Source: Acidimicrobiia bacterium (lineage in GTDB: Bacteria > Actinomycetota > Acidimicrobiia > Spongiisociales > JAHEDJ01). Taken from it: a stretch of 64,000 bases of DNA. The notes below the pieces were generated by a model, which was not told where the DNA came from, did not search any database, and saw only the letters and a list, made by a program, of their open reading frames with translations. How positions within the stretch are numbered: position 1 is the first letter of the stretch; each line of letters opens with the position of its first letter. This document shows positions 1 through 64,000 of this stretch, piece by piece. Both the position numbers and the translations under genes were made by a program. Location: the NCBI GenBank assembly GCA_029210695.1, contig JARGFH010000006.1, forward strand, positions 29,005 through 93,004, in the 5' to 3' direction.

Positions 1-1
1 C

Positions 2-1885
2 TGGCGTCGATGGCTGCCGATGATCGCCGGAACCGGGGTGCATGCAATTCGCATCTACACGATGCAGCCACCGTGCTTCTATCGAGAGCTGCTTGCCTTC
101 AATCTGGCCAACCCCGACCACCCGCTGTACCTCGTCCACGGCGTGTGGGTTCCCCAGGAGTTGATGGCCGAGACCCACGACCTATTCGATCCCGCGGTTC
201 TCGAACTCACCCGTGCCGACATCGAAAACGCGGTAGCCGCCCTTCACGGGGATGTCGTGCTGCCCGGGCGTGGAGGCTACGCGTCCGGCCGGTACACGGC
301 CGACGTTTCGCCCTGGGTGGTTTCGTGGGCGTTCGGGGTCGAGATGAACCCGGTGATCGTGCAGGATTCGGATGTTCGCAACGCCGGTCGGACATACCGC
401 GGCCGCTTTGTGAGCGCCACCGGAGATGCGTCGCCAACCGAGGCATGGTTGGCCGAGATGATGGATCGCATCGCCCGGATCGAAGCCTCCTACGGTCGCA
501 CTATGCCGCTCACTTTCTCGAACTGGCCGACAACCGACCCCCTCATACATCCGACGGAACCATTGGAGACCGAGGACATGGTGGGCATCGACGCCAACCA
601 TCTCGTTGCCTCACCTGAGTGGCCGGGCGGTCTCTACGCCAGCTACCACGCCTATCCCTACTACCCCGATTTCATGCGCTACGAACCCGGCATCGCCGAC
701 TTCGAATACAACGGTCGGATCGACGCCTACGCCGGCTACCTGACCAAGCTCCGCGACCACCACGCCCGGGCCGGCCTGCCGGTGATGGTGCTGGAGTTCG
801 GTGTGCCGTCGTCGCTCGGGCCCGCCCACAGCGGATCGCTCGGACGAGATCAGGGCGGACACGACGAGGCGGAAGCGATGGCCATCAACGCCGGACTATT
901 GCGCACCCAGCACGACCTCGGGTTGTCCGGCGGGTTCGTGTTCGCCTGGCAGGACGAATGGTTCAAACGTACTTGGAACACCATGGACACCGAGTTGCCG
1001 GCCGGTAGACGGCAGCTCTGGCAGAACCCCTTGACCAACGAAGCCCACTTCGGCCTCATCGCCATGGACCCCGGTGGGCAGGGGGCTCCCATTGTGGTAG
1101 ATGGCTTCGATGACGACTGGAGGGTCGAGAACTCCCAGGTCATCATGGAATCCGGCGATGTTATGCACGAGGTCCGGGTCACCCACGATGAGGGATATCT
1201 CTACTTGCGTCTCCTGCTGAGCGAGGAAGAGGCCTGGAACGAGGTGCCCGTCGTCGTCGGTTTCGACGTTGTGCCGGGTGGCAATGGTGGATTGCCTGGG
1301 TCGCCGGGTCGGGGGGCTTCATCTGACACCGCGGTCGTGGTAGGTCCCGGCCTGGAGGCGAATGCGTTCGTTCGGGCCTCAAACGATTACAACGACCTCG
1401 TCCTGGGTTGCCGGCTCGGGTTCTACGACATCGCGGACGCCGACCTGGTCGAGGGAAGCGGGGCCTGGAACCCCCAGCGGTTGAACCTCAACCGCCCGCT
1501 GGCCATCCCTGTACTCGAGATCGATCAGCCAATCGAGTGGTTCGACCTGAATCCCCTGCCCACAGGCTCATCCGATCCCGGCAGTCGGGACTACGTCTCC
1601 CGTACCGTGTGGGCCGCGCGAGGAAAGGTGATCGAGATGAGACTGCCGTGGGGGATCGTCGGTCTGTCCGATCCATCATCTCGTGCGGCGCTGGTCGTTT
1701 CTGCCGACGGAAGGTTGTCGACGGCTGAGCTAGAACGCCTGGGCATAACGATCGTGGTGGGATCGAATACCTTCGAAACCGACGGTTACAGCTGGGAATC
1801 GTGGAATGCGGTCACCTGGAGCGAACGCCCAAAGGTGGGACTCCGGGCCTTCGTCGACGCAGTCTACGAAGTCAACGGTGATTGA
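2..1885 (+). CDS. 5'-partial hypothetical protein, TIM-barrel glycoside-hydrolase-like
   Basis: Long ORF open to the window edge (frame continues upstream of the Met at 20). Codon usage is consistent. Residues such as 'VMVLEFGVPSS' and 'GGFVFAWQDEWFKRTWN' resemble glycosidase TIM-barrel segments, but I do not recognise a family. Confidence 0.45.
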   Translation, partial: WRRWLPMIAGTGVHAIRIYTMQPPCFYRELLAFNLANPDHPLYLVHGVWVPQELMAETHDLFDPAVLELTRADIENAVAALHGDVVLPGRGGYASGRYTADVSPWVVSWAFGVEMNPVIVQDSDVRNAGRTYRGRFVSATGDASPTEAWLAEMMDRIARIEASYGRTMPLTFSNWPTTDPLIHPTEPLETEDMVGIDANHLVASPEWPGGLYASYHAYPYYPDFMRYEPGIADFEYNGRIDAYAGYLTKLRDHHARAGLPVMVLEFGVPSSLGPAHSGSLGRDQGGHDEAEAMAINAGLLRTQHDLGLSGGFVFAWQDEWFKRTWNTMDTELPAGRRQLWQNPLTNEAHFGLIAMDPGGQGAPIVVDGFDDDWRVENSQVIMESGDVMHEVRVTHDEGYLYLRLLLSEEEAWNEVPVVVGFDVVPGGNGGLPGSPGRGASSDTAVVVGPGLEANAFVRASNDYNDLVLGCRLGFYDIADADLVEGSGAWNPQRLNLNRPLAIPVLEIDQPIEWFDLNPLPTGSSDPGSRDYVSRTVWAARGKVIEMRLPWGIVGLSDPSSRAALVVSADGRLSTAELERLGITIVVGSNTFETDGYSWESWNAVTWSERPKVGLRAFVDAVYEVNGD

Positions 1886-1995
1886 CTCGTCGACCCCTGA
1901 ATAGCTCGGGGAGAACTCCACCGCTTGTGCGAGGCCAACGCCAAGTGCCAATGGCGCGTGCTCTATTGCCCATGGCCGGATGTACCATTCCTCCC

Positions 1996-3066
1996 ATGGA
2001 ACTCGACTTCGAGAGCTCTCCGCAGCCGATAGACGCTGAACTCCTACCGGCCCGCCGGCGTCCGCGCTGGCCATGGGTCGTCGTCGGCGTGTTCTTGCTG
2101 ACGATCGGGCTCACGGTGGCGGCGTGGAACGTCACGCTCCCGTACTTCGCCATGTCGCCGGGCCCCCTCTACGACGTTGGCGACTTCGTCATCTACGACG
2201 GGGTAGACACGCAGCAGTCGAAGGGCGACCTCTACATGCTCACCGTTGTCTTGCAGGAGGTGAACGTATTTGAGTATGCCCTCGGGTCGATCGATCCTGC
2301 GATCGATCTCGTGGCGCGCCAGGCTATTCGACCGGATGAGGTGACCCGGGAAGAGCAGCGGGAAATCAATTTGCGCTCAATGGACGAGTCGAAGACAACC
2401 GCCATCCTCGTCGCCCTCGACGAACTCGGATACGAAGTAACGCTATCCGGGGAAGGCGTGATGGTGGCCTCGGTGCTCGAGGACGTCCCCGCCGCGGCGG
2501 TTCTGCGTGAGGGCGACGTGATCATTGCCGTTGAGGGAGTTCCGGTGATGCTTGCCCCCGACGGTGTCGCCGAAATAACCAGCTACGACATCGGGGACAC
2601 GATCACGTTCACGATCCGCCGTGCAGACGAAACTCTCGACGTCGATGTGTTGCTCATCGAGCACACCGAGTTTGCGGATCGGCCCATGGTCGGATTCCTC
2701 GCCGAAACGTACAACCCTTCGTTCGAGTTTCCAATCGAGATCGATATCGATTCCCAAAATATCGGCGGACCGTCGGCAGGTCTCATGTACACCCTGGCCG
2801 TCATCGATACGCTCACCGATGGCGACCTGACGCACGGATGGAGGATCGCCGGCACCGGCACCATTCGTTCGGATGGGACCGTCGGGGCCATCGGTGGCAT
2901 CAAGCAGAAGGTGGTAGCTGCTCAGGAAGCCGGAGCGCAGTACGTGCTCGTGCCCGCCGCCAACTACGATGCCGCCGCCTCGGTCGTCGATGACGACGTT
3001 GAGCTGGTTGCCGTCGAGAGTGTTGATGAAGCCCTGGCGTTTCTGGATGGATTACCGCCTGCGTGA
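1996..3066 (+). CDS. YlbL/SdrC-type membrane PDZ-domain protein with Lon-like S16 peptidase C-terminal domain
   Basis: N-terminal TM helix ('WPWVVVGVFLLTIGLTVAAW'), a PDZ-like middle region and a C-terminal 'GGPSAGLMYTLAVIDTLT...GTIRSDGTVGAIGGIKQKVVAA' Lon S16 catalytic signature. The ORF track starts at a TTG at 1882; the ATG at 1996 (MELDFESS) is more plausible. Confidence 0.75.
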   Translation: MELDFESSPQPIDAELLPARRRPRWPWVVVGVFLLTIGLTVAAWNVTLPYFAMSPGPLYDVGDFVIYDGVDTQQSKGDLYMLTVVLQEVNVFEYALGSIDPAIDLVARQAIRPDEVTREEQREINLRSMDESKTTAILVALDELGYEVTLSGEGVMVASVLEDVPAAAVLREGDVIIAVEGVPVMLAPDGVAEITSYDIGDTITFTIRRADETLDVDVLLIEHTEFADRPMVGFLAETYNPSFEFPIEIDIDSQNIGGPSAGLMYTLAVIDTLTDGDLTHGWRIAGTGTIRSDGTVGAIGGIKQKVVAAQEAGAQYVLVPAANYDAAASVVDDDVELVAVESVDEALAFLDGLPPA

Positions 3067-3113
3067 GGGTTCAAACCCCGGATTCTCAGGAGTGAACAGG
3101 TATCGTTCGGGCA

Positions 3114-5048
3114 ATGGCCGACCTCGTTTCCCCCGATCAAATTCGCAGTAGGTCTTTCCGGACGACCTTTCGCGGGTACGACCAGTCGGAGGTCGCCGAG
3201 TTTCTCGATAGGGTCGCCCGCATGGTTGAGGCCCTGGAGACCGAACACACGCGTCTCAGAATGAGGGCCGATCAGCAGGCTGACCCGGACCTGCGAACTG
3301 AGTTTCAGCGAGTGACCGCCGAGGTCGGCGAGGTTCTGGAAGCGGCCCGATCGGCAGCCGAGGGCATGCGCGTACGGGCCGCCGCCGAGGTTGCAGAGTG
3401 GCGCCGTTCCGCGGAGGATGCTGCCCTGCAACATCGCGATGAGGCCCAGTCGGATGCAGAGGCATTGCGCGGTGACGCCTGGTCGACCTCCAAAGAGATG
3501 CTGGAAGCGAGCCAGGCGGAAGCCAGACAAATCATGGAGACGGCAGAGAGAGAGGCGCTGGCGATTGTCGGCCACGCCGAGCGGGAGTCGCATCGAAGCC
3601 AGGCGGGTGCCCGGCGTGCGGCAGAGGAGTCGGTGCGGACCGCCAAGATGGAGTCGGAAAGGTTGCTCTCGACGGCTCGAGTCCAGCACGATGAGATCAT
3701 CGACACTGCCCGGAAGCAGGCCGAGGCCGCGCAGGAACGGGCGCGAGCACTGGAGGTGCGCCGCGATGAGTTGCTGGCGGAACTCGAGACCGTTCGCTCG
3801 AAGATCCATGCCATGGAAACCGAGATCGGAGAGCAGCGAGCCCCGATCCCGGCTGATCCCGCCCAGCCTGCGTCCGTCCGCCTGATTCCGGCCGTCACTT
3901 CCGAGGCCGCCGCTCAGCCGCGCCCGGCCGATTGGGCGCCGGCCGACAGTGTGCGGATCATCCCCGCCAGAAAAATCGAGTCCGAGGAACCAGTCGACGC
4001 GGCATCGCTCGCCGATGAGGTTCGGCGTCTCAGGGACGATGCTGCTCTGGCCGAGCTGAACGGTCGACCGGCTGTCGGTCAAGACCCGGAACTCGAGCCG
4101 GAGGTCGATGAGCCGGATGATGATGATGCCGTCGCTGACGAGGTGCCGGAATCTGAGGAACCGGACGGTGGCCTGGAGTTGGCTGTCGAGGCGACGGAAC
4201 CCCGGCAAGACCTCGAGATCATCGACGCACTCGACGACGAGCCGGTTGTCGAAGAAGCGTGGGCGCTCGATTCACTGTTCGCAACGCTCCGCGAACCACC
4301 AAAGGTGAAACCTGCGGCGGCCCCCGAATACCCCGAAGAATCGGGCGTGCAGGTACCACCACCGGCAGCGCTAACTTCCGCAGATGAAGCTCCTGCCGCG
4401 ACGGTTGGCAGCGACGCCATCGCTGAACGTGACCAGTTGCTCCTTCCTATCACCAACCGGATCTTGCGAGGGGTGAAGCGGCAACTGACGGAGGCTCAGA
4501 ACCTCACGCTGGAGGATGTGAGAGTCAAAGAGCATTGGGATCCTGAGTCCGTCGACCTTGCCGACCGGGTCAGGGGCGACCTCCTGATTCTCGTGCAGGA
4601 GAGCTACGCGGCCGGCCAATCAGCGGCCGGGTCATCTCTGGGAGTTGAGACCGGAAGACCGAGACCGCGCAAAGGCGACATCCCCGACCACTCCGAGGAC
4701 TTCTCGTCGGCGTTGCTCGCCGCTCTGTCACATGTGGCCGAATCGGCCGGCGAACAGGGACCGAGAGCGCTTTCTGCATCGCTGTCGAGGGTCTACCGCG
4801 CCTGGCGAACCGACGAGGCCGAGCGCCGGATCCGGGAGTTCGCGGCGAGGGCGTTCCATCGCGGAATGCTGGCCGGCGCCTCGAGTGGGGGAGGGACGAG
4901 AGTCCGGTGGGTGCTTGCCGGAAGAGGATGCCCGACCTGCAAAGCGGCCGCCAAAGTCGGCTCAGTTGCTATCGATTCTGACTTCCCTGGCATCGAGGGC
5001 GTGCCGCCGGTGCATCCCGGCTGCAACTGCACAGTCGTTCCCGCCTAG
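3114..5048 (+). CDS. DivIVA-domain protein with long acidic/Ala-Glu-rich coiled-coil region and C-terminal Cys cluster
   Basis: N-terminus 'FRTTFRGYDQSEVAEFLDRV' is the DivIVA-domain signature. The middle is AE-rich low-complexity coiled coil. The C-terminus 'CPTCK...HPGCNC' has 4 Cys. Confidence 0.7.
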   Translation: MADLVSPDQIRSRSFRTTFRGYDQSEVAEFLDRVARMVEALETEHTRLRMRADQQADPDLRTEFQRVTAEVGEVLEAARSAAEGMRVRAAAEVAEWRRSAEDAALQHRDEAQSDAEALRGDAWSTSKEMLEASQAEARQIMETAEREALAIVGHAERESHRSQAGARRAAEESVRTAKMESERLLSTARVQHDEIIDTARKQAEAAQERARALEVRRDELLAELETVRSKIHAMETEIGEQRAPIPADPAQPASVRLIPAVTSEAAAQPRPADWAPADSVRIIPARKIESEEPVDAASLADEVRRLRDDAALAELNGRPAVGQDPELEPEVDEPDDDDAVADEVPESEEPDGGLELAVEATEPRQDLEIIDALDDEPVVEEAWALDSLFATLREPPKVKPAAAPEYPEESGVQVPPPAALTSADEAPAATVGSDAIAERDQLLLPITNRILRGVKRQLTEAQNLTLEDVRVKEHWDPESVDLADRVRGDLLILVQESYAAGQSAAGSSLGVETGRPRPRKGDIPDHSEDFSSALLAALSHVAESAGEQGPRALSASLSRVYRAWRTDEAERRIREFAARAFHRGMLAGASSGGGTRVRWVLAGRGCPTCKAAAKVGSVAIDSDFPGIEGVPPVHPGCNCTVVPA

Positions 5049-5138
5049 CCGCCGCTCCTTTCGCGTTTTTCTCCCACGGAGTGGGGGAGATGCTGAGTCT
5101 TCGAGGCAGAGGGGGCAGCTGCATTTCGCCGTCGAGGT

Positions 5139-5244
5139 TCTAGGTTCTAGGTTGTAGGTACTGGGTCTCCGTAGCCTTCTCGTTGTCGACCAACTGTTAG
5201 GACGGCAGAACCCAGAACTCACAACTTAGAACCTTAGAGCTCGC
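5139..5244. repeat. imperfect ~33-bp inverted repeat with short tandem units (GGTTCTAG x2, GGTTGTAG) flanking a ~40-nt loop
   Basis: 'ggttctaggttctaggttgtaggtactgggtctc' ... 'gaacccagaactcacaacttagaaccttagagc'. The reverse complement of the left arm matches the right arm at ~25 of 33 positions. It lies in the intergenic region between the DivIVA-like and UPF0182 genes. Confidence 0.5.
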
Positions 5245-5298
5245 AACCGTCGACGACCGCTCCCTTGAATCTCCAACGAGTCATAGAATGGCTGTCAT

Positions 5299-8169
5299 AT
5301 GCTGAATCGTGAACCACCCACCGAGTACGTCCCGGGGCCGCGCAGGCGCGGCCTCGGTGTCGTTGTCGTCATCGCCGCCGTAGTTCTTCTGGCCCTTCGT
5401 ACGCTGGCCGGATTCTGGACGGACTACCTGTGGTTCAGTTCGATTGACCTGGTATCGGTCTGGTCGACGCGCTTCTGGACGACGGCCGCCATCGTGGCCG
5501 TTGCGTCGGTAATCGCATTCAGTTTCTTGATCAGCAACCTCGTGTTGGCCGACCGTCTCTCGCCGAGGTTCCGACTGGTGGACCTGGGCGACGATGAAGA
5601 GGTGGTCGAGAGATTCAGCGAATGGGTTGAGCCGCGTATCCGCCGGGTACGTCTTCTGCTGGCCGCCGCCTTCGGGGTCATGCTTGGAATCGGAACGGCA
5701 TCGTTGCTCGATCCGGTCCTGGCCTTTCTGAACGCCAGCAACTTCGGCATTGTCGACCCGCAGTTCGGCATCGACGTCGGGTTCTTCGTGTTCCGGTTGC
5801 CGCTGTGGCGTGAGTTGGTGAGCTGGACGTTCCAGCTCGTGATCGCCACTTCGATACTGGTGGCCGCCTTGCACTACCTCAACGGTGGGATCAGGGTGCG
5901 CCAGGGGCGCGCCCCCGAGATAGGCCCCGGCGTCCGGGCGCATCTTTCGGTGCTCTTCGCGGTGCTTGCCATCATCAAGGCAGGCGCCTATCGACTCGAT
6001 GCCTACGAGCTTCTCAGTTCAACCAGGGGTCTCGTCTTCGGTGCCGGCCACACAGACGTGACGGCACGGATCCCCGCCCTCAATCTCCTCGTTCTGATTT
6101 CTCTGGCGGCTGCCGCCCTCCTCCTCTACAACCTCAGGCGGAGAGGATGGCTGCTGCCGGCGGTGGCGGTGGGCAGCTGGCTGGCGGTGTCGCTGATCGT
6201 CGGCAACATCATTCCTGCTGCCGTCCAGCGTTTTCAGGTTGATCCAAACGAGATCGAGCGCGAGCTGCCCTATGTGGGTCGAATGATCGAGTTCACCCGA
6301 GACGCCTTCGGGCTGGCTGATGTTGACGTGCGCTCGTTTGCCGCCACCCAGGACCTCGACGCAACGGCGATCGAGGCGAACCGGCCAACGATCGACAACC
6401 TGCGCTTGTGGGATCCGGCTGTGCTGGAGTCCACCTACCGGCAGTTGCAGGAACTACGCACGTTCTACAAGTTCGAGGACGTGGACATCGACCGGTATCT
6501 CGTTGACGGCGAACTCACCCAGGTGATGCTGTCGGCTCGCGAACTCGATCTCGAAGGGCTCGAGGTGACCGGGTGGGTCAATGAACATCTCGTCTTCACA
6601 CACGGCTTCGGGGCTGTCTTGAGTCCTGCCAACGCCGTGACTATCGAGGGGCAGCCGGACTTCTACGTGAAGGACATCCCGCCGGAGACCGAGGTGGCCG
6701 GCCTGGAGATCGATTCGCCGCGGATCTATTTTGGAGAGGGACTGAACAGCGGCAGTTTCGTGATCGTCGGCACCAACGAAAAGGAAGTCGACTTCCCGCT
6801 CGGTGCCGGCGAGAACGCGGTGGAGTTCAACACCTACGATGGCGCCGGTGGGGTCCGCATAGGCAACATCTTCCGGCGGGCCGCCTTCGCCCTTCGGTTC
6901 GGGGATTTCAATACCCTCATCGCCCAGCAGCCGACCAGCGAGAGCAAGGTCTTGATGGTGCGCAACATCACCGATCGGGTCACCACGGCTGCGCCGTTCC
7001 TGTACCCCGACGGCGATCCCTATCTCGTGGCTCTTGACGGCGATCTCATCTGGATGATCGACATGTACACGGTCACCGATCAGTTCCCCTACTCAGAGCC
7101 GACCAACACGGCTCGCCTCAGTGCCGAGGCGCGATTGCCGGTCGGCCTCAACTACGTGCGGAACTCCGTGAAGGTAGCGATCGACGCATACGACGGAACG
7201 ATGACGTTCTACGTGGTCGACCCAACCGATCCGATCATCCAGACTTACCGTAAGATCTACCCCGACTTATTCACGGATTTTGAAGAGATGCCTGAGTCGC
7301 TCGTAGCGCACCTTCGGTATCCGGAGGATCTGTTCCGGATACAGAGCGACGTCTACGCCCTGTATCACGTGACCGATTCCAGGGTGTTTATCAACAACGG
7401 CGACCCGTGGGCGATCGCCAGGGATCCATCAACCACGGCGTCGGAAGTGATCCGATTCGAGGGCGCCTACCGCGACGCAGACGGCAACGTGTTCCGACCG
7501 ATGTTGCCGTACTACCTGCTGATGCGACTCCCCGATGAGGCCGACCTGTCGTTCATCCTGATGCAGCCGTTCACACCGTCGAACCGGCCCAATATGTCGT
7601 CGTTCCTCGTCGCCAAGTCGGGGCCGGACAACTACGGCCAGCTGATCGACTACGAACTCCCGCGCGACCGGTTGGTGGACGGCCCCGGCCAGGTCGGCGT
7701 CCGGATCAATCAGGATCCAAGCATCTCGCCGGAGTTCACGCTGCTCGGCCAGGAAGGCTCGGTCGTCATCCAGGGCAACATGCTGGTGGTGCCGGTGGAC
7801 GAGTCCGTGTTGTATGTGCAGCCGATCTACCTCCAGGGTGAGGACCGCGGTTCGGCGCTGCCCGAGTTCAAGAAAGTGGTCGTCGTATTCGACGATCGGA
7901 TTGTGATGCGAGACACCCTCGACGAAGCAATGGCGGCCGTTTTCGAAGGCTATGTTGTACCGGGTGACGGAGTCGTCCCGGGTGTCGAGCCGGGTGACGG
8001 TGAACCGGTGTCCGGAGATGTGGCCAACCTTCTACGGCAGGCGGATGCGGCGTTCACTGCAGCACAGACTGCGCTGGACCGGGGCGACCTTGGCGCCTAT
8101 CAGGCCAAGATCATCGAAGCGCAGGAGTTCATCGCCCAGGCAATCGAACTGATCGGCACCGGCGGCTGA
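5299..8169 (+). CDS. UPF0182-family large polytopic membrane protein
   Basis: 956 aa. The N-terminal third has ~7 hydrophobic helices, followed by a long soluble domain. The size and organisation match the actinobacterial UPF0182 family. Confidence 0.75.
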   Translation: MLNREPPTEYVPGPRRRGLGVVVVIAAVVLLALRTLAGFWTDYLWFSSIDLVSVWSTRFWTTAAIVAVASVIAFSFLISNLVLADRLSPRFRLVDLGDDEEVVERFSEWVEPRIRRVRLLLAAAFGVMLGIGTASLLDPVLAFLNASNFGIVDPQFGIDVGFFVFRLPLWRELVSWTFQLVIATSILVAALHYLNGGIRVRQGRAPEIGPGVRAHLSVLFAVLAIIKAGAYRLDAYELLSSTRGLVFGAGHTDVTARIPALNLLVLISLAAAALLLYNLRRRGWLLPAVAVGSWLAVSLIVGNIIPAAVQRFQVDPNEIERELPYVGRMIEFTRDAFGLADVDVRSFAATQDLDATAIEANRPTIDNLRLWDPAVLESTYRQLQELRTFYKFEDVDIDRYLVDGELTQVMLSARELDLEGLEVTGWVNEHLVFTHGFGAVLSPANAVTIEGQPDFYVKDIPPETEVAGLEIDSPRIYFGEGLNSGSFVIVGTNEKEVDFPLGAGENAVEFNTYDGAGGVRIGNIFRRAAFALRFGDFNTLIAQQPTSESKVLMVRNITDRVTTAAPFLYPDGDPYLVALDGDLIWMIDMYTVTDQFPYSEPTNTARLSAEARLPVGLNYVRNSVKVAIDAYDGTMTFYVVDPTDPIIQTYRKIYPDLFTDFEEMPESLVAHLRYPEDLFRIQSDVYALYHVTDSRVFINNGDPWAIARDPSTTASEVIRFEGAYRDADGNVFRPMLPYYLLMRLPDEADLSFILMQPFTPSNRPNMSSFLVAKSGPDNYGQLIDYELPRDRLVDGPGQVGVRINQDPSISPEFTLLGQEGSVVIQGNMLVVPVDESVLYVQPIYLQGEDRGSALPEFKKVVVVFDDRIVMRDTLDEAMAAVFEGYVVPGDGVVPGVEPGDGEPVSGDVANLLRQADAAFTAAQTALDRGDLGAYQAKIIEAQEFIAQAIELIGTGG

Positions 8170-8286
8170 CACTTCCCCATTCTTGCGTTGTTGAGTGCCC
8201 GTGTTCTGGCATAGAGCAACGCCGGAATGGGCCGATGTGCCTTTGCAGTCCATCCAGGGCTGACGTACACTTGAAGGACAACACGA

Positions 8287-8363
<77 letters not shown>

Positions 8364-8366
8364 ACG

Positions 8367-8400
8367 AAAACCCTTGCACTGCAAGGGTTTTCGGCTTTTC
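8367..8400 (+). terminator. rho-independent terminator after the tRNA
   Basis: 'aaaaCCCTTGCactGCAAGGGttttcggctttt': a 7-bp GC-rich stem, a 3-nt loop and a U-tract. Confidence 0.75.
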
Positions 8401-8536
8401 TGGGATCCCTGGGATCGGCCGTTGTGAGCCTCCATACCGCGTCCATACCGCGAGAGCCGAAAGCTGGTGGGCAATCTTCGGCCGTCGATGGGTCTCTGAG
8501 TCCTCCTGACAAGGTCGCCCAAGGCGTTCGACTTTG

Positions 8537-8581
8537 GTCAACCCAGAGTTGACAGACTGCGGAGGTCAACTCTGGGTTGAC
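8537..8581. promoter_or_regulatory. perfect 17-bp inverted repeat pair (GTCAACCCAGAGTTGAC / GTCAACTCTGGGTTGAC) with 11-nt spacer; candidate operator
   Basis: Each arm is itself palindromic (GTCAAC...GTTGAC). The repeat ends 3 nt before the ATG (8585) of the Clp_N-domain gene. Confidence 0.55.
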
Positions 8582-8584
8582 GGC

Positions 8585-9280
8585 ATGATGGAGTCTTTGC
8601 CTACGCCAGATGACCTGATCCGTCTGGTCGAGAAGACAACCCCGGAGGCTGATTTGCTACAGCAGCTCACCGAGGCGGTTGTCCTGTCGGGTCGAATCAC
8701 CGAGTTGGGTGACGGCCTGGTCGGCCATTTTGTGGCGCGTGCCCGTTCGTCGGGTGCGACCTGGGAGGAGATCGGGGAATGCATGGGGGTGAGCAAACAG
8801 GCCGCACAGAAACGGTTCACCCCGAAAGGACGTCAACGTCGTGGAGGCTTCTTTCTTACCCGGTTGGCCGAGGAGGCGCGGCATGTGGTGCGCAGTGCCG
8901 TGACCCATGCCCGAGAGGCGGGGAGTACTCATGTGGGTACCGAGCACCTGGTGCTTGGGCTCGTTGACGATCCGGAGAGTGTTGCTTGTCGGGCGATCAC
9001 GGCTCTCGGTTCCGTGGACGCGATCAGGTCTGCGGCCCAGCGGGAGACGGATTCGGACGAGGGCGCTGCCGGCGCTGGTCGTCATATTCCGTTCTCGGCT
9101 GACTCCAAGAAGGTGCTGGAGCTGGCATTGCGGGAGACGATCCGTAGCGGTGATCGTCGTATCGGAACCGGGCACATCCTCCTCGGGATCCTCCGCGACG
9201 AGAAGTCACCGGGCGCTCGGGTTCTCCTCGAATCGGGGATCAGCCGGAAGGCGGTCGAGGCATGGATCGAGGAGGAGTGA
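8585..9280 (+). CDS. Clp amino-terminal (Clp_N/ClpR) repeat-domain protein
   Basis: Two Clp_N repeats: 'HVGTEHLVLGLVDDPES' and 'RIGTGHILLGILRDEKSPGARVL'. There is no AAA+ module, so this is a stand-alone Clp_N protein. Confidence 0.7.
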   Translation: MMESLPTPDDLIRLVEKTTPEADLLQQLTEAVVLSGRITELGDGLVGHFVARARSSGATWEEIGECMGVSKQAAQKRFTPKGRQRRGGFFLTRLAEEARHVVRSAVTHAREAGSTHVGTEHLVLGLVDDPESVACRAITALGSVDAIRSAAQRETDSDEGAAGAGRHIPFSADSKKVLELALRETIRSGDRRIGTGHILLGILRDEKSPGARVLLESGISRKAVEAWIEEE

Positions 9281-9583
9281 TGCGGGTGTCTCACCGCAAT
9301 GTGGAGACGCCCCTCCTAATCGGCCGGAGTCTGTGCGACGCCCGCCGGGAAGCGGCACGAGCCCGCCTTCGGGTGGTGGTTTCGTCGGGTTCGCCTGGTT
9401 GGCCGGCCGAGTTTCCCGACGCGTTGCGGATCGTTGGCCAAGAGCCGCCACCCCATGCCCGGATCCAAAGGCGCTGCACCGTCTCGGTTGTCGTGGACGG
9501 CGGAGCCGGCGACCGAGCACCTCTGCCGGCACCCGGGCCGGATCCGCTGTTGTCGGTGGCAGCCGACCTGGTGGAGCATCATC

Positions 9584-10573
9584 ATGGCCTGCGTATGGCG
9601 GAGCGGGGAGGTGTCTGACGTGTCCGTGCCTGCCGTTCAAGCAATTGGACTGAGCAAGACCTTCCTCGCAAGCGACGGTGAAGTGCCCGCGGTGCGAGGT
9701 ATCGACCTGGCGATCCCGGACGGAGAGTTCTTCGGTCTCTTGGGTCCCAACGGTGCGGGCAAGTCGACCACCATCGGCATGCTCACCACCCTGATCGTCC
9801 CCACCTCGGGGTCGGCGTCGGTTCTCGGGATTGACGTGGTCCACCACCCGGTCGAGGTCAAACGTCGAATCGGGATGGTGTCCCAGAACAACACCCTGGA
9901 TCAGGATCTGACCGTCGCCGAGAACCTCGAGTTCCGGAGCCGGTACTTCGGCATGAGCTCCAGGGGAGCGCGTGACCGTGCTCGGGAGTTGCTCGACCTG
10001 TTCGGTGTCGCCGACAAGCAGCGAGCGATGCCGAGGGAGCTGTCCGGTGGCCAGGCGAGACGTCTAATGATCTGCCGGGCACTGGCCCACCGGCCACAGG
10101 TGTTGTTCCTCGACGAGCCCACCGTCGGCCTCGACGCCCAGACCCGCGTCAACTTGTGGGACTCGTTGCGCCAGTTGCAGGCGGACGGCCAAACCATCCT
10201 GCTCACCACCCACTACATGGAGGAGGCTGAGCAGCTGTGCGACCGAGTAGCCATCATCGACGATGGCGTAGTTTTGGCCTGCGACACCGTCGAAGCCCTG
10301 AAGAGAAGCTCGGGAGCGGACACCGTGATCACCGTGGCCTTCGACGGCACGCCCCCGGACAGTGTCGCCGATCTCGCCGGCCGCCCCACGGTACGACAGA
10401 TGGATGTCACCGACGGTCGACTGCGGGTCATCACACAGTCCGATGTCAGGCTGCTCGGCGAGCTCATCGCGTTGGGCACCTCCGCAGGTGTCCCCGTGGT
10501 CGAGGCCACCCGAATGCCTCCCAGCTTGGAGACCGTCTACCTGACCCTTACAGGACGGGAGTATCGAGAATGA
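9584..10573 (+). CDS. ABC transporter ATP-binding protein (ABC-2/DrrA-like exporter ATPase)
   Basis: Walker A 'GLLGPNGAGKSTT', ABC signature 'LSGGQARRL', Walker B 'LFLDEPTVGLD' and an H-loop. Its stop overlaps the permease start (ATGA at 10570-10573). Confidence 0.8.
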   Translation: MACVWRSGEVSDVSVPAVQAIGLSKTFLASDGEVPAVRGIDLAIPDGEFFGLLGPNGAGKSTTIGMLTTLIVPTSGSASVLGIDVVHHPVEVKRRIGMVSQNNTLDQDLTVAENLEFRSRYFGMSSRGARDRARELLDLFGVADKQRAMPRELSGGQARRLMICRALAHRPQVLFLDEPTVGLDAQTRVNLWDSLRQLQADGQTILLTTHYMEEAEQLCDRVAIIDDGVVLACDTVEALKRSSGADTVITVAFDGTPPDSVADLAGRPTVRQMDVTDGRLRVITQSDVRLLGELIALGTSAGVPVVEATRMPPSLETVYLTLTGREYRE

Positions 10574-11420
10574 CCACGGCTGCCGATCGCTCCAGGTCCC
10601 ACGACCCCAGAGCGATGAGCGCCTTCCTCGCCATGCTCGCGCGGGATATGCGTGTGATGCGTCGCACCTTCGCCACCTCCTTCATGAGAGTCATTCTCCA
10701 GCCACTCCTCTTCGTGTTCGTCTTCGCCTACGTGATCCCGACGATCAGCGGAGGCCGCTTCGCCGAGGAGACCGGCACCAGCTACTCGACCATCCTCGTC
10801 CCCGGGCTCGTGGGCATGGCAATCGTGATGCAAGGCCTGTTCGCGGTGATCTTCCCGCTGATGATGGAACTGTCCTTGCTCCGGTCGATCGAAGACCGGG
10901 TTCTCGCCCCCTGCCGGTTTCGGCTTTGGCGCTGGAGAAGATCGTCGTCGGCGCCATCCAGGCCCTCATCGGCGGGTTGTTGGTGTTCCCCGCCGTGTTG
11001 TTCATCCACGCCGCCGGTCAGGCACCCGTCATCGAGGTGGCCAGTTGGCCGCTTCTGATCCTCGTCATGGTCAGCGGCTCCATCCTCGCCTCCGCCGGCG
11101 CACTATTCCTGGGCACGGTCACCGACCCCGACAAGATCCAGGTCCTGTTCGCCCTCGTGCTCCTTCCGATGACGATGCTTGGAGGCGTCTACTACCCGTG
11201 GGCCGCCCTCAGCAACATCCCATGGCTCCAGGTACTCGTGCTGGCTAACCCGATGGTGTACGTCAGCGAAGGACTACGCGCCACCCTCACCGCCCAGCTA
11301 CCACACATGCCCACCCCAGCCTTCCTCCTCGTGCTCCTCATCGGCGCAGTCGGACTGAGCTTTTTGGGCTCAACGCGATGGAGTGTGGGGCGTGGTGAGT
11401 TCCGGGAGCTGATTCGGTAA
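10570..11420 (+). pseudogene. ABC-2 family permease, apparently frameshifted (or sequencing error) at a C5 run near 10905-10912
   Basis: The N-terminal half (10570..~10920, 'FVFVFAYVIPTISGG...LVGMAIVMQGLFAVIFPLMMELS') and the C-terminal half (10926..11420, 'LEKIVVGAIQALIGGLLVFPAVLFI...') are both ABC-2 permease-like but lie in different frames. The switch coincides with 'ccccctgccgg'. Confidence 0.6.
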
Positions 11421-11483
11421 TCCCACGACGCGGGCAAGGGCCCCGTCATTCTGCGGAATGTAGATCTGCAGAAGGAGAGACCC

Positions 11484-12230
11484 TTGTCCGTGATTCAAGG
11501 TAGCCGTGGTGCGACTGTGCTGGTGGGGATGCCCGGGTTCGTGGTGGGTGCCCAGCAGCTGGTGGACGGCGAGTTGTGGCTGTTCGTCGAGACCGTCACC
11601 GATGTGGTCGGCTGTGTCGGGTGTGGAACTCGGGCGACCGGTCATGGCCGGTCCCGGACGCTGGTGCGGGATCTTCCCATCTCGGGGACACCAACGGTGC
11701 TGGCATGGTCGAAACGGCGGTTCAGATGCCCCGATCCTGACTGTGAGGTGGCGACCTGGTCGGAGACGACATCGGAGATTCTCCCTCGGGCGGCGCTGAC
11801 CGAACGGGCGCGGAGACGGATCGCCGAGATGGTCAACGTCGATGGTGACTCGATCGCGGCGGCGGCGGCAGCCTTCGGGGTGGGCTGGCACACCGCTCAT
11901 CAGGCGACCGCCGTCTTCACCGACCCTGCCGTCGATGACCCTGACCGGTTGGAGGGGGTGTCGGCGATCGGGGTCGACGAGAAACGGTTCTTGAACGCCA
12001 CCGGGGATCATCGGACCGTCTACACCACCCAGATCGTCGACTTGGACCGTCACCGGCTCCTCGACGTGATCGAAGGCCGTTCCCGTGACGTGTTGGGCAA
12101 GTGGCTCACAGAGCGGGGAGAGGACTGGTGTGACCGTATCCGGCTCGCCACCCTCGATCCGGCCGCCGGCTACCGCCGGGCGCTCGAGGACCGTCTCGAC
12201 AACGCCACCGTGGTCGTCGATCACTTTCAT
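11484..12230 (+). CDS. ISL3-family transposase, exon 1 (N-terminal zinc-finger + DDE start), interrupted by group II intron
   Basis: 'CVGCGTRATGHGRSR...RRFRCPDPDC' zinc-finger and '...IGVDEKRF...TVVVDHFH' are typical ISL3 (IS204/IS1001/IS1096) transposase N-terminal features. The reading frame breaks immediately after DHFH, where the GTGCG intron start occurs. Confidence 0.75.
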
Positions 12231-14436
12231 GGTGCGCCACGAGGCGCACGCACACCGTGCAGGCCGGGATGCCTGCCCTCGGTCATCACAGTGGCCGGGA
12301 GAAGCTGGGGGCCGTCTTGGCGGCGGACATGCGCCGTCTGGGACGAAGCGCCCTGACAACGTACCGCACGGTCAGCACCATCAGATGGCCGTGGCGGGCT
12401 AGCGAGAGGAGAAGGTATAGGAAAACGCATCGGCTACGAGGTCCCGTAATGGGTCGACCGCTCCAACCTGGTGGATATGGGCGGTGTGGAGGTGACGGCT
12501 CTCTCCCGTGGATGGGGAGCCGCCCGGCCTTTCCCTGGGCCGGGACCGGCGGAACGCTGTGTGTGCCCGCTGGACATGCCTTCCGGGATAGAGCCGAGTG
12601 CCTAACTCTTCAAACGGTTGCGTGTGAACGTGGGAAGCGTCTCATCCCGCCCCCTTTGGGGCTAACCACATGGTCTGGTGATGGGGTGGGGACGTGGCGG
12701 AGGACCCGTAGTAGTCGCAGGAGTGACGACCTGTCGTGGAGGCCGGGAAAGCCGGTCGCAGGGCGAAGGGGTCCAGCGTGAAGACAGAGCAACTGGCGCG
12801 AGAGGAGCCACCAGTGAATATTGGTGATCCGTGGCCCGAGCCCGACGAGGCACGAGCCTGGTTACTCGACGTGCAGCAAAAGCTCTACCGATGGGCAAGG
12901 GACGAACCGCAGCGGCGGTTCTCGGATCTGGCCAACCTGGTATATGACCGTCACAGCTTGGTGGCGGCGTGGCATCGGGTGGCCAGCCGCAAGGGAGCCC
13001 ACACCGCCGGTGTTGACGGGGCCACTCGTGGCTCGGTCGAACGGCGGGGTGTGGAGCGGTTCCTCACCGATATCCGAGACGACCTGTGGAGTCGGACCTT
13101 CCAGGCTTTGGAGGTGAGAGAGAAGCTGATCCCCAAACGGGATGAAGGAACCCGCCGTCTCGGGGTGCCCGCTTTGCGGGACCGGGTGGTGGGAGAGGCG
13201 CTCCGTGGGGTGATCGAACCCGTATTCGAGGCCGGTTTCCGGTCTCAGTCATACGGGTTTCGGCCCGGACGACGCGCCCACGACGCCATCGCCGAGGTTG
13301 TCCACCTCGCTCAGAACCCGATCGGTTACGACTGGGTGATCGAGGGTGACATCCAAGCCTGCTTCGACGAGATCCCCCACTGGCTCATCACCGATGGGCT
13401 CACGGCGAGGATCTCCGACAAGCGGGTGCTGGCATGGTGCCGATCCTTCCTCAAAGCAGGGGTGATGACCGAATCCGGTGACCGTGAGGCCACCATGATC
13501 GGCACACCCCAAGGTGGCGTGGTTTCGCCCCTGTTCGCCAACATTGCTCTCGACGGCCTCGATCGGTTCTTCGATCAGCGCCAACAAGAGCTGTTCGGCA
13601 CCTGGGACCAGGCGCACTGGCGACGCAAGAAGGGGCTCATCACCTATCGGATGGTCCGCTACGCGGACGACTTCGTGGTGATGATCAAAGGCCCCGACGC
13701 CCAGCCACAAGCCGAGATCCTGCGGGAGGAGATCGCAGACCATCTCTTCGAGATGGGACTGACTCTCCACAGGGACAAGACCCGTATCACCCATCTCAGC
13801 GAGGGCATCGACTTCTTGGGATACACCATCTCCAAGCAGCATGTCCCCGGCCGAGGCGACGTGATCTACACCTACCCGTCCCGCCGCTCCTTGGAGCGGA
13901 TCAAGGACCGGGTGCGGGAACTCACCGCCTCGAACACCACCAACCTGGAATTAGCCGAGATCCTCTATCCACTCAACACCGCCCTGCGAGGCTGGGCAGC
14001 GTATTTCCGTTTCGGTTCATCGAAACGGACATTCCGCTACCTCGGCCATTTCGCATGGCGTCGTGTCATCCGGTGGATCAAACGCAAGCACCCCTCGTGG
14101 GGATGGAAAGACCTCCAGCGCCGGTATCCCGAATGGGAACCACGCTCAGGAGATCTGTCCCTCTACAACCCAGAGAGGATGCCCGTCGTGCGATACCGCT
14201 ACCGAGGCCAACGAATCGCCCACGCCTGGAACACCCACGAGGTCGACCCGGCCGGAGCCCGATTCCGTCTGGTCAACGTAGACGACGCCGACGAGCACGC
14301 TTGGCTGGAAGAGATTCTCACCATGGGCTGAACGTGGAGAGCCCGGTGCCTGGAAACAAGCACGCCGGGTTCGGAGGGCGGGGGCGAAGAAACCGACATC
14401 CGCAAGGACGCACGGCGCTTCGCCTCCGACCCCTAC
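12231..14436 (+). mobile_element. bacterial group II intron (~2.2 kb) inserted in the ISL3 transposase gene
   Basis: 5' end GTGCG at 12231. The intron-encoded RT/maturase ORF lies in domain IV. Canonical domain V 'GAGCCCGGTGCCTGGAAACAAGCACGCCGGGTTC' sits at 14339-14372 (AGC triad, GAAA loop). Domain VI follows and ends ...CTAC at 14436. The exons flank it in-frame (DHFH | AVRLANQAIDDVRRR). Confidence 0.8.
12736..14331 (+). CDS. group II intron-encoded reverse transcriptase/maturase (IEP)
   Basis: RT motifs 'RRLGVPALRDRVV', 'GTPQGGVVSPLFANIAL' and 'YADDFVV', and a maturase/X domain 'LRGWAAYFRF'. The C-terminal DNA-binding/En region is short. Confidence 0.9.
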   Translation: MEAGKAGRRAKGSSVKTEQLAREEPPVNIGDPWPEPDEARAWLLDVQQKLYRWARDEPQRRFSDLANLVYDRHSLVAAWHRVASRKGAHTAGVDGATRGSVERRGVERFLTDIRDDLWSRTFQALEVREKLIPKRDEGTRRLGVPALRDRVVGEALRGVIEPVFEAGFRSQSYGFRPGRRAHDAIAEVVHLAQNPIGYDWVIEGDIQACFDEIPHWLITDGLTARISDKRVLAWCRSFLKAGVMTESGDREATMIGTPQGGVVSPLFANIALDGLDRFFDQRQQELFGTWDQAHWRRKKGLITYRMVRYADDFVVMIKGPDAQPQAEILREEIADHLFEMGLTLHRDKTRITHLSEGIDFLGYTISKQHVPGRGDVIYTYPSRRSLERIKDRVRELTASNTTNLELAEILYPLNTALRGWAAYFRFGSSKRTFRYLGHFAWRRVIRWIKRKHPSWGWKDLQRRYPEWEPRSGDLSLYNPERMPVVRYRYRGQRIAHAWNTHEVDPAGARFRLVNVDDADEHAWLEEILTMG

Positions 14437-14999
14437 CCGTCCGTCTCGCCAACCAGGCGATCGACGATGTCCGCCGTCGTGTCCAACAACAAACGCTCGG
14501 ACATCGGGGCCGGAAGAGCGACCCGTTGTATCGGGCACGCCGTGTCCTGTTGACCGCCGACGAACGACTCTCAGCCGACCGCTTCGAATGGATGAAGACC
14601 ATGTTGGATGCTGGCGACCCTGACGGGGAGGTGGGAGCGGCATGGGTAGCCAAGGAGCTGCTGAGAGAAGTGTTCTCGGCTGTCGACGAGGATCATGCCC
14701 GACGGCGGATGATCGCCTTCTACATCTTCTCAGCCGACGCCGACGTCCCCGAGCTCACCCGTCTCGCCCGCACCATCAGCCGCTGGTCCGAACAGGTCTT
14801 CGCCTACCACCGGACCCAGCGGGCCTCCAACGGACGAGTCGAGAACATCCACATGCTCACCGAGAAGATCCGCCGCAACGCCCACGGCTTCCGAAACCAT
14901 GACCACTACCGCCGTCGCCTCATCGGACGACTCGGCATCAAATGGCATACTCAACCCACCGCACGAATACGAGGCCGCCAACCACGATTCATCGCGTAG
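14437..14999 (+). CDS. ISL3-family transposase, exon 2 (C-terminal part)
   Basis: 'VRLANQAIDDVRRRVQQQTLGHRGRKSDPLYRARRVLL...FEWMKTMLDAGDP...' is the conserved ISL3 C-terminal region. It continues the exon-1 frame after intron removal, giving ~436 aa in total. Confidence 0.75.
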
Positions 15000-15139
15000 C
15001 GCCGCTTTTTGGCGGTCAGAACCTTCACCCACCGAGTCATCAGCTGACAGTCGGTGGTCCGAAATGCGGCTGCACGCCGTGAAAGAACTCATGCGGAAAG
15101 CGGAGCATCCGAGCGATCTGGACTTGACTGTAAGTCACG

Positions 15140-15799
15140 ATGCGTCATGGGCTGAATGAACTAGCAATTCGCGACGTCCGATACTTGCTTGTCGGTGTCT
15201 CCTCGAGCCACCTTGCGGGTCTGGCGGAAGGGTATGAACGGGGGCGCCAGGCTCTCGCGGAGTGGCGCACAGGGAGCGAAGCCTGGGCGACGTCGTACGA
15301 CCTCGACGCCCTGTTCGCGCCGATCTGGAAGGTTCGCACCCTTTGCGGTCTGGAGTGGATCGAGATGGAGTCCGGGGATGGGCCACCGTTTGACCGTGTG
15401 GGTATCAGCGTTCACGTACCGAGCTGTCGAAACTGTCTCCGCATCGTCTCCCGCGATCTGGAGAGCATTACTCCTGATGACCGGATTCCCTTGATTGTTG
15501 GATTCGTTGTGGATGAGGTCCTTGCCGAGGCTGGAACCGTGGTGACGGGTGTTCCTGGCGACCAGCTCGAGCCGCTGCGATCCGCAATACGCCGACGGTT
15601 GAGGAGCTTCGGTGTCCCCTTCCGGACCTATCCCCTCGGAGGTGATCTCCATGTGGTGTCCGAAGAGCTGTGGGACGACATGCCAGAGGATCGGAAGGCT
15701 GAGATCGGAGCACAGGCCGCGGAGGCCGTCGCTGATGCAATCCAAGGTCGCACCACACGTCGGCGCGGGATCGATTGGGGCACCTGGGAGGTCTTCTAG
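15140..15799 (+). CDS. hypothetical protein
   Basis: 219-aa ORF with coherent composition and no recognisable motif. Confidence 0.4.
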   Translation: MRHGLNELAIRDVRYLLVGVSSSHLAGLAEGYERGRQALAEWRTGSEAWATSYDLDALFAPIWKVRTLCGLEWIEMESGDGPPFDRVGISVHVPSCRNCLRIVSRDLESITPDDRIPLIVGFVVDEVLAEAGTVVTGVPGDQLEPLRSAIRRRLRSFGVPFRTYPLGGDLHVVSEELWDDMPEDRKAEIGAQAAEAVADAIQGRTTRRRGIDWGTWEVF

Positions 15800-15852
15800 A
15801 TCTAGAGAGCTGGCTCAGTCACCCGGCAGGAGAGTGTGCTCGCAAAGGCGAC

Positions 15853-16458
15853 TCAGGAGAACCCCTCGGCCGTGGCACGTTGGCGGATCGGGGAGGTGAT
15901 CTGCGCGGGCGTCCGTCGCATGTACTCGTGGGCCGGATGGGTTTCCTCGTCTTGGAGTGACCTGAGGTATGACACGGCATTGTCAGGAGTGAAGCCCTCG
16001 GTGTAACCCCGGTCTCGCCATCGACCCGGCTGCGTGCCAAGACCCGTCCAGATGACTGCATCGAGGGTCGGTCGCTCCAACAGCCAGCCGAGGGCAGTTG
16101 ACGCGATGCGGTCATCGACGGAACCGATTCGGGAGCCGTCTCGGCGGACCCCGTGGATCGATGAGAGATTCTCCGTGATGCCCTCTCGGGTCGCGAGATT
16201 GCGGATGGCTGGGTCGAGTTCCTTATGGCTGCTCACCGACCAGAGCGTCCTGACCTGGTGGGGATAGCCGGGTACGACGACGAGGGTGAGAGAACCATCG
16301 CGGGAGATCCTGGCGAATTCAACCGGGAGCGACGGACCGTCCTGTTCCCACTGGCCCGGTACCTGCAGCGCGAGGGTCTCTCCGCAGTGCGTCGGCCTCC
16401 AGATGAGGGAACCCCAGGCCAGAATCGCGATCTCCATCACGCTCGCCTCAGCCTGCAC
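15853..16458 (-). CDS. hypothetical protein (201 aa), downstream partner of small wHTH-like gene
   Basis: ORF with good coding character. Its start overlaps the stop of the upstream 80-aa ORF by 22 nt, suggesting a two-gene cassette. Confidence 0.45.
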   Translation of the reverse strand: MQAEASVMEIAILAWGSLIWRPTHCGETLALQVPGQWEQDGPSLPVEFARISRDGSLTLVVVPGYPHQVRTLWSVSSHKELDPAIRNLATREGITENLSSIHGVRRDGSRIGSVDDRIASTALGWLLERPTLDAVIWTGLGTQPGRWRDRGYTEGFTPDNAVSYLRSLQDEETHPAHEYMRRTPAQITSPIRQRATAEGFS

Positions 16459-16679
16459 AGGCCGGGTTCGACCCGTTCGAGGTCGTCGTAGACGACCGCG
16501 TGGTGGTCAGGGGCGTTACCGCACAGCCGGGACACGATGTGAGTTCGGATCGTGGACTCTCGGTATCGGGTCCCCTGGCCCCTCATCTCATCCACGACCT
16601 CGGAGGGGGAGAACGTGTCGCGTCGATGTCGACGGGCGAGGTTCCGGAAGGCTTCGAGGATTTCGTCTCGGCATGTCAT
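16437..16679 (-). CDS. small winged-helix (HARE-HTH/Mrr_N-like) protein
   Basis: 80 aa. 'EILEAFRNLARRHRRDTFSPSEVVDEMRGQGTRYRESTIRTHIVSRL' has the pattern of Mrr-N/HARE-type winged-helix domains. This is a speculative call. Confidence 0.35.
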   Translation of the reverse strand: MTCRDEILEAFRNLARRHRRDTFSPSEVVDEMRGQGTRYRESTIRTHIVSRLCGNAPDHHAVVYDDLERVEPGLCRLRRA

Positions 16680-16746
16680 GGCTCAGTCGCACTCAACAGT
16701 CGTGAGCTCCGGCACCGCCCCCGGGGAGGCGATTCTTGGCCAGGGT

Positions 16747-18828
16747 TCAGTCAACGAAGACCCCGTTTGGGGCATGCCCTGTGATGATCATGGAATCGTC
16801 TTCCTCGGCGAGCCTCCCAAGCAAGCTCGGATCCAATGTCAGAGCGCCAAAACCATCACCGTCGCCAGCGAGACCAGCCTGCCATGAGCCCGATGTCTCC
16901 ATGCCCCTCAGGATGACGGTCACCTCACCGTCGTCAGCTGGGAACAGCGCCGCGGCCTCGACGGGGATACGCAGTAGGCCGAGCGAAAGATCCTCCGCGC
17001 TGATGGGTTCAGTGCGGAGCGGCTCTTCCTCCGGCTCCTCAGCGTATGTGGCAATGTCCTGCCTGGCTCCGTCAGACGGTCCAGGCCAGATGGAGATCGC
17101 GACGTCGGCGAGGGTGCCACCGCGGTTGTCGATGGCGTCCTCGTCCCACTGGGGTGGGACACTCCGGTTGAGCGAAAGAGCACTGTGTTCAAGGATGTCG
17201 GCACGCTTTGCCGCCCACGATCCGTTTGAGAGTTTCGGGTTGAGCCGCTCGGTCACGAGGGTGAGGTTGCCGAGACGGTGGATCCGCTGCTCTCGTTCCT
17301 TCTCGGCCGCGAGCGGGTGCTTATCAGAGGGTAGGGGCCAATGTGCTTGCCAGGCCTGAGGCATCAAGTGTTCGATCGTTAGCTTGTCGAGCACAAGGAG
17401 TGTCTCGGCGTACTTGGTCTTGGAGGCCGTCTCTAGGGCTTCAAGGACGATTCGGAGGCGGGCTCGCGACAGCGCCCTGTACAGCTCACCTGTCTCGAGC
17501 GCAGTTCGGAATGCCTTGTCGTCCGGCCAGAGCTGACTGTCGCCCTCCAACGCTGACAGGTGGCGCTCGGTCACGGTATCGGCGTTCGTGGGGTCCTCCT
17601 GGACGGCCTGGAGAAGTCCGAGGAACACGATGTTGTAGTTCTTGGTAGTGAGCCGGCACGCCATCCGACGAACCAGATAGTCCTCCAACCTCCGAAGCAC
17701 TCTGTCGAGCGAGTCGGATGCCATGCCGTCATCCTCCAGGCCGAAGAGATAGAGGAGCAGTGGGTCCGCCGTGGTGATCTGCATGGTTCGCAAGCGATAG
17801 AAAAAGAGGCCACGGGGATCATCCGTCGACAGGTTGTCGAACAGGTCGTAGACGGCTGCGTATTTCCTGAGATCCTTGAGGAGATCCTCCACCGACTCGG
17901 ACCAGCTGCTCGTCGTGAAAGTGCGGAACTGGTCGAACAGGGAGGGCACACTGACCTCTTTCCCGTTCCGCATCGTCAGGTAGTGGCTGAGGAACAAGTC
18001 GAGGCGCAGGCGTTTCAGCCGGCCTTGTCGGATTTCCTTCCTCCATCGGGGCTCCTCGAGCTCCCGCCAGTAGGTCTCGTAGAGGTGCTCGACCGGTTCG
18101 CCAGCATCGGTTGCCCGCTGGAACAGCAGGTTCTTGATCAGGTCCGATGCCCGCAGCGGCGTACCTCGGGCGTTGAGCGTCTCGAAGATGACTTGTGCGT
18201 TGTCGTTGCGTTCGAGGTCAATGACCACGACCTTGAGCAGCGATCGAAGCACGGATGTCAGCGCGCCCAGGGCGGCCTCGGCATCATCCTCGGCTTCCTC
18301 CAACCACTGCGATGCCGTCTTGGTGAAGTACTGGTAGCACCGAGTTATCGGAGAGTTGCGGTCGGCCTCTTTGACCCGTCCTGCCATCACGGCCTCAAAG
18401 GAAGCGCGGTCGACGTTGGTGGGCCACACTTTGAGAAGATGGTGACTCTCGACGATCAAGTCCTGGTCGTTCTCGGTGAGCTTTGCCAGGACGCGGGCTT
18501 GCTTGTCGAAGCTCCGCCCCTGGGCCACATCCCGGCAGGCCGCGATCAATATCTGGAGGGTTGTCAGTCGCTGCTGACCATCGATGACCTGACGTGCCTC
18601 GAGTTCGGCCACCTGGGTCGATACGTGGTCGAGTACTACGGCGCCCAAGAAATGGGGCGCGGCATCCTCCGGCGTGGTCCGATACGACTCGACGATCGGG
18701 GTGACATCCGACCAGAGTGGTTCCCAGTGTTCCACCTGGTTCCAGACGTACGGGCGCTGAAACAGAGGAACCAGGTACCTGACGTCCTTCCCGAAGAGGA
18801 GCTTGAGGTCGACGGTGTCGGACTTCAT
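16747..18828 (-). CDS. GmrSD-family type IV (modification-dependent) restriction endonuclease, DUF262 + DUF1524
   Basis: N-terminal DUF262/ParB-like NTPase motif 'IDGQQRLTTLQILIAA' and C-terminal DUF1524 His-Me/HNH-like 'IEHLMPQAW...HRLGNLTLV'. It lies 7 nt downstream of the integrase on the same strand. Confidence 0.85.
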   Translation of the reverse strand: MKSDTVDLKLLFGKDVRYLVPLFQRPYVWNQVEHWEPLWSDVTPIVESYRTTPEDAAPHFLGAVVLDHVSTQVAELEARQVIDGQQRLTTLQILIAACRDVAQGRSFDKQARVLAKLTENDQDLIVESHHLLKVWPTNVDRASFEAVMAGRVKEADRNSPITRCYQYFTKTASQWLEEAEDDAEAALGALTSVLRSLLKVVVIDLERNDNAQVIFETLNARGTPLRASDLIKNLLFQRATDAGEPVEHLYETYWRELEEPRWRKEIRQGRLKRLRLDLFLSHYLTMRNGKEVSVPSLFDQFRTFTTSSWSESVEDLLKDLRKYAAVYDLFDNLSTDDPRGLFFYRLRTMQITTADPLLLYLFGLEDDGMASDSLDRVLRRLEDYLVRRMACRLTTKNYNIVFLGLLQAVQEDPTNADTVTERHLSALEGDSQLWPDDKAFRTALETGELYRALSRARLRIVLEALETASKTKYAETLLVLDKLTIEHLMPQAWQAHWPLPSDKHPLAAEKEREQRIHRLGNLTLVTERLNPKLSNGSWAAKRADILEHSALSLNRSVPPQWDEDAIDNRGGTLADVAISIWPGPSDGARQDIATYAEEPEEEPLRTEPISAEDLSLGLLRIPVEAAALFPADDGEVTVILRGMETSGSWQAGLAGDGDGFGALTLDPSLLGRLAEEDDSMIITGHAPNGVFVD

Positions 18829-18835
18829 TTCGGCG

Positions 18836-20002
18836 CTACAAGCCCATCTCACGGACATCGGCCGGGCGCGTCGGCTCTGCCCTTCGGTACACCTCGTCGA
18901 GGGCATCGGTGAGCGCGGCTTCGAGACTCGGGAAGAGGTGGCCGTAGGTTCCGAGGGTGACCTGGATGGTGCTGTGCCCCATCCGCTCCATGATCGCCCG
19001 TGGGTGGGCTCCTTCGGCGATGAGCATGGCGGCGTAGCTGTGCCGCAAGTCGTGGAATCTCATCTGCTCAGGGAGACCGGCTCGGAGCACCGCAGGCTTG
19101 AAATGCCGGGCGTAGAAGTTCGAGTGTCGGAGTGGTCCGCCCCTTGATGAGGTGAACACGAAGTCGCGACCGGCCTTGCCAGCAAGGTGCGTCGTCAGCT
19201 CTGCGACGAGTGCCTGGGGGATGGGTACTGCCCGACGTTGGTAGGTCTTTGGTGCTCCGAACTGGAGCTTCCCATACGCCTCCGTCGCCGAGGCCACAAC
19301 TTGGACGCGACCATGGAGGAGATCAACCGACTCCGTTCGGAGCGCGACGATCTCGCCCGCCCGTAGACCAGTGAAGCCGGCGAATCGCACGAGCAGCCCA
19401 CGCTCCTGATATCGGGGCCGTAGGTGCTCCCCGCCACCTCGCCTGATCGGCGGATTGGCCAGTTCCTCTCCGAGGGTCATGATCTGGTCGGCACTGAGGA
19501 ACACCATCTCGGCGGGCGGCTTCTTCGGAGCCTTTGCACCTTCAACCGGATTGACCTTGATCGCGCCGGATCGTCGGGCTAACTCGAGTACGAGCCGGAG
19601 TACGTCCCGGACATTGCGCACCGTGCCGGCCCCCGCTCCGGTCGAGGTGAGTTCGGCCAGCAACGCCACAACAGTTGGGTGGTCCATGCGGTTGACAGGA
19701 GTGTCTTCGAATCGGGGGAGGAGATGACGACGAAGGATTGACTCGTAGCTCTCGCGTGTCTTGGGGGTGAGGCCGGCGATGGTCGGCACCCAACGGTCTG
19801 CCCAGTCGCCGAAGGTTTCCCTGCCGAGTTGGGGGTCGAGCCAATCGCCGCGGGTGATGTCCGCTTCCACCACGTTGGCGAACTTCTGTGCGTCGGCCTT
19901 CCGATGGAAGGTACGGGTTCGATCTCCCTTATCCGGATCGCGGTAGCGGACATCCCAGCGGGTCTCGCCACTTGCCGTCTGCCGTCTCCTGATGTTCGCC
20001 AT
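18836..20002 (-). CDS. int: tyrosine-type site-specific recombinase / integrase
   Basis: N-terminal SAM-like domain 'ASGETRWDVRYRDPDKG...', catalytic domain with 'HDLRHSYAAMLIAEG' and 'GHSTIQVTLGTYGHL' (R..HxxR..Y). The ORF extends to 20158; the internal Met at 20002 (MANIRRRQ) is the likelier start. Confidence 0.85.
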   Translation of the reverse strand: MANIRRRQTASGETRWDVRYRDPDKGDRTRTFHRKADAQKFANVVEADITRGDWLDPQLGRETFGDWADRWVPTIAGLTPKTRESYESILRRHLLPRFEDTPVNRMDHPTVVALLAELTSTGAGAGTVRNVRDVLRLVLELARRSGAIKVNPVEGAKAPKKPPAEMVFLSADQIMTLGEELANPPIRRGGGEHLRPRYQERGLLVRFAGFTGLRAGEIVALRTESVDLLHGRVQVVASATEAYGKLQFGAPKTYQRRAVPIPQALVAELTTHLAGKAGRDFVFTSSRGGPLRHSNFYARHFKPAVLRAGLPEQMRFHDLRHSYAAMLIAEGAHPRAIMERMGHSTIQVTLGTYGHLFPSLEAALTDALDEVYRRAEPTRPADVREMGL

Positions 20003-20060
20003 GTTCGCTCCTGAGCCAATAGCGGATCCGGTCGTCGGCCGAAGCCACCCAATTGCGACT

Positions 20061-20303
20061 CTACCGACGATCACCGACATGCGTTCGGGTGCGAGTCCGA
20101 TCCGAGCTCCTTCGTACCTCGGCGACACGAACCCGGTCTCGGATCCATTGTTCGACATCAGTCCACCGGTAGCGGACGTGCTTGCCCACCCGAAAGCCGA
20201 CGGGTCCCTCTCCCCGGTACCGCCACGCGTACAGCGTCTTGATCGGGACGTCGAGGAAGGCGGCGAGATCCTCAGCCGTAAGAAGGCGGTCGTCTTCGTT
20301 CAT
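20061..20303 (-). CDS. xis: excisionase/Xis-family HTH DNA-binding protein
   Basis: 80 aa. 'LLTAEDLAAFLDVPIKTLYAWRYRGEGPVGFRVGKHVRYRWTDVEQWI' is the classic Xis/MerR-like HTH. It lies immediately upstream of the integrase. Confidence 0.7.
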   Translation of the reverse strand: MNEDDRLLTAEDLAAFLDVPIKTLYAWRYRGEGPVGFRVGKHVRYRWTDVEQWIRDRVRVAEVRRSSDRTRTRTHVGDRR

Positions 20304-20496
20304 GGGCAGATCGTGGATGCTGACCCTTTCAGGGGAGTGCCATTTCGTTGTCGATTCCTACCCGCCAGCTCCCGCGCCCACGCAACGCCCACTAGCGCGC
20401 CGAGACCCCGAGTTCCCCAGGAGCACGTTGGGATTGGAGGGTTCTTGACAGGGCTACTGACACTCTGGTGACAGGGTTCGATGCAACTGTCTGCTC

Positions 20497-21729
20497 ATGG
20501 AGATGTCAGATCTTGCTATCCCGGGCGGCCCCACGCTGTGTTGGAGGGCTGCCGACATTGAAATGACAGGGCTGTCGCGTTGCCCCGCGGCAGGCGCCCC
20601 ATATCTCCTTGATGACATGATGCGAATATTTCTGCCCCACCCCCTGCTACCTCCGACGCGTAGTGTTGGTTCAGCGTCTGTGAAAGGTGGTAGCCATTTG
20701 AGCCCAGGGCGCTGGTCAATCGGGTTCGGCGACCTGCCCCGGCCGCCGTTTGTCGTTGGCGTCGCATTTGCGGCGCTGCTGATCCTTGGCGCCTGCACGT
20801 CGACCGGATCCACGGAATCCACGACGACATCGTCGACCGATCCGGTGTCGACCACTGGCGAAGCGTCCTCAACAACAACGCCGACGTCGCTCACGACCAC
20901 CACGACCCGTCCCTCCGAACAGGACGTGATCGCCGCATGGGGCGCGTACTGGAACGCATGGATCGATGTGCGGGCGTCCGATGACCTTGATCGGGGTCCT
21001 CTCGAAGCCGTTGCCTCCCCGGAGGTGGTCGATGGTGCTCTCACTCTGTTCGAGCGCCAACGCTCGTCTGGCCTTGGTCCGGTTCAAACCGAAGTCGCGT
21101 TGCACGCAGCCGTCACGACCTCGGACGCTGATCGGGCCACCGTCGAGGACTGCGTGCTCTTGGCACCATCGTTCACCGACGCCGTCGGCGTCTGGTACGA
21201 GGCGGATCTTATTCGAAGCGACAAGGGCTGGATCGTGGACGCCGTTCGTATCCCCAGAGCTGGCGGATGCGTTCCCAGGGCCATGGCCGAGGCAGCCATT
21301 GAGGGATATGAGGCCTTCTACGCGGGTTGGACGGACTACTGGGATCCAGCCGACCCCGAGTCCCCGATCATTGATCAAGTTCTTGCCGAGCCGCAGCTTG
21401 GTCTGGTCGTGGATCTTCTCTCTGATCACGAGGCTCGCGGAGCTGCGCTTCGGGGTCAACCCAGCCTGCACCCCGAGGTGATCGAGCTGCGCAGCCCGAC
21501 CGAACTCGTGATTCTCAGCTGCCTCGAGCCATCCCCCGATTACGGGCTTTATGACATTGATACGGGCGAGCGACTCGACGACGTGCCGGCCGTTCGGACC
21601 GGTCAAAGGAACCTCGAGTCAGCCGTGATGATTCTCGAGGACGGCCTGTGGAAGGTGTCCGACCTACAAGGGCAAGTGGATTTCGCATGCGAATTTGCTC
21701 CAACAGATCGCGGACTTCCGTCCGTCTGA
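20497..21729 (+). CDS. secreted lipoprotein, unknown function (start likely downstream of 20497)
   Basis: Hydrophobic signal plus lipobox 'ALLILGACTS', followed by a Ser/Thr-rich linker. Confidence 0.5.
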   Translation: MEMSDLAIPGGPTLCWRAADIEMTGLSRCPAAGAPYLLDDMMRIFLPHPLLPPTRSVGSASVKGGSHLSPGRWSIGFGDLPRPPFVVGVAFAALLILGACTSTGSTESTTTSSTDPVSTTGEASSTTTPTSLTTTTTRPSEQDVIAAWGAYWNAWIDVRASDDLDRGPLEAVASPEVVDGALTLFERQRSSGLGPVQTEVALHAAVTTSDADRATVEDCVLLAPSFTDAVGVWYEADLIRSDKGWIVDAVRIPRAGGCVPRAMAEAAIEGYEAFYAGWTDYWDPADPESPIIDQVLAEPQLGLVVDLLSDHEARGAALRGQPSLHPEVIELRSPTELVILSCLEPSPDYGLYDIDTGERLDDVPAVRTGQRNLESAVMILEDGLWKVSDLQGQVDFACEFAPTDRGLPSV

Positions 21730-22580
21730 GTCTCGCCATCGCCATCTCCGCGGCGGTGGTGCTCCAAGCCGCGCCGGCGTCTGCCAACCACTGCTCCGGC
21801 GAGGGTGACATCTATCAGGGCGGCGGTGATGTGGTTGCTGAGTGCCACGGCAAGACGCCGGGACGGCCTGGTGAGCGGACGGTTCATGAGACCTGGGACA
21901 TCTATTGCACCGCCGCAGTGGGCCCGTACCAGGAGGGTGATGAGGTCGAGTTCTATGCCACCGACGAGTTCACCGCGGGGGACGTGGAGCATCTTGGGTT
22001 CGATCCGACGGGGGAGTATTGGTGGTGGAACGTGACCTGCTGGCGGGATGGGGAGCCGGTCCATTCCCACGAGTTCGCGGTGGAGGTGACACCACCGGTG
22101 CCGCCTGAGGCGATCCGCGATGTGGCGGTGGCCCGTTTGGAACCGCCACCGCCTGTCCCGGAGACGAGTCCGCCCCTGGTCCAGCAGACATTCGTTGCTG
22201 TTCCGACATGGTTGTGGCTGGATCCGGCGTCCTGGTCGCCGGTCGAGGTTTCTGAGACTCGTGGGTTTACCACTGTGACGGTGCGGGCGACTCCGACTCA
22301 TGCCCGTTGGGTGATGGGCGACGGGGGTGGAGTCACATGTTTGGGGCCGGGTGTGGCGTGGACGTCCGGGGCTTCGGAGGACGCGACGGACTGTTCATAC
22401 ACGTATGAGCACTCGTCCTACGGCGAGCCGGAGGGCCGTTTCGAGGCGTCGGTGACGGTTACGTGGGAGTTCGAGTGGTGGATCAACGACGTCTACCAGG
22501 GAGTGTTCGGCACGGCTGATCTGAGCGCCGCATTCGGGGTGGCGGTCGGCGAGATCCAAGCGGTGGAGACAGGAGGATGA
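21687..22580 (+). CDS. secreted Cys/Trp-rich protein, unknown function
   Basis: Signal peptide 'RLSLAIAISAAVVLQAAPASA' followed by several Cys and Trp-rich repeats. It directly precedes cpaB. Confidence 0.5.
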   Translation: MRICSNRSRTSVRLSLAIAISAAVVLQAAPASANHCSGEGDIYQGGGDVVAECHGKTPGRPGERTVHETWDIYCTAAVGPYQEGDEVEFYATDEFTAGDVEHLGFDPTGEYWWWNVTCWRDGEPVHSHEFAVEVTPPVPPEAIRDVAVARLEPPPPVPETSPPLVQQTFVAVPTWLWLDPASWSPVEVSETRGFTTVTVRATPTHARWVMGDGGGVTCLGPGVAWTSGASEDATDCSYTYEHSSYGEPEGRFEASVTVTWEFEWWINDVYQGVFGTADLSAAFGVAVGEIQAVETGG

Positions 22581-22581
22581 C

Positions 22582-23277
22582 GTGACTCGGAGCACTACAA
22601 GCTCATCGATTGGGCGAGCGGACCCAGCTGGCGACGGCAAACTTGGTTCTGGCCCCTTCCGGTTGGAGCCGCCACGCCGCAGGGTGCAGGTGCCTCAGCT
22701 GCTGATCGCGGTGTTCGTGGTGGCGGTGAGCGCGCTGGTGGCGGTGGTGCTGTTCTCGGGTGCCGCCGCCCGAGAGCCCGTGCTGGCTCTCGCCGAGCCG
22801 GTGGAGAGGGGCCAGGTGATCTCCTCCGGTGACCTGATGGTGGTGTTTGTGGCGACCGACGACCCGATCACGACACTGTCGTCGGAGGCGGCGTCGGGGA
22901 TCGTGGGTCTGACCGCGGTGGCTGATCTGGAGGCGGGAACCATCCTCACCGGTGCGCATTTCGTTTCCCGGAGCGTCCTCGACGCCGGGGAGGGTGTGGT
23001 CGGGTTGGCGTTGTCGCCGGGCGAGTATCCGACGCTGCTGTTGGCGCCTGGTGACCGGGTGGACGTGGTAGTGACCGACGGGGGGTCGTCTGTTTCGGAT
23101 AGCACCAGCACCCGGGTGGTGGTCCGGTCAGCGGAGGTGTTCGATGTCGCCGAGCTGGGCACGCAGGGGGACCGGTTCATTTCGCTGCGGGTTCCGGCCA
23201 CCGCGGCTGCCGAGGTAGCTGGGGCAGCTGGGGCGGGTCAGGTTCGGTTGGTGTTGGTCGCGGGGGTCGAACGATGA
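22582..23277 (+). CDS. cpaB: Flp pilus assembly protein CpaB/RcpC-like (SAF domain)
   Basis: N-terminal TM 'LLIAVFVVAVSALVAVVLF' followed by a SAF-like beta-rich domain. Its position upstream of the TadZ/TadA genes supports the call. Confidence 0.6.
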   Translation: MTRSTTSSSIGRADPAGDGKLGSGPFRLEPPRRRVQVPQLLIAVFVVAVSALVAVVLFSGAAAREPVLALAEPVERGQVISSGDLMVVFVATDDPITTLSSEAASGIVGLTAVADLEAGTILTGAHFVSRSVLDAGEGVVGLALSPGEYPTLLLAPGDRVDVVVTDGGSSVSDSTSTRVVVRSAEVFDVAELGTQGDRFISLRVPATAAAEVAGAAGAGQVRLVLVAGVER

Positions 23278-24062
23278 GCCTGGTCTGTTTTGGTTCCGCC
23301 CACGGCGCTCCCGGGGTGACGACCACTGCATTGGCGGTGGCAGCGACCTGGCCGGAGCGTCGCTCCTGTCTGCTGGTGGAAGCTGACCCTTTCGGTGGGG
23401 TGATCGCGGCCCGGTACGGCCTCGGTGATTCCCCTGGGTTGTCTTCGCTGGCGGCTGTCGCTCGGCGGGAACTCGACGACGACGCGGTTTGGCAGTGCGC
23501 ACAGCAGCTACCCGGTGGGGTTCGGGTGCTGGTCGGTCCTGCCTCCGCCGACGAGGCTCATGCCGTGTTGGGGGATCTGGCCGGAGCATTCGCCGTCTGG
23601 TCCGCTGCCCAGACCGAGGTTGACGTGATCGTTGACTGTGGCCGGATGCCACCGGGTTCTGGCGTGATCGGTCCTCTGCTGGAGGCAGGAGTGGTGATGG
23701 TGGTGACACGCCCGTCGCTCGATCAGCTTCGACCTGCCGCCCATCGACGGGCGGCTCTCAAAGAATCCGGGATCGACGCCGGCTTGTTGTTGGTCGGTGA
23801 CCGGCCGTACGGGTCCGACGAGGTGGCCGCCGCGTTCGGTGCTGAAGTGGCCGGTGTGATCGCCTGGGATCCGAGGACGGCGGCTGTGCTGTCGGGCACC
23901 CATGGCGCGGTTCGCGACCTGCGCCGTTCCCTCCTTGTCCGATCGGCAGCCACGCTGGCGGCCAGCTTGGCGCCGCCCCGCGCCGTCCTCGATCAGGGTA
24001 TGGCAATGGTCCCCGCAGCGGAGGTTGTGGCGTCGAAGGTTGCAGAGGAGACGGGTTCGTGA
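23274..24062 (+). CDS. TadZ/CpaE-like ParA/MinD-family ATPase with deviant Walker A
   Basis: 'FGSAHGAPGVTTTALAVA' (a degenerate P-loop of the SsdA/CpaE type). Stop and start overlap its neighbours. Confidence 0.6.
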   Translation: MSLVCFGSAHGAPGVTTTALAVAATWPERRSCLLVEADPFGGVIAARYGLGDSPGLSSLAAVARRELDDDAVWQCAQQLPGGVRVLVGPASADEAHAVLGDLAGAFAVWSAAQTEVDVIVDCGRMPPGSGVIGPLLEAGVVMVVTRPSLDQLRPAAHRRAALKESGIDAGLLLVGDRPYGSDEVAAAFGAEVAGVIAWDPRTAAVLSGTHGAVRDLRRSLLVRSAATLAASLAPPRAVLDQGMAMVPAAEVVASKVAEETGS

Positions 24063-25366
24063 CCGGCAACAACGACCTGGGTGGGCGGCTGCACCGTGCG
24101 GTGGCAGAGAAGCTGTCCGAGCATCTCCGGACTCACGACGGGGATGCTCCGTTGAGCCTCGAAGACGAACGTGCCCTCACCCACTCACTGATCGCCGCCG
24201 AGCTGACCCAACTTACCGAGAACGCCTACCGGAACGGACAGACTCCTCTCGACCCGGCCACGGAGTCGGACCTGGCCGAGGCGGTTTTCCACCGGGTCCA
24301 CGGGCTGGGACGTCTCCAGCCATACATTGATGATCCGGACGTGTCGAACATCCATGTCAACGGTTTCGACAACGTGTGGCTCGTGTACCGGGACGGCACC
24401 AAGGTCCGAGGCGAGCCGGCCGCCGATTCGGACCGTGACCTGATCGACATGGTCGCCAGCGCCGCCCGCAGGATCGGACGCAGCGAGAAGCGTTGGGATC
24501 AGGTGTCGTGGGAGCTGCACCTGCAACTCCCGGGAGGTGAGCGCCTCCATGCGGTGATGGGGTTGACGGGTCGGCCGGCGATCACAATCCGCCGCCACGA
24601 CTTCAGTATCTACCGGCTCAAGCATCTCATCGAGCTGGGCGTGATCGACGAAGGGTTGGCCGAGTTCTTGGGGGCGGCGGTGAGAGCGAAACTGAACCTG
24701 ATCGTGGCCGGAGGGACGAACACCGGCAAGACGACGATGCTGCGGTGTCTCCTCAATGAGATTCCGCCGGATGAGCGGGTTGTCACCGTTGAGGACAACC
24801 TCGAGATCGGTTTAGACCGGTTCGCTGATCTCCACCCCGACCAGGTGATGTGGGAGCGCCGGGGTGCGAATATTGAAGGCCGAGGCGAAGCGTCCCTGGC
24901 TGATTGTGTGCGGGCGACGCTGCGTCAGAACCCCGACCGGGTGATCGTTGGGGAGATCCGCGGTGTCGAGGTGGTCGACATGCTGCGGGCCATGTCCCAG
25001 GGCAACGACGGTTCGATGTCCTCGATCCATGCCGACTCTTCCAAGGGAGCGATCGTTCGACTCGGCATGTACACGGCCGAAGCCGGTCTCGACGAGGAGA
25101 CGTCGAACAAGTGGATCGCCAACGCCGTGGACCTGATTGTCCACCTGGGATGGGTGGACGGCACCCGCCGGGTCACCAGCATCCGCGAGGTGTTGGAGGC
25201 GGAGCAGCGCCAGATCGCGACCAACGAGGTCTACCGACCGGCAGCCGACGGAAAAGCGGTACCGGCTCCCGGCCCGACCATCAGAAACGACACGCTGGCA
25301 CGACTGGTCGCCGCCAGCTTTGACGCCTCCTTCCTTTCGACCGCTTCTGGTTGGCGGCGAACATGA
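24059..25366 (+). CDS. tadA: TadA/CpaF secretion ATPase (VirB11/GspE superfamily)
   Basis: Walker A 'IVAGGTNTGKTTML', Asp box and Walker B 'RQNPDRVIVGEIRG', and a His box 'GSMSSIHAD'. Confidence 0.9.
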   Translation: MTGNNDLGGRLHRAVAEKLSEHLRTHDGDAPLSLEDERALTHSLIAAELTQLTENAYRNGQTPLDPATESDLAEAVFHRVHGLGRLQPYIDDPDVSNIHVNGFDNVWLVYRDGTKVRGEPAADSDRDLIDMVASAARRIGRSEKRWDQVSWELHLQLPGGERLHAVMGLTGRPAITIRRHDFSIYRLKHLIELGVIDEGLAEFLGAAVRAKLNLIVAGGTNTGKTTMLRCLLNEIPPDERVVTVEDNLEIGLDRFADLHPDQVMWERRGANIEGRGEASLADCVRATLRQNPDRVIVGEIRGVEVVDMLRAMSQGNDGSMSSIHADSSKGAIVRLGMYTAEAGLDEETSNKWIANAVDLIVHLGWVDGTRRVTSIREVLEAEQRQIATNEVYRPAADGKAVPAPGPTIRNDTLARLVAASFDASFLSTASGWRRT

Positions 25367-26223
25367 ATCTCCTCGTCGCCGCAGCCACCGGTGGTCTCAT
25401 CGGGTTCGGACTGTGGTTGGGCGTCACCGCGGTGAGAGGAATCAAGGTGGTACCCGATGCCCGCCGGCTGGTACCTGCGGCGGTACGGGCGGAACGGGCC
25501 ACCGCTTGGCTCGCCGGAGCACTGCTCACGGGCATCATCGTGGGACTGGTCACCGGGTGGCCAGTCGCGGGCATCGGCACCACCCTCGGCGTGCTGGCGG
25601 GACCTGCCGCTATGGGTGGCACCGCTCGGCGTGCACAGGAGACGGCTACCGCCGACGCCATCGCCACCTGGGCAGACATGATCCGCGACACCATGGCCGG
25701 AGCGTCGGGGTTGGAGGAATCACTCATCCAGACCGCCGCCGTCGCGCCAACCGCCATCCGAAGGCAGTTGCAGGCGTTCGCTCACCGGCTGCGCCATCAG
25801 CCCCTCGAAGCCGCCCTCGACGGTCTCGCCAATGATCTCAACCATTCATCCGCCGACCTGATCGTCGCTGCCCTGGCCGCTGCCGCCCGTCTCGAGGCCC
25901 GCGACCTCGGTGGGCTCCTCGCCCGTCTGGCCGAGGCCATCCGGGGAGACGTCCGGATGCGCACCCGCATCGAGATCGGCCGCGCCCGGATCAGAACCTC
26001 TGCCCGAATCGCAGTCGCCACGACCACTGCCACGGTCGTCTTCCTATACCTGTTCGCCGGCCACCTGTTGGAGCCCTACGACACCGCCGGCGGCCAAGTC
26101 TGGCTGCTGGTCGTCATGGCTGTGTTCTTCGGTGCTGGGGTGATGCTCCACCACTACAGCCAGCTCGAAGCACCAGAACGCTTCACCCTCCGCCACATCT
26201 CACACAAGGAGGCGCTCCGATGA
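25351..26223 (+). CDS. tadB: TadB-like type II secretion system F-domain membrane protein
   Basis: N-terminal TM helices, a central cytoplasmic T2SSF-like domain and C-terminal TM helices. Coupled to tadA. Confidence 0.75.
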   Translation: MAANMNLLVAAATGGLIGFGLWLGVTAVRGIKVVPDARRLVPAAVRAERATAWLAGALLTGIIVGLVTGWPVAGIGTTLGVLAGPAAMGGTARRAQETATADAIATWADMIRDTMAGASGLEESLIQTAAVAPTAIRRQLQAFAHRLRHQPLEAALDGLANDLNHSSADLIVAALAAAARLEARDLGGLLARLAEAIRGDVRMRTRIEIGRARIRTSARIAVATTTATVVFLYLFAGHLLEPYDTAGGQVWLLVVMAVFFGAGVMLHHYSQLEAPERFTLRHISHKEALR

Positions 26224-27134
26224 CGGTACTGGCGGTCATGGCCGCGGGTGGGGGGATCGGGCTCGGTGTCTTCTTGGCCGCCAGGGCGATGTTCCCTCGA
26301 CCGGTGCCACTCCAGAAGGCACTGGCGGATCTGGGGCGTCCCCGCCGGACACCCATCCAGGCCCACTCGGGGTCGGTGGCAGGGATGACCGGGCGGGCCG
26401 GCCAGATGGCTGTCCGGGTCATGGAAGCCACTGGACTGGTGGACCTGGGACACCTCGACCAGCGGCTGCGGGCAGTGGGCAAACCAATCGAAGCCCACGC
26501 CTACGAAAAGTTGGTGGGCGGACTCGCCGGACTGTTCCTCCCCCTCGGCTTCGCCACGGTGTTGGCCGTCGGGGGCGTATCGATGTCACCTGGGTGGGTA
26601 GCGGCCCTCGCCGTCGGGTTCGGTGTCGGCGGGTTCATGTGGCCAGACCTCGGATTGTCGGAGCGGATCGAACGTCGCCGGCGGGACTTCCGCCACTCCC
26701 TCTCCGCCTATCTCGATCTGGTCACCATCATCCTGGCCGGCGGAGGGGGGCTCGAAACCGCACTCCAGACCTCCGCCGACCTGGGCGAGGGGTGGGCATT
26801 CACCGAGATCCGGGCCGCCCTCCGCAAAGCGCAGGTCACCAACCGCACCCCATGGGACGTCTTCGACGAACTCGGTCAAGAGCTCGGCATCGACGAACTC
26901 CGCGAACTCGCCGCATCGGCTCATTTGGCTGGCGACCAGGGGGCGCGCATTCGGGCGTCCCTCGCCGCCAAAGCCGACTCCATGCGTGCAGCCCAGACCG
27001 CCGCTATCGAAGCCCAAGCCGAAGCCGCCACCGAGAAGATGCTCCTGCCGGTGGTGACCCTCGTCGTCGGGATGATCCTCTTCATCGGCTTCGGAGTCGT
27101 CCAAGCGATCTCCACGCCGGGGACGGTCCCATGA
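26220..27134 (+). CDS. tadC: TadC-like type II secretion system F-domain membrane protein
   Basis: Second T2SSF paralogue with TM helices at both ends. Stops and starts overlap. Confidence 0.75.
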   Translation: MTVLAVMAAGGGIGLGVFLAARAMFPRPVPLQKALADLGRPRRTPIQAHSGSVAGMTGRAGQMAVRVMEATGLVDLGHLDQRLRAVGKPIEAHAYEKLVGGLAGLFLPLGFATVLAVGGVSMSPGWVAALAVGFGVGGFMWPDLGLSERIERRRRDFRHSLSAYLDLVTIILAGGGGLETALQTSADLGEGWAFTEIRAALRKAQVTNRTPWDVFDELGQELGIDELRELAASAHLAGDQGARIRASLAAKADSMRAAQTAAIEAQAEAATEKMLLPVVTLVVGMILFIGFGVVQAISTPGTVP

Positions 27135-27183
27135 CACCACCGAAAGGAAACATCAAGCGTCTACAACACCGCACGATCCGCTA

Positions 27184-27414
27184 TTGGAAGGAGCGACTGA
27201 TATGACCGCCTACATCGAGTACACCCGCCTCCTCATCGAAGTCACCCTGGCTTCGGTCGGAGTCCGCCTCCGAGACGAGAAGGGAGCAATGTCGACCGAG
27301 GCAGCCGTCCTCACCGGCGTGCTCGTCGCCGTCGCCGTCGCCGCCGGGGTGATACTCATCGCCAAGATGCGATCCAACGCCGAAGCGATCCCCGACAACG
27401 TGCCCGCCCCCTGA
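27184..27414 (+). CDS. flp: Flp/Fap-family prepilin
   Basis: '...KG|AMSTEAAVLTGVLVAVAVAAGVILIA': Gly cleavage site, Glu at +5 and a hydrophobic stretch, as in Flp pilins. Confidence 0.55.
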   Translation: MEGATDMTAYIEYTRLLIEVTLASVGVRLRDEKGAMSTEAAVLTGVLVAVAVAAGVILIAKMRSNAEAIPDNVPAP

Positions 27415-27434
27415 TCGAGCCGAAGGCGCAGGTC

Positions 27435-27830
27435 GTGGTAACGATGACGAGGAGACGAACAGGCGAGGAGGGCCTCACCTCCACCGAACTGGCCGTGGTC
27501 ATGCCGGTGCTCATCGCGCTCGTGTTGGTCCCGTTTCAGATCGCGCTGTGGTGGCACGCCCATCAGGTCGCCGACGGCGCAGCTCGCGAAGCCGTCGACG
27601 CCGCCCAGGTCGTCACCGCCACCGACGGCGACGGGATCCGAGCGGCCGAATGGTTCCTCGACGCTGCTGGCAACCTCACCGACCCCCAGGTGACCGTCAC
27701 CCGCACCGCCGAGACCGTCACTGTCGAGATCACCGGACGGGCACCTCGGCTCATCCCCGGATTCGACTGGAGCGTGGCGGTTCGGGCGTCTGGTCCGGTG
27801 GAACGGTTCGTACCGGAGCCGGACCGATGA
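27435..27830 (+). CDS. TadE-like pseudopilin
   Basis: 'EGLTSTELAVVMPVLIALVLVPFQIALWW' is the TadE N-terminal motif. Confidence 0.65.
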   Translation: MVTMTRRRTGEEGLTSTELAVVMPVLIALVLVPFQIALWWHAHQVADGAAREAVDAAQVVTATDGDGIRAAEWFLDAAGNLTDPQVTVTRTAETVTVEITGRAPRLIPGFDWSVAVRASGPVERFVPEPDR

Positions 27831-28255
27831 TGCGGATTCGCGACGAACACGGGGCAGTCTCCACCGAATTGGCGGTGCTCACGCCGCTGCTGATCGGGTT
27901 CATGCTCTTGGTCGTGTTCGCGGGTCGGGTCGCCCAAGCAGAAGGCGACGTCGCCCACGCCGCCCACGAGGCGGCCCGAGCCGCCTCCCTCACCGCCACC
28001 CCGTCAGCAGCGGTGGAAGCCGCCCAGGCGACAGCCTTCGCCAACATCACCGAAGGTGGAGTGGCGTGCCGGACCCTCGACGTGTCCGTCGACACAACCA
28101 ACTTCGCAGCGGGAGGCCAGGTCGCCGTTGCCGTCACCTGTCAGGCGGCATTCGGTGATATCGCCATGCTGGCCGTTCCCGGAAGCCGTACCTTCACCGC
28201 CAACGCCATCGAGGTGGTCGACACCTACCGAGCAAACCCCCGGAGCGTCCCATGA
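27827..28255 (+). CDS. TadE/TadF-like pseudopilin
   Basis: 'EHGAVSTELAVLTPLLIGFMLLVVFAG'. ATGA overlap with the preceding gene. Confidence 0.65.
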   Translation: MMRIRDEHGAVSTELAVLTPLLIGFMLLVVFAGRVAQAEGDVAHAAHEAARAASLTATPSAAVEAAQATAFANITEGGVACRTLDVSVDTTNFAAGGQVAVAVTCQAAFGDIAMLAVPGSRTFTANAIEVVDTYRANPRSVP

Positions 28256-28641
28256 ACGAGCGTGGGGCCGTCTCCACGTTCCTTGCGGTCATCGCTCTTG
28301 CCCTGCTGATGGCAGCGGGGCTGGCAATCGACGGTGGCCGGAAAGTCAACGCCCTCAGGGAGGCGAGCCACTTGGCTGACAACGCCGCCCGGGCCGGCGC
28401 CCAAGCCGTCGACCTCGACGCCCTCCGCACCACCGGTGACCTTATGGTTGTTCCCGCCGGCGCTGTCGACCGGGTGGACCAGTACCTGACGGCCCTGGGG
28501 TATGCCGCCGCTGAGGTGGCCGTGATTGGTGACAGCGTCACCGTCACCGTCAGTCTCACCGTGGACCCCGTCCTCTTGCCCACCGGGCAGATGACCGTCT
28601 CCGCCACCGAAACTGCCACAGCAATCACCGAGGAGCCATGA
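28252..28641 (+). CDS. TadG/TadE-like pseudopilin
   Basis: 'ERGAVSTFLAVIALALLMAAGLAIDGGR'. Confidence 0.6.
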   Translation: MNERGAVSTFLAVIALALLMAAGLAIDGGRKVNALREASHLADNAARAGAQAVDLDALRTTGDLMVVPAGAVDRVDQYLTALGYAAAEVAVIGDSVTVTVSLTVDPVLLPTGQMTVSATETATAITEEP

Positions 28642-31600
28642 TGCGACACCTGAACAGCATGATCCGTGGCCTCGTAGCCCTCATCGTCGTTCTTGGATTC
28701 GTGATTGGGGTTCCGGCCGGTCTGATTGCCTACGTGGGGTGGCCGCTGCCTGACAGCCTTCCCACACTCGACCAGATCCAGCTCGGTTTCAGGAGCGGCA
28801 TCGACCCCCAACTCCTCATCAGCGTTCTGGCGGCGATCGTCTGGATCGTCTGGGCGCAACTCCTCATCGCACTGACAGCTGAAGTCGTCGCTGCTGCGCG
28901 AGGCAGAGCCGCCCGCCGCTTGCCCTTCATTCCGGGGCTACAACCGGCCGTCGCTCAACTTGTCGCCGCCATCACCCTCGCCACCGCCACCCTCGGTCCG
29001 CTCCACGCGGTACCAGCCACAGCAGCACCCCTCCCCATCGAAATGTCCGTGGCGTCGAGCTACCCGGTGGTCCGCATCGGCCAAGAACCAGCGACGCCCC
29101 GGTGGGCGAAGGCCGACTCCCAGCAGCAGACCGAAACCGAATTGCCGCGGTACCTGGTGACGCGACACGACACCCTCTGGCACATAGCCGAGTCGACCCT
29201 CGGCGACGGGCGCCGCTGGGCCGAGGTCCGGACCTTGAACGCTGGACGGGACATGCGTGACGGCCACCGCTTCACCGAGACAACCGAACGGCTTCACACG
29301 GGGTGGGAACTCATCCTCCCAGCGGATGCCACCACAGCGGCCACTGAGCCTCCCCCGCCAACAGCGGACGAGGTGACCGTGGTGGCGGGGGACAACTTCT
29401 GGACCATCGCCGAGACAACCCTCGCCGGCGCCTGGGGACGACCACCATCGAACGCGGAGACGGCCGAGTATTGGCGGACTCTCATCGACGCCAACCGCGA
29501 TCGGCTGGCGCCGCCGTACGACCCCGATCTCATCTACCCCGACCAACAATTCGAGCTGCCCCCAATCCCGGCCGACCCCAAGACACAGGCCGTCGCGCCG
29601 ATCCCCGATCACATCCCCTCGTCCGCCGATGGGGTCGTCGTCGAAGAGGGAGACAGCTTCTGGAGTATCGCTCAACAGGCCCTTACCAACGCCTGGGATC
29701 GAACCCCCAGCTCCGCCGAGACGACCAGCTATTGGCGTCGGATGGTCGATCTCAACCGGGACCGGCTGTCGCCACCACACGACCCCAACCTCATCTATCC
29801 CGGCCAGGTATTCCAGCTACCGGCCATACCCGAGTACCAACAAGCGCAGACCGAACCTGACACCGAACTCGATACGGCCTCCCCGCCGGAGACGCCACCA
29901 ACAGCCCGGGAGGAGACCGGCACCACACCGGATAACCCCACCTCTGACCTGCCACCCGCCACCACCCCGCTCCCCCCGAAGACAGACGAGCCGATCCCCA
30001 CCGATGCGACCGGAACCACATACGAGGCGCCGGCGTCTGCAGACCCAGCAGACGACACAGATGAACCTGACAGCGTCGACGACGGGAGCATTGCGGGGGA
30101 GCTGTTTCCCATGGCCAGCCGCCTGGCCGGCCTCGGGATCCTCGCGGCCGGTCTCGCCACCCTCCTCCGGCGCTTGCGTAACGCCCAACTCCGGCACCGC
30201 CGACCTGGCACCGTCCCCACCGCCCCACCACCTGACACGGCCAAGGTCGAATCGACGATCCGCAGCGCCGCCGCGCCCACCGCCACCGAGTTCATCGACC
30301 TCGCCCTGCGCTCCATGGCCCGTGACGTGACCGAATCCCACATCCCGCCGCCTCAGGTCGTGGGTGTCCACCTCACCGCCGACACCCTCCGGGTGCTGCT
30401 GTGGGCACCACACAAGGATCCGCCAGCTGGATGGGCCGCCGACGACGGTGGTCGTAGCTGGACCATCCCCACCGTCACCGACATCGATCGGCTCCGCACC
30501 GGATCCCGGGGAGTTCCCGCCCCCTACCCGGCCCTCGTTACTGCCGGGCACGGAGACCACGCCCAGCTCCTCTTGGACCTTGAGTACCTCGGAGCGACCC
30601 AAGTCACTGGAGAACCCACCGATGTGGCCGCCACCTGTTACACGATGGCCACCGAACTCGCCGCCACACCGCTCGCCGACGACCTTCAGATCATCTGCAT
30701 CGGCTTCGGAGACGAAATCGCCGACCTTGAACGCGTGACCGTCGTCGACCACCTCACCGAGGTGCTCCCAGCTCTGGAAGCCAAGGCGACAGCGGTCACT
30801 CGACTCGAATCCCAAGCACCGCTGGCCGGTCGGCTTTCCCCGGGTGCCGGGGACACCTGGAACCCGATCATCATCCTTGACCCGGCCACAGATCCCCCGG
30901 AGGAGGCACGCCAACTTCTCACCCTTGCCCACTCCGGTCGAGGAGTGGCAGCGGTTGTCGGCTACCCCACCGGAGACCGGTGGCGACTCCACATCAAGAA
31001 CGACACCGTACGGATCGACCCACTCGGCTTCACCTTCGCCCGCCGCAACCTCACACCGGTCGAGCAGGCCACCCTCGGCGACCTGGTCACCGCCGGCAAG
31101 GACCTCGAAGGTCTCCCCGCCGAACTCGCCACCGACCCGCTCCAACACATTGTCACGGACGAAGATCTGGGAGGACGGGCCGAGGTGGCAACGGAACCGG
31201 CGTTGTTCGATGAGGACCATGATATTGCGGTCGACGGCACTCCGATCCCAGTGCCGGAGATGAAGGTGCTAGGCACCCTCCATGTAGACGGGATCGACGG
31301 CCGCTTCCCGCTTCGCAAATGCACCGAACTCGTCGCCTACCTCACCTTCCACCGAGGCGGCGTCGAAGCCGACACCCTGATGGAAGCCCTCTGGCCCGAA
31401 CAGGCTCCGGAGTATCAACGTCTCAACCGCCACACCTCACGGACCCGCACCACCCTCGGCATTGGCCCCGACGGTGAACCCTACGTGGGGTACGTGAGCG
31501 ACGGGATCTACCGGCTCAGTTCCCATCTGCGAAGCGACATCGAACGCTTCACGGGCCACATTCGCCAAGCCGACCAGAATGAAAGAACCAACCAGACCCA

Positions 31601-32006
31601 GCACCTCTACGCCGCCCTCGACCTGGTGGAAGGAACACCGTTCAGCGGAGCCGGCAACGCCTACAACTGGGCCCATACCGACGGGATCATCACCCACGCC
31701 ATCGTCGCCATCGACAACGCTGCCCACCGCCTCGCCCAACACGCCCTCCAGGCCGATGACCCCGACCAAGCGACCTGGGCTGCCCGCAAGGGTCTGATCG
31801 CCACAGGAGCCTGCGAAGAGTGCTACCGCAACCTCATGCGAGCAGCTATCGCCGAAGGTAACCAAGTCGCCTTCGAAGCCACCTACACCGAACTACTCGC
31901 AGTGACCGACGCCGACGACGGACCCGACGGAGCGAGCTTCCTCGACCCGGCGACCATCGCCCTCTACGAACAGCACAATCGCAGCCGCAGACGTCATGCT
32001 GGCTGA
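28638..32006 (+). CDS. large membrane-anchored protein: 3x LysM + Pro/Thr-rich linker + SARP-like winged-helix/BTAD regulator domain
   Basis: Two N-terminal TM helices. Three LysM-like repeats ('YLVTRHDTLWHIAESTLGDGRRW', 'VTVVAGDNFWTIAETTL...RDRL', 'VVEEGDSFWSIAQQAL...RDRL'). A ~300-aa P/T/E-rich low-complexity region. C-terminal 'ELVAYLTFHRGGVEADTLMEALWPE' (OmpR/SARP trans_reg_C-like) followed by a BTAD/TPR-like helical domain. Confidence 0.7.
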   Translation: MMRHLNSMIRGLVALIVVLGFVIGVPAGLIAYVGWPLPDSLPTLDQIQLGFRSGIDPQLLISVLAAIVWIVWAQLLIALTAEVVAAARGRAARRLPFIPGLQPAVAQLVAAITLATATLGPLHAVPATAAPLPIEMSVASSYPVVRIGQEPATPRWAKADSQQQTETELPRYLVTRHDTLWHIAESTLGDGRRWAEVRTLNAGRDMRDGHRFTETTERLHTGWELILPADATTAATEPPPPTADEVTVVAGDNFWTIAETTLAGAWGRPPSNAETAEYWRTLIDANRDRLAPPYDPDLIYPDQQFELPPIPADPKTQAVAPIPDHIPSSADGVVVEEGDSFWSIAQQALTNAWDRTPSSAETTSYWRRMVDLNRDRLSPPHDPNLIYPGQVFQLPAIPEYQQAQTEPDTELDTASPPETPPTAREETGTTPDNPTSDLPPATTPLPPKTDEPIPTDATGTTYEAPASADPADDTDEPDSVDDGSIAGELFPMASRLAGLGILAAGLATLLRRLRNAQLRHRRPGTVPTAPPPDTAKVESTIRSAAAPTATEFIDLALRSMARDVTESHIPPPQVVGVHLTADTLRVLLWAPHKDPPAGWAADDGGRSWTIPTVTDIDRLRTGSRGVPAPYPALVTAGHGDHAQLLLDLEYLGATQVTGEPTDVAATCYTMATELAATPLADDLQIICIGFGDEIADLERVTVVDHLTEVLPALEAKATAVTRLESQAPLAGRLSPGAGDTWNPIIILDPATDPPEEARQLLTLAHSGRGVAAVVGYPTGDRWRLHIKNDTVRIDPLGFTFARRNLTPVEQATLGDLVTAGKDLEGLPAELATDPLQHIVTDEDLGGRAEVATEPALFDEDHDIAVDGTPIPVPEMKVLGTLHVDGIDGRFPLRKCTELVAYLTFHRGGVEADTLMEALWPEQAPEYQRLNRHTSRTRTTLGIGPDGEPYVGYVSDGIYRLSSHLRSDIERFTGHIRQADQNERTNQTQHLYAALDLVEGTPFSGAGNAYNWAHTDGIITHAIVAIDNAAHRLAQHALQADDPDQATWAARKGLIATGACEECYRNLMRAAIAEGNQVAFEATYTELLAVTDADDGPDGASFLDPATIALYEQHNRSRRRHAG

Positions 32007-32062
32007 CTTGCGCACCCATTTCGGATCATGGTCGAGCTACCGGACAGACCCGGACGGCAGCC

Positions 32063-32311
32063 GTGAGTGAGCCCACACTCGAAACTCAAATCCACCGGAT
32101 CCAGATGCAACTCGGGAACTGGCACGACAACCTCGCCACTCGCGTGGCCGGCGAAGCACAAGCGCTTTCTGACGAGATCAGCAAGCTGGCGGACCAGGAC
32201 GACGTCGAAGCAGTTGAGGCTCTGGTCCAGCGAGCACACGACCAGATCATGACCAGCTGCGACCTCCTGCGCGATCTGAGACGTCGACTCCAGGATCTGC
32301 CGAAACCATGA
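32063..32311 (+). CDS. small coiled-coil hypothetical protein
   Basis: 82-aa helical ORF. Its stop overlaps the ATG of a 34-codon fragment. Confidence 0.35.
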   Translation: MSEPTLETQIHRIQMQLGNWHDNLATRVAGEAQALSDEISKLADQDDVEAVEALVQRAHDQIMTSCDLLRDLRRRLQDLPKP

Positions 32312-32412
32312 GCCAGCTCACATTGCATGAGGCAATGGTTGTGATTCTCAGGCGCCACGGAGGCGGGTGGATGAGCCGCGACGATATGGCTCGGGGGATC
32401 GCCCCCGGTTAG
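32308..32412 (+). pseudogene. 34-codon remnant resembling the N-terminal winged helix of Mrr/HARE-HTH proteins
   Basis: 'MSQLTLHEAMVVILRRHGGGWMSRDDMARGIAPG*'. It is too short to be a complete domain protein and ends 19 nt before the convergent DUF4238 gene. Confidence 0.3.
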
Positions 32413-32430
32413 GTGGCGCGCGTTGTGCGC

Positions 32431-33456
32431 CTACAAGTCAGGGGCCTGTGGCCGGGGGGAACTCCACTCATCCGGTATGTCGCGAATCGGCTTCCAAACG
32501 TGCAGCACTTCACCGTCGGTTCTTTCGGTGCCGCTATAGAGCGGCCCAGTGTTGAACCTGATGATCGGTCGCCTCCGAGCGAGCGGTAGGTGCTTGCCTT
32601 CGACGTTCTCTGGATGGAACGCAATGAGGCTTGTGCAGTGTCTTGCGATGTGCTCGTTGACGTTCTTGAGGCGACGAGGGCCCATCGTGCGAACACGCTC
32701 CGGACCTATGAGCCGGAGACTTATGAGACGCGTCCTATCGAGAGGAAGCCATATCTCGTCCGCGTCGTAGATCCCCACTCCCCGATAGGTGTCCTCTGGT
32801 GAGGGCAATGCCCAGATTGTGACTGGTCGGTCAGATGTGATGAGTTCGCCGTGCCGTGCTGCCTCAAGTGACCAGGCTCGCTGTTTGAGATGCTCGGCAA
32901 CCTGGAGGCCGAGATTGAACATCAGGTCGATGCGTAGCTGCGCTGTGTCCTCTCGGGTGGGGAAGTCAGGTTGCATTGCAGAGGCGTTGACGAAGTCACA
33001 GGCACCCTGGACTTCTGTCTCGTGGGGTTCAAATCCGAGCACATTTCGCTCCAGGTAATCTCTCATCGACTCAGGGTCTATTGGAGGATCACCGATCGCT
33101 TCTATGACGTCGTGAGTGAATTCGAAGCTCAAGACGTGATCGGGATCGCGCGCTAGCTGAACTCCCATGTACAGAGCGAGGGTATCCCGTTCGCCCGATC
33201 CGCTCGGCGGGAGGGTCCGCTCCTCATCGATACGGTCTAATACCTCTTTGGCATCCTCTTCCAATGCACCGAGGGTTTGTTCCGCGGTTAGGGGCTGTTG
33301 CGGCACCTTGTAGAGCCCGATCACAGCCATCACGTTGCGAGTGTTGGATAAAAAAGTGCTCCCGTCTCGCGACCTCACCGCCACCTGGTTCCGCTCGTTT
33401 GCGAACCGCTTCAGATATGACTGGGGCACAAAGTGATGGAGCTTCGGTTCACTCAT
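32431..33456 (-). CDS. DUF4238-family protein (defence-island associated)
   Basis: N-terminus 'LHHFVPQSYLKRFANE' is the signature start of DUF4238. Confidence 0.7.
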   Translation of the reverse strand: MSEPKLHHFVPQSYLKRFANERNQVAVRSRDGSTFLSNTRNVMAVIGLYKVPQQPLTAEQTLGALEEDAKEVLDRIDEERTLPPSGSGERDTLALYMGVQLARDPDHVLSFEFTHDVIEAIGDPPIDPESMRDYLERNVLGFEPHETEVQGACDFVNASAMQPDFPTREDTAQLRIDLMFNLGLQVAEHLKQRAWSLEAARHGELITSDRPVTIWALPSPEDTYRGVGIYDADEIWLPLDRTRLISLRLIGPERVRTMGPRRLKNVNEHIARHCTSLIAFHPENVEGKHLPLARRRPIIRFNTGPLYSGTERTDGEVLHVWKPIRDIPDEWSSPRPQAPDL

Positions 33457-33713
33457 GGTGTCGACAGATTCCGCCTACGACCCGTGAGGCTTGAACGGCC
33501 ATGATCACGGGGGGTAACCGCCAGCCTGATAGCGCATATCACCAAATCTCGGAGGGTTCCGCCCATATCTGAACCTCCCTGTCCCCGGGATCGGCACTTC
33601 TTGCTTGGCTGCCCGTATGGGTCGTGCCCAGCTCTTCCCACCACGGTGGCGTACTAGCGGCGCTCCTCTGGCGATGGACGTGCACCGAACGCCGCACCAC
33701 TCAACGACCGAAG

Positions 33714-35036
33714 CTATTTCTGCCGCTCGTCACCCTCGTCAACAAGATAAGTATGAGGTGCGACGACGGCAAGATGCCAACTTCCACCCTCGTCGTTGAG
33801 CGCCAGATTCCCCTCGTTGTCATAGCGGACCCACCGAAGCCGGAGATTCCCCGTGGTGCCGTCGATGGTCGCCTTACCTCTGGCCTCGGCCACGCATGAC
33901 TGCGTGTACTCGACTCGCTCGAGCACTACATCGGTGACTTCGTGCATGTCAAACCATGACTTCGCGTACTCGGCAGCCTGGCCAGCCGACTTATGGCCAA
34001 TGAGCTGAGGAGGCATGAGCGGCACGAGCTTTCCCCACTGCTTCTTCTGCCATGCCTCGAAGAACAGCTTCGATAGAGCGACCACCTCATCACTGTCGAA
34101 AGCTTCCCTCTCACGGCTTATGGTCCAGGGCTCGAACAGTTCTCGCGCCTTCTTCTTGCGGCCGTGCTCTGCGAGCCGGCCGAACGTCTCCCGCAACGTA
34201 GGTGGCGGTGGCTTAGTGTCTTCTGTGGCCTTCTTCGTGGTTGCGATGCTCCAGTCGACGACAGCGAAGAGGAGGTTCCAAGCCTTCGTCGCCACAACGA
34301 TGTTGTTGAAGTTCACGACGGAGCCGTGGACGATGCCGTGGCGGTGAACCTCGAACACCTCCTCATCGATTCGCTTCTTGATGGTCTTCAAGAACGGTTT
34401 CAATGCATTGGTGAGTCCCAAGTGATGGCCGGTCACGCTGTCCCAGGCGACCATCTCGTCGGCATCGCGAGCTGCGAGGCCCTGCCGCTCGCTTGCCTCG
34501 AAGTCGTTGACGAAGCCGTCCATCACTGAGATGAGAAGCAAGGTGCATGCATCGAAGCGCCCGGCGTCGTAGTCCTCCCGAGCCCTCACCAGCAAATGGT
34601 GGCGCTCACTCAGTCCGGGAACACCACGGAGTCTCAGCAGATGCCACTTTGTCGCTTCGGCGTCCCTGTACAACTCAATGAGTCGATGCTCTGCCTCATC
34701 CGGCGTGGAAGTCTCATCGAGGATGGCGTCGACTTCCCTGAGGTTCATCCAGTCGGTGAAGACCCAGTGGCGCGCCCCTAGGCGTTCGTAGAACGCATCG
34801 ACGCGATCGGCCATCTCGTTCATGCGCGTTTCCAGCTCGGCAATCTCGCTGCGCTTCTCGCGCATCACGAAGAATGTCAGGGCCTTGAACGCCTTGAGCT
34901 GCTGTCGCATCTCAACAAACGACGGCAGATCGTGTGCGGAGCGGTATGGGGACGTGCCCGATGAGTCGCTCGTGGTGCTATCCATTCCTGGATTGTATCG
35001 AACTAGTGTTCGGCTGAGCAGCCCCGCCTTCCTCAA
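33714..35036 (-). CDS. hypothetical protein with HEPN-like R-x4-H-G motif (start probably at Met 34985)
   Basis: 'EVHRHGIVHGSVVNFNNIVVATKAWNLLF'. It is divergent from, and shares this motif with, the neighbouring 35043..36188 gene. Confidence 0.5.
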   Translation of the reverse strand: MRKAGLLSRTLVRYNPGMDSTTSDSSGTSPYRSAHDLPSFVEMRQQLKAFKALTFFVMREKRSEIAELETRMNEMADRVDAFYERLGARHWVFTDWMNLREVDAILDETSTPDEAEHRLIELYRDAEATKWHLLRLRGVPGLSERHHLLVRAREDYDAGRFDACTLLLISVMDGFVNDFEASERQGLAARDADEMVAWDSVTGHHLGLTNALKPFLKTIKKRIDEEVFEVHRHGIVHGSVVNFNNIVVATKAWNLLFAVVDWSIATTKKATEDTKPPPPTLRETFGRLAEHGRKKKARELFEPWTISREREAFDSDEVVALSKLFFEAWQKKQWGKLVPLMPPQLIGHKSAGQAAEYAKSWFDMHEVTDVVLERVEYTQSCVAEARGKATIDGTTGNLRLRWVRYDNEGNLALNDEGGSWHLAVVAPHTYLVDEGDERQK

Positions 35037-35042
35037 GGCCGG

Positions 35043-36188
35043 GTGTCGAGCCTAGAAGGTGAGTCGCCTCCGATCCTGGGTAACAGGCAATACCCTGAGA
35101 GCATGATGAGTTTTGAAGGAACCGCCAATGGCCTGCCAGCCAAAGTGACGCTTCAGTCCGGCAAGGTATCCGTTGAGCTCGATGACAAGACTCACGGACC
35201 GAAACCGATAGTTGGCTCTGTCAAGAACCTCGACAAGGGAGCAGCCTGGGCAATCGGGTTGGGGTCGATCCGAGTCCGGTTCGTTGCGAATGACCCCGAA
35301 GCATTCACGCGACAGCTCATCCAGGGATTGATCGGTGCTCAGGAATCTCCAGCCGAGCTCTTCGAAAACATGTATCAGATGGCACCGACCGTTGCTGAAG
35401 GTATAGCGTCGATGAGCCGTCTTCTCGAGAACATCACTCTTACTTCGGAGATGCTGGGCGAAGAGCCGCCTGACTATTCGGACACCAAGAAGAATCTGGA
35501 ACTTCTGGCAAGCCGTCATCGAGAGTTCATGGAGCGATTGGCTCCACTTGGTTGGACCTTCTCGAGAGTCCTCGACCGTGGAGTGCCCGTCCGCTTCTAC
35601 CGAGTTGCCGCCAAGTTCATCGAAGTTGGATCAGACCCCGACGACGTAGACGAGTGGCTGGCTCCGCTTGTCCTCGACAGCTCGGAGCTTGAGAGGGTTG
35701 TTGGGGAGGTCGCCGCTCTCCCGGTTCGAGCCATATGGCAGTGGGCGTTCCTGGCTGGGGAAGCTGCCACTGCAACGAATGCCGGACTATTCGCGGTGGC
35801 CGCCGAAGCTTGGATCACCATTGCGGAAGGGCTTTGGCGTGATCTCCGCACCTGGCTTGGAGGGCAAGGAACGTTCTACCGCAAGGGTGACCTTGTAAAC
35901 CAGACCCTGACAGAACGCCTGACCCAGTCGTGGGAATCACTGGTTGTGGCCCACGACTACATGAGTCGATCAGTCAACCGCACAATGCTGGAACCAATCG
36001 ACCGGGCTCCCACTTCACGGCATGCGTTGTTGCACGGTCGAATAGCGGGCGCCGTCCGGAGTGTCCACGCAGCCAAGGCACTGACGATGATCGATGGAAT
36101 CCTTGAGCAGGCGCAAGAAGCCATCAAACTCGCCGAACCGGCCGAGTTGGAAACGCCACCGTGGATCGACGGAGGGGCGGTCTTGTAA
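35043..36188 (+). CDS. hypothetical protein with HEPN-like R-x4-H-G motif
   Basis: 'PTSRHALLHGRIAGAVRSVHAAKALTMIDGIL'. The start may be the internal Met at 35103. Confidence 0.5.
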   Translation: MSSLEGESPPILGNRQYPESMMSFEGTANGLPAKVTLQSGKVSVELDDKTHGPKPIVGSVKNLDKGAAWAIGLGSIRVRFVANDPEAFTRQLIQGLIGAQESPAELFENMYQMAPTVAEGIASMSRLLENITLTSEMLGEEPPDYSDTKKNLELLASRHREFMERLAPLGWTFSRVLDRGVPVRFYRVAAKFIEVGSDPDDVDEWLAPLVLDSSELERVVGEVAALPVRAIWQWAFLAGEAATATNAGLFAVAAEAWITIAEGLWRDLRTWLGGQGTFYRKGDLVNQTLTERLTQSWESLVVAHDYMSRSVNRTMLEPIDRAPTSRHALLHGRIAGAVRSVHAAKALTMIDGILEQAQEAIKLAEPAELETPPWIDGGAVL

Positions 36189-36293
36189 CTCCCAACCTGG
36201 AACCATGACGTTTACGGGCTAGCCCTGAGGAGAAACGGTTTCGCCACCCAGCCGATGACCCGCACTTCCCTCTCGGGCCCTGGTTCCACCTCT

Positions 36294-38243
36294 TCAGCTG
36301 AGGCTGCGATATTGGCTTCGCTTCCGCATCTGCCTGCCGACATGTACTTCGTCGGCGAGAGCGAGCTCGACAAGGCTCTCCTCTCGCTGGACGAGCCGGG
36401 CGAGGTGGGCAATGGCGTCGGTTCTGTCATTCGAGTCGGTCAGGCGAACAACAAGCGTGCCAGCCTCGTGCAGGGCCCTTGCGACGGCCTCTGGCTCGTC
36501 CAGGCTGTATCGACTCACGATCCGTTCCAGTAGGTGATGAATCAGTGGGAGGGCGTCAGCGATCGCCGTCGACAGGACACCCGCCTTGCCAGCCTCGACG
36601 AGGCTGGCAGGATCGGAGCCAGTGGGCAGGCTGGCGATTCTCACGTGGGCTCCGTCGGTTGTCACCGTTGGCATGTCAGCGACCCGCTCCGCCACCTGCG
36701 CGCCGGCGCCATCGCCGTCGAATGCGAGAGTGATTGTGGAGGCGATACCTTGAAGCGTGGAGAGGTGATGTTGGGTGACCGCCGTGCCACCAGTTGCCAC
36801 AGCGTGGTTGATGCCAACTTGGTGGGCTGCGATCGCGTCGGTGTATCCCTCGACGATTACGGCATGCCGCTGCTCGGTTATGGCCGGTGCGGCGAGGTGA
36901 AGACCGTAGAGCAGTCTCGACTTCTTGTAGAGGTCGGTCTCGGGGGTGTTCATGTACTTCGGTCCGTCGCCCGCAACAAGCCGACCGGCTAGGCCTCGTG
37001 GATTGCCTTGCTGGTCGAGGATTGGGAAGATCACTCGATTGCGCATCAGGTCGTAGAGCCGTCCCTGGCGGGATCGTCGCACAACACCGGCCTCGACGAG
37101 CAGATCGTCCTTGAAGCCATGTCGGCGGAGGGCGGTCGTCAGCGACTGCCACGAGTCAGGGCCGAATCCCAGCTGCCATCGCTCCACCGCTTCCTCATCA
37201 ATGCCCCGGCTGCGAAGGAAATCGACGGCTGACGCACCAGTCGGCTCCTGAAGTTGCTTTCGGTAGAACACTGTGGCAGCTATCAGGATCTCTTCGAGGT
37301 CCTTCCTGCGGGGTGGTTGCCGGTCTTGCGCTGGCCGGGCGGTCTCGAGATCCCGGACCTCGACCAGCGATCCGTCCCTGGCGGGTTCGCGCTCGAGCTG
37401 GCGTTCCTGTTCGAGCTGGGTGAGAACCTGGCGGGCGCAGCCGATCACCCGGTTGGCTGTGGCGGCCACCTTGGTCACGTCACCGCCTGACCAGGAGGCG
37501 ACGTAGGGGAGGCTGTAGCCGGCGCTGTCGATTCCGAGGGCGGCGCACACCATGTAGGCCACGGATTCGGCTTCCACCTCGACGATCCCGCGACATGACG
37601 GTCTGCCGTCCGAGGTTGGTTCGTGGAGCCGCACGTGGGCAAGCTCATGTACCGCTGTTTTGAATCGCTGCGCTCCGGGAAGGCTGGCACGCACCACCAC
37701 GTCTCGCTGTTGCCAGTCGGTGATGCCGTTGGCTTCGCCGAGTCGTTCGAGATCGGCGACTTGGAGGTCGAATCCGGCCCCGGTGATCAGCCCGCTCACC
37801 TGTTCCCAGTGGGAGGGGAGATCTCCTTCCACCAACGCCACCGGCACCTCTGGGAGTGCTTCGCCCTCGGTCTGGGCGAGGTCGAAGACGTGGACGACCC
37901 GGAACCCAACAACCCGTCGTTCCTCGTCTTCACCGTTTTCGGGGGTGACCTTGCGCACGACGGGGGCGAGGATCTGCAGCCCCTTTTCGCCGCGCCTCAC
38001 ATGCCGGCCGAGTTCCTGCCACGCCCGATAGCCGGCGACCCGGCTCGGGGTGAACCCGCGAGCCAACGACTGTGCCCAGATCAGCTGGGTGTTGGAGAAC
38101 GAGTAGTCGTGGAATCGGGCGGCGACGGCCAGAGCCTTTTGCCAGTCCTCGGAGGTGACGAGCTCCTGGAGCGATGCCTGCAGCTGTTCGTGGAGATGGT
38201 CCACGGCGTCGCTGCGATTGGTCGTCGGTTCGGCGGATTCCAC
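36294..38243 (-). CDS. ArdC-like antirestriction N-domain + HExxH metalloprotease + DnaG-type TOPRIM primase fusion (conjugative primase)
   Basis: ArdC-N/DUF1738 'FHDYSFSNTQLIWAQ...RVAGYRAWQELGRHVRRGEKG', zinc-metalloprotease 'AVHELAHVRLHE', and C-terminal TOPRIM 'AVIVEGYTDAIAAHQVG...ITLAFDGDGAG'. Confidence 0.8.
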   Translation of the reverse strand: MESAEPTTNRSDAVDHLHEQLQASLQELVTSEDWQKALAVAARFHDYSFSNTQLIWAQSLARGFTPSRVAGYRAWQELGRHVRRGEKGLQILAPVVRKVTPENGEDEERRVVGFRVVHVFDLAQTEGEALPEVPVALVEGDLPSHWEQVSGLITGAGFDLQVADLERLGEANGITDWQQRDVVVRASLPGAQRFKTAVHELAHVRLHEPTSDGRPSCRGIVEVEAESVAYMVCAALGIDSAGYSLPYVASWSGGDVTKVAATANRVIGCARQVLTQLEQERQLEREPARDGSLVEVRDLETARPAQDRQPPRRKDLEEILIAATVFYRKQLQEPTGASAVDFLRSRGIDEEAVERWQLGFGPDSWQSLTTALRRHGFKDDLLVEAGVVRRSRQGRLYDLMRNRVIFPILDQQGNPRGLAGRLVAGDGPKYMNTPETDLYKKSRLLYGLHLAAPAITEQRHAVIVEGYTDAIAAHQVGINHAVATGGTAVTQHHLSTLQGIASTITLAFDGDGAGAQVAERVADMPTVTTDGAHVRIASLPTGSDPASLVEAGKAGVLSTAIADALPLIHHLLERIVSRYSLDEPEAVARALHEAGTLVVRLTDSNDRTDAIAHLARLVQREESLVELALADEVHVGRQMRKRSQYRSLS

Positions 38244-38263
38244 CCCTCGATAGTGCGGTGAGA

Positions 38264-38297
38264 CCCTGTCAGCGGAGTGTCAGCGGCCCTGTCAGAG
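38264..38297. repeat. three tandem copies of (C)CCTGTCAG(C/A)G in the ardC-primase/relaxase divergent intergenic region; candidate oriT or operator
   Basis: 'ccctgtcagcgg agtgtcagcgg ccctgtcagag', with a fourth degenerate copy 'ggctgtccaga' at 38319. Confidence 0.5.
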
Positions 38298-38704
38298 ACC
38301 CTCCAACTCAGATCGGCCGGGCTGTCCAGATGCCGCTCATCGATTCGACTCCGCCGTATACCAGCGTTTTCAGGCCTCCGAGCAGAAACGCATGGGGTTG
38401 GCGTCCCGGTCGGGAATCGACTGACCGTGCGGCCGGCGGTTGGGCAGCACCGTCTCAGCACCCATGAGATTTCATTCCCGAACCGCTCGAATGGTCACGG
38501 GATGACAGGGTCCTCCTCCACGATCGGCCACATGAGCCAGATCGAACGAAGGAACGCGATGACAACCGAGCATCGCGACCACAGCAACACGACAGCGACC
38601 GCGACCAGCCCTGTCACCCGTCTCGCATCCAACCCCCCTCAGCGCCACACGCACGTGCAACAAGTTGCCTGGAGACTCCTGGCCGACCATTCGAGAGGGT
38701 CCGG

Positions 38705-41700
38705 ATGCTGAGCATCGCCAAGGCCCACAAGGACTACTACCTCCAGAAACTGAGCGAGATCACACCCAGGGAGGACTACTACCTTCGAGGTGGAACCGCC
38801 ACGGGTCGTTGGCACGGCAGCGGCGCCCTCGAACAGGGGCTGAAGGGCACCGTGTCAACGGAGGGCCTGGTGCGCCTCTTCGACGGACAACACCCGATGA
38901 CGGGGGAAAAGCTTGGCCGTCAGCTCCGCAAGGACGGGGTGGCGGCCTGGGATCTGACGTTCTCCGCTGACAAGTCGGTGTCGCTGCTGTGGGCGTTCGG
39001 CGACGACGAGGTCCGCCGCCACGTCGTCGAGGCGTTCGAGGAGTCCACCGCAGAGGCCGTCGCCTACCTCGAGTCGGTGGCGTCGTCGACCCGCGGCGCA
39101 TCCCGAACTCCGGTCGTGGACCGCGAGGGGAAGCCGATCCTCGATGACGATGGGAGACAGCGTCATCGGATCGAGACCTGGCCGATCCGCACCACAGGCT
39201 ACGTCTCGGCATGGTTCACCGAATTCACGAGCCGAGCAGACGATCCCCAACTCCATACTCACGTCGTCGTTGGGAACCGGGTGAAGGGCGTCGACGGGGC
39301 GTGGCGGGCCATCGACGGGCGCCTGTTGTACCGGCACAAGCTGGCCGCTGGCTACCTCCACGAAGCCGAACTGCGTCACCGCCTCACCGACCGACTCGGG
39401 GTCCGCTGGCAGCCGGTCCGCAACGGTGTGGCGGACATCGAGGGCTTCTCCCGGGAACAGATCATGGTCTTCTCGCAAAGACGCCAGGCGATCGAGGAGT
39501 GGCGTAACTCCCACGGATACGCCGACACCGCAGCCGCCAACGAGGTCGCCACGCTGGCGACACGGAGTCCCAAACAGGACCACCCCATCGACAACCTAAT
39601 GCCGGTGTGGCTGGAGCGGGGCGCCGGGATAGGAATCACCCCCGAGACGGTGGCCGCCGTGTTGGATCGCAGCCGGGAGGTCACGGTGCCTGACCCCGAC
39701 CCCATCCACGACCGGATGGCCTCCGCCGGAGGGCTCACCGCCCAGGCATCGACCTTCGGACGAGGTGACGCCATCAAAGCAGCAGCAGAAGCCCTCCCCG
39801 AAGGCGGACGAAGAAGTGACGTCGAAGCCCTCGCCGACACCTTCCTACGTCGCTCGGACGTGGTCCCGATCCTCCCCATCCACCCCACCAGTGACGCACT
39901 TAGCGACCTGCCGATCGAACTCGACCCCGCCGAACTCGCCCGGCTGCTAGAGCTCGTCAACTCGACGAAACCACCAACCATGCGGCGCCGCGACGGCGAC
40001 GTCTTCCCCGGCCTGGTCAACGAACGCCGCTACACAACCACCGAACTTCTCACCATCGAACAGCGGATCATCGACCGCGCCCAGAACGGTATCGCAGCCG
40101 ACCGGTGGACAGCCCGTGAGGAGAAGGTGGAAGCCGCCCTCGCCGCGCACCCGGACCTAACAGGCGGCCAACGGGCGATGGTCCATCAGTTCACCGGGTC
40201 CGGAAACGCCATCGACATCGGCGTGGGGGCAGCCGGAACCGGCAAGACCACCGTCATGGCCATCATCGGGGAACTCGCCACCGAGACCGAAACCCCGGTG
40301 GTTGGAACGGCGTTGGCCGCTCGGGCCGCAGCCGGATTCGAGACCGCCACCGGCATTCCCTCGACCACACTTACCCGCTTCCTGTGGGAGACCAAGGCAG
40401 CCGGTGGCCTCCCTACTGGCGCCATCGTCGTCGTCGACGAGGCAGGCATGGTCGGCAGCCGCCAGCTCGCCGATATGTCTGATCTGGTCGAAGAAGCATC
40501 CGGCAAGCTGATCTTGATAGGAGACCACCATCAGCTCGCCGAGATCGACGCCGGCGGGCTCTTCGCCGGGCTCACAGCTCGCCTTCCCGCGGTCGAATTG
40601 ACCGAGAACGTTCGACAGGACCAGGAGTGGGAACGCTCTGCCCTCGTCGAGCTTCGTCACGGGTCGATCTCACGGGCGGTAGCCATGTACAACCGGCGCG
40701 GGAAGATCAACGTCGCCGCCAGCAACGACGACACCATCACCCAGGCGGTCGACGCCTGGTACCGCGACCTCCAAGAGATCGGCGACCCAGCCCAGGTGCT
40801 GCTCATCGGGCACCGCAACACCACCGTCAACCAGCTCAACCGGCAGGCTCGCGCCCGCATTGCTGAATCCGGATTGCTCCACGGACCGACGGTGAGCACT
40901 GGCGATCGCATCCTCCAGGCCGGAGACAGAGCCGTGTGTCTCAAGAATCGGACCAGGCTCGGGGTGCTCAACGGCGACCTGGGCACCGTCACGGCAGTCG
41001 ACACCGAATGGCGAACCGTCACACTCCGGCTCGACCGCAACGACAACACCGTGACCGTTCCGCATTGGTACCTCGACGACGGCCACCTCGACTGGGGCTA
41101 CGCCCTGACCGGACACAAGGCCCAAGGCGCAACCGCACGCCGCGCCCACACGGTCGCGGGCGACGGCGTCGACCGGGAATGGATCTACGTCACCCTGAGC
41201 CGAGGCCGCGAAGCCAACACGATCTACCTGACCAACCCGGAACTTGACGACGGAGAGTGCTTGCATCTAGCGCGCCAGCCCCCCGACCGACTCCCATCCC
41301 TCATCGCCGCCCTCGGCCGCAGCGCCGCAGAGCCAGCGGCGATCGACACCGGACGTGGGCCCCGCATACTCACCGACGAGCAGTTGAACCAGCGGTTGGC
41401 CGACCCGGAGTGGCATCTACGGGTATCGAGAGGGCCGTGGCTCGCGGACGACATCGGTGACAGCGCTGAACCGCTTGTTGAGTATCTGGCAACGCACAGA
41501 GAGGCCCGTGCTCGTCATCGTGACCACCTTGCAGCCATTGCATACGAGCCCCCTCAATGGATCGTCAATGCAATCGGAGAGCGGCCCACGGAACCCGATC
41601 GTCGCGTCACCTGGGATCTGATCGTCGACCACGCAGTCAGCTACCGCGCTGAGCACGCCGTGGCAGACCAGGCTTCTGGGCTTCTCGGTCCACAGCCTGA

Positions 41701-41824
41701 GGGTGATTCGATAGCCGAGCGCGTCGCCTGGGCGGTCGCCAATACGAACGTCGAGCGTGGCGTAAGTCGTCTCAACCTCGAGGGCAGAAACCTGGAGTCA
41801 GATGGAGGCAGGTCGCTCTGTTGA
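38705..41824 (+). CDS. traA: MobF-family conjugative relaxase/helicase (TrwC/TraA-like)
   Basis: N-terminal TrwC relaxase domain ('MLSIAKAHKDYYL...YYLRGG...GRWHGSGA', 'HTHVVVGNRV' His triad) and C-terminal RecD-like helicase with Walker A 'GVGAAGTGKTTV' and 'VVVDEAGMV'. Confidence 0.9.
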   Translation: MLSIAKAHKDYYLQKLSEITPREDYYLRGGTATGRWHGSGALEQGLKGTVSTEGLVRLFDGQHPMTGEKLGRQLRKDGVAAWDLTFSADKSVSLLWAFGDDEVRRHVVEAFEESTAEAVAYLESVASSTRGASRTPVVDREGKPILDDDGRQRHRIETWPIRTTGYVSAWFTEFTSRADDPQLHTHVVVGNRVKGVDGAWRAIDGRLLYRHKLAAGYLHEAELRHRLTDRLGVRWQPVRNGVADIEGFSREQIMVFSQRRQAIEEWRNSHGYADTAAANEVATLATRSPKQDHPIDNLMPVWLERGAGIGITPETVAAVLDRSREVTVPDPDPIHDRMASAGGLTAQASTFGRGDAIKAAAEALPEGGRRSDVEALADTFLRRSDVVPILPIHPTSDALSDLPIELDPAELARLLELVNSTKPPTMRRRDGDVFPGLVNERRYTTTELLTIEQRIIDRAQNGIAADRWTAREEKVEAALAAHPDLTGGQRAMVHQFTGSGNAIDIGVGAAGTGKTTVMAIIGELATETETPVVGTALAARAAAGFETATGIPSTTLTRFLWETKAAGGLPTGAIVVVDEAGMVGSRQLADMSDLVEEASGKLILIGDHHQLAEIDAGGLFAGLTARLPAVELTENVRQDQEWERSALVELRHGSISRAVAMYNRRGKINVAASNDDTITQAVDAWYRDLQEIGDPAQVLLIGHRNTTVNQLNRQARARIAESGLLHGPTVSTGDRILQAGDRAVCLKNRTRLGVLNGDLGTVTAVDTEWRTVTLRLDRNDNTVTVPHWYLDDGHLDWGYALTGHKAQGATARRAHTVAGDGVDREWIYVTLSRGREANTIYLTNPELDDGECLHLARQPPDRLPSLIAALGRSAAEPAAIDTGRGPRILTDEQLNQRLADPEWHLRVSRGPWLADDIGDSAEPLVEYLATHREARARHRDHLAAIAYEPPQWIVNAIGERPTEPDRRVTWDLIVDHAVSYRAEHAVADQASGLLGPQPEGDSIAERVAWAVANTNVERGVSRLNLEGRNLESDGGRSLC

Positions 41825-41950
41825 ATCGGCCTGACATCAACCTCGATCGGATCTCGCCGCCTGAGCCACGTCACTAGGCGTATGAGTGCTCCGACGATCC
41901 AGGCGAGGAGCGCTGCGCCATGTTGGAGTCGACTTCCCTAGACTGGCGTC

Positions 41951-42160
41951 GTGGCGCCCGATGTAAACACGAGCGACCTGATCGGTTCGGCCGAGGTGGC
42001 CGAGATCATCGGTCTCTCTCACACAACCAGCGTCACGACATATCTCAAGCGATACCCGGACTTCCCGAGGCCGGTTGTCGATCTGAGTAAGAGCCGAGTT
42101 CGGCTATGGAGACGACAGGACATTGTGGAGTGGTGCAAGCAGCGGTTGAAGAAGTCGTGA
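41951..42160 (+). CDS. small HTH DNA-binding protein (AlpA/Xis-like)
   Basis: 'IGSAEVAEIIGLSHTTSVTTYLKRYPDFPRPVV...RLWRRQDIVEW'. Confidence 0.5.
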   Translation: MAPDVNTSDLIGSAEVAEIIGLSHTTSVTTYLKRYPDFPRPVVDLSKSRVRLWRRQDIVEWCKQRLKKS

Positions 42161-42216
42161 CTCACGAGATCGTCGATGGGTCGGTGAGTGGTGGCCCCAG
42201 TACCAGCCAGACGATC

Positions 42217-42927
42217 ATGGTTGCCAGCCTGCAGCACTTGCTCAGGGTTGTTCCGGCCGACGCGCCACCCAGCGGGTATCGATCTGCCGTCATGGAAGAG
42301 AACGTCCTTGGGAAGGAGACCATGCGCGCTCGCGAGTGGGCTTTTCGGCAGCTCCGTCGCTTCTACGGTCTAGACCCCGACGTCTTGCTGTTTCGAGGGC
42401 TTCGCGATTTGTGGCCGGACGACCCGGTCGGTCAGCCTCTCCTCGCCATGTTGTGTGCCCTCGCTAGGGACGCTGTCCTGCGCTCAACGGCCGGGGTCAT
42501 CCTGAATTCAGAACCGGGTGTGCCCGTTGGCCCTACGGACTTTCGCTCGACCATTGAGGAGGCCTTCCCTGGCGTGTATGGCGACAAGACCCTTCGCACT
42601 GCTGCTGGGAACGTTGCATCTTCCTGGTATCAGGCTGGCCACTTGGACAAAGAGACACGGACGGAGAAGGTCCGAAGTCGGGCGACGGCTACACCGGCCG
42701 ACCTTGCCTATGGCCTACTACTCGGACACATAGAAGGTCACAGAGGCCAGGCATTGTTCGACACTCTTTGGACAAGGGTTCTCGACCAGCCGGCATCACG
42801 CCTTACCGACCTTGCGGTTACCGCGTCGCAGCGAGGTCTGATCGAGTTCAAGAACGCGGGTGGCATCGTTGACGTCGGCTTCACCGTGCTATTGCGTCCC
42901 TTTGATGACGAGGCTTCGTCGCTGTGA
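42217..42927 (+). CDS. brxA: BrxA-like (DUF1819) BREX protein; start uncertain (ORF opens at 42106)
   Basis: Its position is immediately upstream of, and overlapping, brxB. The ~230-aa helical protein is consistent with DUF1819, but this is a sequence-context call. Confidence 0.45.
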   Translation: MVASLQHLLRVVPADAPPSGYRSAVMEENVLGKETMRAREWAFRQLRRFYGLDPDVLLFRGLRDLWPDDPVGQPLLAMLCALARDAVLRSTAGVILNSEPGVPVGPTDFRSTIEEAFPGVYGDKTLRTAAGNVASSWYQAGHLDKETRTEKVRSRATATPADLAYGLLLGHIEGHRGQALFDTLWTRVLDQPASRLTDLAVTASQRGLIEFKNAGGIVDVGFTVLLRPFDDEASSL

Positions 42928-43484
42928 GTTACGTCGACCAACTCGTCGAGGCCTACCGGAAGTTCGTGGCTCTCCCATGGCAGGAGAACCTGGCTCCTCC
43001 GCAACGGGTGTGGATGACCGTGTACCCACCTGAGCACGAGCGCCGACTACGACTCCATCTGCCCGCGTTCAAGGCGGCGACCACCGAACACAACCGAGCC
43101 TGGGCGCTGATCGACATCACCATCTCCTTCGAGCAGTGGATGGCCGACCACGAGTACCGAGACGCCTACTTCGAGGATCCCGAACTCTTGGAGACGGCAC
43201 TCCCTGCCTTCTTCGACCATCTTGTGGAGCATGTGCGAGCGCGTCTTGCTGAGCAACCAGATCCGAAGGGAGTTGTGGCAGTTCTCGGTGCGGGCACGCT
43301 GTTCGGTTTGGGTGACGCGGTCAAGGTGTCCGCTCTGCTCAACGCGGTCAATGATGCGGTCGCCGGCCGATTGTTGATCTTCTTTCCGGGTGAGCACGAG
43401 GGCAACAGCTATCGCCTCCTCGACGCCCGAGATGGATGGAACTACCTGGCGACGCCGATCACACCAAACGGGAGAAACGGATGA
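42924..43484 (+). CDS. brxB: BrxB-like (DUF1788) BREX protein
   Basis: 186 aa, translationally coupled between brxA and brxC. 'WMTVYPPEHERRLRLHLPAFKAA...' fits the DUF1788 size and pattern. Confidence 0.55.
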   Translation: MSYVDQLVEAYRKFVALPWQENLAPPQRVWMTVYPPEHERRLRLHLPAFKAATTEHNRAWALIDITISFEQWMADHEYRDAYFEDPELLETALPAFFDHLVEHVRARLAEQPDPKGVVAVLGAGTLFGLGDAVKVSALLNAVNDAVAGRLLIFFPGEHEGNSYRLLDARDGWNYLATPITPNGRNG

Positions 43485-46400
43485 CCATCACGAACAGGGA
43501 ACTCTTCCACCGGGACCCTACCGCCACGAAGATCCCCAACGACGGAGTGGCCAAGGTCGTCCGTCCCGAGACCGACCAGCAATGGGACGTCTTGCACTGG
43601 GAACTCCGGAGCTTCGTGTGCGATGGTCAGTACGCCCTCGGTCTTGAGCGGATACTCGACAGCTTCCTCAAGAACCTGACCCAATCAGAGCAGCCAGCCG
43701 TCTGGATCAGCGGGTTCTACGGGAGCGGCAAGTCGCACCTCGTCAGGGTTCTCGAGCACTTGTGGCGCGACGTGGAGTTGCCAGGCGGCGACCGCGCACG
43801 CGAGCTCGTATCGCTCCCGGAGGAGATCAGTGACCACCTGGTCGAGCTGTCAACCGAGGGCAAGCGCAACGGGGGCCTCTGGTCTGCTGCCGGCACGCTG
43901 GCATCAGGGAAAAGCGACGAGGTGCGCATCGCCTTCTTATCGGTGCTGTTCGAGGCAGCCGGGCTGCCAGAGCAGTACCCGCTGGCCCGCTTCATGATCT
44001 GGGCCAAGGAGATCGGTTATCTCGACCACCTCACCGAAGCAGTCACCCAAGCCGGCCGGACACTCGACAAAGAGATCCACGATCTCTACGTCTCACCTGT
44101 GATTGCGAAGGCACTCCTCGAAGCAGATCCGAGTCTCGGCGACACCGTGAAGGACGTTCGCGACCTTCTCAAGACGCAGTTTCCGCCTACCACCCGAGAC
44201 ATCGACCGTGACGAGATGCTCGACGTCATGGAACGGGTCCTTGCCTTCCAGTCGACCACAGACGGGAAGGTCCCGCTCACCTTGATCGTCCTCGATGAGA
44301 TGCAGCAATACATCGGTGATGACAACGAGAAAGCGATCACCGTTCAGCTGATTGCCGAGGACTGCTCGTCCCGCTTCGAGAACCAAGTCCTCATCGTTGC
44401 CACCGGCCAGAGTGCGCTGACGGCCACCCCAACCCTCCAGAAGCTCACGGAGCGGTTCACGGTGATGGTTCCGCTGTCCGACCAGGACGTTGAATCGGTG
44501 ATTCGCGAAGTCGTGCTCCGCAAGCGCCCGGAGTTCGTCCCGGAGCTCAAGTCCACCCTCGAGTCGGTGAGCGGCGAGATCGACAAGCACCTTGCAGGAA
44601 CCCAGCTTGCCCCGAAAGCGGCCGACAAGCCCGACCTCGTGCCGGACTACCCGCTCCTCCCCACGCGCCGCAGATTCTGGGAACTGGCGCTCCGAGCGAT
44701 CGACCGCGCCGGCAAGGCTGGCGTCCTACGAACTCAGCTTCGGATCATGCACGAGGCCGCGGCCCGGGTGGCCGGAGAACCGATTGGTCACGTGGTCGGC
44801 GCTGACTTCCTCTACGACGAGCAGGCCCCGGGCATGCTGCAGAGCGGGGTCCTTCTCAAAGAGATCGACGAACTGATCGCCACCATGCGCACCGAGGGCG
44901 CCGACGGCGAGTTGAAAGCCCGGATCTGCGCCCTGGCCTTCCTGATTTCCCAGATTCGCCCGAAGACCATTGGTGCGGAGGGGCTGCGTGCCACTGCCCC
45001 GTTCCTGGCAGACCTCCTCGTGGAAGACCTCGCCGATGACGGAGCGAAGCTGCGTAAGAAGGTGCCCGAGATGCTTGACGTCCTCGTAAAGGACGGGCGC
45101 CTGATGCGCATCGAGGACGAGTACCGGCTCCAGACGGAAGAAGGGGCCGAGTGGGAGAAGGAGTACAGCAGCCGTCTCGCCGCCATCCGCGACGACGCAA
45201 GCCGCATGAATCAGCTCCGCAGCGAACGGATCGTCGCTGCTGTGGACGGTGCGCTCAGTGGACTGAAACTCGCACAGGGAGCCAGTAAGACGCCCAGGAA
45301 GGTTCAGACATACTGGGGTCAAGACGAGCCGTCGACAGTCGACGGGGACGTCCCAGTGTGGATTCGCGACGAGTGGTCGGTGACGGAGTCAGCCGTCAAG
45401 AAGTCGGCCGCTGAAGCTGGGGACGAGAGTCCCGTCGTTTTCGTCCTCCTCCCCAAGCACGAAGCCGACCAGATCAAGGACGCCCTCGCCAGCTACGCCG
45501 CGGCCGAGGACACGCTACGAAGGCCCACACCGCAAACCGATGAGGGCAAGGAGGCACAGCGGGCGATGAAGACCCGTCTCGCTACCGACGACGAGCGGCT
45601 CAAATCGCTCTTCCAGGATGTCGCTGCCCGCGCCCGAGTATTCCAGGGTGGCGGCGCCGAGGTCACCACGTCGACGCTCCGCAGCGCCGTCGAGACCGCC
45701 GCCAACCGGTCACTGATTCGGCTCTTTCCGAAGTTCGGCGCCAGCGACAACGCCAACTGGGGGAAGGTGGTGTCCAAGGCGCGAGACGGCGCCCCAGACG
45801 CCCTCGCCGCTATCGGCCACCACGGCGAGCCGACCACGCACCCAGTGTGCAAGGAGGTGCTGGCTTCTGTCAGCCCGGGCGGTACCAAAGGCGCTGACCT
45901 GCACAAACGGTTCGCCGGATCCCCGTACGGCTGGCCCCGGGATGCCGTGAACGGGGCGATCCTCACGCTTCTTGCCGCGGGCCACATCCGAGCCGGCCAG
46001 GACGGAAAGGACCTCGCCGGACCCAAGGAGTTGCCTCCAACGCAGATTGGCAAGGTCACCTTGTACAAGGAAGACGAACCGCCGACGATGGGGCAACAGC
46101 TCGCAATAAGAAGCTTGCTCACCGCAGCCGGAGTCGCATATGAACCCAGCCAGGAAGGCGCGCAGATCCCGGCCCTCCTCCAGCGGCTCAAAGACTTCGC
46201 GGGGCGCTCTGGGGGTGCGCCACCGCTCCCCGAGTCACCCGATGTCGATCATATTGACGCCCTGCTAGCCCTGGGAGGCAACCAGCGGTTCCGCGCCGTG
46301 GCCGACGACCACGAACGACTCAGTCAGGAACTCGAACAATGGCGCGCCGCCGACCAGAAACGGGAAAAGCGGGAGGCGGAATGGCTTGACTTACAGCGTC

Positions 46401-46945
46401 TGGTCCGTCACGCCGCCGGGCTTCCAGTCGAGGGAGCAGTCCAGTCTGCGGTCTCGGCGATTCGTGATGGCCGTCAGCTTCTCGATGAGCCCAACCCGCT
46501 CTCACCAATCCTGGATGAGCTGGCCGACGCCCTCCGCTCGGACGTCTTAGGTCGCGCCGAAGAGCTCGCTGCTGCGCAGCGAGACGCCATCGCCGATCTC
46601 GAGACGTGGGAAGGGTGGAACGATCTCAGCCCAGGCGATCGCGAGTCGATCATCGCCGAGTCCAAGCTGAATCCCGCAGCCGCGCCAGACGTCGCCACCG
46701 ATGCTCAACTCCTCGACACACTCGATGCCACTCCCTTGAGCTCCTGGCAGGATCGGATCAGCCTTGTCCCGAGTCGGCGGGATCAAGCCCGCCACCGCGC
46801 CGCGACGAAGCTCGAGCCCGAAAGCGTTTCCATCGAGCTTCCGTCAGCGACCATCAAGTCCCCAGACGATCTTGACGCGTACGTCGACGAGCTACGCGCC
46901 AAGGTGCAGCCCCATCTCGATGCGGACAAGACGGTGATCATCTAA
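43481..46945 (+). CDS. brxC: BrxC/PglY-like large P-loop ATPase of BREX
   Basis: ~1150 aa. Walker A 'SGFYGSGKSHLV' near the N-terminus, Walker B 'LIVLDEMQQYI', and a long helical C-terminus. ATGA overlap with brxB. Confidence 0.8.
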   Translation: MTITNRELFHRDPTATKIPNDGVAKVVRPETDQQWDVLHWELRSFVCDGQYALGLERILDSFLKNLTQSEQPAVWISGFYGSGKSHLVRVLEHLWRDVELPGGDRARELVSLPEEISDHLVELSTEGKRNGGLWSAAGTLASGKSDEVRIAFLSVLFEAAGLPEQYPLARFMIWAKEIGYLDHLTEAVTQAGRTLDKEIHDLYVSPVIAKALLEADPSLGDTVKDVRDLLKTQFPPTTRDIDRDEMLDVMERVLAFQSTTDGKVPLTLIVLDEMQQYIGDDNEKAITVQLIAEDCSSRFENQVLIVATGQSALTATPTLQKLTERFTVMVPLSDQDVESVIREVVLRKRPEFVPELKSTLESVSGEIDKHLAGTQLAPKAADKPDLVPDYPLLPTRRRFWELALRAIDRAGKAGVLRTQLRIMHEAAARVAGEPIGHVVGADFLYDEQAPGMLQSGVLLKEIDELIATMRTEGADGELKARICALAFLISQIRPKTIGAEGLRATAPFLADLLVEDLADDGAKLRKKVPEMLDVLVKDGRLMRIEDEYRLQTEEGAEWEKEYSSRLAAIRDDASRMNQLRSERIVAAVDGALSGLKLAQGASKTPRKVQTYWGQDEPSTVDGDVPVWIRDEWSVTESAVKKSAAEAGDESPVVFVLLPKHEADQIKDALASYAAAEDTLRRPTPQTDEGKEAQRAMKTRLATDDERLKSLFQDVAARARVFQGGGAEVTTSTLRSAVETAANRSLIRLFPKFGASDNANWGKVVSKARDGAPDALAAIGHHGEPTTHPVCKEVLASVSPGGTKGADLHKRFAGSPYGWPRDAVNGAILTLLAAGHIRAGQDGKDLAGPKELPPTQIGKVTLYKEDEPPTMGQQLAIRSLLTAAGVAYEPSQEGAQIPALLQRLKDFAGRSGGAPPLPESPDVDHIDALLALGGNQRFRAVADDHERLSQELEQWRAADQKREKREAEWLDLQRLVRHAAGLPVEGAVQSAVSAIRDGRQLLDEPNPLSPILDELADALRSDVLGRAEELAAAQRDAIADLETWEGWNDLSPGDRESIIAESKLNPAAAPDVATDAQLLDTLDATPLSSWQDRISLVPSRRDQARHRAATKLEPESVSIELPSATIKSPDDLDAYVDELRAKVQPHLDADKTVII

Positions 46946-49900
46946 TGGCGAAGACGACACCGCTCTCGCCATCGTTGCGGAAGCAACTCGAAACGGCGAT
47001 CCTGGCTGGTCGCCGTGCTGCTGAGAGTGCATCACGGGCTGCGATCGATGGGTTGGGCGTGTTCGCGGATCGGCGACCCGAGCATCTCAACTCCGAGCAG
47101 GCGTCATTGCGGGTCGGGTTGCGGACCAAGTGGCGTCAACTGGGGGATGATCGAGAGCTGCTGATCGCCGAGTGTGCATATGAGCAGTGGCACCGGCTCC
47201 TGTTCGCCCGGTTCCTCGCCGAGAATCGGCTGTTGCTCCACCCTCAGTTCCGGGCGGCGGTGACGTTGGCAGAGTGTGAGGATTTGGCTCCGGAGTTGGG
47301 TGAGCCGGATGGCTGGTCGGTGGCGGCCCGGTTTGCCTCGGAGATCCTGCCTGGAATCTTCCGGGTGGATGATCCCTGTGTCCGATTGCGGCTGGCGCCA
47401 GAAGGACGGCATGCCCTCGAGGAGATCCTGGCGGGGATCCCGCCAGAGGTGTTCCAGGCTGGCGATTCCCTGGGGTGGGTGTATCAGTTCTGGCAGAAGG
47501 ACAAGAAGGACGAGGTCAACGCATCGGAGCGGAAGATCGGCGGAGCGGATCTGGGACCGGTTACGCAGCTGTTCACCGAGAACTACATGGTCCGATTCCT
47601 CTTGGAGAACTCACTGGGGGCGTGGTGGTCGGCGCGGCATCCCGACAGCCCGCTGGTTAAGGGCTTCGACTACCTCAGACTCGATGATGAGGGTCAACCA
47701 ACAGCGGGATCGTTTGACGGGTGGCCCGATCGAGCCGCTGAGGTGACCCTGATGGACCCGTGCTGTGGGTCGGGTCACTTCCTGGTAGAGGCATTTTCGA
47801 TGTTGTGGCGGATGCGGGCCGAGGAAGAGGGGCTCAGTCCGACCGACGCGCAGGATGCGGTGTTGCGGGACAACCTGTTCGGCCTGGAGTTGGATCCCCG
47901 GTGCGTCCAGATCGCCATGATGGCGGTGGCCCTGCAGGCGTGGAAGGCAGGGGACGGGTGGCGTGAGCTGCCGGTGCCGAACATCGCCTGTTCAGGTATC
48001 CCGGTGAAAGCCCCGGTAGACGAGTGGAAGGCTCTGGCGGAGGGTGATGAGCGCCTTGAGAGCGCCCTTATCCGTCTACACATCCTGTTCCGCGAGGCCG
48101 ACACCTTCGGCAGTCTGATCGAGCCCAAGCGGGCAACTGAGATCAGCGACCCCACCCAATTGCAACAGTCGTTCGAGGATGTGGAGTGGGACGCGGTCGC
48201 TCCCCTACTCGAGAAGGCCGCATCAAGGGAGAGTAACGACCCCGCAATCGCTGTGCTCGGCGCTGACGCTGCCAGCATCGCCCGGGCCGCCGACTACCTC
48301 AGCCGTCGCTACTCCCTCGTCGCGACCAATGTCCCATACCTCGGGCGTCAGTTCATGGAGCGGCATCTACGGGACTACTGCGACCGGTACTACTCCGACG
48401 CGGCGTTTGACATCGCAACATGCTTCGTTGATCGCATGTCTCGGATGGGGGCGGTCGGATCTACCCGCGCAGTAGTGCTGCCGCAGAACTGGTTGTTCTT
48501 GGGCAGCTACTCGAAGATCCGATGTCGCCTTCTGGACGAGCTGACGTGGGCAATGTGTGTCCGCCTCGGGCCGGGTGCGTTTGAGGAGATAAGTGGCGAG
48601 GTGGTTCAGGCAAGTCTTCTGATTGCCAACGCTGGACCGCCCGATCCCGGTCATGCAATGGCGCTCTTGGACGCTCGTTCCGAGCGGCCAGCAGCTAGGA
48701 AGGCGGAAGCACTCCGCGCGGGGGCGCCGTTGTTGATCGACCAAGGCACGCAGAGATCGAACCCGGATTGCGTTGTGGCTTTCGAACTGCTCGGCACTGG
48801 CCCGCTCTTGAGCGAGTACGCCGACAGCATCCAAGGTTTCATCACTGGCGACAACGAACGATTCCGACGGTTCTTCTGGGAGATCGGGTCGCTAACGAAC
48901 GACCTCAGCTGGGATCGTATTCAGACGACGGTGAACGTCACACGGGCGTATGGAGGGCGTTCGGAGTACATGCGCTGGGAGCAAGGCCACGGGCACCTGG
49001 CGACTAGCCCGCAAGCGCGGGTCCAAGGGCTCCAGGCACGCGGTCGGCGCGGGGTCGCGCTCGCGCGGCTAGGCCAGCTCCCGGCGACTCTGTTCGATGG
49101 TGACTTCTTCTCAGACGCCGTCGGTTTGGTCGTGCCTCGCAACGAAGCCGACCTCCGCGCGGTTTGGGCGTTCTGCAGCTCGGATAGCTATTCGGCGGCT
49201 GTTCGAGCGATCAACACGAAGCTGAGCGTCGCAAACGCAACTCTCGTCAAAGTGCCATTCGACATCGACCACTGGCGCACGGTCGCCGAGGGCGCTGGTC
49301 CTCTACCGGAGCCGTGGTCGGACGATCCGACGCAGTGGCTATTCGAGGGCCGTCCGGAGTTGTCGACGGCCTCCTTGCAGGTGGCGGTAGCGAGGTTGGT
49401 GGGGTATCGCTGGCCAGAACAGCCACAGTCGGACGATCTCGAAGGGTTCGCCGACTCGGATGCGATTGTGTGCTTGCCGTCGGTGGCAGGTGAACCCCCT
49501 GCGGCCGATCGGGTGCACCGTCTGTTGGCGACGGCCTACGGGGAGGCCTGGTCGCCGGCCATGGTTAAGCGACTCCTGGAGGCGTCAGGCTCGAAGAAGA
49601 CGAGCTTGCCGGGTTGGCTGCGGGATGACTTCTTCAAACAGCACTGCGCCCTATTCGGGAACCGCCCGTTTGTCTGGCACATCTGGGATGGACAGCGTGA
49701 CGGGTTCTCGGCGTTCGTGAACTACCACCGGCTGGATCGTAAGAACCTTGAAAAGCTGACCTACACGTATCTGGGCACAGATTGGGTGGAGCGGCAGAAG
49801 GCTGAGGTGCGTGATGAGGTGGCAGGGGCGGAGGCCCGGTTGGTGGCTGCGCTGGAGCTGCAGGCCAAGTTGGAGCAGATCCTGGAGGGAGTTGCACCGT

Positions 49901-50142
49901 TCGATGTCTATGTCCGGTGGAAGGAACTGCATGAGCAGCCAATCGGGTGGGAACCTGATCTCAACGACGGGGTGCGGCTCAACATCCGTCCCTTCGTCGA
50001 GGCCGGGGTGCTGCGCTCCAAGTTCAACATCCACTGGCGTAAGGACCGAGGCAAGAACCCGGACGGGTCGGAGCGCCACAACGACGTCCAGCTCACCCTT
50101 ACCGACAAACGAACCGCACGCCAGAAAGCCGGCAAGCAATGA
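46945..50142 (+). CDS. pglX: PglX N6-adenine DNA methyltransferase of BREX
   Basis: Motif I 'LMDPCCGSGHFLVEAF' and motif IV 'LVATNVPYLG' (an NVPY variant of NPPY). ~1065 aa. Start overlaps the brxC stop (TAATG). Confidence 0.85.
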   Translation: MAKTTPLSPSLRKQLETAILAGRRAAESASRAAIDGLGVFADRRPEHLNSEQASLRVGLRTKWRQLGDDRELLIAECAYEQWHRLLFARFLAENRLLLHPQFRAAVTLAECEDLAPELGEPDGWSVAARFASEILPGIFRVDDPCVRLRLAPEGRHALEEILAGIPPEVFQAGDSLGWVYQFWQKDKKDEVNASERKIGGADLGPVTQLFTENYMVRFLLENSLGAWWSARHPDSPLVKGFDYLRLDDEGQPTAGSFDGWPDRAAEVTLMDPCCGSGHFLVEAFSMLWRMRAEEEGLSPTDAQDAVLRDNLFGLELDPRCVQIAMMAVALQAWKAGDGWRELPVPNIACSGIPVKAPVDEWKALAEGDERLESALIRLHILFREADTFGSLIEPKRATEISDPTQLQQSFEDVEWDAVAPLLEKAASRESNDPAIAVLGADAASIARAADYLSRRYSLVATNVPYLGRQFMERHLRDYCDRYYSDAAFDIATCFVDRMSRMGAVGSTRAVVLPQNWLFLGSYSKIRCRLLDELTWAMCVRLGPGAFEEISGEVVQASLLIANAGPPDPGHAMALLDARSERPAARKAEALRAGAPLLIDQGTQRSNPDCVVAFELLGTGPLLSEYADSIQGFITGDNERFRRFFWEIGSLTNDLSWDRIQTTVNVTRAYGGRSEYMRWEQGHGHLATSPQARVQGLQARGRRGVALARLGQLPATLFDGDFFSDAVGLVVPRNEADLRAVWAFCSSDSYSAAVRAINTKLSVANATLVKVPFDIDHWRTVAEGAGPLPEPWSDDPTQWLFEGRPELSTASLQVAVARLVGYRWPEQPQSDDLEGFADSDAIVCLPSVAGEPPAADRVHRLLATAYGEAWSPAMVKRLLEASGSKKTSLPGWLRDDFFKQHCALFGNRPFVWHIWDGQRDGFSAFVNYHRLDRKNLEKLTYTYLGTDWVERQKAEVRDEVAGAEARLVAALELQAKLEQILEGVAPFDVYVRWKELHEQPIGWEPDLNDGVRLNIRPFVEAGVLRSKFNIHWRKDRGKNPDGSERHNDVQLTLTDKRTARQKAGKQ

Positions 50143-52466
50143 GCGAGACGGTGCGCGATCGTCTGGCTGGCCGTCTCGGAGAGGCTCTCGAGTACAACGC
50201 CAACGCGTTTGCGCCCCCGGTGGCGCTGCTATGGCCGGATGAGGGTCGCCATTGGCAGCAGGTGATCCCTCGAATCGCCAAGGAGCGACCGGTGCTGACG
50301 CTCGGCCCATTCGACCCCGACGCGAATCGGGGACCCGCGTATTGGATTCGGTGTGTGGTTGCTGGCACGGTCGAGACCCACCTTCCGGACGGAATCCCGG
50401 TGGTCTACCTCCCTGGGGTCGGTCGGAACTCGCTCCGTGCCGTCGAATCGTGTCCCTCGGACCTTGCGCCCATCGCCGAGCTTCAGTACCGGAGCCAGTG
50501 GTTCTCACACCCGAACGGCCGCGATTGGACGGCCTGGGCCTTGCTGTCGCATGCCGAATATGGCCTCGGGCTTCGCATCACTGATAGCGCAGATGCGGTG
50601 AGCGCGCTCCAGCTCGCCCTTGATCGGCTGATGGACGAGCGGATCGATCGGCTGGAGCGGCTGGTACTCGATGCCGACTTTTTCCACGATCTGGTCAATC
50701 CCGATCCGGTGCGCAGCCTGCTCGGTTGGCTCGATGACCCGATCGACTTCAGGTCACGATTCGACGAAGCGCAATGGAGCGCGTTCCTGCAGCAGTGCAA
50801 AGCCGACTTCGGGTTCGACCCGACGCTCGATGGCGAGATCAGCGCCGCGCGCAAGCTCGGAGATCGGGAGGAAAAGTGGGGCGAGGTATGGAAGCGCTTC
50901 GCCGAGACGCCGGAGCGGTATCCGGGGATCCCCGAGCAACTCCGCAAGGCCAGGCCCCAAGAGCAGCTCACCCTTGGGGAACAAGGACACTCCGAAAGCT
51001 GGCCGCAGGACAACGAAGCAGCCGAGAAGGACCTGCGCCAACGTTTGAAGGGATTCGACAGCCTCACACCGGAGGCTGCGCGCACAGAGATAGTGAAGCT
51101 TGAAGCCTCTCATGCATGGCGGCGCAGCACCATCTGGGCCGACCTAGACCACGCCCCCCTTGCTTTTGCCCTGGAGCAGCTTGCTGCCCTAGCAGACCTA
51201 GCTATGCAGCCCCTGGCGACGGATGGTCTGACCGAACTCATCCGGGACTATGTAGACCGGGGATGGAGGGCGGACGACGCTGCCCTGCGGGCCTTGAAGG
51301 CGGTCGAGTCCGGGCCAGACCGGGAGGCGGTCGCAGTGACAATGGACGCCCTTTATCGGCCGTGGATCGATGAGGGAGCCAAGACGCTCCAGTCGATCAT
51401 CGGCCCTATGGCCAACTCCGGTACCTACGAGACCGGCGCGCCCGCCAGTCCTGCCCCAGGGACCGTCACAGTGTTCATCGACGGCCTTCGCTTGGACATC
51501 GCTCACCGGGTGAGGGAGCGGTTGGCCGCCGTGGGCCTTGACGTCGATGCCGGCATAAGCCTCGCGGCGTTGCCCACCGTCACGCAGACCGCCAAGCCGG
51601 TCCTTGCTCCAATCCCTCGGGGTGCCCTGACGGCGGGCCCCGACTTGCATCCGGCGAATTCGGTCACCGGTACGAGGGCGTCAGTCCAGGTGCTGCGCTC
51701 ACTGATGAAGGACAACGGGGTCCAAGTGCTCGACTCGACTGATGTCGGTGACCCAACCGGTACGGCATGGGCTGAGGCCGGTGAGATCGACCATCGAGGC
51801 CACGATGTCGGCAGTCGTCTCGTCGACTACCTCGATCAGGAGGTGGATCGGATCGTGGGGCGGGTCCGCGAGTTGCTAGAAGCAGGCTGGCAGAGAGTCG
51901 AGGTGGTGACCGATCACGGGTGGATACTCCTTCCCGGCGGGCTGGAAAAGGTCGATCTCCCTCCGGCCACGACCGAGGTCAAGAAGGGTCGATGCGCCCG
52001 CCTCAAGGCGGGGTCGGTCGTCGAGACGCCGACGGTGCCATGGTTCTGGGATCAGGACGTCCGGATCGCCATCGCGCCTGGCGTCACATGCTTCGAGGCC
52101 GGCAAGGAGTACGAGCACGGCGGCGTCAGCCCCCAAGAGTGCATCGTTCCTCGGCTCACCGTGACCGTCGGTGTGTCCCCGATGGCCACCGATGGACCGG
52201 AGATCACGTCAGTCAAGTGGCTGGGTCTGCTGTGCCGAATCGAGCTGACCGGTGCCGGCTCAGGTGTGATCGCGGATCTTCGGGCACTTCCTGCCGATCC
52301 AAAGACCTCCATCGCCGAAGAGGCCAAAGAGACATTCCGCGAGGGCAAGGTTTCGCTGATCGTCCCCGACGAAGAACACGAGGGCGAGCCAGCACACCTG
52401 GTACTGGTCGGTCCCGATGGTCAGATCCTGGTCCAGCGCCAGCTGATAGTGGGGAGAAACCGGTGA
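50139..52466 (+). CDS. pglZ: PglZ alkaline-phosphatase-superfamily protein of BREX
   Basis: Conserved PglZ N-terminus ('VALLWPDEGRHWQQVIP') and a C-terminal phosphatase-like 'VEVVTDHGWILLPGG'. ATGA overlap with pglX. Confidence 0.8.
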   Translation: MSETVRDRLAGRLGEALEYNANAFAPPVALLWPDEGRHWQQVIPRIAKERPVLTLGPFDPDANRGPAYWIRCVVAGTVETHLPDGIPVVYLPGVGRNSLRAVESCPSDLAPIAELQYRSQWFSHPNGRDWTAWALLSHAEYGLGLRITDSADAVSALQLALDRLMDERIDRLERLVLDADFFHDLVNPDPVRSLLGWLDDPIDFRSRFDEAQWSAFLQQCKADFGFDPTLDGEISAARKLGDREEKWGEVWKRFAETPERYPGIPEQLRKARPQEQLTLGEQGHSESWPQDNEAAEKDLRQRLKGFDSLTPEAARTEIVKLEASHAWRRSTIWADLDHAPLAFALEQLAALADLAMQPLATDGLTELIRDYVDRGWRADDAALRALKAVESGPDREAVAVTMDALYRPWIDEGAKTLQSIIGPMANSGTYETGAPASPAPGTVTVFIDGLRLDIAHRVRERLAAVGLDVDAGISLAALPTVTQTAKPVLAPIPRGALTAGPDLHPANSVTGTRASVQVLRSLMKDNGVQVLDSTDVGDPTGTAWAEAGEIDHRGHDVGSRLVDYLDQEVDRIVGRVRELLEAGWQRVEVVTDHGWILLPGGLEKVDLPPATTEVKKGRCARLKAGSVVETPTVPWFWDQDVRIAIAPGVTCFEAGKEYEHGGVSPQECIVPRLTVTVGVSPMATDGPEITSVKWLGLLCRIELTGAGSGVIADLRALPADPKTSIAEEAKETFREGKVSLIVPDEEHEGEPAHLVLVGPDGQILVQRQLIVGRNR

Positions 52467-54913
52467 GCGACCTCGACCAGCTCGACCAACTCGCCGCTCA
52501 GGTGTTCGAGGGTTACCTGGTCCGCAAGGATCTTGCCCAGCAGTTCCGCGGCCAGTACCCGGTGCCGACATACGTTGGCGAATTCCTGCTGGGTCGATAC
52601 TGCGCCACGACCGACCCCGACGAGATTGCCGAGGGGTTAGCGATCGTCGAGCGTTCCATGAAGGAGCGGACCGTCCGCGCCGGGGAGGAGGAGCTCTTCA
52701 AGTCGCGGGCACGGGAAAAGGGCCGGGTCAAGATCATCGATCTTCTCCGAGCGAAGCTCGACGCCAAAGCAGATGCCTACAAGGCAGAGATGCCCAGCCT
52801 CCAGCTCAGCGGCATCCACATCTCCGACGAGCTGGTCAACGAGCACGACCGCATGCTCACCGGCGGCTTCTATGCCGAAGTCACACTCGAGTACATCGCC
52901 GCTCTGGGCCGGGAGTCGGGAGGTCAGCCGTTCCGGGTCGAGGCGGTTCGGCCGATCCAGATGTCCACCAGGGACGCCTTGGACACGTTCGTCGCCGGCC
53001 GAAAGCGGTTCACGCTCGAGCAGTGGCGGCACCTGTTGCTACGTAGCGTCGGCTTCGAGCCCGATCGGTTCACGCCGCGGGAACAGGACGTGCTCTTGGC
53101 ACGCATGGTTCCGTTCGTCGTTCCCAACTACAACGCTGTCGAGCTGGGCCCACGTGGGACCGGCAAGTCCCATCTTTTCCAGCAGATCTCGCCATATTCC
53201 CACCTAGTTTCTGGGGGCAAAGCGACCGTCGCCAACATGTTCGTGAACAACACGACGGGCCGCAGGGGCCTCGTTGCTCAGTACGACGTGGTCTGTTTCG
53301 ACGAGGTGGCCGGCGTGTCGTTCGATACCAAGGAGGGGGTCAACATCCTGAAGGGCTACATGGAGGCGGGCGAGTTCAGCCGCGGCAAGGAGAGCATCCG
53401 CGCTGACGGCGGCATTGTCATGGTTGGCAACTTCGACGTCGACGTGGTCGAGGAGTTGCGACAAGGGCACCTGTTCGGTCCAATGCCCAAGGAGATGCGG
53501 GACGACACGGCGTTTCACGACCGGATCCACTCTTACCTGCCGGGATGGGACGTGCCCAAGCTCCACCCGTCCTACTTCACCGACCACTTCGGCTTCGTCA
53601 GCGACTTCCTCGCCGAGTGCTGGAGTCAGGTTCGTCGCACCTCGCGGCTGGACGTCACCCAGGGTCGGCTGTCGTGGGGCAGCCAGCTGAGCGGGCGAGA
53701 CCGCAAGGCGGCCGATAACACGGTCAATGGATTGCTGAAACTCCTTTGGCCTGACCCGGAGATGGACGTATCGGACGAGGCGCTTGCCTGGGCTGCCGAG
53801 CTTGCGCTGGAGCTTCGTCGCCGCGTCAAGGAGCAGCAGGCATTCATCGGCGCCGCTGAGTTTGGGAAGGTCGACCTGAGCTACCGCATCGGTGACGGTC
53901 CCGAGAAAGTTGTTTACTGCGAGGAGAGCGTCCGTCACCGACTTCGAATGGAATCCGAGGAGAAGGCTGGCGGGCCTGAGAGAACGCCGTCGCTGCCGAT
54001 CCCCGAGCCAGACGAAGTCACAACTGGCAGCGCGGCAAGGCACTACGCACCCGGTGACGAGATCGACGGACGTTTCGAGGTTCTTGAGGTGCTCGGCGAG
54101 GGTGGCTTCTCCAGGGTCTACAAGGTCGTTGATCTCGTGGAAGGCGAACAGCGGGCCTTGAAACTGTTCGAGAGCGCCGCCGGCTATGAGGCGGTCCGTC
54201 GTGAGATCGGCGCTTTGCGCATGGTCCATCACCCCAATGTCGTTACGGTCTTCTGGGCCGACAAGACCGCGGACGGGGACTGGTACCTCGTTTCGGAGTT
54301 CATCGACGGCGAGTCACTGGAGGAGTACACGTCGGGCGACCGACACCTTCGGGATCGAGAGGCGATCGACGTGGCACTCGACGTGCTCGATGCGCTGGTG
54401 GCCATTCACCCCGACGCCGTCCGTCTCTCAGAGCTTGAGGAGAAGCGCCGGGGCGGTGAGCTGTCTCAGGACGAGTACTACGAGATGCAGGAGCTGCAAG
54501 AGCACGGCCTCGTCCACCGAGACATCAAGCCCCTGAACATCATCCTCACCCGCCAAGGAGCCAAGCTGCTCGACTTCAACATCGCATCCCGAGTCGGTGA
54601 CCCCGTGAAGACCCTGTCGGGGACACCCCCGTATCAGGCCCCGGATGCCGACTACACCCGGTGGGACGTGACGACGGATTTGTTCGCCGTCGGAGTCGTC
54701 TTGTACGAGCTGCTCTGCAACGGAGAGCACCCGTACCCCGGTGGCAAGCCCATGGTTGGCGAAGCAGTTCGAGATCCACGGTCGGTCCGCCCTGATCTCA
54801 GCGCCGACCTGGCGAAGTTCCTCGTCAAGGCGTGCGCACCAGCTCGCAGTGATCGATTCATCACCGCTCAGGAGATGAAGGGCGCGCTCGAGGAAAGTCG
54901 AGCTACCGGGTGA
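52463..54913 (+). CDS. brxL: BrxL-like AAA+ (MCM/Lon-related) ATPase fused to a C-terminal Hanks-type Ser/Thr protein kinase domain
   Basis: GTG start overlapping the pglZ stop (GTGA). The N-terminal ~480 aa match BrxL ('YVGEFLLGRYCATTDPDEI', Walker A 'ELGPRGTGKSHLF', 'VVCFDEVAGV', 'RELALELRRRVKEQ'). The C-terminal ~290 aa (from ~54030) carry kinase subdomains: 'LGEGGFSRVYKV', 'ALKLF', 'HRDIKPLNIIL', 'DFN', 'GTPPYQAPD'. No Lon S16 protease domain is present. Confidence 0.8.
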   Translation: MSDLDQLDQLAAQVFEGYLVRKDLAQQFRGQYPVPTYVGEFLLGRYCATTDPDEIAEGLAIVERSMKERTVRAGEEELFKSRAREKGRVKIIDLLRAKLDAKADAYKAEMPSLQLSGIHISDELVNEHDRMLTGGFYAEVTLEYIAALGRESGGQPFRVEAVRPIQMSTRDALDTFVAGRKRFTLEQWRHLLLRSVGFEPDRFTPREQDVLLARMVPFVVPNYNAVELGPRGTGKSHLFQQISPYSHLVSGGKATVANMFVNNTTGRRGLVAQYDVVCFDEVAGVSFDTKEGVNILKGYMEAGEFSRGKESIRADGGIVMVGNFDVDVVEELRQGHLFGPMPKEMRDDTAFHDRIHSYLPGWDVPKLHPSYFTDHFGFVSDFLAECWSQVRRTSRLDVTQGRLSWGSQLSGRDRKAADNTVNGLLKLLWPDPEMDVSDEALAWAAELALELRRRVKEQQAFIGAAEFGKVDLSYRIGDGPEKVVYCEESVRHRLRMESEEKAGGPERTPSLPIPEPDEVTTGSAARHYAPGDEIDGRFEVLEVLGEGGFSRVYKVVDLVEGEQRALKLFESAAGYEAVRREIGALRMVHHPNVVTVFWADKTADGDWYLVSEFIDGESLEEYTSGDRHLRDREAIDVALDVLDALVAIHPDAVRLSELEEKRRGGELSQDEYYEMQELQEHGLVHRDIKPLNIILTRQGAKLLDFNIASRVGDPVKTLSGTPPYQAPDADYTRWDVTTDLFAVGVVLYELLCNGEHPYPGGKPMVGEAVRDPRSVRPDLSADLAKFLVKACAPARSDRFITAQEMKGALEESRATG

Positions 54914-55027
54914 ATCTCATCTATCGAACCGGACGCCTACCCATGGGAGGGAGACGCTCGGGTGACAAATTGGCAGCGGTCATAATCACGGACATGTACG
55001 CGGCAACGTCGATCCCAGGAAGTCAGC

Positions 55028-57526
55028 ATGTGGCGCCGCGTTGATCTGCACAACCATACATTCCCAAATGAAACCTGCGACACAGAGTGGGACCCAGATC
55101 ACTTCGTCGCGTCCTGTGCTGATGTGGGCATCGACGTCATCGCAGTCACTGACCACGACACGTGCGATCGCGTGGCTGACGTCGTGGCTGCCGCCGGCGA
55201 CGTCGTCCACGTAGTTCCCGGTGTCGAACTCACTACTGACAGAGGGCACATCATCGCTCTTGGGCCCGGTGATGGGGGCCTGGCGATCGTCGAGGAGCTT
55301 CTCACCCGAGTAGGCGCGAGGCCCGGAGAGCAGGTCGATCTGCTTCGGCTGTTTGAGGCGCTCTCTGAGAATTGCAGCACTGGGCAGCCCTTCGCCTCGG
55401 CCATCGTGGTCATCGGAGCCCACGTCGATATGGACGGTCAGCTGCTCGGCTCTCCGAATTCGTTGAGTATCGAACGGCAACTTCGGTACGCCGGTCAGCT
55501 AGATGCTCTAGAGGTGGCCCGTGACGAGGTATTCGCCGAGTGGGTCCGCACTGGCGTGAAACAGGGACCGCACATGACCCTCCTGCGCGGTTCAGACGCT
55601 CATGATCCGGAAAACCGCAGAGATGTTGGGCAGTGGCTTTACCTTCCTGAGCTGTCGGCGGCGGCGTTCCATCACGCTCTGGCTCTGCCTGAGGCTTCCG
55701 TCAGGTACGAACAGCCCGATCCACCGCCAACATGGGTTATCGAGGCGGTCGAGTTTGACGGCGGCATGCACGAAGGGCATGTGTTCGCCTTCTGCGAACG
55801 AACCAACGCCGTCATCGGCCCACCAAACTCTGGGAAGTCGCTGCTCATCGACGCGCTGAAGTTCGCGTTCGGTATCGCCTGTGACCTAGACGAGGTCGAG
55901 GCCATCACGAAGAACCGAATGGCGAAGTGCCTACCGGCCGGGACGATCATATCCGTACGGCTACGCACAGCCGACGGACCGACCACTATCACGCGAACGG
56001 TGGGAGGTGCCGAAAGCCCCGACCCCCCATTTCAGCCGATTGTGTTCAGCCAGACTGAATTGACCCGACGTGCGCACGAGCCACGGCCGAGCATTCGACT
56101 GCTCGACGTGCACTGCCCCGATGCTGCCTCTATGAAGATCAGCCTATCGGAGGTACAAGGTGAGGTTGTCGATCTGTTCGTGAGGCTCGTCGCTGATGCC
56201 AAAGAGATCCGTCGTCTGGCCGGGCTCATCGGCAACACTGAGGATGGGCTGGCAGCAACGCGTAACCGGCTGCAGAACTTGGCCGGCACAGAGGAAGTCG
56301 CACAGACTGCCACGGCGACCTCCCGGGTTGGTCGGTGGCGCGCCAGCACACGGGAGCGCCTCGAAATGTGGCGTGATGAAGCCGAGCCACCAAGTCCGGA
56401 CGTACCCCGAGTGCCTGACGGCGTTGCTGGCCACGAAACGCTGGCTCCGCTGGTCCCCGGCGATCGGCTCACCGCTGCCATTGAGGCCTATGAACGGGAG
56501 GCTCGCGAGCTGATAGCCCGCCACGCCGAGTTGATGCTGAGTTCACTGGATGAGAGATCAGCTGACTTCGAGGCCATGAGTCGGGACGTGGTGGCGAAGC
56601 TTGCCGAGGCCGGCTTCAGTGAAGGATCGGAAGTGGAGATCGAGCTGAAGCGACTCCGAGATCGTCTACACGAAATGGAGGAGCTGGATGAACAGCGTCG
56701 CGAACTCGAAGAGGCTCTGGACGCTGATCTTGTGAACCTTCGCAATCTCATCCAGCGTGCCGCGGAGCTGCGATCCGCGCTAACCCGGGTTCGCAAGGAG
56801 GCTTGCACCCGGGTCAATGCCTCGATGCGCACCTTCTTCGCCCTGATCGACGGCGAGGGCGCCGCGGGCCGTCTTGATGAGATTATCAATGATCTGAAGA
56901 TCGGGACGTACATGCGGCCTGAGACCCGGAAGAAGATACGGGAGGAGCTTGACCGGCCAGCGCTACTTGAACAAGCAGTACGGCTCGCACAAGGTCGATT
57001 GACGGACACCGACGACGCATCGGACCAGGAGAGACTGGTTAGCCAAGCGATGGAGCGTGAGCGCCACCAGGATCTGGCGAGGCTTGCGACGACGTGGCCC
57101 GGAGACGGCCTTGATCTCCGAAAGAAGGGTGGCAGCGGCGCCGACACAGCGTCGTTCAATGAGCTGACGGAAGGGCTGCGCGCCCTGGCCATCAAGGAGA
57201 TCTCGTTCGCGGCATCCGAGCTTCCGGTTGTCACGGACCAACCGGAGGACGCAGTCCCGACCCGCGCCGTCTATGACAGCCTTGTACCAACTCTGCGCGA
57301 GCAGCGTGCAATCAGACAATTCATCGTCGTCAGTCACGACGCCAACCTTGTAGTTGCCAGCGACATGGAAAGCGTGACGGCCTTGGAGGGAGCCGATGAC
57401 GGAAGCCCGTACAGCGGATCCCTATTCGATCGCCGCATTCGGGACCTCGCTCTGGAGCACCTGGAAGGCGGAATCGAGGCGTTCGATCGCCGAGCCACGC
57501 GCTACGGACGACCTCTACCCGCGTGA
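55028..57526 (+). CDS. Ppl-like protein: N-terminal PHP phosphoesterase domain + SMC/RecF-type ABC ATPase with coiled coil
   Basis: PHP motifs 'DLHNHT', 'IAVTDHD' and 'HVVPGVELTT'. Walker A 'IGPPNSGKSLLIDALKFAFG'. A long charged coiled-coil region. C-terminal Walker B/D-loop 'RQFIVVSHDANLV'. Confidence 0.65.
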   Translation: MWRRVDLHNHTFPNETCDTEWDPDHFVASCADVGIDVIAVTDHDTCDRVADVVAAAGDVVHVVPGVELTTDRGHIIALGPGDGGLAIVEELLTRVGARPGEQVDLLRLFEALSENCSTGQPFASAIVVIGAHVDMDGQLLGSPNSLSIERQLRYAGQLDALEVARDEVFAEWVRTGVKQGPHMTLLRGSDAHDPENRRDVGQWLYLPELSAAAFHHALALPEASVRYEQPDPPPTWVIEAVEFDGGMHEGHVFAFCERTNAVIGPPNSGKSLLIDALKFAFGIACDLDEVEAITKNRMAKCLPAGTIISVRLRTADGPTTITRTVGGAESPDPPFQPIVFSQTELTRRAHEPRPSIRLLDVHCPDAASMKISLSEVQGEVVDLFVRLVADAKEIRRLAGLIGNTEDGLAATRNRLQNLAGTEEVAQTATATSRVGRWRASTRERLEMWRDEAEPPSPDVPRVPDGVAGHETLAPLVPGDRLTAAIEAYEREARELIARHAELMLSSLDERSADFEAMSRDVVAKLAEAGFSEGSEVEIELKRLRDRLHEMEELDEQRRELEEALDADLVNLRNLIQRAAELRSALTRVRKEACTRVNASMRTFFALIDGEGAAGRLDEIINDLKIGTYMRPETRKKIREELDRPALLEQAVRLAQGRLTDTDDASDQERLVSQAMERERHQDLARLATTWPGDGLDLRKKGGSGADTASFNELTEGLRALAIKEISFAASELPVVTDQPEDAVPTRAVYDSLVPTLREQRAIRQFIVVSHDANLVVASDMESVTALEGADDGSPYSGSLFDRRIRDLALEHLEGGIEAFDRRATRYGRPLPA

Positions 57527-57597
57527 TGGAGGATCGTGCGGATTATGCATGCTGACCTGCGCTGGTTGCTTGCAGCTGATGAGACGTCTACTCGAAG

Positions 57598-59271
57598 TCA
57601 ACGTGGCACCCAGCTCCATCGCCCTCTCCGGCTTCCGTACCAGGGCCGGAGGTGGAGACGAGCTGGGTGAAAGTTCCCGTAGACGAGGACACCGGTGCCG
57701 GTGTTAGAGCGGCGGAGGTCGGCGGTGGTGGCGAGGGGTCGATGCCGGGTGGATTCGGTGACGCTCTCTCGTCCGTCTGCGTTGCGGGTGCGGGAGTTCT
57801 CGAGGGTGGTTTCGTCGCCGATGAGTCGGCTGATGTAGTCGAGGGTTGGGGTGTCGGAGATGCCGGCGAGGACGACCTTGGCCCGGTGGTTGTTGATGAC
57901 GGTTTGGGCGAAGGTGCCGTAGCGGGCCTGGATCTGGGCGAAGTCTTGCCAGACGGTGACGAGTTGGATCCCCACCCCGCGGGCGGTGGAGGCGAGTTGG
58001 GCGAGGTCGGGGAGGGGGGCGATGTTGGCGGCCTCGTCGATGACCAGCAGGAGGGGTTTGGTGAGTCGGCTGCTGGCCCGGTTGGCGCGGTCGTAGACCC
58101 GGGCGACTATCTGTTCGATGAGGGCGGTGAACAGTGGCCGGAGGCGGGCTTGTTCGTGGAGGGGCCCACAGATGTAGAGGGTGTGGTTGCCGCCGTCGAG
58201 GAGCCGGTCGGGGTCGATGATTGGTTGGCGGATCGTGGTGGCGAGGACTCCGGGGTCTGAGAAGGCGGCGAGGACGGTTTCGGCTGTGGTGTAGGCGGAG
58301 GACCGGGTGCGTTCTTCCCGGTTGATCGACGCGGCGAATGCTTGGAGGGCGTCGATCTCTTTCGCCTGGTGGAGGGCTTGGAGGGGTTCTTGTTCGTCTT
58401 GGAGGTCGACCCAGCGGATGACGTCGGCCATGCCGGCGCTGCTGGTGGCGGCGGCGTAGAGGAGGGGTGCGAGGAGTTTCTGGGCGACGGCGTACCAGAA
58501 GTCGGAGTCTTGGAGTCCGCCTCGTTCTCCGGCTCGGGCGGTGGAGGCGAGCCAGGCGGCCATGCGTAGGGCTCCCTGCCAGTCGTGGGCTGAGTGGAGC
58601 GGTGACCAGCCGGCGGAGGGTTCGTCTGTCGATCCGACCGGGTCGAATACCCAGGTTTCGCCGACGGAGCGACGCTGGTTGATGGTGTGTTCGAGGAGGT
58701 CGCCTTTGACGGAGGTGGCGATGACGGGTCCGTCCCATTCGAGGAGGGCGGGGATGGCGAAACCGGTGGTCTTTCCGGTGCCGGCTGGTCCGATCACGGC
58801 GACGGAGTGTTGGGCTTCGGTGGCGACGAGTCTTCGCTGGACGGTGCCGAGGGTGAGGCGTCCGGGTTGGGGTCTGCGGACGAGGAGAGGTTTGAGGTCG
58901 CCGGGTTTGGCCCATCGGGCGGAATCTCCATCTGACGAGTTTCGATGCCGGTCGTGCCAGCGGTAGCCGACCGCGCCGACGGCGGCCAGGACGGCGACGA
59001 GAACGGTGAGAGCGGCGTAATAGGGGAGCGGCGCCGGAAGCAGGTGGGTGACGGCGGGTGGCCAGGATTCGTTGGGTCTGGCCGGATTGGTGAGGAGTCT
59101 CCAAACGATGAGAGGGCCCTCGGAGAGAGGAACGGGCAGCCACGTGCCGCTCCAGAGACGGGCAGCGACCTGGCCGGCGGCCCACACCACCGCGCACGCC
59201 GCTACCACGGCGGCGGTGACGATGGTCAGAACCTTTTCGCCGTCGGGGTTGGCAGATGCCGGGTGGGTCAT
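57598..59271 (-). CDS. type IV coupling protein (TraD/VirD4/TcpA-like T4CP)
   Basis: N-terminal TM helices and Walker A 'VIGPAGTGKTTGFAIPALLEW'. The ORF extends to 59361, but the Met at 59271 gives a 4-nt coupling with the upstream gene. Confidence 0.85.
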   Translation of the reverse strand: MTHPASANPDGEKVLTIVTAAVVAACAVVWAAGQVAARLWSGTWLPVPLSEGPLIVWRLLTNPARPNESWPPAVTHLLPAPLPYYAALTVLVAVLAAVGAVGYRWHDRHRNSSDGDSARWAKPGDLKPLLVRRPQPGRLTLGTVQRRLVATEAQHSVAVIGPAGTGKTTGFAIPALLEWDGPVIATSVKGDLLEHTINQRRSVGETWVFDPVGSTDEPSAGWSPLHSAHDWQGALRMAAWLASTARAGERGGLQDSDFWYAVAQKLLAPLLYAAATSSAGMADVIRWVDLQDEQEPLQALHQAKEIDALQAFAASINREERTRSSAYTTAETVLAAFSDPGVLATTIRQPIIDPDRLLDGGNHTLYICGPLHEQARLRPLFTALIEQIVARVYDRANRASSRLTKPLLLVIDEAANIAPLPDLAQLASTARGVGIQLVTVWQDFAQIQARYGTFAQTVINNHRAKVVLAGISDTPTLDYISRLIGDETTLENSRTRNADGRESVTESTRHRPLATTADLRRSNTGTGVLVYGNFHPARLHLRPWYGSRRGRWSWVPR

Positions 59272-59732
59272 CGGCCGATGCCACCTTGCCGGGTCTCTCG
59301 GTGTGGCCGGCGGTGGTCGGTGTCGAGGGCGCGGAGGAGCGGGATTTGACAGGCGCCGCATCGGCAGGCACGCGGGGTGGGTTGGGTCCAGGCGTCGGGC
59401 CAGTAGGGGATCGTGGTGACACAGGGTGTGCAGAGGGCGTGGCTGCCGAGCAGCGGGATGAGCGTGTATTCGTCGTCGACGGGGATCTGGCTGTTACACA
59501 GGTCACAGATCCACAGGCTGTTGTCGTCGGGGACGCTGCTGATGATGACCACGCCGAGACGTTCCATCTCCTCGCGGATGCCGGCTTCGGCGGCGACACG
59601 GCGCCGGTAGGTCTCGCGGTGGGCGGCGGGTCGGACTATGAACCGCAACTCGTTCCGACACGGCTCGCAGAGACCCTGAGGTGTGAGGCGAGCCGACGTG
59701 TCGCAGCTTCGGCAGGTGTCGTTGGAGTTCAT
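59268..59732 (-). CDS. Cys-rich protein with four CxxC pairs (two putative zinc ribbons)
   Basis: 'CRSCDTS...CEPCRNE', 'CDLCNSQ', 'CTPC', 'CRCGAC'. ATG at 59732. It sits in the conjugation operon with 4-nt overlaps on both sides. Confidence 0.5.
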   Translation of the reverse strand: MNSNDTCRSCDTSARLTPQGLCEPCRNELRFIVRPAAHRETYRRRVAAEAGIREEMERLGVVIISSVPDDNSLWICDLCNSQIPVDDEYTLIPLLGSHALCTPCVTTIPYWPDAWTQPTPRACRCGACQIPLLRALDTDHRRPHRETRQGGIGR

Positions 59733-60043
59733 CGTTCGAGTCCTCGTCCGGTCGGGGTGTCGAGTGACCGATGCCGTGGGCTGTTGACGATTTCGGCGGT
59801 GAGGAGGAGGCCTGCGACGCGGTCGTCGGCTGCGAGTTGGTCCCATTGGTTGATGACGGTCGCGGCGAAGCCAGAAAGGGGATGTGACGAGGACTGGAGT
59901 GCTTGTGTGATCCGGTCCCTTTCGTCCGCCTCTAGGTGGAGGGATGGGTCGGTGATCCCTCGGTCTGGGTCGGTGAGGGCGGTGAGGGCGTTCCCGATCC
60001 GTTCCCTGGTGAGGATGTCGGTTGGGGCGGGATGACTTGGCAT
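59729..60043 (-). CDS. hypothetical protein, conjugation-operon member
   Basis: 104-aa ORF, translationally coupled to the downstream Cys-rich gene. Confidence 0.4.
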   Translation of the reverse strand: MPSHPAPTDILTRERIGNALTALTDPDRGITDPSLHLEADERDRITQALQSSSHPLSGFAATVINQWDQLAADDRVAGLLLTAEIVNSPRHRSLDTPTGRGLER

Positions 60044-60055
60044 GGTGTGGCTCCT

Positions 60056-61258
60056 TTAGTGGGTGCAGCCGCTGGTGGCGGCGGTGACGGGGCTGAGTCC
60101 GATGCCGGTCCACCAGGCCTCGAGAGGTTCCTGGGGGCAGAGCAGGGCGCCGTTCGGGTTGCGGATCTGGAAGTGGAGGTGGGGGCTGGCCGAGTTGCCG
60201 GTGTTGCCCGACGTCATGATCAGTTGGCCTGCGGTCACTTCGGTTCCGGGTTGGACGGCGACCCCGGTGCCGTGGCAGTAGGTGTAGCGGTGGTTGTCGA
60301 GACCGGTGACGGTGACTCCCCAGCCGCATTTGCAGGTGGCGCACGGCCGGTAGACGCCTGTGACGGTGCCGGGGTGGGCGGCGTAGACCGGGGTGGATTC
60401 GGGGACACCAAGGTCGGAGGCGGGGTAGTCGTGGTGGCTGCGGCGGATCATCTCGACGGTGACCGAGTCGACCGGGAGGGGGAAGACGTAGACGCCGTCG
60501 GCGGTGATGGCACCTTGGGTGAACCGGAAGGTCCGGTAGTAGTCGACCCACCCGGTCACGGTGGCGACGTATTCGGCTGAATTGTTGTAGCGGCGTAATG
60601 CGGCTTCGAGGTCGGTCGGGTTGGTGTAGTCGCCGGGGCGGGTGAGACAGAGGTGAGCAACGGTGCCGAGGGAGGCGTCGAACACGTTGTGTGGGTCGGC
60701 GACGCCGTCACCGTTGCCGTCCTGTCCGTAGGCTCGCCATGAGCCGGGGAGGAACTGGGCTGGTCCGACGGCCCGGTCCCAGGTCGGGTCGCCGTCGAGT
60801 AGGCCATCGTCGGTGTCGGGTATGACGGCGGTACCGGGGTGGGAGCCGTCGAGGGTGATCCCATAGAGGGGAGGGGTCACCTGCCCGGAGGGGTCGACGG
60901 TGCGTCCACCGTGCGTGGCGTGGTTGGATTCGACCTTCCAGATCCCGGCGACGACCGGCCAGTCAACCACACAACCCTCTGCGACCGAGGCGGCGTTGGT
61001 TTCGGCGGCGATGTAGGCGGAGAACACCACCGGTGGGATGCCGAGAGCCCCACCAGCGGCGGCCGCCGGTGAGCCGGCGACCACAGCCGCGACCCCCAGC
61101 ATCACGATGAGGATGACCAAGCCGAGCGGGGCGGTGACGATCCCAACGACGATGATGACCCGCCACAGGCCAGACCCGCGGTTGTGTTCAGCGAGTTTGT
61201 CGGCCAGTTTCTTCTTGGCGAGGTGGGTGGCGGCCTTGGCGACGAGTTGGAAGCTCAT
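60056..61258 (-). CDS. bifunctional cell-wall hydrolase: lytic transglycosylase (SLT-like) + M23 peptidase
   Basis: N-terminal TM helix. SLT-like 'IWKVESNHATHGG' and 'AVGPAQFLPGSWRAYG'. M23 'GNTGNSASPHLHFQIR'. Confidence 0.8.
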   Translation of the reverse strand: MSFQLVAKAATHLAKKKLADKLAEHNRGSGLWRVIIVVGIVTAPLGLVILIVMLGVAAVVAGSPAAAAGGALGIPPVVFSAYIAAETNAASVAEGCVVDWPVVAGIWKVESNHATHGGRTVDPSGQVTPPLYGITLDGSHPGTAVIPDTDDGLLDGDPTWDRAVGPAQFLPGSWRAYGQDGNGDGVADPHNVFDASLGTVAHLCLTRPGDYTNPTDLEAALRRYNNSAEYVATVTGWVDYYRTFRFTQGAITADGVYVFPLPVDSVTVEMIRRSHHDYPASDLGVPESTPVYAAHPGTVTGVYRPCATCKCGWGVTVTGLDNHRYTYCHGTGVAVQPGTEVTAGQLIMTSGNTGNSASPHLHFQIRNPNGALLCPQEPLEAWWTGIGLSPVTAATSGCTH

Positions 61259-62751
61259 GCCGGGGTCCTCCTACTGGCCTGTTGCCATGCGGCGGCGGCG
61301 AGCCCTGGTGGCGGCTGGGGCTTCTTGTGGGGCAGGTTGGGGACTTCGGCGGCGGCTTCTCTGACGGTGTGGGTGACGCCGAGGCCGGTGAGACCGCCGG
61401 ATTGGTAGGGACGGATCCAGGTGGCGCCGTGTGAGCCGCCGATGCGGTTGCCTTCGAGGCGGGCCAGGGTGGAGTCGGCGAACCGGGCGGAGATGTCGAG
61501 CAGCTGGCGTCGTCCAACGGCCATGACGGCCATGAAGAAGATCACCAGCAGGAACCTGGTCCACATACCGCCGGCCACACTCAACAGCCCGTTGAGGCCG
61601 GTGACCAGCAGCGCCAAGAAGACGCCCATCACGATTACGAGGGCGACCACCCGCACCAGGGCGGCCACCCAATGCCAGAGAAGTGACCGTCCTGCGCCGG
61701 GGAACAGCCCGGCGTACAGCGCGATGGGGAGGAGGGCGATGAGGAACAGGGCGAGGCCTTTGGCGACGACCAGGGTGAAGGCGGTGATGACGAACAGGGC
61801 GAGGGCGGCGGCGGCGACCACCAGGTAGAGCAGCGACCCGACCAGCCGGCTCACCGACGCTTCGGCGTTGAATGAGGCGTTGGTTTCGCAACCGGCGGCC
61901 TCCATGAGTTGGCGGGGGGTGTCGTCGAAGCTGTGAGGTCCAGACGCCAACGCCTGGTTACGAGCGTCGGCACATGAACCTGGGGGGAGGGGCTGGCCCC
62001 AGTTGATGGTGTCGTAGGGGTCCCGGACGAACCCGGCCATCAACGCCGCACCAACCCGGTCGGAGATGTCGCCTCCTTGGTCGGTGTCGGCGGCGAGGGA
62101 GACGATCTCAGCTGAGATCCCACCGGCAACCTGCATCGTTGCAGTGACTGCGCCGCCGAACCCCGACCCGGTAGAGATCGAGACGAGAACGGCGAACACG
62201 ATGAGCGTCACCGCGAACTCTCCCGCACCCGCACCGACCCTCCCCCGCAGGAACTGGAAGCCCATGTACAGCGCGGAGACGACCAGGCCGAGGTGTGACA
62301 GTCGCATCGGCCCGAGCACCCGACCGTCGAGGAGGTCGGCGACGGTGGTGGCGGCGTCGGTCAACGCTGCTTCGATGACGAACCCGGCCGCGGTCTCCAA
62401 CAGCCAGATCGCCACTGCCACCAGTAGCTTGGCGATCGAGAAGACCAGGTCGGTGGCGGTCCCGATCGTCACGCAGGCGACGTCGCCTACGAACCCGGCG
62501 TTGGAACAGCCGATGTCGTAGCGGCCGATCCCAACAATCCCATTCGTCTCGCTGGTGGGGTAGTCGGTGGGCGGGTACAGCTCCTCACCCAACTCGACGC
62601 CCGGGGCCGGTCCGGTTTGGGCGTGTGCGGGGGGTGCCGACACGATTCCGGCGACGACGACGACTGCGACCAGCCACATGAAAACCCATCCCCACCCGTC
62701 CAATACCTGTGACCGGCGACCGCGCCTGGCGGTGTCCTGGCCACGGGTCAC
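61255..62751 (-). CDS. VirB6/TrbL-like polytopic membrane protein of conjugative T4SS
   Basis: 498 aa with ~8 TM helices. Located between the VirB4-like ATPase and the hydrolase with overlapping stops. Confidence 0.55.
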   Translation of the reverse strand: MTRGQDTARRGRRSQVLDGWGWVFMWLVAVVVVAGIVSAPPAHAQTGPAPGVELGEELYPPTDYPTSETNGIVGIGRYDIGCSNAGFVGDVACVTIGTATDLVFSIAKLLVAVAIWLLETAAGFVIEAALTDAATTVADLLDGRVLGPMRLSHLGLVVSALYMGFQFLRGRVGAGAGEFAVTLIVFAVLVSISTGSGFGGAVTATMQVAGGISAEIVSLAADTDQGGDISDRVGAALMAGFVRDPYDTINWGQPLPPGSCADARNQALASGPHSFDDTPRQLMEAAGCETNASFNAEASVSRLVGSLLYLVVAAAALALFVITAFTLVVAKGLALFLIALLPIALYAGLFPGAGRSLLWHWVAALVRVVALVIVMGVFLALLVTGLNGLLSVAGGMWTRFLLVIFFMAVMAVGRRQLLDISARFADSTLARLEGNRIGGSHGATWIRPYQSGGLTGLGVTHTVREAAAEVPNLPHKKPQPPPGLAAAAWQQASRRTPA

Positions 62752-64000
62752 GGCGCTTCCCCGCCGGCGACCGGCGCCGAATTCTGGTGGTGGTCGAGGG
62801 ACGGCCAGGGTCCGACCGTCACCCGGCTGGCGCCGGGGGTGGTGGACAAGGCGTTGGTAACGTCGAGGTCGTCGGGTGCGGCGATCCGGACCAGTCCGAA
62901 CCGTCCCGCCGGGTCACGCATCAAGCATTCACCGGTCCGGAGGGAGGTGACCGTTTCGACGTTGTCGTCACGGCCGTCCGAGCCGAGGAAACCGAGGGCG
63001 TCGGCGGCGGTTCCGGGGGACTGGCGAAACACGACCCGGTAGCCCAGCAGCGTGTCGATGTCGTCGGTGTCGGCCCCGCCGGTGAGGTCTGAGGGAAGCT
63101 GGCTGAACGCCCATACCGCTGCGAAGTGTTTGCGGCCGTCACGGATCAGGTCCATCACCAACCCGTGACCCTGCGCACTCGCAGTGAGAGCGTGGGCCTC
63201 GTCGAGGAGCAGGGCGGCGAACCGGTCGGGGTGCCGGAACAGCACCCGGCGGGAGAACGCGGCTACCAGGTAGAGGATCGCCTGACCCAACAGCTCCTCT
63301 GCCAACTGCTCATCCCGCGCTGCGTCTCGGCGGGGGAGGCGGAGGCCGGGGAGGTGGAAGCACACGTAGTCGCCGTTGAGGTCGACGGCCGGGCCCGGGT
63401 CGCCGAACACCAGCCGCCCATAGGAGATCTCCGAAAGGGCCCGAAGCTTGTCCGCCACCTCACCACCCGCACCCCCGGATGTTTCGAGGTGGTCGATCAC
63501 GTCACGAAGACGGGCCGGGTCCCCGGTTTCGGCGGCTTGTTCCAGGGTGTGTTGTGCCGCCCGGTAGCACAGGGTGCCGGCGGTCGACCCGGGTGGGGTG
63601 GCGGTGAGCAGGGTGATGAACCCGACCCCGTAGCGGAGTCGCAGCTCGTCGGTGTCGAACACTACGAACGGGTCGAGACTCACGGTGGCGTCCGCTGAGA
63701 TCTCCACCACCTGGCCGGTACCCGGAATCACCCCGGCGAGCTGGCTGTACTCACCCTGTTCGGTGCGGTCGACCACAACCACCTGGCCGCCCATCGCCAC
63801 CGTGTTGAGAGCCAACGTTTTGGCCAGGTAACTCTTTCCCGAGCCGAGTTCGCCGATCGCGGCGAGCGAACCCGACCGGTTGAGATCCCGTGGCCCATAG
63901 GAAGGATCACAGAACACCGGGCGGGCGTTGAGCCCGTCGAGGGAGAACCCGAGGAGCATGCCACCGGGGTCGCCGACACCGGAGCCGGCGAACGGCATCG
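62748..64000 (-). CDS. VirB4/TraE-like conjugative ATPase, C-terminal part (N-terminus beyond window end)
   Basis: Walker A 'IGELGSGKSYLAK', Walker B 'ALLLDEAHAL', 'AVWAFSQ'. The ORF is open to position 64000. Confidence 0.8.
   Translation of the reverse strand, partial: MPFAGSGVGDPGGMLLGFSLDGLNARPVFCDPSYGPRDLNRSGSLAAIGELGSGKSYLAKTLALNTVAMGGQVVVVDRTEQGEYSQLAGVIPGTGQVVEISADATVSLDPFVVFDTDELRLRYGVGFITLLTATPPGSTAGTLCYRAAQHTLEQAAETGDPARLRDVIDHLETSGGAGGEVADKLRALSEISYGRLVFGDPGPAVDLNGDYVCFHLPGLRLPRRDAARDEQLAEELLGQAILYLVAAFSRRVLFRHPDRFAALLLDEAHALTASAQGHGLVMDLIRDGRKHFAAVWAFSQLPSDLTGGADTDDIDTLLGYRVVFRQSPGTAADALGFLGSDGRDDNVETVTSLRTGECLMRDPAGRFGLVRIAAPDDLDVTNALSTTPGASRVTVGPWPSLDHHQNSAPVAGGEAP

Follow-up and report, generated by a model that had tools for sequence, protein, structure and literature searches.

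A LysM protein with a predicted membrane-tethered SARP-type module, encoded at the end of an actinobacterial Tad operon, and candidate repeat boxes in transfer-gene promoters

Why would the last gene of a pilus operon encode a protein with cell-wall-binding domains at one end and a DNA-binding-type module at the other? The gene in question, a single ORF of 1122 aa at 28638..32006 (+) of the window (the whole 64-kb stretch of DNA analysed here), directly follows the Tad pseudopilins, as initially annotated, since the TadG-like gene ends 4 nt into it (ATGA overlap of stop and start). We refer to its product as the giant protein. Homologs number 163 at E<=1e-5, and an Acidimicrobiia MAG protein that is 100% identical to it carries as its sole annotation "LysM peptidoglycan-binding domain-containing protein".

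Domain anatomy and membrane topology

The features of the gene, all on the + strand, with the evidence for each in brackets, are as follows.

28638..32006, +, gene of the membrane LysM/FtsK-like/SARP protein, final gene of the Tad operon (ORF list)
28638..29003, +, N-terminal three-helix membrane module, residues 1-122: TM1 ~12-30, TM2 ~59-77, TM3 ~104-122 (hydropathy, K/R counts, AF2, conservation)
29145..29327, +, LysM domain 1, residues ~170-230, predicted extracytoplasmic (AF2; profile match to phage gp61 LysM, E 5e-7; weak in Pfam)
29370..29567, +, LysM domain 2, residues ~245-310 (AF2; profile match to Kbp/YgaU LysM, E 5e-7; Pfam)
29631..29837, +, LysM domain 3, residues ~332-400 (AF2; exceeds the Pfam LysM gathering score, E 1.6e-8 when the full protein is searched)
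29838..30101, +, acidic Pro/Thr/Glu-rich disordered linker, residues 401-488, predicted extracytoplasmic (pLDDT <50, charge)
30105..30173, +, TM4, residues ~490-512, then the Arg-rich stop-transfer RRLRNAQLRHRR (hydropathy, K/R count, AF2, family consensus)
30180..31157, +, cytoplasmic stalk helices and FtsK/EccC-like P-loop-fold domain without Walker A, residues 515-840 (Foldseek, profile match)
31257..31532, +, OmpR/SARP-type winged helix, residues ~874-965 (fold match to AfsR and EmbR; weak profile matches to CadC, ToxR, TcpP and VicR winged helices)
31413-31460, +, recognition helix QRLNRHTSRTRTTLG, residues 926-941 (R937 and G941 at least 90% conserved; varies among elements)
31536..32000, +, all-helical, TPR-like BTAD domain, residues ~967-1121 (fold match; misses the Pfam BTAD gathering score, E 0.0021-0.011)

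Hydropathy and AF2 agree on four hydrophobic helices, where the initial annotation had counted two and overlooked TM3 and TM4. With two helices only, the LysM repeats and the winged helix would lie on one side of the membrane and that anatomy would contradict itself; the conflict is resolved because TM3 and TM4 exist. The N-terminal module (AF2 helices 2-33, 57-87, and 102-117) is highly conserved in the family, with W72 invariant and W69, E82, and Q102 invariant or nearly so, and TM4 (hydropathy 1.63; AF2 helix 490-519; five K/R in residues 513-540) is retained in the family consensus. The charge pattern agrees with a four-helix, positive-inside topology, with RGRAARR after TM2, no K/R and eight D/E in residues 470-490 before TM4, and RRLRNAQLRHRR after it. 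Judged from hydropathy, charge and the logic of LysM domains, the N-terminus is predicted to be cytoplasmic, the LysM domains and the acidic linker extracytoplasmic, and residues 513-1122, including the SARP module, cytoplasmic.

AF2 predicts each LysM fold at a pLDDT of 93-97, and the top fold match of this region is the three-LysM effector Ecp6 (E 1.7e-4). As separate pieces they reach Pfam LysM E-values of 0.14, 0.0043, and 1.6e-6, and the gathering score is reached by the third alone. The three repeats proposed initially are thus borne out as folds, but the motif NRDRL, said to end each of them, occurs in LysM2 and LysM3 only and is not terminal. The Pro/Thr/Glu-rich linker shrinks from the ~300 aa given at first to ~90 aa, as residues ~545-840 form a folded domain that the initial anatomy lacked.

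This domain matches FtsK (6t8g/2iut/2ius, E 4.5e-4 to 6.4e-4), ESX-5 EccC (7np7, E 5.8e-4), TcpA (6o1w, E 2.8e-3), and the EccC5 DUF (8rin, E 9.8e-3) in Foldseek; the profile match to the EccC5 DUF is marginal (E 0.014), no Pfam family is matched, and hhalign gives no match to the VirD4 of the window. It is carried by 1458 clusters. In all homologs inspected "TGEPTDV" replaces the Walker A motif GxxGxGK[ST], so that the domain is, from its sequence, a pseudo-ATPase predicted to be incapable of canonical ATP binding or hydrolysis.

In the AF2 model of the cytoplasmic part (residues 515-1122; pLDDT 89.6, pTM 0.84) the C-terminal module matches AfsR (8k60/8hvr) and EmbR (2ff4/2fez) with Foldseek E-values of 4e-7 to 9e-6 over ~257 columns (TM-target 0.47-0.69). 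The recognition helix retains the S-R-x-R-x-x-L-G pattern of SARP/OmpR proteins, and this DNA-reading pattern is kept throughout the family. The initial assignment of an OmpR-type winged helix plus BTAD formally fails at Pfam thresholds, where BTAD reaches 16.5 and 18.9 bits, short of its gathering score of 22.1, and Trans_reg_C is not matched, and phmmer against PDB sequences found no SARP; it is rescued by the fold and by homologs (precomputed PF03704 in ~30 of 120 among those listed).

The Tad locus and its relatives

The element carrying the locus is an integrative conjugative element (ICE). Its Tad genes, assigned from Pfam, ORFs, translations, and synteny, and the gene that follows the giant gene are listed below.

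20617..28641, +, Tad operon minus the giant gene
20617-21729, +, lipoprotein, probable true start ATG 20617/20620
21648-22580, +, secreted protein
22582-23277, +, CpaB/RcpC
23274-24062, +, TadZ-position protein
24059-25366, +, TadA/CpaF ATPase
25351-26223, +, TadB
26220-27134, +, TadC
27184-27414, +, Flp pilin
27435-27830, +, first TadE
~27824-28255, +, second TadE
28252-28641, +, TadG-like
32063..32311, +, 82-aa all-helical protein, conserved directly 3' of the giant gene in Acidimicrobiia elements

To the question whether Tad loci in relatives carry the giant gene, the answer is yes. The family is restricted to plasmids and ICEs, whose Tad loci across Actinomycetota end, as a conserved feature, with this gene (207 plasmids, Cutibacterium plasmids among them; 1458 clusters at 50% identity). 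The gene stands directly after TadE-TadE-TadG in ~28 of 31 informative loci, an order that spans Acidimicrobiia to Streptomyces, Rhodococcus, Microbacterium, and Cutibacterium and is also seen on Rhodococcus pREL1 and Microbacterium pYJNG.

Such constancy would suit a protein that is mainly a structural subunit of an envelope-spanning Tad/T4SS machine of monoderm actinobacteria, in which LysM would fix the apparatus to peptidoglycan, the bundle of TM helices would touch pseudopilins or platform, an FtsK-like ring would dock cytoplasmic ATPases, and the SARP/BTAD part would be a TPR-like protein-protein module and not a transcription factor. The stop/start overlap at the end of a structural operon, the highly conserved N-terminal module, and an FtsK/EccC fold typical of secretion machines speak for it, and LysM proteins such as TsaP are known parts of pilus machines. 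The family profile matches TsaP (E 1.3e-5), and the giant protein, like TsaP/FimV-type components, has LysM domains and is encoded alongside type IV filament genes; TsaP differs in being periplasmic, secretin-associated, and diderm, and it has neither a TM bundle nor a P-loop or DNA-binding part. In L025 the TadE/TadG/giant module persists beside Gram-positive-type T4SS genes. In L007, however, the giant gene occurs without any Tad genes and with a Gram-positive-type T4SS cluster; in both elements it heads or flanks that cluster with no TadABC in between, which fits a transfer-gene regulator better than a Tad-specific structural part. The family-wide DNA-reading pattern and the promoter boxes described below also argue against a mainly structural role, which we consider unlikely, although structural and regulator roles are compatible and not exclusive. 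For a regulator, three LysM domains and an FtsK-like domain are not obviously needed, and the last place in a structural operon, beside pseudopilins, is equally expected of a machine component; both points count against the activator reading proposed below.

Repeat boxes in promoters and their co-variation with the recognition helix

Direct repeats of TGACAGGG/TGACACTC with 11-12-nt periodicity lie upstream of the Tad operon and of an ArdC-primase gene, and the TrwC operon is preceded by one lone TGACAGGG unit. All nine copies in the window fall within two regulatory regions, and the 31-nt pattern of three units, for which chance predicts 0.00 occurrences, is present twice.

20434..20477, +, repeat box A, preceding the Tad operon: TTGGAGGGTTCT TGACAGGGCTAC TGACACTCTGG TGACAGGGT (0.00 expected by chance)
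20541..20578, +, repeat box B, partly degenerate, 5' of the probable true lipoprotein start (comparison with L090, L011, L092, L093, L095, L096)
38263..38306, -, ArdC-primase repeat box: TTGGAGGGTCTC TGACAGGGCCGC TGACACTCCGC TGACAGGGT (anchored alignment of 13 elements)
38503..38510, +, single TGACAGGG unit, 29 nt 5' of ATG 38532, with CACGAT between
36294..41824, strand not assigned, putative regulon partner region comprising the next three genes (Pfam; repeat units)
36294-38243, -, ArdC-primase fusion, putative regulon partner (Pfam; repeat units in the shared intergenic region)
38532-38710, +, 59-aa ORF overlapping the TrwC start, putative regulon partner (repeat unit upstream)
38705-41824, +, TrwC relaxase-helicase, putative regulon partner (Pfam; repeat unit upstream)

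The last unit begins 28 nt 5' of ATG 20497 in box A, with AACTGT at -12..-7, and 28 nt 5' of GTG 38243 in the ArdC-primase box, with CACTAT at -12..-7. Box A is conserved in L096, L090, L011, and L095, and the position of the single unit in L090 and L011. In both arrayed boxes 8 bp separate the end of the proximal 8-mer from an nAnnnT hexamer (-10-like, at -12..-7; transcription starts are inferred), and 13 of 13 related ArdC-primase promoters keep this hexamer; neither box shows a sigma-70-like -35/-10 pair. The arrayed boxes follow the published SARP rule, in which direct repeats are spaced by 11 or 22 bp, 8 bp lie between the 3' one and the -10, the afs box is centred at -29.5, and the -35 is poor (PMC10936776). 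A crude scan of distant members (Streptomyces, Kitasatospora) gave no clear periodic repeats. The initial idea of a DNA-binding-type module tethered behind cell-wall-binding domains, which might link envelope or pilus to transcription, survives, and is strengthened by these boxes and by the conservation of the gene in actinobacterial Tad loci.

Among related elements, the repeat unit and giant-protein helix residues 930-935 change together, in ~4-5 classes that are probably monophyletic.

Helix NRHT..R: unit TGACA (at least 8 elements)
Helix N(L/I)(H/L)T: unit TGAAAGGG (L095, L103)
Helix HDLM: unit TGCGAG (L092, L093)
Helix NKLA: unit TGG(G/C)AGAC (L094)
Helix GPRYISD: unit GTTGGTGYGTC (L002)

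Two exceptions were seen, L011 with TGAAA at the Tad box and TGACA at the ArdC box under one and the same helix, and L091 with TGAGA though R931 is retained. By motif anchoring, positions 931 and 935 would correspond to T88 and R92, the base-contacting residues of AfsR (PMC10936776). The swaps at 931 would be chemically sensible for a base-reading residue, Arg going with a G:C pair and Leu/Ile with A:T.

The boxes could instead be real operators of another, unrecognised element-encoded protein, the giant protein regulating something else or its SARP part being a relic. Several conserved element ORFs lack a Pfam match, candidates being the 82-aa helical protein, the 59-aa ORF, 33714-35036, 35043-36188, and 42106-42927, and the helix/unit correspondence has its exceptions. 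Any regulator-operator pair co-diverges in equal fashion, so that another element-encoded factor would do so with the repeats, a further point against the activator reading. Against another binder stand the chemistry at position 931 and the head-to-tail 11-12 nt repeats, whose 3' unit and the -10 lie 8 bp apart, a SARP-specific signature; among the element proteins examined, a SARP/OmpR-type fold was identified in the giant protein alone. Pfam and translations revealed no recognisable DNA-binding domain in the other Tad-operon proteins. We regard another binder as doubtful, somewhat more so than a mainly structural role.

A further alternative sees an FtsK/TraB-type DNA-docking device, for which the repeats would be cis-acting, clt/TRS-like transfer or tethering sites and which would hold element DNA at the membrane beside the Tad/T4SS apparatus for transfer or uptake. 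FtsK and TraB share the order of membrane anchor, linker, P-loop domain, and C-terminal winged helix, and in Streptomyces TraB the latter binds the clt/TRS repeats. The giant protein parallels this order, its family is confined to plasmids and ICEs, and PMC5696575 cites a DNA-uptake function for the Tad pili of Micrococcus luteus. However, no inspected member has a Walker A motif, so there is no motor; the winged helix, followed by BTAD, belongs to the OmpR/SARP type and is not an FtsK gamma domain; and the repeats occupy fixed promoter positions ahead of three different operons, where a -10-like hexamer is conserved. Docking seems the most improbable of the three alternatives.

A tethered activator compared with known systems

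On balance we lean towards the giant protein being a membrane-tethered SARP-type activator of the transfer genes of its own ICE, since its architecture and the matching SARP-style boxes at pilus, primase, and relaxase promoters make it probably the element's tethered activator. The FtsK-like domain probably joins several copies, which would bind head-to-tail to the periodic repeats that replace the -35 region at the Tad operon and ArdC-primase promoters and may, once bound, recruit RNA polymerase in the manner of AfsR; the TrwC relaxase operon, too, is preceded by a lone unit. As the Tad operon includes the giant protein's own gene, this mechanism would entail positive feedback. The likely input is the extracytoplasmic LysM/TM part with its constant neighbours, the TadE/TadG pseudopilins, and the signal could, speculatively, be envelope, pilus or mating-contact status.

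With the SARP family (AfsR, EmbR, ActII-ORF4, DnrI) the giant protein shares an OmpR-type winged helix directly followed by BTAD and candidate target sites that obey the SARP rule (repeats 11 bp apart, 8 bp from the -10, overlapping a poor -35), and with medium and large SARPs the joining of this module to a P-loop-fold domain. All described classes (small, medium, large, SARP-LAL), however, are soluble with the SARP domain N-terminal, whereas here it lies at the C-terminus, after four TM helices, three LysM domains and a domain of FtsK/EccC type, not NB-ARC/STAND, that lacks Walker A. The genomic setting is one of conjugation and pili instead of antibiotic clusters, and sequence similarity is below Pfam thresholds. 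The word "membrane" is absent from a 2024 SARP review.

ToxR/TcpP/CadC-type regulators, which bind direct repeats near promoters, likewise have a membrane-tethered winged helix and an extracytoplasmic domain as presumed input, and their winged helices give weak profile matches to the giant protein (E 0.006-0.5). They differ by the reverse order (in the giant protein the sensor is N-terminal and the winged helix C-terminal) and by one TM helix versus four; BTAD, the pseudo-ATPase, and the LysM ectodomain are extra. FtsK/SpoIIIE/TraB/EccC/TcpA share the fold of residues ~545-840 and its location beneath a TM helix and stalk, but the giant family lacks the Walker A lysine in inspected members, its similarity is marginal in sequence, and it has a single domain, not a motor.

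The closest precedent in setting is PAGK_2369 of the Cutibacterium acnes plasmid pIMPLE-HL096PA1, which follows three TadE genes and has the Pfam pair "LysM, BTAD" (PMC3666418); it and the plasmid "LysM peptidoglycan-binding domain-containing proteins" are 25-35% identical to the giant protein. In that paper it is merely listed, mislabelled "TadB", and the literature on PAGK_2369-type proteins is confined to listing, with no topology, FtsK-like domain, target sites or function proposed. New here are the candidate repeat boxes for the giant protein and their co-variation with its recognition helix.

Domain architecture and predicted topology

The giant gene called in the initial annotation is present (28638..32006, + strand, 1122 aa), with its ATG overlapping the stop codon of the TadG-like gene by 4 nt. 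Its product has 100% identity to a protein from an Acidimicrobiia MAG whose sole annotation is "LysM peptidoglycan-binding domain-containing protein". Pfam and NCBIfam searches with the whole protein and with pieces return only LysM and a sub-threshold BTAD, and the N-terminal membrane module has no match. Four hydrophobic segments are found by hydropathy (residues 12-30, 59-77, 104-122, and 492-510), and the AF2 model of residues 1-520 has helices at 2-33, 57-87, 102-117, and 490-519 and disorder at 120-163 and 400-488, so the two transmembrane (TM) helices originally described have to be corrected to four. Two helices only would have put the LysM repeats and the winged helix (wHTH) on one side of the membrane. 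The hydropathy together with the charge pattern (2 K/R and 0 D/E at the N-terminus; 1 K/R and 3 D/E in loop 33-58; 4 K/R and 0 D/E in loop 85-99; 0 K/R and 8 D/E in 470-490; 5 K/R in 513-540) predicts an N-in protein with four TM helices, residues ~123-489 being outside and 513-1122 inside. The three LysM folds are modeled with pLDDT 93-97, and in the PDB this part is best matched by Ecp6, an effector with three LysM domains, and by a tandem-LysM endopeptidase of T. thermophilus. LysM3 passes the Pfam gathering score (34.8 bits vs cut-off 20.9); LysM1 and LysM2 individually fall below it.

The model of residues 515-1122 has a pLDDT of 89.6 and a pTM of 0.84, and only residues 840-865 are disordered. 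The ~300 residues between LysM and wHTH, first taken for a Pro/Thr/Glu-rich linker, are folded with pLDDT >90, which rules out a linker. Foldseek divides the model into two parts, the first of which is FtsK/EccC-like: its matches are motor domains of FtsK, EccC/EssC of ESX systems, the DUF domain of EccC5, and TcpA, the coupling protein of pCW3. The FtsK-HerA-type matches have E-values of 4.5e-4 to 2e-2 and a probability of ~1, with modest TM scores of 0.25-0.44, and the family profile reaches the EccC5 sequence at E 0.014. Pieces of this mid domain match no Pfam or NCBIfam model, and aligning the family profile with the VirD4 of the window by hhalign gives no match (probability 0.1). A rival reading of the protein that draws on these fold matches is a DNA-docking device of the TraB/FtsK type; the second part of the same model is matched by SARP domains.

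At the position of Walker A (GxxGxGK[ST] in FtsK-type proteins) the giant protein has TGEPTDV, the family consensus is GxPxxV, and none of the 20 diverse members shown has the lysine. Since Walker A is absent, the mid domain is predicted to be a pseudo-ATPase; it shares the FtsK-type fold with the FtsK/SpoIIIE/EccC ATPases but, unlike them, would not be an ATPase, and an active translocase is ruled out by the missing Walker A across the family members inspected. The mid domain is present, with a cut-off of E<=1e-3, in 1458 clusters at the 50% identity level, nearly always in the same position in proteins of ~900-1250 aa. Short matches, considered as LysM-less variants, turned out to be mostly gene fragments. 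The combination of FtsK/EccC-like pseudo-ATPase and transcription factor in one fusion protein is new.

The C-terminal ~257 residues of the model match the SARP domains of AfsR (8k60_J/I, E 4e-7 and 5.8e-7, TMt 0.66-0.69) and EmbR (2ff4/2fez, E 4e-6 to 9e-6), and AF2 and Foldseek agree on an OmpR-type wHTH directly joined to an all-helical BTAD, which is the SARP fold. The wHTH plus BTAD assignment of the initial annotation thus stands at the level of fold, whereas in Pfam the BTAD part is sub-threshold and Trans_reg_C is absent. BTAD (PF03704) scores 16.5 bits with the full protein and 18.9 bits with the C-terminal piece against a gathering cut-off of 22.1, Trans_reg_C (PF00486) gives no match to the winged helix at E<=1, and a phmmer search of PDB sequences with the C-terminal 258 aa finds neither a SARP nor an OmpR match. 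The BTAD threshold is reached in relatives, by the homolog at locus L025 (22.2 bits) and by the relative P0219 (41 bits), and about 30 of 120 homologs, among those listed, carry a precomputed PF03704. The family profile matches the wHTH domains of CadC, VicR, and ToxR only weakly.

All SARP classes in a 2024 review are soluble with an N-terminal SARP domain (PMC10972967); in contrast, the module of the giant protein is C-terminal (residues ~874-1121), behind the four predicted TM helices, and would be membrane-tethered. The predicted topology, with a cytoplasmic wHTH, TM segments, and an extracytoplasmic domain in a single polypeptide, would fit ToxR-like one-component activators, but the domain order is reversed and the sequence relationship is confined to the wHTH fold. 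The SARP fold is present and SARP behavior is plausible, although neither the Pfam thresholds nor the soluble architecture with an N-terminal SARP domain is matched.

The conjugative element and the Tad locus

The window is an integrative conjugative element (ICE) with the following genes:

18836-20158, - strand, tyrosine integrase
20061-20303, - strand, HTH_17 excisionase
36294-38243, - strand, ArdC-primase fusion
38705-41824, TrwC relaxase
42924-54913, + strand, BREX-like defence system carried by the ICE: BrxB-like protein (42924-43484), BrxC-like 1169-aa ATPase, PglX-type methyltransferase (46945-50142), 775-aa protein, and BrxL Lon-like protease fused to a C-terminal Ser/Thr kinase domain (51920-54913)
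57598-59361, - strand, VirD4 (T4SS coupling protein)
60056-61258, - strand, M23/SLT (T4SS cell-wall hydrolase)
61255-62751, - strand, VirB6 (TrbL/VirB6) of the T4SS
62748-63998, - strand, VirB4 (AAA_10) of the T4SS

With this T4SS gene set and a Tad locus on one element, the ICE has a type IV (Tad) pilus system in addition to a T4SS. The ArdC-primase, which lies beside TrwC in all related elements, combines an N-terminal ArdC domain (anti-restriction, ssDNA-binding), a weak M78-peptidase match, and a DnaG-type primase (DNAG_N, Toprim, and DnaB_bind). A 59-codon ORF (38532-38710, + strand) precedes TrwC, its stop overlapping the TrwC start (ATGCTGA), and small ORFs resembling it precede TrwC in loci L091 and L093; its product may be a relaxosome accessory protein.

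The giant gene is the last of a tightly packed Tad operon in the order lipoprotein, secreted protein, CpaB/RcpC, TadZ-position protein, TadA/CpaF ATPase, TadB, TadC, Flp pilin (27184-27414), two TadE, TadG-like, and giant gene. It directly follows TadE-TadE-TadG at the end of the same gene order in about 28 of 31 informative loci (eg, Rhodococcus erythropolis pREL1 and Microbacterium pYJNG), and it is found on plasmids of at least six genera. Judged by sequence it is a conserved member of the Tad locus that is homologous to no named Tad protein: Pfam and NCBIfam, which give LysM and a weak BTAD, reveal no homology to any named Tad/Rcp protein (TadA-G, TadV, TadZ, RcpA-C, or Flp). The LysM folds and the Tad-locus placement would suit an alternative reading, a structural part of the Tad/T4SS machine that anchors it in peptidoglycan or serves as its scaffold; this reading is compatible with a regulatory role. 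The secreted 310-aa protein encoded upstream of CpaB (21648-22580, + strand) matches no Pfam family and is kept, at 25-87% identity, in almost every Tad locus of this type across a range of hosts that extends from Acidimicrobiia to Streptomyces and Rhodococcus.

Full-length relatives of the giant protein are found at 45-70% identity in Acidimicrobiia MAGs and at 25-40% in Streptomyces, Kitasatospora, Actinacidiphila, Krasilnikovia, Nitriliruptoraceae, and Propionibacteriaceae. By tblastn, 207 plasmids carry the protein, 130 of them from Streptomyces, 29 from Rhodococcus, 8 from Curtobacterium, 6 each from Micrococcus and Cutibacterium, 5 from Microbacterium, and the rest from other hosts. In a contig pattern scan keyed on a LysM peptide, only about 17 of 80 loci belonged to the family, most others being unrelated LysM proteins. 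At locus L007 the giant gene heads a Gram-positive-type T4SS operon (TcpE, VirB4, VirB6-like, SLT, VirD4) with no Tad genes, and in Streptomyces sp. NPDC057426 (L025, 665-13435) TcpC, VirB4, and VirB6-like genes directly precede TadE-TadE-TadG and the giant gene, TadA/B/C being absent from between them, an order suggesting that a Gram-positive-type T4SS can have the pseudopilin and giant-gene module added to it.

In the literature, the one trace found is a table of C. acnes plasmid pIMPLE-HL096PA1, where PAGK_2369, after three TadE genes, has the Pfam entry "LysM, BTAD" and the label "TadB" (PMC3666418). That label is unsupported by Pfam and NCBIfam, which give just LysM and a weak BTAD, and a later paper on these plasmids makes no mention of the protein (PMC5696575). 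The giant protein is auto-annotated, once tabulated, and otherwise uncharacterized within the searchable literature.

Candidate operator boxes and the recognition helix

The repeat boxes of the two regulatory regions are as follows:

20434-20477, + strand, box A, before the Tad operon: TTGGAGGGTTCT TGACAGGGCTAC TGACACTCTGG TGACAGGGT
20541-20578, second box, partly degenerate, before the likely true start of the lipoprotein gene
38306-38263, - strand, ArdC box, near-identical to box A, before the ArdC-primase gene

The window contains the 31-nt three-unit pattern exactly two times, where 0.00 are expected by chance, and all nine copies of the two 8-mers within the 64 kb are confined to the two regulatory regions. 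A single TGACAGGG unit lies 29 nt before the 59-codon ORF, with a CACGAT hexamer also upstream. In both main boxes the start codon lies 28 nt from the beginning of the proximal unit, and positions -12..-7 form an nAnnnT hexamer. When 13 related ArdC-primase promoters are aligned by anchoring on the conserved start codon, all 13 have A at -11 and T at -7, with 3-5 repeats upstream at 11-12-nt spacing and the proximal 8-mer ending 8 bp from the hexamer. The rule published for SARPs is that direct repeats are spaced by 11 or 22 bp, that the 3′ one lies 8 bp from -10, that the afs box is centered at -29.5, and that the -35 and -10 elements are weak (PMC10936776). This geometry is matched exactly by the candidate boxes at 20434-20477 and 38263-38306 and is kept in 13 related elements. 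Sigma-70 consensus scans of both regulatory regions returned no -35/-10 pair, promoter, or terminator, which is consistent with the weak -35/-10 of the SARP rule. The promoters look like a design for leaderless transcripts in which the -35 region is replaced by repeats.

The repeat unit varies among related elements and is mostly constant across the promoters of any one element. An exact search of the first 89 fetched loci for the TGACA triple found none, owing to this variation of the unit among elements.

Repeat units and recognition helices (residues 926-941 in the giant protein) in the window and in fetched loci carrying relatives
TGACA(GGG/CTC); RLNRHT(S/Y)R(T/A)R; window, L090, L096, L098-L101, L011 ArdC box
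TGAAAGGG; RLNLHT (L095), RLNILT (L103)
TGAGA; RLNRHTSATRSV; L091
TGCGAG(T/G)G; R(L/I)HDLMYRARR; L092, L093
TGG(G/C)AGAC; RLNKLAYRARR; L094
GTTGGTGYGTC; RGPRYISDARGS; L002

By anchoring on the S-R-x-R motif rather than by superposition, we infer that the variable positions 931 and 935 take the places of AfsR T88 and R92, its two base-contacting residues (PMC10936776). The co-variation of unit and helix supports recognition of the boxes by the giant protein but falls short of conclusive, since the classes are few and probably monophyletic and since L011, with a single helix, combines a TGAAA box with a TGACA box. A rival reading, which such an exception would suit, is that a different, unrecognized protein binds the boxes.

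A self-match periodicity scan was swamped by 12-nt coding periodicity and was of little use beyond close relatives; upstream regions of Streptomyces and Kitasatospora gave no convincing periodic repeats. Possible repeats were noted just 3′ of the giant gene on a Streptomyces plasmid (L017, 13714-13800, CAGAGGTG five times), before the Tad operon of Rhodococcus pREL1 (L009, 3170-3225, AGATTG three times), and in Microbacterium pYJNG (L008, 3820-3850, (G/T)AGACAC twice, 22 nt apart). The ATG 28 nt past box A (window 20497-20620) opens a short ORF, which in L090 is separate, 40 codons long, and overlaps the lipoprotein gene at its end by ATGA. In the window it is in frame with that gene, and the resulting ORF of 410 aa has ~90 aa ahead of the lipobox signal peptide (LILGAC); the real lipoprotein start is likely the ATG at 20617/20620.

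Proposed role and adjacent genes

The most economical reading of these sequence features is that the giant protein would be a membrane-tethered SARP activator of the transfer regulon of the element, comprising the Tad operon with its own gene, the ArdC-primase, and TrwC. It would act at the promoter like AfsR and from the membrane like ToxR, TcpP, and CadC. More speculatively, the FtsK-like pseudo-ATPase would probably supply oligomerization or regulation, a part played in larger SARPs by the NB-ARC domain, and the LysM/TM part, always beside the pseudopilins, is presumed to be the input.

A further elaboration, which we regard as rather unlikely, makes the protein a conjugation contact sensor in one polypeptide. 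The LysM/TM ectodomain with TadE/TadG would report pilus or cell-wall engagement (eg, with a recipient) across the membrane, a pseudo-ATPase ring would set the oligomeric state of the attached SARP modules, and these would turn on the ICE promoters of pilus, primase, and relaxase and that of their own gene. If true, this would be a new transmembrane class of SARP signaling, widespread on actinobacterial plasmids and ICEs including the Tad plasmids of Cutibacterium acnes.

SARPs are so far known as soluble activators of antibiotic gene clusters, and a membrane-embedded SARP family of 1458 clusters at 50% identity, located in Tad and T4SS loci on plasmids and ICEs of actinobacteria, would extend them to horizontal gene transfer and pilus control. 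The tethered-activator reading would also supply a testable regulator-operator pair, with predicted boxes and specificity residues, for the poorly understood T4SS-type conjugation of Actinomycetota. Carriers of homologs with medical or industrial relevance include C. acnes Tad plasmids, Rhodococcus megaplasmids, and Streptomyces linear plasmids.

Directly 3′ of the giant gene, Acidimicrobiia elements encode an all-helical protein of 82-92 aa with conserved RVAGEAQAL ... LRDLRRRLQ (window 32063-32311, + strand; L092 13415-13663; L094 13396-13674), which matches no Pfam family and might work as a partner of the regulator or modulate it. A DUF4238 protein (32431-33456, - strand, E 3e-31) is encoded in the interval that separates the Tad operon from the ArdC-primase gene; it is not conserved in related elements and is therefore probably cargo.

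What the first reader, a model, noticed from the sequence alone, without database searches (positions are those of the whole stretch)
42106..57526. Defence cargo (BREX plus a Ppl-like gene) embedded between the relaxase and the T4SS genes of a conjugative element
The relaxase (38705..41824) lies upstream. Downstream lie the T4CP, SLT/M23 hydrolase, VirB6-like and VirB4-like genes (57.6-64 kb). The ~15 kb between them is a contiguous defence block, so the defence genes would transfer with the element. A small HTH gene (41951..42160) sits at the boundary and overlaps the brxA ORF.
Basis: inference. Interest (0 to 1): 0.6.

Follow-up and report, generated by a model that had tools for sequence, protein, structure and literature searches.

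The report
Defence-gene slot in a conjugative element
An integrated conjugative element of an uncultured Acidimicrobiia bacterium carries a complete BREX anti-phage system and a second defence-like gene in a slot that holds different defence systems in related elements; this is a familiar arrangement, but the BREX here has an undescribed BrxL protein fused to a protein kinase.

Summary
Between the stop codons of a TrwC relaxase (38705-41824, +) and a VirD4-type coupling protein (57598-59361, -) lie 15.8 kb of defence genes. They form two modules. The first is an AlpA-like HTH gene leading a complete type-1 BREX operon (brxA, brxB, brxC, pglX, pglZ, brxL). The second is a separate PHP+ABC-ATPase gene that is only loosely Ppl-like.

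Related Acidimicrobiia elements share the backbone but fill the same slot differently. I found type III, IIG and II restriction-modification genes, three BREX subtypes, Hma, Druantia, a Dnd/Pbe-like ATPase and helicase-nucleases. Where both flanks are visible the interval runs from about 1 kb to 15.8 kb. The block is therefore variable cargo in a defence hotspot, not backbone. The closest known case is hotspot 5 of SXT elements.

Corrections:
- The HTH belongs to the BREX operon and overlaps brxA by only 4 nt.
- The "Ppl-like" gene fails the Ppl and TrlF family thresholds.
- BrxL lacks a Lon domain and instead carries a PglW-type Ser/Thr kinase. I found no description of this variant.

A second defence slot lies at about 32.0-36.3 kb. 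The right end of the element lies outside the window, so excision and transfer remain untested.

The parts
18836..20158 (-). Tyrosine integrase of the element
   Evidence: Pfam Phage_integrase 3e-24. In relatives, homologous integrases sit 100-200 bp from a tRNA gene. A 226-bp stretch upstream (20117-20342) is conserved in L010, L016 and L017.
22582..32006 (+). Conserved backbone: Tad-pilus-like genes (RcpC/CpaB, CpaF ATPase, TadB/C) and a 1122-aa LysM protein
   Evidence: Pfam hits. Nucleotide synteny with L013, L007, L005 and L014.
32007..36293 (.). Second variable slot: DUF4238 gene 32431-33456(-) and two genes of unknown function, 33714-35036(-) and 35043-36188(+)
   Evidence: Absent from the relatives' backbone alignment. 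The interval is only about 0.7 kb in L013. GC is 0.583. In relatives the slot holds PD-Lambda-5 (L005) and PDC-M19 (L007). The DUF4238 gene has a weak PADLOC hit to DUF4238-Pers, 4.8e-8.
36294..38243 (-). ArdC-like anti-restriction domain fused to a DnaG-type primase (backbone)
   Evidence: Pfam ArdcN 6.4e-16, DNAG_N 1.9e-36, Toprim. Conserved in L005, L007, L013 and L014.
38705..41824 (+). TrwC-type relaxase-helicase; left flank of the slot
   Evidence: Pfam TrwC 8.6e-72, AAA_30 6.4e-50. 17 related loci found.
41951..42160 (+). AlpA-like small HTH gene, first gene of the BREX operon
   Evidence: PADLOC PDC-M06B 7e-8. JGI names homologues 'AlpA'. Homologues at 66-72% identity abut brxA-brxB-brxC-pglX in non-conjugative contexts, L071-L075. 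The stop overlaps the brxA start as GTGA.
42157..42927 (+). brxA
   Evidence: PADLOC BrxA 4e-76. Start inferred from N-terminal conservation.
42924..43484 (+). brxB
   Evidence: PADLOC BrxB 1e-65. Pfam BrxB 1.3e-5.
43481..46945 (+). brxC (P-loop ATPase). The longest ORF starts at 43436; the likely start is ATG 43481.
   Evidence: PADLOC E=0; NCBIfam BREX_BrxC 746 bits against a cutoff of 400. Walker A GFYGSGKS. Start read from the sequence.
46945..50142 (+). pglX N6-adenine methyltransferase, with a hypervariable patch at aa ~451-760 (window ~48295-49225)
   Evidence: PADLOC PglX E=0. Motif I DPCCGSG and motif IV NVPY. The patch is 28-46% identical to L018, against 80-94% elsewhere in the protein.
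50139..52466 (+). pglZ (type 1B)
   Evidence: NCBIfam BREX_PglZ_1_B 822 bits against a cutoff of 400. PADLOC 4.5e-256.
52463..54913 (+). brxL fused to a C-terminal Ser/Thr protein kinase (816 aa); no Lon domain
   Evidence: Pfam BrxL_N 1.2e-43, BrxL_ATPase 3.9e-119, Pkinase 7.9e-32. NCBIfam TIGR02688 443 bits against 329; MAD6 kinase 3.3e-53; PglW 1.1e-22. Kinase motifs are intact and a roughly 30-aa insert is shared with PglW-like kinases.
55028..57526 (+). PHP-domain + ABC/SMC-type ATPase gene (Ppl/TrlF-like); a separate cargo module
   Evidence: NCBIfam TrlF 198 bits (cutoff 350), Ppl 101 bits (cutoff 1000), CehA/McbA 2.7e-14. HNH at aa 8 and Walker A at aa 264. Not part of the shared BREX module, since homology to L018-L021 ends at 54892. 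GC3 is 0.68.
57598..59361 (-). VirD4/TraG-type coupling protein (T4CP); right flank of the slot
   Evidence: Pfam T4SS-DNA_transf 1.4e-41, TraG-D_C 3.1e-25. 44 related loci found.
60056..63998 (-). T4SS genes: SLT/M23 hydrolase, TrbL/VirB6-like, VirB4-like ATPase (runs off the window)
   Evidence: Pfam hits. Syntenic in L023, L025-L027, L029, L030 and others.
16747..18906 (-). GmrSD-family type IV restriction gene overlapping the 3' end of the integrase gene
   Evidence: Pfam GmrSD_N 1.3e-33 and GmrSD_C 3.9e-25. PADLOC Orf5 1.3e-105, mREase_IV 2.7e-74.

Best explanation
The window holds the left and central part of a chromosomally integrated, T4SS-type conjugative element (ICE) of an Acidimicrobiia bacterium. 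Its backbone runs: tyrosine integrase, Tad-like pilus genes, LysM protein, ArdC-primase, TrwC relaxase, then T4CP, hydrolase, VirB6 and VirB4.

The relaxase operon and the T4SS operon converge. The junction between their two stop codons is a cargo slot that this family of elements uses for anti-phage and anti-MGE systems.

In this copy the slot holds two independently acquired modules:
1. An AlpA-like HTH gene translationally coupled to a complete type-1 BREX operon. PglX would methylate host DNA at a motif set by its variable target-recognition patch. BrxC, PglZ, BrxA, BrxB and BrxL would exclude unmethylated incoming DNA.
2. A single PHP-nuclease-like + ABC-ATPase gene.

Because the block lies inside the transferred DNA, a recipient gains the defence systems along with the element. 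Cargo turnover most likely happens by homologous recombination between related elements through the conserved flanking genes.

What is shown: gene identities, intactness, operon couplings, variability of the slot across relatives, and independent occurrence of the BREX module elsewhere. What is inferred: transfer competence, the recombination route of exchange, and defence activity.
For: The source is an Acidimicrobiia MAG.

The backbone is conserved across independent contigs:
- Relaxase loci L001-L017.
- T4CP loci L023-L066.
- Synteny maps.

Cargo found in the same slot of relatives:
- L001: type III R-M.
- L003: HKD-Snf2 helicase plus type IIG/DrmMI-like methyltransferase.
- L005: type III R-M plus UvrD-like helicase.
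- L007: HTH plus a different BREX subtype (all four).
- L023: type IIG R-M plus a distant Ppl-like gene. This is the closest backbone (T4CP 94%, VirB4 93%).
- L025: caspase-like domain fused to a helicase.
- L028: MTase_II/PglXI-like methyltransferase.
- L029 and L031: type IIG R-M.
- L030: PbeC/DndD-like ATPase.
- L042: HmaA (these).
- L047, L048 and L054: Hma.
- L056: Druantia I.
- L045: methyltransferase.
- L024: a BREX with a 40%-identical BrxL.
- L040: the same BrxL-kinase BREX (83% identity), although its T4CP is only 68% identical.

Other support:
- Window-to-L001 nucleotide homology breaks at about 41650 and resumes at 57636.
- The BREX module alone, at 83-85% nt identity, sits next to metabolic genes in L018-L021. 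It is chromosomal in Pseudonocardia cypriaca.
- The HTH-brxA-brxB-brxC-pglX arrangement recurs in non-ICE defence islands.
- All BREX ORFs are intact, with catalytic motifs present.
- The concept has a precedent in SXT ICE hotspot 5, which carries BREX or R-M systems and confers phage resistance after conjugation (bioRxiv 10.1101/2020.12.16.423150).
Against: - No att repeat was found in the window. The right end of the element lies beyond 64 kb, so its limits and excision competence are not established.
- The integrase is 10.5 kb from the nearest tRNA gene (tRNA-Met, 8287-8361). In relatives the integrase lies 100-200 bp from a tRNA.
- PADLOC single-protein hits do not prove that the relatives' systems are complete.
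- For 4 of the 23 readable slots there is no defence match at E<=1e-8. L027 and L035 gave no hit on the protein tested, L013 gave only weak hits, and L039 is nearly empty.
- Compositional contrast between BREX and the backbone is small.
- All relatives are MAG or metagenome contigs, so some could be misassembled or decayed. In L005, for example, the T4CP is reduced to a 43-aa fragment.
- No recombination junctions, transposases or repeats mark the slot edges. The exchange mechanism is therefore inferred.
Confidence: 0.84

Rival explanations
1. The conjugation genes are a decayed, immobile remnant. On this reading the region is simply a chromosomal defence island that grew around them, and the defence genes no longer travel by conjugation.
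For: No att sites were found in the window. An ISL3 transposase split by a group II intron, and 10.5 kb of extra genes, lie between the tRNA-Met and the integrase. Some relatives are clearly decayed: L005 has only a T4CP fragment, and L070 has a relaxase C-terminal fragment next to an HTH and a truncated brxA.
Against: The integrase, primase, relaxase (1039 aa), T4CP, hydrolase and VirB6 ORFs are all full length. They stay syntenic at 57-94% aa identity across many independent contigs. Relatives sit next to different tRNA genes, which indicates recent mobility of the family.
Confidence: 0.1
2. BREX is conserved backbone of this element family, for example because it is needed for element maintenance, and is not exchangeable cargo.
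For: BREX of some subtype occupies the slot in 4 of 23 loci: the window, L007, L024 and L040. L040 carries the same BrxL-kinase subtype in the same orientation on a divergent backbone.
Against: The closest backbone relative, L023 (T4CP 94%), carries type IIG R-M and a different PHP-ATPase instead. Fifteen of the other 19 slots have PADLOC matches to non-BREX systems. The same BREX occurs without conjugation genes. In L040 the BrxL-kinase is more conserved (83%) than the T4CP (68%), which fits independent acquisition.
Confidence: 0.03
3. The juxtaposition is an assembly artefact: a MAG chimera joining a BREX island to a conjugative element.
For: The source is a metagenome-assembled genome. I could not retrieve the contig or any read coverage. 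Exact-protein look-ups for PglZ and for the BrxL-kinase (P0001) returned no record.
Against: The exact HTH and BrxL-kinase proteins are both recorded on a single 106,668-bp NCBI contig. Independent contigs from other samples also show defence cargo, including this BREX subtype in L040, between the same two backbone genes. There is no composition jump at the joins.
Confidence: 0.03

Closest known systems
SXT/R391 ICE hotspot 5 (for example ICEVchInd5, which carries type-1 BREX plus an Abi gene)
   Same: A fixed position in a conserved conjugative backbone that almost always carries anti-phage systems (BREX, R-M, DISARM-like). Content differs between otherwise similar elements, and the systems are delivered to recipients by conjugation (bioRxiv 10.1101/2020.12.16.423150; PMC11580459).
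   Different: - The phylum differs (Acidimicrobiia/Actinomycetota rather than Gammaproteobacteria) and the backbone is unrelated (TrwC relaxase, Tad-like genes, SLT/M23 hydrolase).
- The slot lies at the convergent relaxase/T4CP junction.
- No shared WYL regulator is present. Here an AlpA-like HTH travels with BREX.
- There is at least one further defence slot, between the LysM gene and the primase gene.
- No experimental evidence exists for this family.
Type-1 BREX (Goldfarb et al. 2015 classification; the E. coli, Acinetobacter and Salmonella systems)
   Same: All six genes are present in the canonical order brxA-brxB-brxC-pglX-pglZ-brxL, with strong family matches.
   Different: The C-terminal Lon-like domain of BrxL is replaced by a Ser/Thr kinase. 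PglZ is the NCBIfam 'type B' form. An AlpA-like HTH leads the operon instead of a BrxR/WYL regulator.
PglW of type-2 BREX (Pgl) and other defence kinases (MADS MAD6, PD-T4-6)
   Same: The kinase domain is about 50% identical to the second (active) kinase of NERD + tandem-kinase PglW-like proteins. It shares with them a roughly 30-aa insert before the HRD motif and a DFN motif. It also matches NCBIfam MAD6 at 3.3e-53 and PADLOC PD-T4-6 at 8.7e-44.
   Different: There is no NERD nuclease, no pseudokinase and no C-terminal sensor domains. The kinase is attached to an MCM-like AAA+ BrxL core inside a type-1 gene set, and no brxD or brxHI is present.
Ppl and TrlF-family PHP-ATPases
   Same: An N-terminal PHP/CehA-type metallohydrolase domain followed by an ABC/SMC-type ATPase. 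The C-terminal region aligns to both families.
   Different: Scores are far below both equivalog cutoffs: Ppl 101 against 1000 bits, TrlF 198 against 350 bits. It is best described as a member of the wider PHP + ABC-ATPase group, not of either family.

Membership tests
Type-1 BREX | brxA, brxB, brxC, pglX, pglZ and brxL together on one strand | tested here: met
   PADLOC and NCBIfam matches for all six genes. Start/stop overlaps between HTH/brxA, brxA/brxB, brxB/brxC, brxC/pglX, pglX/pglZ and pglZ/brxL come from the ORF coordinates and direct sequence reads.
Type-1 BREX | BrxL = N-terminal DNA-binding region + MCM-like AAA+ ATPase + C-terminal Lon-like domain (or the HKD variant) | tested here: not met
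   BrxL_N and BrxL_ATPase are present. The C-terminus is Pkinase (7.9e-32), with no Lon_C or PLD hit. The full-length Lon-type model TIGR02653 scores below its cutoff (502 against 628), and the alignment stops at position 471 of 675.
Type-1 BREX | PglX with N6-adenine methyltransferase motifs I and IV | tested here: met
   DPCCGSG at aa 271 and NVPY at aa 462. Homologues have NVPY, NPPF or NPPY at the same position.
Type-1 BREX | Methylation of a non-palindromic motif and exclusion of unmethylated phage | not testable with these tools
   Needs methylome data or a phage challenge.
Type-2 BREX (Pgl) | pglW (NERD + tandem kinases + sensor domains), brxD and brxHI, with pglX, pglY and pglZ | tested here: not met
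   Only a PglW-type kinase domain is present, as a fusion to BrxL (NCBIfam PglW 79.7 bits against a cutoff of 990). None of the nine ORFs in the block matched BrxD or BrxHI in PADLOC. NERD appears in Pfam only on the PglW-like proteins P0327 and P0378, not on these ORFs.
Ppl (NCBIfam NF042955 / PADLOC Ppl) | Full-length match above the equivalog cutoff | tested here: not met
   101.5 bits against a cutoff of 1000. Only residues 675-825 align. The PADLOC alignment covers 608-825 only.
TrlF-family AAA-like ATPase (NF045780) | Score above the cutoff of 350 | tested here: not met
   198 bits. The match covers model positions 586-944 only.
T4SS-type integrative conjugative element | Integrase + relaxase + T4CP + VirB4 in one syntenic block | tested here: met
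   The synteny is repeated in relatives. The VirB4 gene is cut by the window end.
T4SS-type integrative conjugative element | attL/attR direct repeats bounding the element, typically at a tRNA gene | tested here: inconclusive
   No repeat of the tRNA-Met 3' end or other att-like repeat was found within the window. The right end lies outside the window. Relatives have the integrase next to a tRNA.
ICE defence hotspot (SXT hotspot-5 type) | The same backbone position holds different, mostly defence-related cargo in related elements | tested here: met
   19 of 23 readable slots have PADLOC matches at E<=1e-8, covering at least 10 system kinds. The interval ranges from about 1 kb to 15.8 kb.
ICE defence hotspot (SXT hotspot-5 type) | A shared WYL-domain regulator at the edge of the hotspot | tested here: not met
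   The window block gave no WYL hit in Pfam or PADLOC. The PADLOC models matched by the relatives' cargo proteins are not regulator families. The small HTH here is AlpA-like and travels with BREX.

The most novel reading that the evidence does not exclude
[quoted passage not shown] The usual inactive-Lon or HKD C-terminus of BrxL is replaced by an apparently active PglW-type Ser/Thr kinase.

On this reading, the MCM-like DNA-loading ATPase would couple recognition of unmethylated DNA to protein phosphorylation, giving an abortive or signalling output. The variant forms one tight, very conserved family: at least 120 clusters (grouped at 90% identity) that are 79% or more identical to the query. 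It is present in at least Acidimicrobiia and Sphaerisporangium, and its BREX subtype also occurs in a Pseudonocardia chromosome. In this window it is caught on a conjugative element.

Its nearest BrxL relatives carry Schlafen, Lon, PLD-like or no C-terminal domain. That suggests the BrxL C-terminus is a swappable effector socket.
Probability: 0.5. Interest if true: 0.65.

Novelty: new member of a known kind. Interest (0 to 1): 0.5.

Why it matters
Defence hotspots on conjugative elements have been shown experimentally mainly in Gammaproteobacteria (the SXT elements). This window and its relatives show the same logic in an uncultured actinobacterial class. There are two or more dedicated slots and a rich catalogue of cargo: three BREX subtypes, R-M types II, IIG and III, Hma, Druantia, PD-Lambda-5, and several large genes with no match to any known defence family.

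Such slots are practical places to look for new defence genes. They also help explain how systems such as BREX spread across Actinomycetota.

The BrxL-kinase fusion is the more interesting by-product. It physically links a type-1 BREX core to the kinase that defines type-2 (Pgl). This gives a tractable way to ask what the BrxL C-terminal domain and the Pgl kinase actually do.

Tried and rejected
- **Source contig.** Exact-protein look-ups of the window's PglZ and of the 100%-identical BrxL (P0001), meant to fetch the source contig and see the element's right end, returned nothing.
- **att sites.** A whole-window direct-repeat search gave only chance-level repeats.
- **Slot edges.** Promoter and terminator scans of the slot found 0 promoter-like sites. 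They found 11 terminator-like sites against 8.8 expected, which is uninformative. Inverted-repeat searches at the slot edges and in the primase-relaxase intergenic region (a candidate oriT) found nothing convincing.
- **GC and codon usage.** BREX (GC 0.634, GC3 0.76) sits between chromosome (0.629) and backbone (0.663). Only the PHP-ATPase gene (GC3 0.68) and slot 2 (GC 0.583) stand out.
- **HTH as a backbone gene.** I first considered this because L007 also has one after its relaxase. I rejected it once homologues were found leading BREX operons in non-conjugative contexts.
- **PHP-ATPase as part of BREX.** Rejected. Copies of the same BREX in L018-L022 are followed by DUF5677 or Metallophos/AAA_23 genes instead.
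- **Solved structures.** A PDB sequence search with the PHP-ATPase gave only weak PHP and SMC matches.
- **Plasmids.** PLSDB holds no full-length BrxL-kinase.
- **Literature.** Searches found no description of a BrxL-kinase fusion.

Full report
**1. What is in the window**

ORF listing, GC3 frame analysis and profile searches give the following map.
- 20-8169: chromosomal genes (Lon_C/PDZ, DivIVA, UPF0182), followed by tRNA-Met at 8287-8361.
- An ABC transporter, then an ISL3 transposase gene split by a group II intron (RT/maturase 12736-14331; Rfam Intron_gpII at 14337-14436).
- A GmrSD-type restriction gene (16747-18906, -) overlapping the 3' end of a tyrosine integrase gene (18836-20158, -).
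- Tad-pilus-like genes and a 1122-aa LysM protein.
- A low-GC stretch with a DUF4238 gene and two unknown genes (32.0-36.3 kb).
- An ArdC-primase fusion (36294-38243, -) and a TrwC relaxase-helicase (38705-41824, +).
- The block in question.
- On the minus strand: a VirD4-type T4CP (57598-59361), an SLT/M23 hydrolase, a TrbL/VirB6-like protein, and a VirB4-like ATPase that runs off the window.

A 100%-identical BrxL and the HTH are recorded on one 106,668-bp contig of an Acidimicrobiia MAG.

**2. The block itself**

PADLOC and NCBIfam identify BrxA (4e-76), BrxB (1e-65), BrxC (E=0; 746 bits against a cutoff of 400), PglX (E=0), PglZ 'BREX-1 type B' (822 against 400) and BrxL (4.9e-212). These matches are far beyond chance.

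Successive genes overlap by a few bases, as read from the sequence.
- The HTH stop and brxA start overlap as GTGA at 42157-42160.
- brxB and brxC overlap as ATGA at 43481-43484.
- pglZ and brxL overlap as GTGA at 52463-52466.

In 14 BrxA homologues, conservation begins at 'EIV', three residues after GTG 42157.

The catalytic motifs are present.
- BrxC: Walker A.
- PglX: DPCCGSG and NVPY. NVPY is a variant of NPPY that recurs in homologues.
- BrxL: Walker A.

The last gene (55028-57526) has an N-terminal PHP/CehA-type domain (HNH at aa 8) and an ABC/SMC-type ATPase. It scores far below the Ppl cutoff (101 against 1000 bits) and the TrlF cutoff (198 against 350 bits). 'Ppl-like' therefore describes its architecture, not membership of the family.

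**3. Cargo or backbone?**

I fetched 17 loci related by the relaxase from species-representative genomes and 44 related by the T4CP from metagenomes. I then mapped the window's proteins onto them.

The backbone order LysM, ArdC-primase, relaxase on one side and T4CP, hydrolase, VirB6, VirB4 on the other is conserved. The relaxase and T4CP genes always converge.

The interval between the two stop codons varies widely: about 1.0 kb (L039), 5.2 (L029), 6.4 (L023), 6.7 (L001), 7.7 (L031), 9.0 (L028/L046) and 15.8 kb (window). It exceeds 10 kb in L003 and L007.

Slot contents found by PADLOC:
- Type III R-M (L001, L005).
- HKD-Snf2 helicase plus a IIG/DrmMI-like methyltransferase (L003).
- A different BREX preceded by an HTH homologue (L007).
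- Type IIG R-M plus a distant PHP-ATPase (L023, the closest backbone: T4CP 94%, VirB4 93%).
- A caspase-like domain fused to a helicase (L025).
- An MTase_II/PglXI-like methyltransferase (L028).
- Type IIG R-M (L029, L031).
- A PbeC/DndD-like ATPase (L030).
- HmaA (L042).
- Hma A/B/C (L047, L048, L054).
- Druantia type I plus an MzaB-like gene (L056).
- A type II methyltransferase (L045).
- A third BREX subtype (L024).
- The same BrxL-kinase BREX on a backbone whose T4CP is only 68% identical (L040).

L027 and L035 gave no match on the protein tested. L013 gave only weak matches. In all, 19 of 23 readable slots hold recognisable defence genes, and only four hold BREX.

Nucleotide homology between the window and L001 stops at about 41650 and resumes at 57636.

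The BREX module alone, 83-85% nt identical over 42743-54892, lies next to a DUF5677 gene and metabolic genes in L018-L021. More distant copies are chromosomal, for example in Pseudonocardia cypriaca. That homology ends 21 nt before the brxL stop, so the PHP-ATPase gene is a separate acquisition.

The block is variable cargo in a defence hotspot.

Composition gives only weak support: BREX GC 0.634 and GC3 0.76, PHP-ATPase GC3 0.68, backbone GC 0.663 and GC3 0.78.

**4. The HTH gene**

Homologues are named AlpA-like by JGI. At 66-72% identity they directly abut brxA-brxB-brxC-pglX in defence islands that have no conjugation genes nearby. Their neighbours there are AbiTii, GmrSD, an MZB helicase and a patatin (L071-L075).

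Other copies of this BREX lack the HTH (L067-L069). The HTH is therefore an optional leader gene of the BREX operon and probably its regulator. It is not a boundary gene of the element. The cargo begins at 41951.

**5. How it most likely works**

Shown:
- A complete, intact BREX operon and a second defence-like gene sit inside the conserved backbone of an integrated T4SS-type element.
- They occupy a position where relatives carry other defence systems.

Inferred from established knowledge of ICEs and BREX:
- The block is transferred with the element.
- In the new host, PglX methylates the chromosome and the BREX proteins exclude unmethylated phage or plasmid DNA.
- The ArdC-primase on the other side of the presumed oriT region helps the incoming strand escape the recipient's restriction.
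- Cargo is exchanged between related elements by homologous recombination through the conserved relaxase and T4CP genes. No transposase, recombinase or repeat marks the slot edges.

A convergent gene junction is a position where insertions disrupt no operon. The closest precedent is hotspot 5 of SXT ICEs. There, BREX or R-M systems occupy one fixed site and confer phage resistance on exconjugants.

**6. The unexpected part: BrxL**

The 816-aa BrxL has BrxL_N (1.2e-43) and the MCM-like ATPase (3.9e-119) but no Lon domain. Residues from about 530 to 816 are a Ser/Thr kinase (Pkinase 7.9e-32; MAD6 3.3e-53; PD-T4-6 8.7e-44; PglW 1.1e-22).

The Gly-rich loop, the ALK lysine, the alpha-C glutamate, HRDIKPLN, DFN and APD are all present.

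An alignment shows a roughly 30-aa insert before the HRD motif. This insert is shared with NERD + tandem-kinase, PglW-like proteins (about 50% identity). It is also shared with kinases fused to receiver or STAND-like domains (62-70% identity). It is absent from PknB, a reference sequence I supplied from memory.

The fusion family is large but tight. At least 120 clusters (grouped at 90% identity) are 79% or more identical to the query, and one of them is named for a Sphaerisporangium genome. At 50% clustering, the family collapses to a single representative, plus one divergent and probably independent BrxL-kinase fusion.

The nearest BrxL cores (56-66% identity) end in Schlafen/AlbA_2, Lon_C or PLD-like (MIT_C) domains, or in nothing. 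The BrxL C-terminus thus behaves as an exchangeable effector position.

The 2026 survey of BREX diversity lists Lon, HKD and C-terminus-less BrxL forms only (PMC12839542). Phrase searches found no paper describing a BrxL-kinase, and PLSDB has no full-length copy. NCBI labels these proteins simply 'BrxL'. I regard this as a probably undescribed variant of type-1 BREX. Its function is inferred, not shown.

**7. Limits**

- The element's right end is outside the window and no att repeat was found.
- The integrase is 10.5 kb from the tRNA-Met, whereas relatives have it 100-200 bp from a tRNA.
- All comparators are MAG or metagenome contigs, and some are decayed (L005, L070).
- PADLOC hits on single proteins do not prove complete systems.

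**8. Verdict**

As a phenomenon it is a new member of a known kind: a defence hotspot on a conjugative element, here in an unstudied Acidimicrobiia family with at least two such slots. The BrxL-kinase BREX variant is the feature most worth following up.

Noticed in passing
window 52463-54913: BrxL lacks a Lon domain and carries a C-terminal, apparently active PglW-type Ser/Thr kinase. The family is tight and very conserved (at least 79% identical to the query across 120 or more 90%-identity clusters). It is not mentioned in the 2026 BREX survey or in any paper I could search.
   Followed up: yes
window ~48295-49225 (PglX aa ~451-760): A hypervariable patch in PglX is 28-46% identical to the L018 homologue, against 80-94% in the rest of the protein. 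It is probably a swapped target-recognition region, implying a different BREX motif.
   Followed up: partly
window 32007-36293: A second variable slot lies between the LysM gene and the ArdC-primase gene (DUF4238 plus two unknown genes, GC 0.58). The interval is only about 0.7 kb in L013. In relatives it holds PD-Lambda-5 (L005), PDC-M19 (L007) and an E1-E2-like gene (L014). The two unknown genes are candidate defence genes.
   Followed up: partly
window 16747-18906: A GmrSD-family type IV restriction gene overlaps the 3' end of the integrase gene by about 70 nt. This is a third defence item on or beside the element.
   Followed up: partly
window 11484-14999: An ISL3-family transposase gene is split in two (11484-12356 and 14055-14999) by a group II intron. 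The intron has an RT/maturase ORF at 12736-14331 and an Rfam Intron_gpII match at 14337-14436.
   Followed up: partly
window 22582-27134: Tad/Flp-pilus-like genes (RcpC/CpaB, CpaF ATPase, TadB/C-like) are part of the conserved conjugative backbone and are syntenic in L013. This is unusual equipment for an actinobacterial T4SS element.
   Followed up: no
window 20117-20342; L010, L016, L017: A 226-bp stretch just upstream of the integrase gene is conserved (74-84% nt). It recurs in smaller relatives where tRNA, integrase and relaxase are directly adjacent (L004, L006, L009, L010, L015-L017). These may be mobilisable elements lacking a nearby T4SS.
   Followed up: no
L070 750-3862: An apparent decayed remnant. 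It has a relaxase C-terminal fragment (46% identity), GIY-YIG and DUF7662 genes, an HTH (86% identity) and a truncated brxA, followed by metabolic genes.
   Followed up: no
L005 18863-19196: The T4CP is reduced to a 43-aa fragment and is followed by a short kinase-like fragment. This relative's element looks degenerate.
   Followed up: no
P0254, P0255, P0253, P0302: The same kinase module, with its distinctive insert, occurs at 62-70% identity fused to a receiver domain or a STAND-like NTPase. It also occurs in tandem-kinase proteins, at 67% identity in P0253 and 55% in P0302. It appears to be a mobile defence-effector domain.
   Followed up: partly
L025 8958-12074; L028 5829-7415; L035 3407-5035; L013 13530-16025: Several large genes in the hotspot of relatives have odd or no PADLOC matches. 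They include a caspase-like + helicase fusion and proteins of 528, 542 and 831 aa with no hit. These are candidates for new defence genes.
   Followed up: no

Follow-up and report, generated by a model that had tools for sequence, protein, structure and literature searches.

It is not yet settled how type 1 BREX systems stop phage, and BrxL is the component whose role is understood least. The BrxL of Acinetobacter (PDB 8EMC/8EMH; TIGR02653), encoded by the final gene of a brxA-B-C-pglX-pglZ-brxL operon, consists of an N-terminal region, an MCM-like AAA+ module with Walker A and B motifs and a Lon-like domain of ~180 aa. It forms ATP-dependent hexamers on DNA, and its Lon-like domain, non-catalytic and devoid of a protease motif, only serves to couple two rings tail to tail (PMC10164562). 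In 1030 of 2913 BrxL-bearing taxa, this domain is replaced by a phospholipase-D/HKD endonuclease, whilst the N-terminal and AAA+ parts are retained (PMC12839542). In the most comprehensive survey of BREX, of 2026, the only tails given for type 1 BrxL were Lon-like and HKD, with no kinase among them, and type 4 BrxL had no C-terminal extension (PMC12839542). Type 1 BREX has been described as having no kinase homologue. In the Pgl system, kinase/phosphatase control was proposed earlier for PglW and PglZ: PglW phosphorylates itself and is believed to act on PglX as its regulator, and PglZ is a putative phosphatase (summarised in PMC9009780, as is the previous statement). In MADS, mad6 is needed for defence (preprint 10.1101/2023.03.30.534895).

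The window analysed here comprised 64,000 nucleotides of an Acidimicrobiia genome (contig JARGFH010000006.1). It contained the six core genes brxA-brxB-brxC-pglX-pglZ-brxL in one co-oriented cluster on the + strand, and all six matched PADLOC BREX models. The original prediction of an intact six-gene type 1 operon with translational coupling at every junction was confirmed, provided that brxC starts at ATG 43481. The gene brxA (42157..42927; PADLOC BrxA PDLC02450, E = 4e-76) most likely starts at GTG 42157 and not at ATG 42106 of the longest ORF; the PADLOC alignment begins at residue 28 of that ORF. It overlaps brxB (42924..43484; PADLOC BrxB, E = 1e-65; Pfam BrxB, E = 1.3e-5) by GTGA. The P-loop ATPase gene brxC (43481..46945; PADLOC, 1342 bits; NCBIfam NF033441, 746 bits, cutoff 400) is joined to brxB by ATGA when read from the coupled ATG 43481; its longest ORF runs from 43436, and NF033441 aligns from residue 19 of the latter. 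A TAATG junction links brxC to pglX (46945..50142), predicted to encode an N6-adenine DNA methyltransferase (Pfam N6_Mtase, MmeI_Mtase and Eco57I). PADLOC PglX PDLC02528 matched at full length with 1274 bits; the NCBIfam BREX-1 PglX model NF033452 fell short of its cutoff (500) with 354 bits. The pglZ gene (50139..52466), of the BREX-1 'type B' (NCBIfam NF033450, 822 bits, cutoff 400; PADLOC PglZ, 850 bits), is coupled to pglX by ATGA and to brxL by GTGA. The brxL product scored 705 bits against PADLOC BrxL. Judged by these profile matches, the operon is a type 1 BREX of the PglZ type B BREX-1 lineage and is predicted to be functional. It is the cargo of a conjugative element.

A candidate helix-turn-helix ORF of 69 aa (41951..42160, +) precedes brxA and is coupled to it, its TGA stop (42158-42160) overlapping GTG 42157 as GTGA. 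It aligned with the whole HTH_17 profile at E = 0.18 and had no Pfam match at E ≤ 0.001; we tentatively regard it as part of the BREX system. Scans for promoters and terminators at both ends of the operon found none, with a consensus of the sigma-70/E. coli type that may not suit this organism. A downstream PHP-ATPase gene was rejected as a BREX component, being absent from all related fusion loci.

The last gene, brxL::kinase (52463..54913, +), is a single ORF that is translated without a stop into 816 aa. It starts at the GTG within the overlap with the pglZ stop, preceded on the 5' side by a Shine-Dalgarno-like stretch (GGGGAGAAACC). The product began with the N-terminal DNA-binding region of BrxL (aa 13-144, 52499..52894, +; Pfam PF20442, E = 8.8e-44), which aligned to 8EMC, followed by the MCM-like AAA+ ATPase (aa 157-472, 52931..53878, +; Pfam PF13337, E = 2.6e-119). 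The whole alignment to 8EMC, a solved BrxL structure, covered aa 5-481 of the fusion (E = 4e-122) and ended before the C-terminal domain of that structure. Walker A (G229-P-R-G-T-G-K-S236, nt 53147-53170) and the Walker B residues D275 and D280 were invariant in 40 homologues, and E281 was nearly so (at least 90%). The 449-aa BrxL model TIGR02688 matched with 444 bits and so passed its cutoff of 329 (NCBIfam). The 675-aa Lon-type model TIGR02653 missed its cutoff of 628 with a score of 503 bits and aligned at profile positions 3-471 only; no match to Lon_C was found in the 816-aa product with Pfam. In place of the Lon-like ring dimeriser, there was a linker with a kinase-cassette leader of ~30 aa (aa 505-535, 53975..54067, +; low pLDDT) and a Hanks-type Ser/Thr kinase domain of 280 aa (aa 536-812, 54068..54898, +). 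The latter was recognised by Pfam Pkinase (PF00069, aa ~539-800, E = 4e-32, 112 bits, cutoff 31.7), by its match to PknB and by Foldseek. The fusion BrxL hence retains the N-terminal DNA-binding region and the MCM-like AAA+ ring ATPase, and the Lon-like domain is replaced by a kinase. This had been claimed in the original prediction, from an AAA+ Walker A motif followed by G-loop, ALK, HRDIKPLN, DFN and APD motifs within one reading frame, and each of these elements was recovered. Neither of the two outcomes named there as refuting occurred: the C-terminus matched kinase profiles strongly, and no frameshift or separate kinase gene was seen. A domain boundary near residue 520 had also been proposed; the break is a zone of aa ~490-535 and not a point.

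The nearest Lon-type BrxLs were 62-68% identical to the fusion over aa 1-488. Homology stopped at approximately aa 490-505, and the tblastn matches of these relatives ended at aa 488-511. In the PglZ type-B lineage, the Lon-type BrxL (PADLOC PDLC02506) has ~680 aa and ends in Lon_C. Its carriers, for example a plasmid of Deinococcus sp. NW-56 and Bacteroidota and Methanothrix metagenome-assembled genomes (MAGs), have the gene order of the window, and in Deinococcus sp. NW-56 the Lon-type brxL adjoins an annotated PglZ type B. The other BREX proteins of these Lon-type operons were only 28-46% identical to those of the window. Since the Lon-like domain is lost, the ring-ring dimer interface of the Acinetobacter BrxL is gone from the fusion. 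The BrxL-HKD variants follow the same principle, the exchange of the Lon-like tail for an enzyme, although the HKD enzyme would act on DNA and the enzyme here is a protein kinase. On this comparison, the best reading is that the C-terminus of BrxL serves as a swappable output slot, which may hold an inactive Lon-like domain, an HKD nuclease or a kinase.

The kinase domain appears to be catalytically competent and of the RD type. Its G-loop (G545-x-G547-G548-F-S), the catalytic lysine K567 in an A-L-K motif, the alpha-C glutamate E581, the catalytic loop H685-R-D-I-K-P-L-N692, D704-F-N706 and P727-D728 of the APD motif were all invariant in the 40 homologues. The replacement of DFG by DFN and of APE by APD makes activity less certain; both variants are tolerated in active kinases, and the aspartates are retained. 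The activation loop is short and has a conserved Thr/Ser (T717/S719). PknB was the nearest solved structure by sequence (E = 9e-25), and Foldseek comparison with PknB and PknA gave TM scores of 0.75-0.82. The domain is under purifying selection, with a dN/dS of ~0.10 compared with 0.06 for the BrxL module. It is from the invariant catalytic residues, this dN/dS and the PknB-like fold that we predict activity. The highest values, 0.24-0.27, were found in the linker (0.27) and in a clade-specific helical insertion (aa 650-681, 54410..54505, +), which with its ~30 aa separates helix alpha-E from the HRD catalytic loop, yet dN/dS was far below 1 everywhere. The insertion breaks every kinase-profile alignment into two parts and was modelled by AlphaFold as two helices (aa 652-664 and aa 669-681). 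Only the kinase half of the full-length AlphaFold model was usable (mean pLDDT 56, below 50 in the N-terminal 380 aa). Because of this score and the shallow input alignment (40 sequences, all at least 79% identical), the model is uninformative on the ring geometry and on the placement of the kinase relative to the ring.

BrxL-kinase is a well-populated, conserved family of many Actinomycetota genomes and not a one-off. The BrxL_N, BrxL_ATPase and Pkinase architecture, sought in a survey of homologues, occurred in all 120 of the 120 best protein clusters, which were 79-100% identical and 813-842 aa long. Syntenic fusion operons were found in Acidimicrobiia, Solirubrobacterales, Dormiibacterota, Micromonospora and Sphaerisporangium, among them the isolates Micromonospora sp. 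CPCC 205371 and Sphaerisporangium sp. B11E5. The whole operon from brxA to brxL::kinase lay within 10 kb of sequence in eight genomes (L002-L009), and L001 and L004 had the same gene order up to their contig limits. Broken reading frames were seen at three loci (L010, L011 and L040), all from MAGs, two of them with names that suggest long-read assembly; these were treated as probable sequencing errors or pseudogenes and rejected as a 'split' ancestral state. No description of a BrxL-kinase fusion was found in the literature searched (the founding paper, Goldfarb et al. 2015, lay outside its scope), in agreement with the original prediction, which knew of no characterised example. The public annotation of the fusion, 'BREX system Lon protease-like protein BrxL' (MDF1595134.1), conceals the kinase.

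In the original prediction, a kinase was taken as the hallmark of PglW, and the locus as an apparent hybrid with type 2 BREX. A Hanks kinase within a BREX-family system is indeed what the two have in common, but PglW was rejected as the source on model scores and architecture. The PglW model NF033442 scored 80 bits against a cutoff of 990, its active-kinase positions 505-765 aligning with aa 529-808. The NERD domain, the pseudokinase and the C-terminal DNA-binding/sensor domains of PglW (layout according to PMC12839542) are missing from the fusion; for NERD, neither Pfam nor NCBIfam gave a match in the 816 aa. The operon also differs from type 2 BREX in having brxA, brxB and brxL, and in having no brxD and no brxHI. 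PknB-type kinases are likewise RD kinases with all catalytic residues in common, although they are only ~27% identical. The fusion kinase differs from PknB by the 30-aa helical insert, by DFN and APD, by its shorter activation loop and by the lack of a transmembrane or PASTA region.

The nearest relatives were instead the second (active) kinases of MAD6-type proteins, which were 48-49% identical to the fusion kinase domain and shared with it the insert between alpha-E and HRD, DFN and a GTPxYQxPD motif. The insert was missing from three other kinases (P0123, P0140 and P0165). MAD6 (NF047741) was also the top NCBIfam kinase match, with 182 bits, below the cutoff of 460, and only the N-lobe of the second kinase aligned. 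Unlike MAD6, the fusion lacks the NERD nuclease, the first (pseudo)kinase and the C-terminal P-loop region, and its operon differs from that of MAD6, which includes MAD7 and MAD8. The MAD6-type proteins compared have NERD and tandem kinases and passed the MAD6 cutoff, and one of them (P0223) was located in a MADS operon. The kinase cassette was also found on unrelated proteins, including some at loci without evident defence context (P0134), so a generic regulatory role is conceivable. From these similarities, the kinase is probably derived from a mobile, defence-associated cassette, of which the active kinase of MAD6 (MADS) is the best-characterised relative. A second, unrelated BrxL-fused kinase (DFG/APE, 25% identical) was found in a PglZ type-A operon, which indicates that the fusion arose at least twice. 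The apparent lack of pglX at a further locus (P0140/L060) had suggested a type 4 BREX with a kinase tail; this was dropped, as its 1090-aa 'PglZ' call consists of a PglX C-terminal remnant and a PglZ type-B-like region (NCBIfam).

For the whole locus, we hypothesize that a type 1 BREX carried by a conjugative element uses DNA-loaded BrxL rings to trigger a kinase output that blocks phage, a reading for which we consider the chances to be even. PglX, BrxC, PglZ and BrxB would do what they do in other type 1 systems, namely mark self DNA and detect BREX sites that are unmethylated, and BrxL would be licensed to form a hexameric ring on foreign DNA. As BrxL hexamerises on DNA with ATP (PMC10164562), ring assembly is a plausible trigger. 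It would bring six kinase domains together, and the gathered kinases would trans-autophosphorylate their activation loops at T717/S719. Once active, the kinase might phosphorylate proteins located at the invading DNA or close to it, or else those of the host or of BREX, and phage development would be blocked. What we infer here is that oligomerisation activates the kinase, which proteins are its substrates and that restriction depends on it. An effector role would be at least as likely as the phosphorylation-based signalling inferred in the original prediction, since an HKD nuclease occupies the same C-terminal position in other BrxLs (PMC12839542).

A regulatory phospho-switch is possible though rather unlikely. 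The kinase would then control BREX itself through BrxL, PglX, BrxC or PglZ, licensing or restraining restriction, and PglZ would reverse the mark. The roles proposed for PglW and PglZ in Pgl are in line with such a switch, as are the RD type of the kinase, the conserved Thr/Ser of its activation loop and the position of the fusion, which directly followed a translationally coupled pglZ in all loci compared. However, recent reports describe the PglZ of type 1 as a metal-dependent nuclease and not as a protein phosphatase (PMC12205998; PMC12839542). No switch is required, since type 1 BREX works without a kinase, and the nuclease effector at the same BrxL position in other lineages argues for an output role.

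The kinase was more variable than the BrxL module (66-87% compared with 85-93% identity across L001-L009), and together with the dN/dS of linker and insert this is in line with a surface that interacts with phage factors. The kinase might accordingly detect a phage protein and then switch on BrxL or trigger growth arrest. Stk2 in staphylococci is activated by a phage protein. We nevertheless consider an infection sensor improbable, given the dN/dS far below 1, the lack of a dedicated sensor domain and the fact that BREX already tells self from non-self by methylation. Bacterial Hanks kinases dimerise, and the kinase fold could also serve oligomerisation alone, for instance by forming back-to-back dimers of the PknB kind, with catalysis irrelevant. 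It would then substitute for the canonical C-terminal domain, itself a non-catalytic dimerisation module (PMC10164562). This is very unlikely because a scaffold would not keep K567, E581, H685-R-D, N692, D704 and the G-loop invariant in 40 sequences of a domain that is otherwise 66-87% identical. An artefact, in which a frameshift, misassembly or miscalled gene joined two genes, might be suspected from the MAG origin of the window and the few related long-read MAG loci with disrupted frames, but was refuted by the uninterrupted ORF, the conserved operons and the same architecture and length in all of the 120 best clusters, cultured isolates among the carriers.

With the DNA-loaded ring as the preferred trigger, BrxL rings might more specifically be DNA-templated activation platforms, which are switched on by loading onto unmethylated DNA and, in this lineage, restrict through the phosphorylation of phage or host proteins and not through attack on DNA; we regard this specific form as unlikely. 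If true, type 1 BREX would gain the hitherto missing kinase partner for the phosphatase-fold PglZ, linking it mechanistically to Pgl and MADS, and, given the capture of kinases by BrxL at least twice, BrxL output would be modular. The fusion family could then serve to follow BrxL activation in time and place. The existence of cultured carriers, strains CPCC 205371 and B11E5, makes the question of the kinase directly testable, and BrxL-kinase could act as a natural reporter, in which autophosphorylation or substrate phosphorylation could show when BrxL is licensed. BrxL-kinase connects BREX with MADS and Pgl, methylation-associated systems that likewise bear kinases, and, together with the HKD variant, points to the C-terminus of BrxL as an exchangeable enzymatic output position.

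The original prediction had described the gene at 52463–54913 (+) as a single gene, and its uninterrupted open reading frame (816 codons, zero internal stops) argues against a separate kinase gene created by a frameshift. In Pfam searches, the product contained BrxL_N (aa 13–144, E 8.8e-44), BrxL_ATPase (aa 157–472, E 2.6e-119) and, as anticipated for the C-terminal part, Pkinase (aa ~539–800, 112 bits, gathering score 31.7). The expected absence of the Lon-protease domain was confirmed: Lon_C (Pfam) had no match in the 816-aa protein, and the NCBIfam model of Lon-type BrxL (TIGR02653) aligned with only the first 471 of its 675 positions and did not reach its cutoff (503 versus 628 bits). With the short model TIGR02688 the protein scored 444 bits (cutoff 329), which makes it a BrxL, without the Lon-domain feature defining TIGR02653. 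The Walker A and kinase motifs listed beforehand were all present, and 40 aligned homologues showed no variation in them: Walker A G229-PRGTGK-S236, the kinase G-loop (G545/G547/G548), K567 and E581, H685-R-D-I-K-P-L-N692, D704-F-N706 and P727-D728. Walker B D280 was also invariant, and E281 nearly so (at least 90%); E281 is equivalent to E280 of Acinetobacter BrxL, a Walker B residue that was mutated in work on that protein.

The closest kinase-less BrxLs, from Bacteroidota, Methanothrix, Myxococcales and Deinococcus plasmids, had a length of ~680 aa with Lon_C at the end and were 62–68% identical to the fusion over aa 1–488. The two forms ran parallel through '...RRRVKEQQ..IG.AEF....SYR.G'. 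A domain boundary had been placed near residue ~520; one was present, but similarity to Lon-type BrxL was already gone at ~490–505. The Acinetobacter BrxL structure 8EMC aligned with aa 5–481 (E 4e-122), ending just before its C-terminal domain. That domain (aa 498–679) is without a protease motif and serves as the tail-to-tail joint between two rings of six or seven subunits (PMC10164562). The kinase has thus taken the place of a structural module, exactly at a domain boundary.

By sequence and predicted fold, the C-terminal domain is a bacterial Hanks kinase. It matched PknB in sequence (E 9e-25). The AlphaFold model was poor except in its C-terminal half, which was well modelled and gave Foldseek TM values of 0.75–0.82 with PknB and PknA. 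Three signatures set it apart: an insert of ~30 aa, two helices in the model, between helix alpha-E ('AIH') and 'GLVHRD'; DFN where DFG is usual; and 'GTPPYQAPD' where the APE motif is usual. A hybrid architecture had been proposed, as a kinase is the hallmark of PglW in type 2 BREX; an origin from PglW was not supported, the fusion scoring only 80 bits against the PglW cutoff of 990 (NCBIfam). All three signatures were shared by the second (active) kinase of MAD6-type proteins (1228–1406 aa, NCBIfam MAD6 cutoff passed), which was 48–49% identical to the window kinase. The two MAD6-type proteins scanned with Pfam (P0207, P0258) contained NERD and tandem kinases, and the operon of one such protein encoded an N6 methyltransferase, a specificity subunit and MAD7. 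Experiments have established MADS as a defence system, and mad6 is required for it (preprint 10.1101/2023.03.30.534895). The fusion protein itself is neither a PglW nor a MAD6.

Closer relatives (62–70% identity) were kinases with the leader 'LPEPDPAEV..S...A..YA.GD' (in P0134, P0135, P0133 and P0139), located C-terminally on a Sll1717-family P-loop ATPase, a receiver domain, another kinase and a protein with a proline-rich N-terminal region. No obvious defence genes were seen in the neighbourhood of P0134 (L061, 8001–10598). At 69% identity, the kinase of another BrxL fusion (P0121) was no closer to the window kinase than these non-BrxL kinases, which identifies the window kinase as a mobile C-terminal cassette.

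The fusion is neither an artefact nor a one-off. An identical protein was deposited at NCBI (MDF1595134.1, 'MAG: BREX system Lon protease-like protein BrxL [Acidimicrobiia bacterium]'), and all 120 best-scoring 90% clusters (79–100% identity, 813–842 aa) contained BrxL_N, BrxL_ATPase and Pkinase. In a pattern scan in which each species was represented by a single genome, the fusion turned up in Acidimicrobiia, several Solirubrobacterales, a Dormiibacterota MAG and Egibacteraceae, and in the isolates Micromonospora sp. CPCC 205371 and Sphaerisporangium sp. B11E5. It was carried by none of the 297 BrxL-bearing plasmids in PLSDB. In eight loci with uninterrupted genes (L002–L009), the operon from brxA to the fusion gene was complete, syntenic and compact; in L001 and L004 the gene order matched that of the window up to the contig limits. 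Across L001–L009, identity to the window was 85–93% for the BrxL module (DNA-binding region plus ATPase), 66–87% for the kinase and 50–84% for the other BREX proteins. Nei-Gojobori dN/dS values from ten fusion genes, rough because dS was near saturation, were 0.06 for the BrxL module, 0.10 for the kinase and 0.24–0.27 for the linker and kinase insert; the kinase is clearly under purifying selection. On three MAG contigs (L010, L011 and L040, ~10001–12460 in each) the gene was split into two or three frames, probably through either sequencing error or decay to a pseudogene.

An exhaustive search of 50% representatives revealed three further, more diverged fusion clusters. P0123 (789 aa, PglZ type-B operon) had a kinase 36% identical to that of the window, with DFN and without the insert; the two are probably of common ancestry. 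P0165 (764 aa, PglZ type-A operon) had a kinase only 25% identical, with classical DFG/APE and a shorter C-lobe. Given this divergence, the BrxL C-terminus acquired kinases on at least two independent occasions. P0140, whose kinase was related to the P0165 one, came from an atypical locus (L060): the gene called PglZ (3511–6783, 1090 aa) combined a PglX C-terminal remnant (aa 490–606) with a PglZ type-B-like C-terminal part, and the locus held no intact pglX. Decay or rearrangement of a BREX locus may explain this arrangement.

The system belongs to BREX type 1. The six-gene operon brxA, brxB, brxC, pglX, pglZ and brxL was intact as described, each product matching its own PADLOC BREX model (BrxA E 4e-76; BrxB E 1e-65; the others 705–1342 bits), and BrxC and PglZ ('type B') passed NCBIfam cutoffs. 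The claim of translational coupling held for the overlaps at all five junctions (in order GTGA, ATGA, TAATG, ATGA, GTGA), but the starts of brxC and brxA needed adjusting. For brxC, the coupled start was ATG 43481 (longest-ORF start 43436). The most likely start of brxA is GTG 42157, which overlaps the TGA stop of an upstream 69-aa ORF (41951–42160, +) as GTGA. This ORF, with HTH_17 (E 0.18) as its sole Pfam match, may encode a helix-turn-helix protein; by eye, it resembled an excisionase/MerR-type one. The operon may include it as a seventh gene with a regulatory function, placed where other BREX loci have BrxR.

Compared with window positions 42106–53975, the Lon-type relatives (L012–L054) were 62–66% identical in the BrxL N-terminal and ATPase module and far more diverged in PglZ (29–41%), BrxC (23–37%) and PglX (38–50%). 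Either BrxL is unusually constrained or brxL modules have been exchanged between BREX operons. In many of these relatives (L012–L053), ~2–4 kb lay between the match to pglX and that to pglZ (in one case, from near 5500, where pglX ended, to near 7670, where pglZ started), which suggests an extra gene that is not in the window operon.

A conjugative element carries the BREX operon as cargo. The defence genes lay between those for a MobF/TrwC relaxase-helicase (38705–41824, +) and a type IV coupling protein (57598–59361, −), flanked by an ArdC-N/DnaG-type primase (36294–38243, −), an M23/SLT hydrolase (60056–61258, −), TrbL/VirB6 (61255–62751, −) and a VirB4-like ATPase (62748–63998, −). After the operon, an 832-aa product (55028–57526, +) combined an N-terminal PHP/CehA-type metallohydrolase domain with an SMC/AAA ATPase. 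It remained below the cutoffs for TrlF (198 versus 350 bits) and anti-phage Ppl (101 versus 1000 bits), and is a candidate for a second defence gene; none of the related loci examined had it beside the fusion operon. The region 32000–36200 had a lower G+C (0.58–0.59) than elsewhere (0.62–0.68) and encoded a DUF4238 protein (32431–33456, −) and two ORFs of 381–440 aa without Pfam match; this stretch may have arrived as cargo in a separate event. Strong GC and AT skew swings (GC skew +0.16 to −0.18; G+C 0.66–0.675) marked 22000–32000. A 1122-aa ORF (28638–32006, +) with only a weak LysM match was overlapped by long opposite-strand ORFs, leaving its coding strand ambiguous.

In agreement with the original prediction, no description of a BrxL–kinase fusion was found in the searchable full-text literature (subscription papers, including Goldfarb 2015, lay outside the search). 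For the C-terminus of BrxL, a 2026 BREX survey lists Lon-like and HKD forms in type 1 and no such domain in type 4; no BrxL-linked kinase appeared in its text or in the supplements available (PMC12839542). Domain databases will display the architecture implicitly. The fusion is real, conserved and testable, yet a domain swap within a well-known system.

The Lon-like tail of BrxL is inactive, and an HKD endonuclease takes its place in 1030 of 2913 taxa (PMC12839542). To these two tails the fusion adds another, an RD kinase that is apparently active, is under purifying selection and was acquired repeatedly. As to mechanism, we infer that the BrxL C-terminus is an output slot and that the output in the fusion lineage is protein phosphorylation; most plausibly, the kinase is switched on when the ring assembles on foreign DNA, which would bring six kinase domains together for trans-autophosphorylation. 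Alternatively, the kinase might act on BREX components as a regulatory switch, with PglZ as the eraser, or the domain might sense a phage protein. A purely structural role is disfavoured by the invariant catalytic residues.
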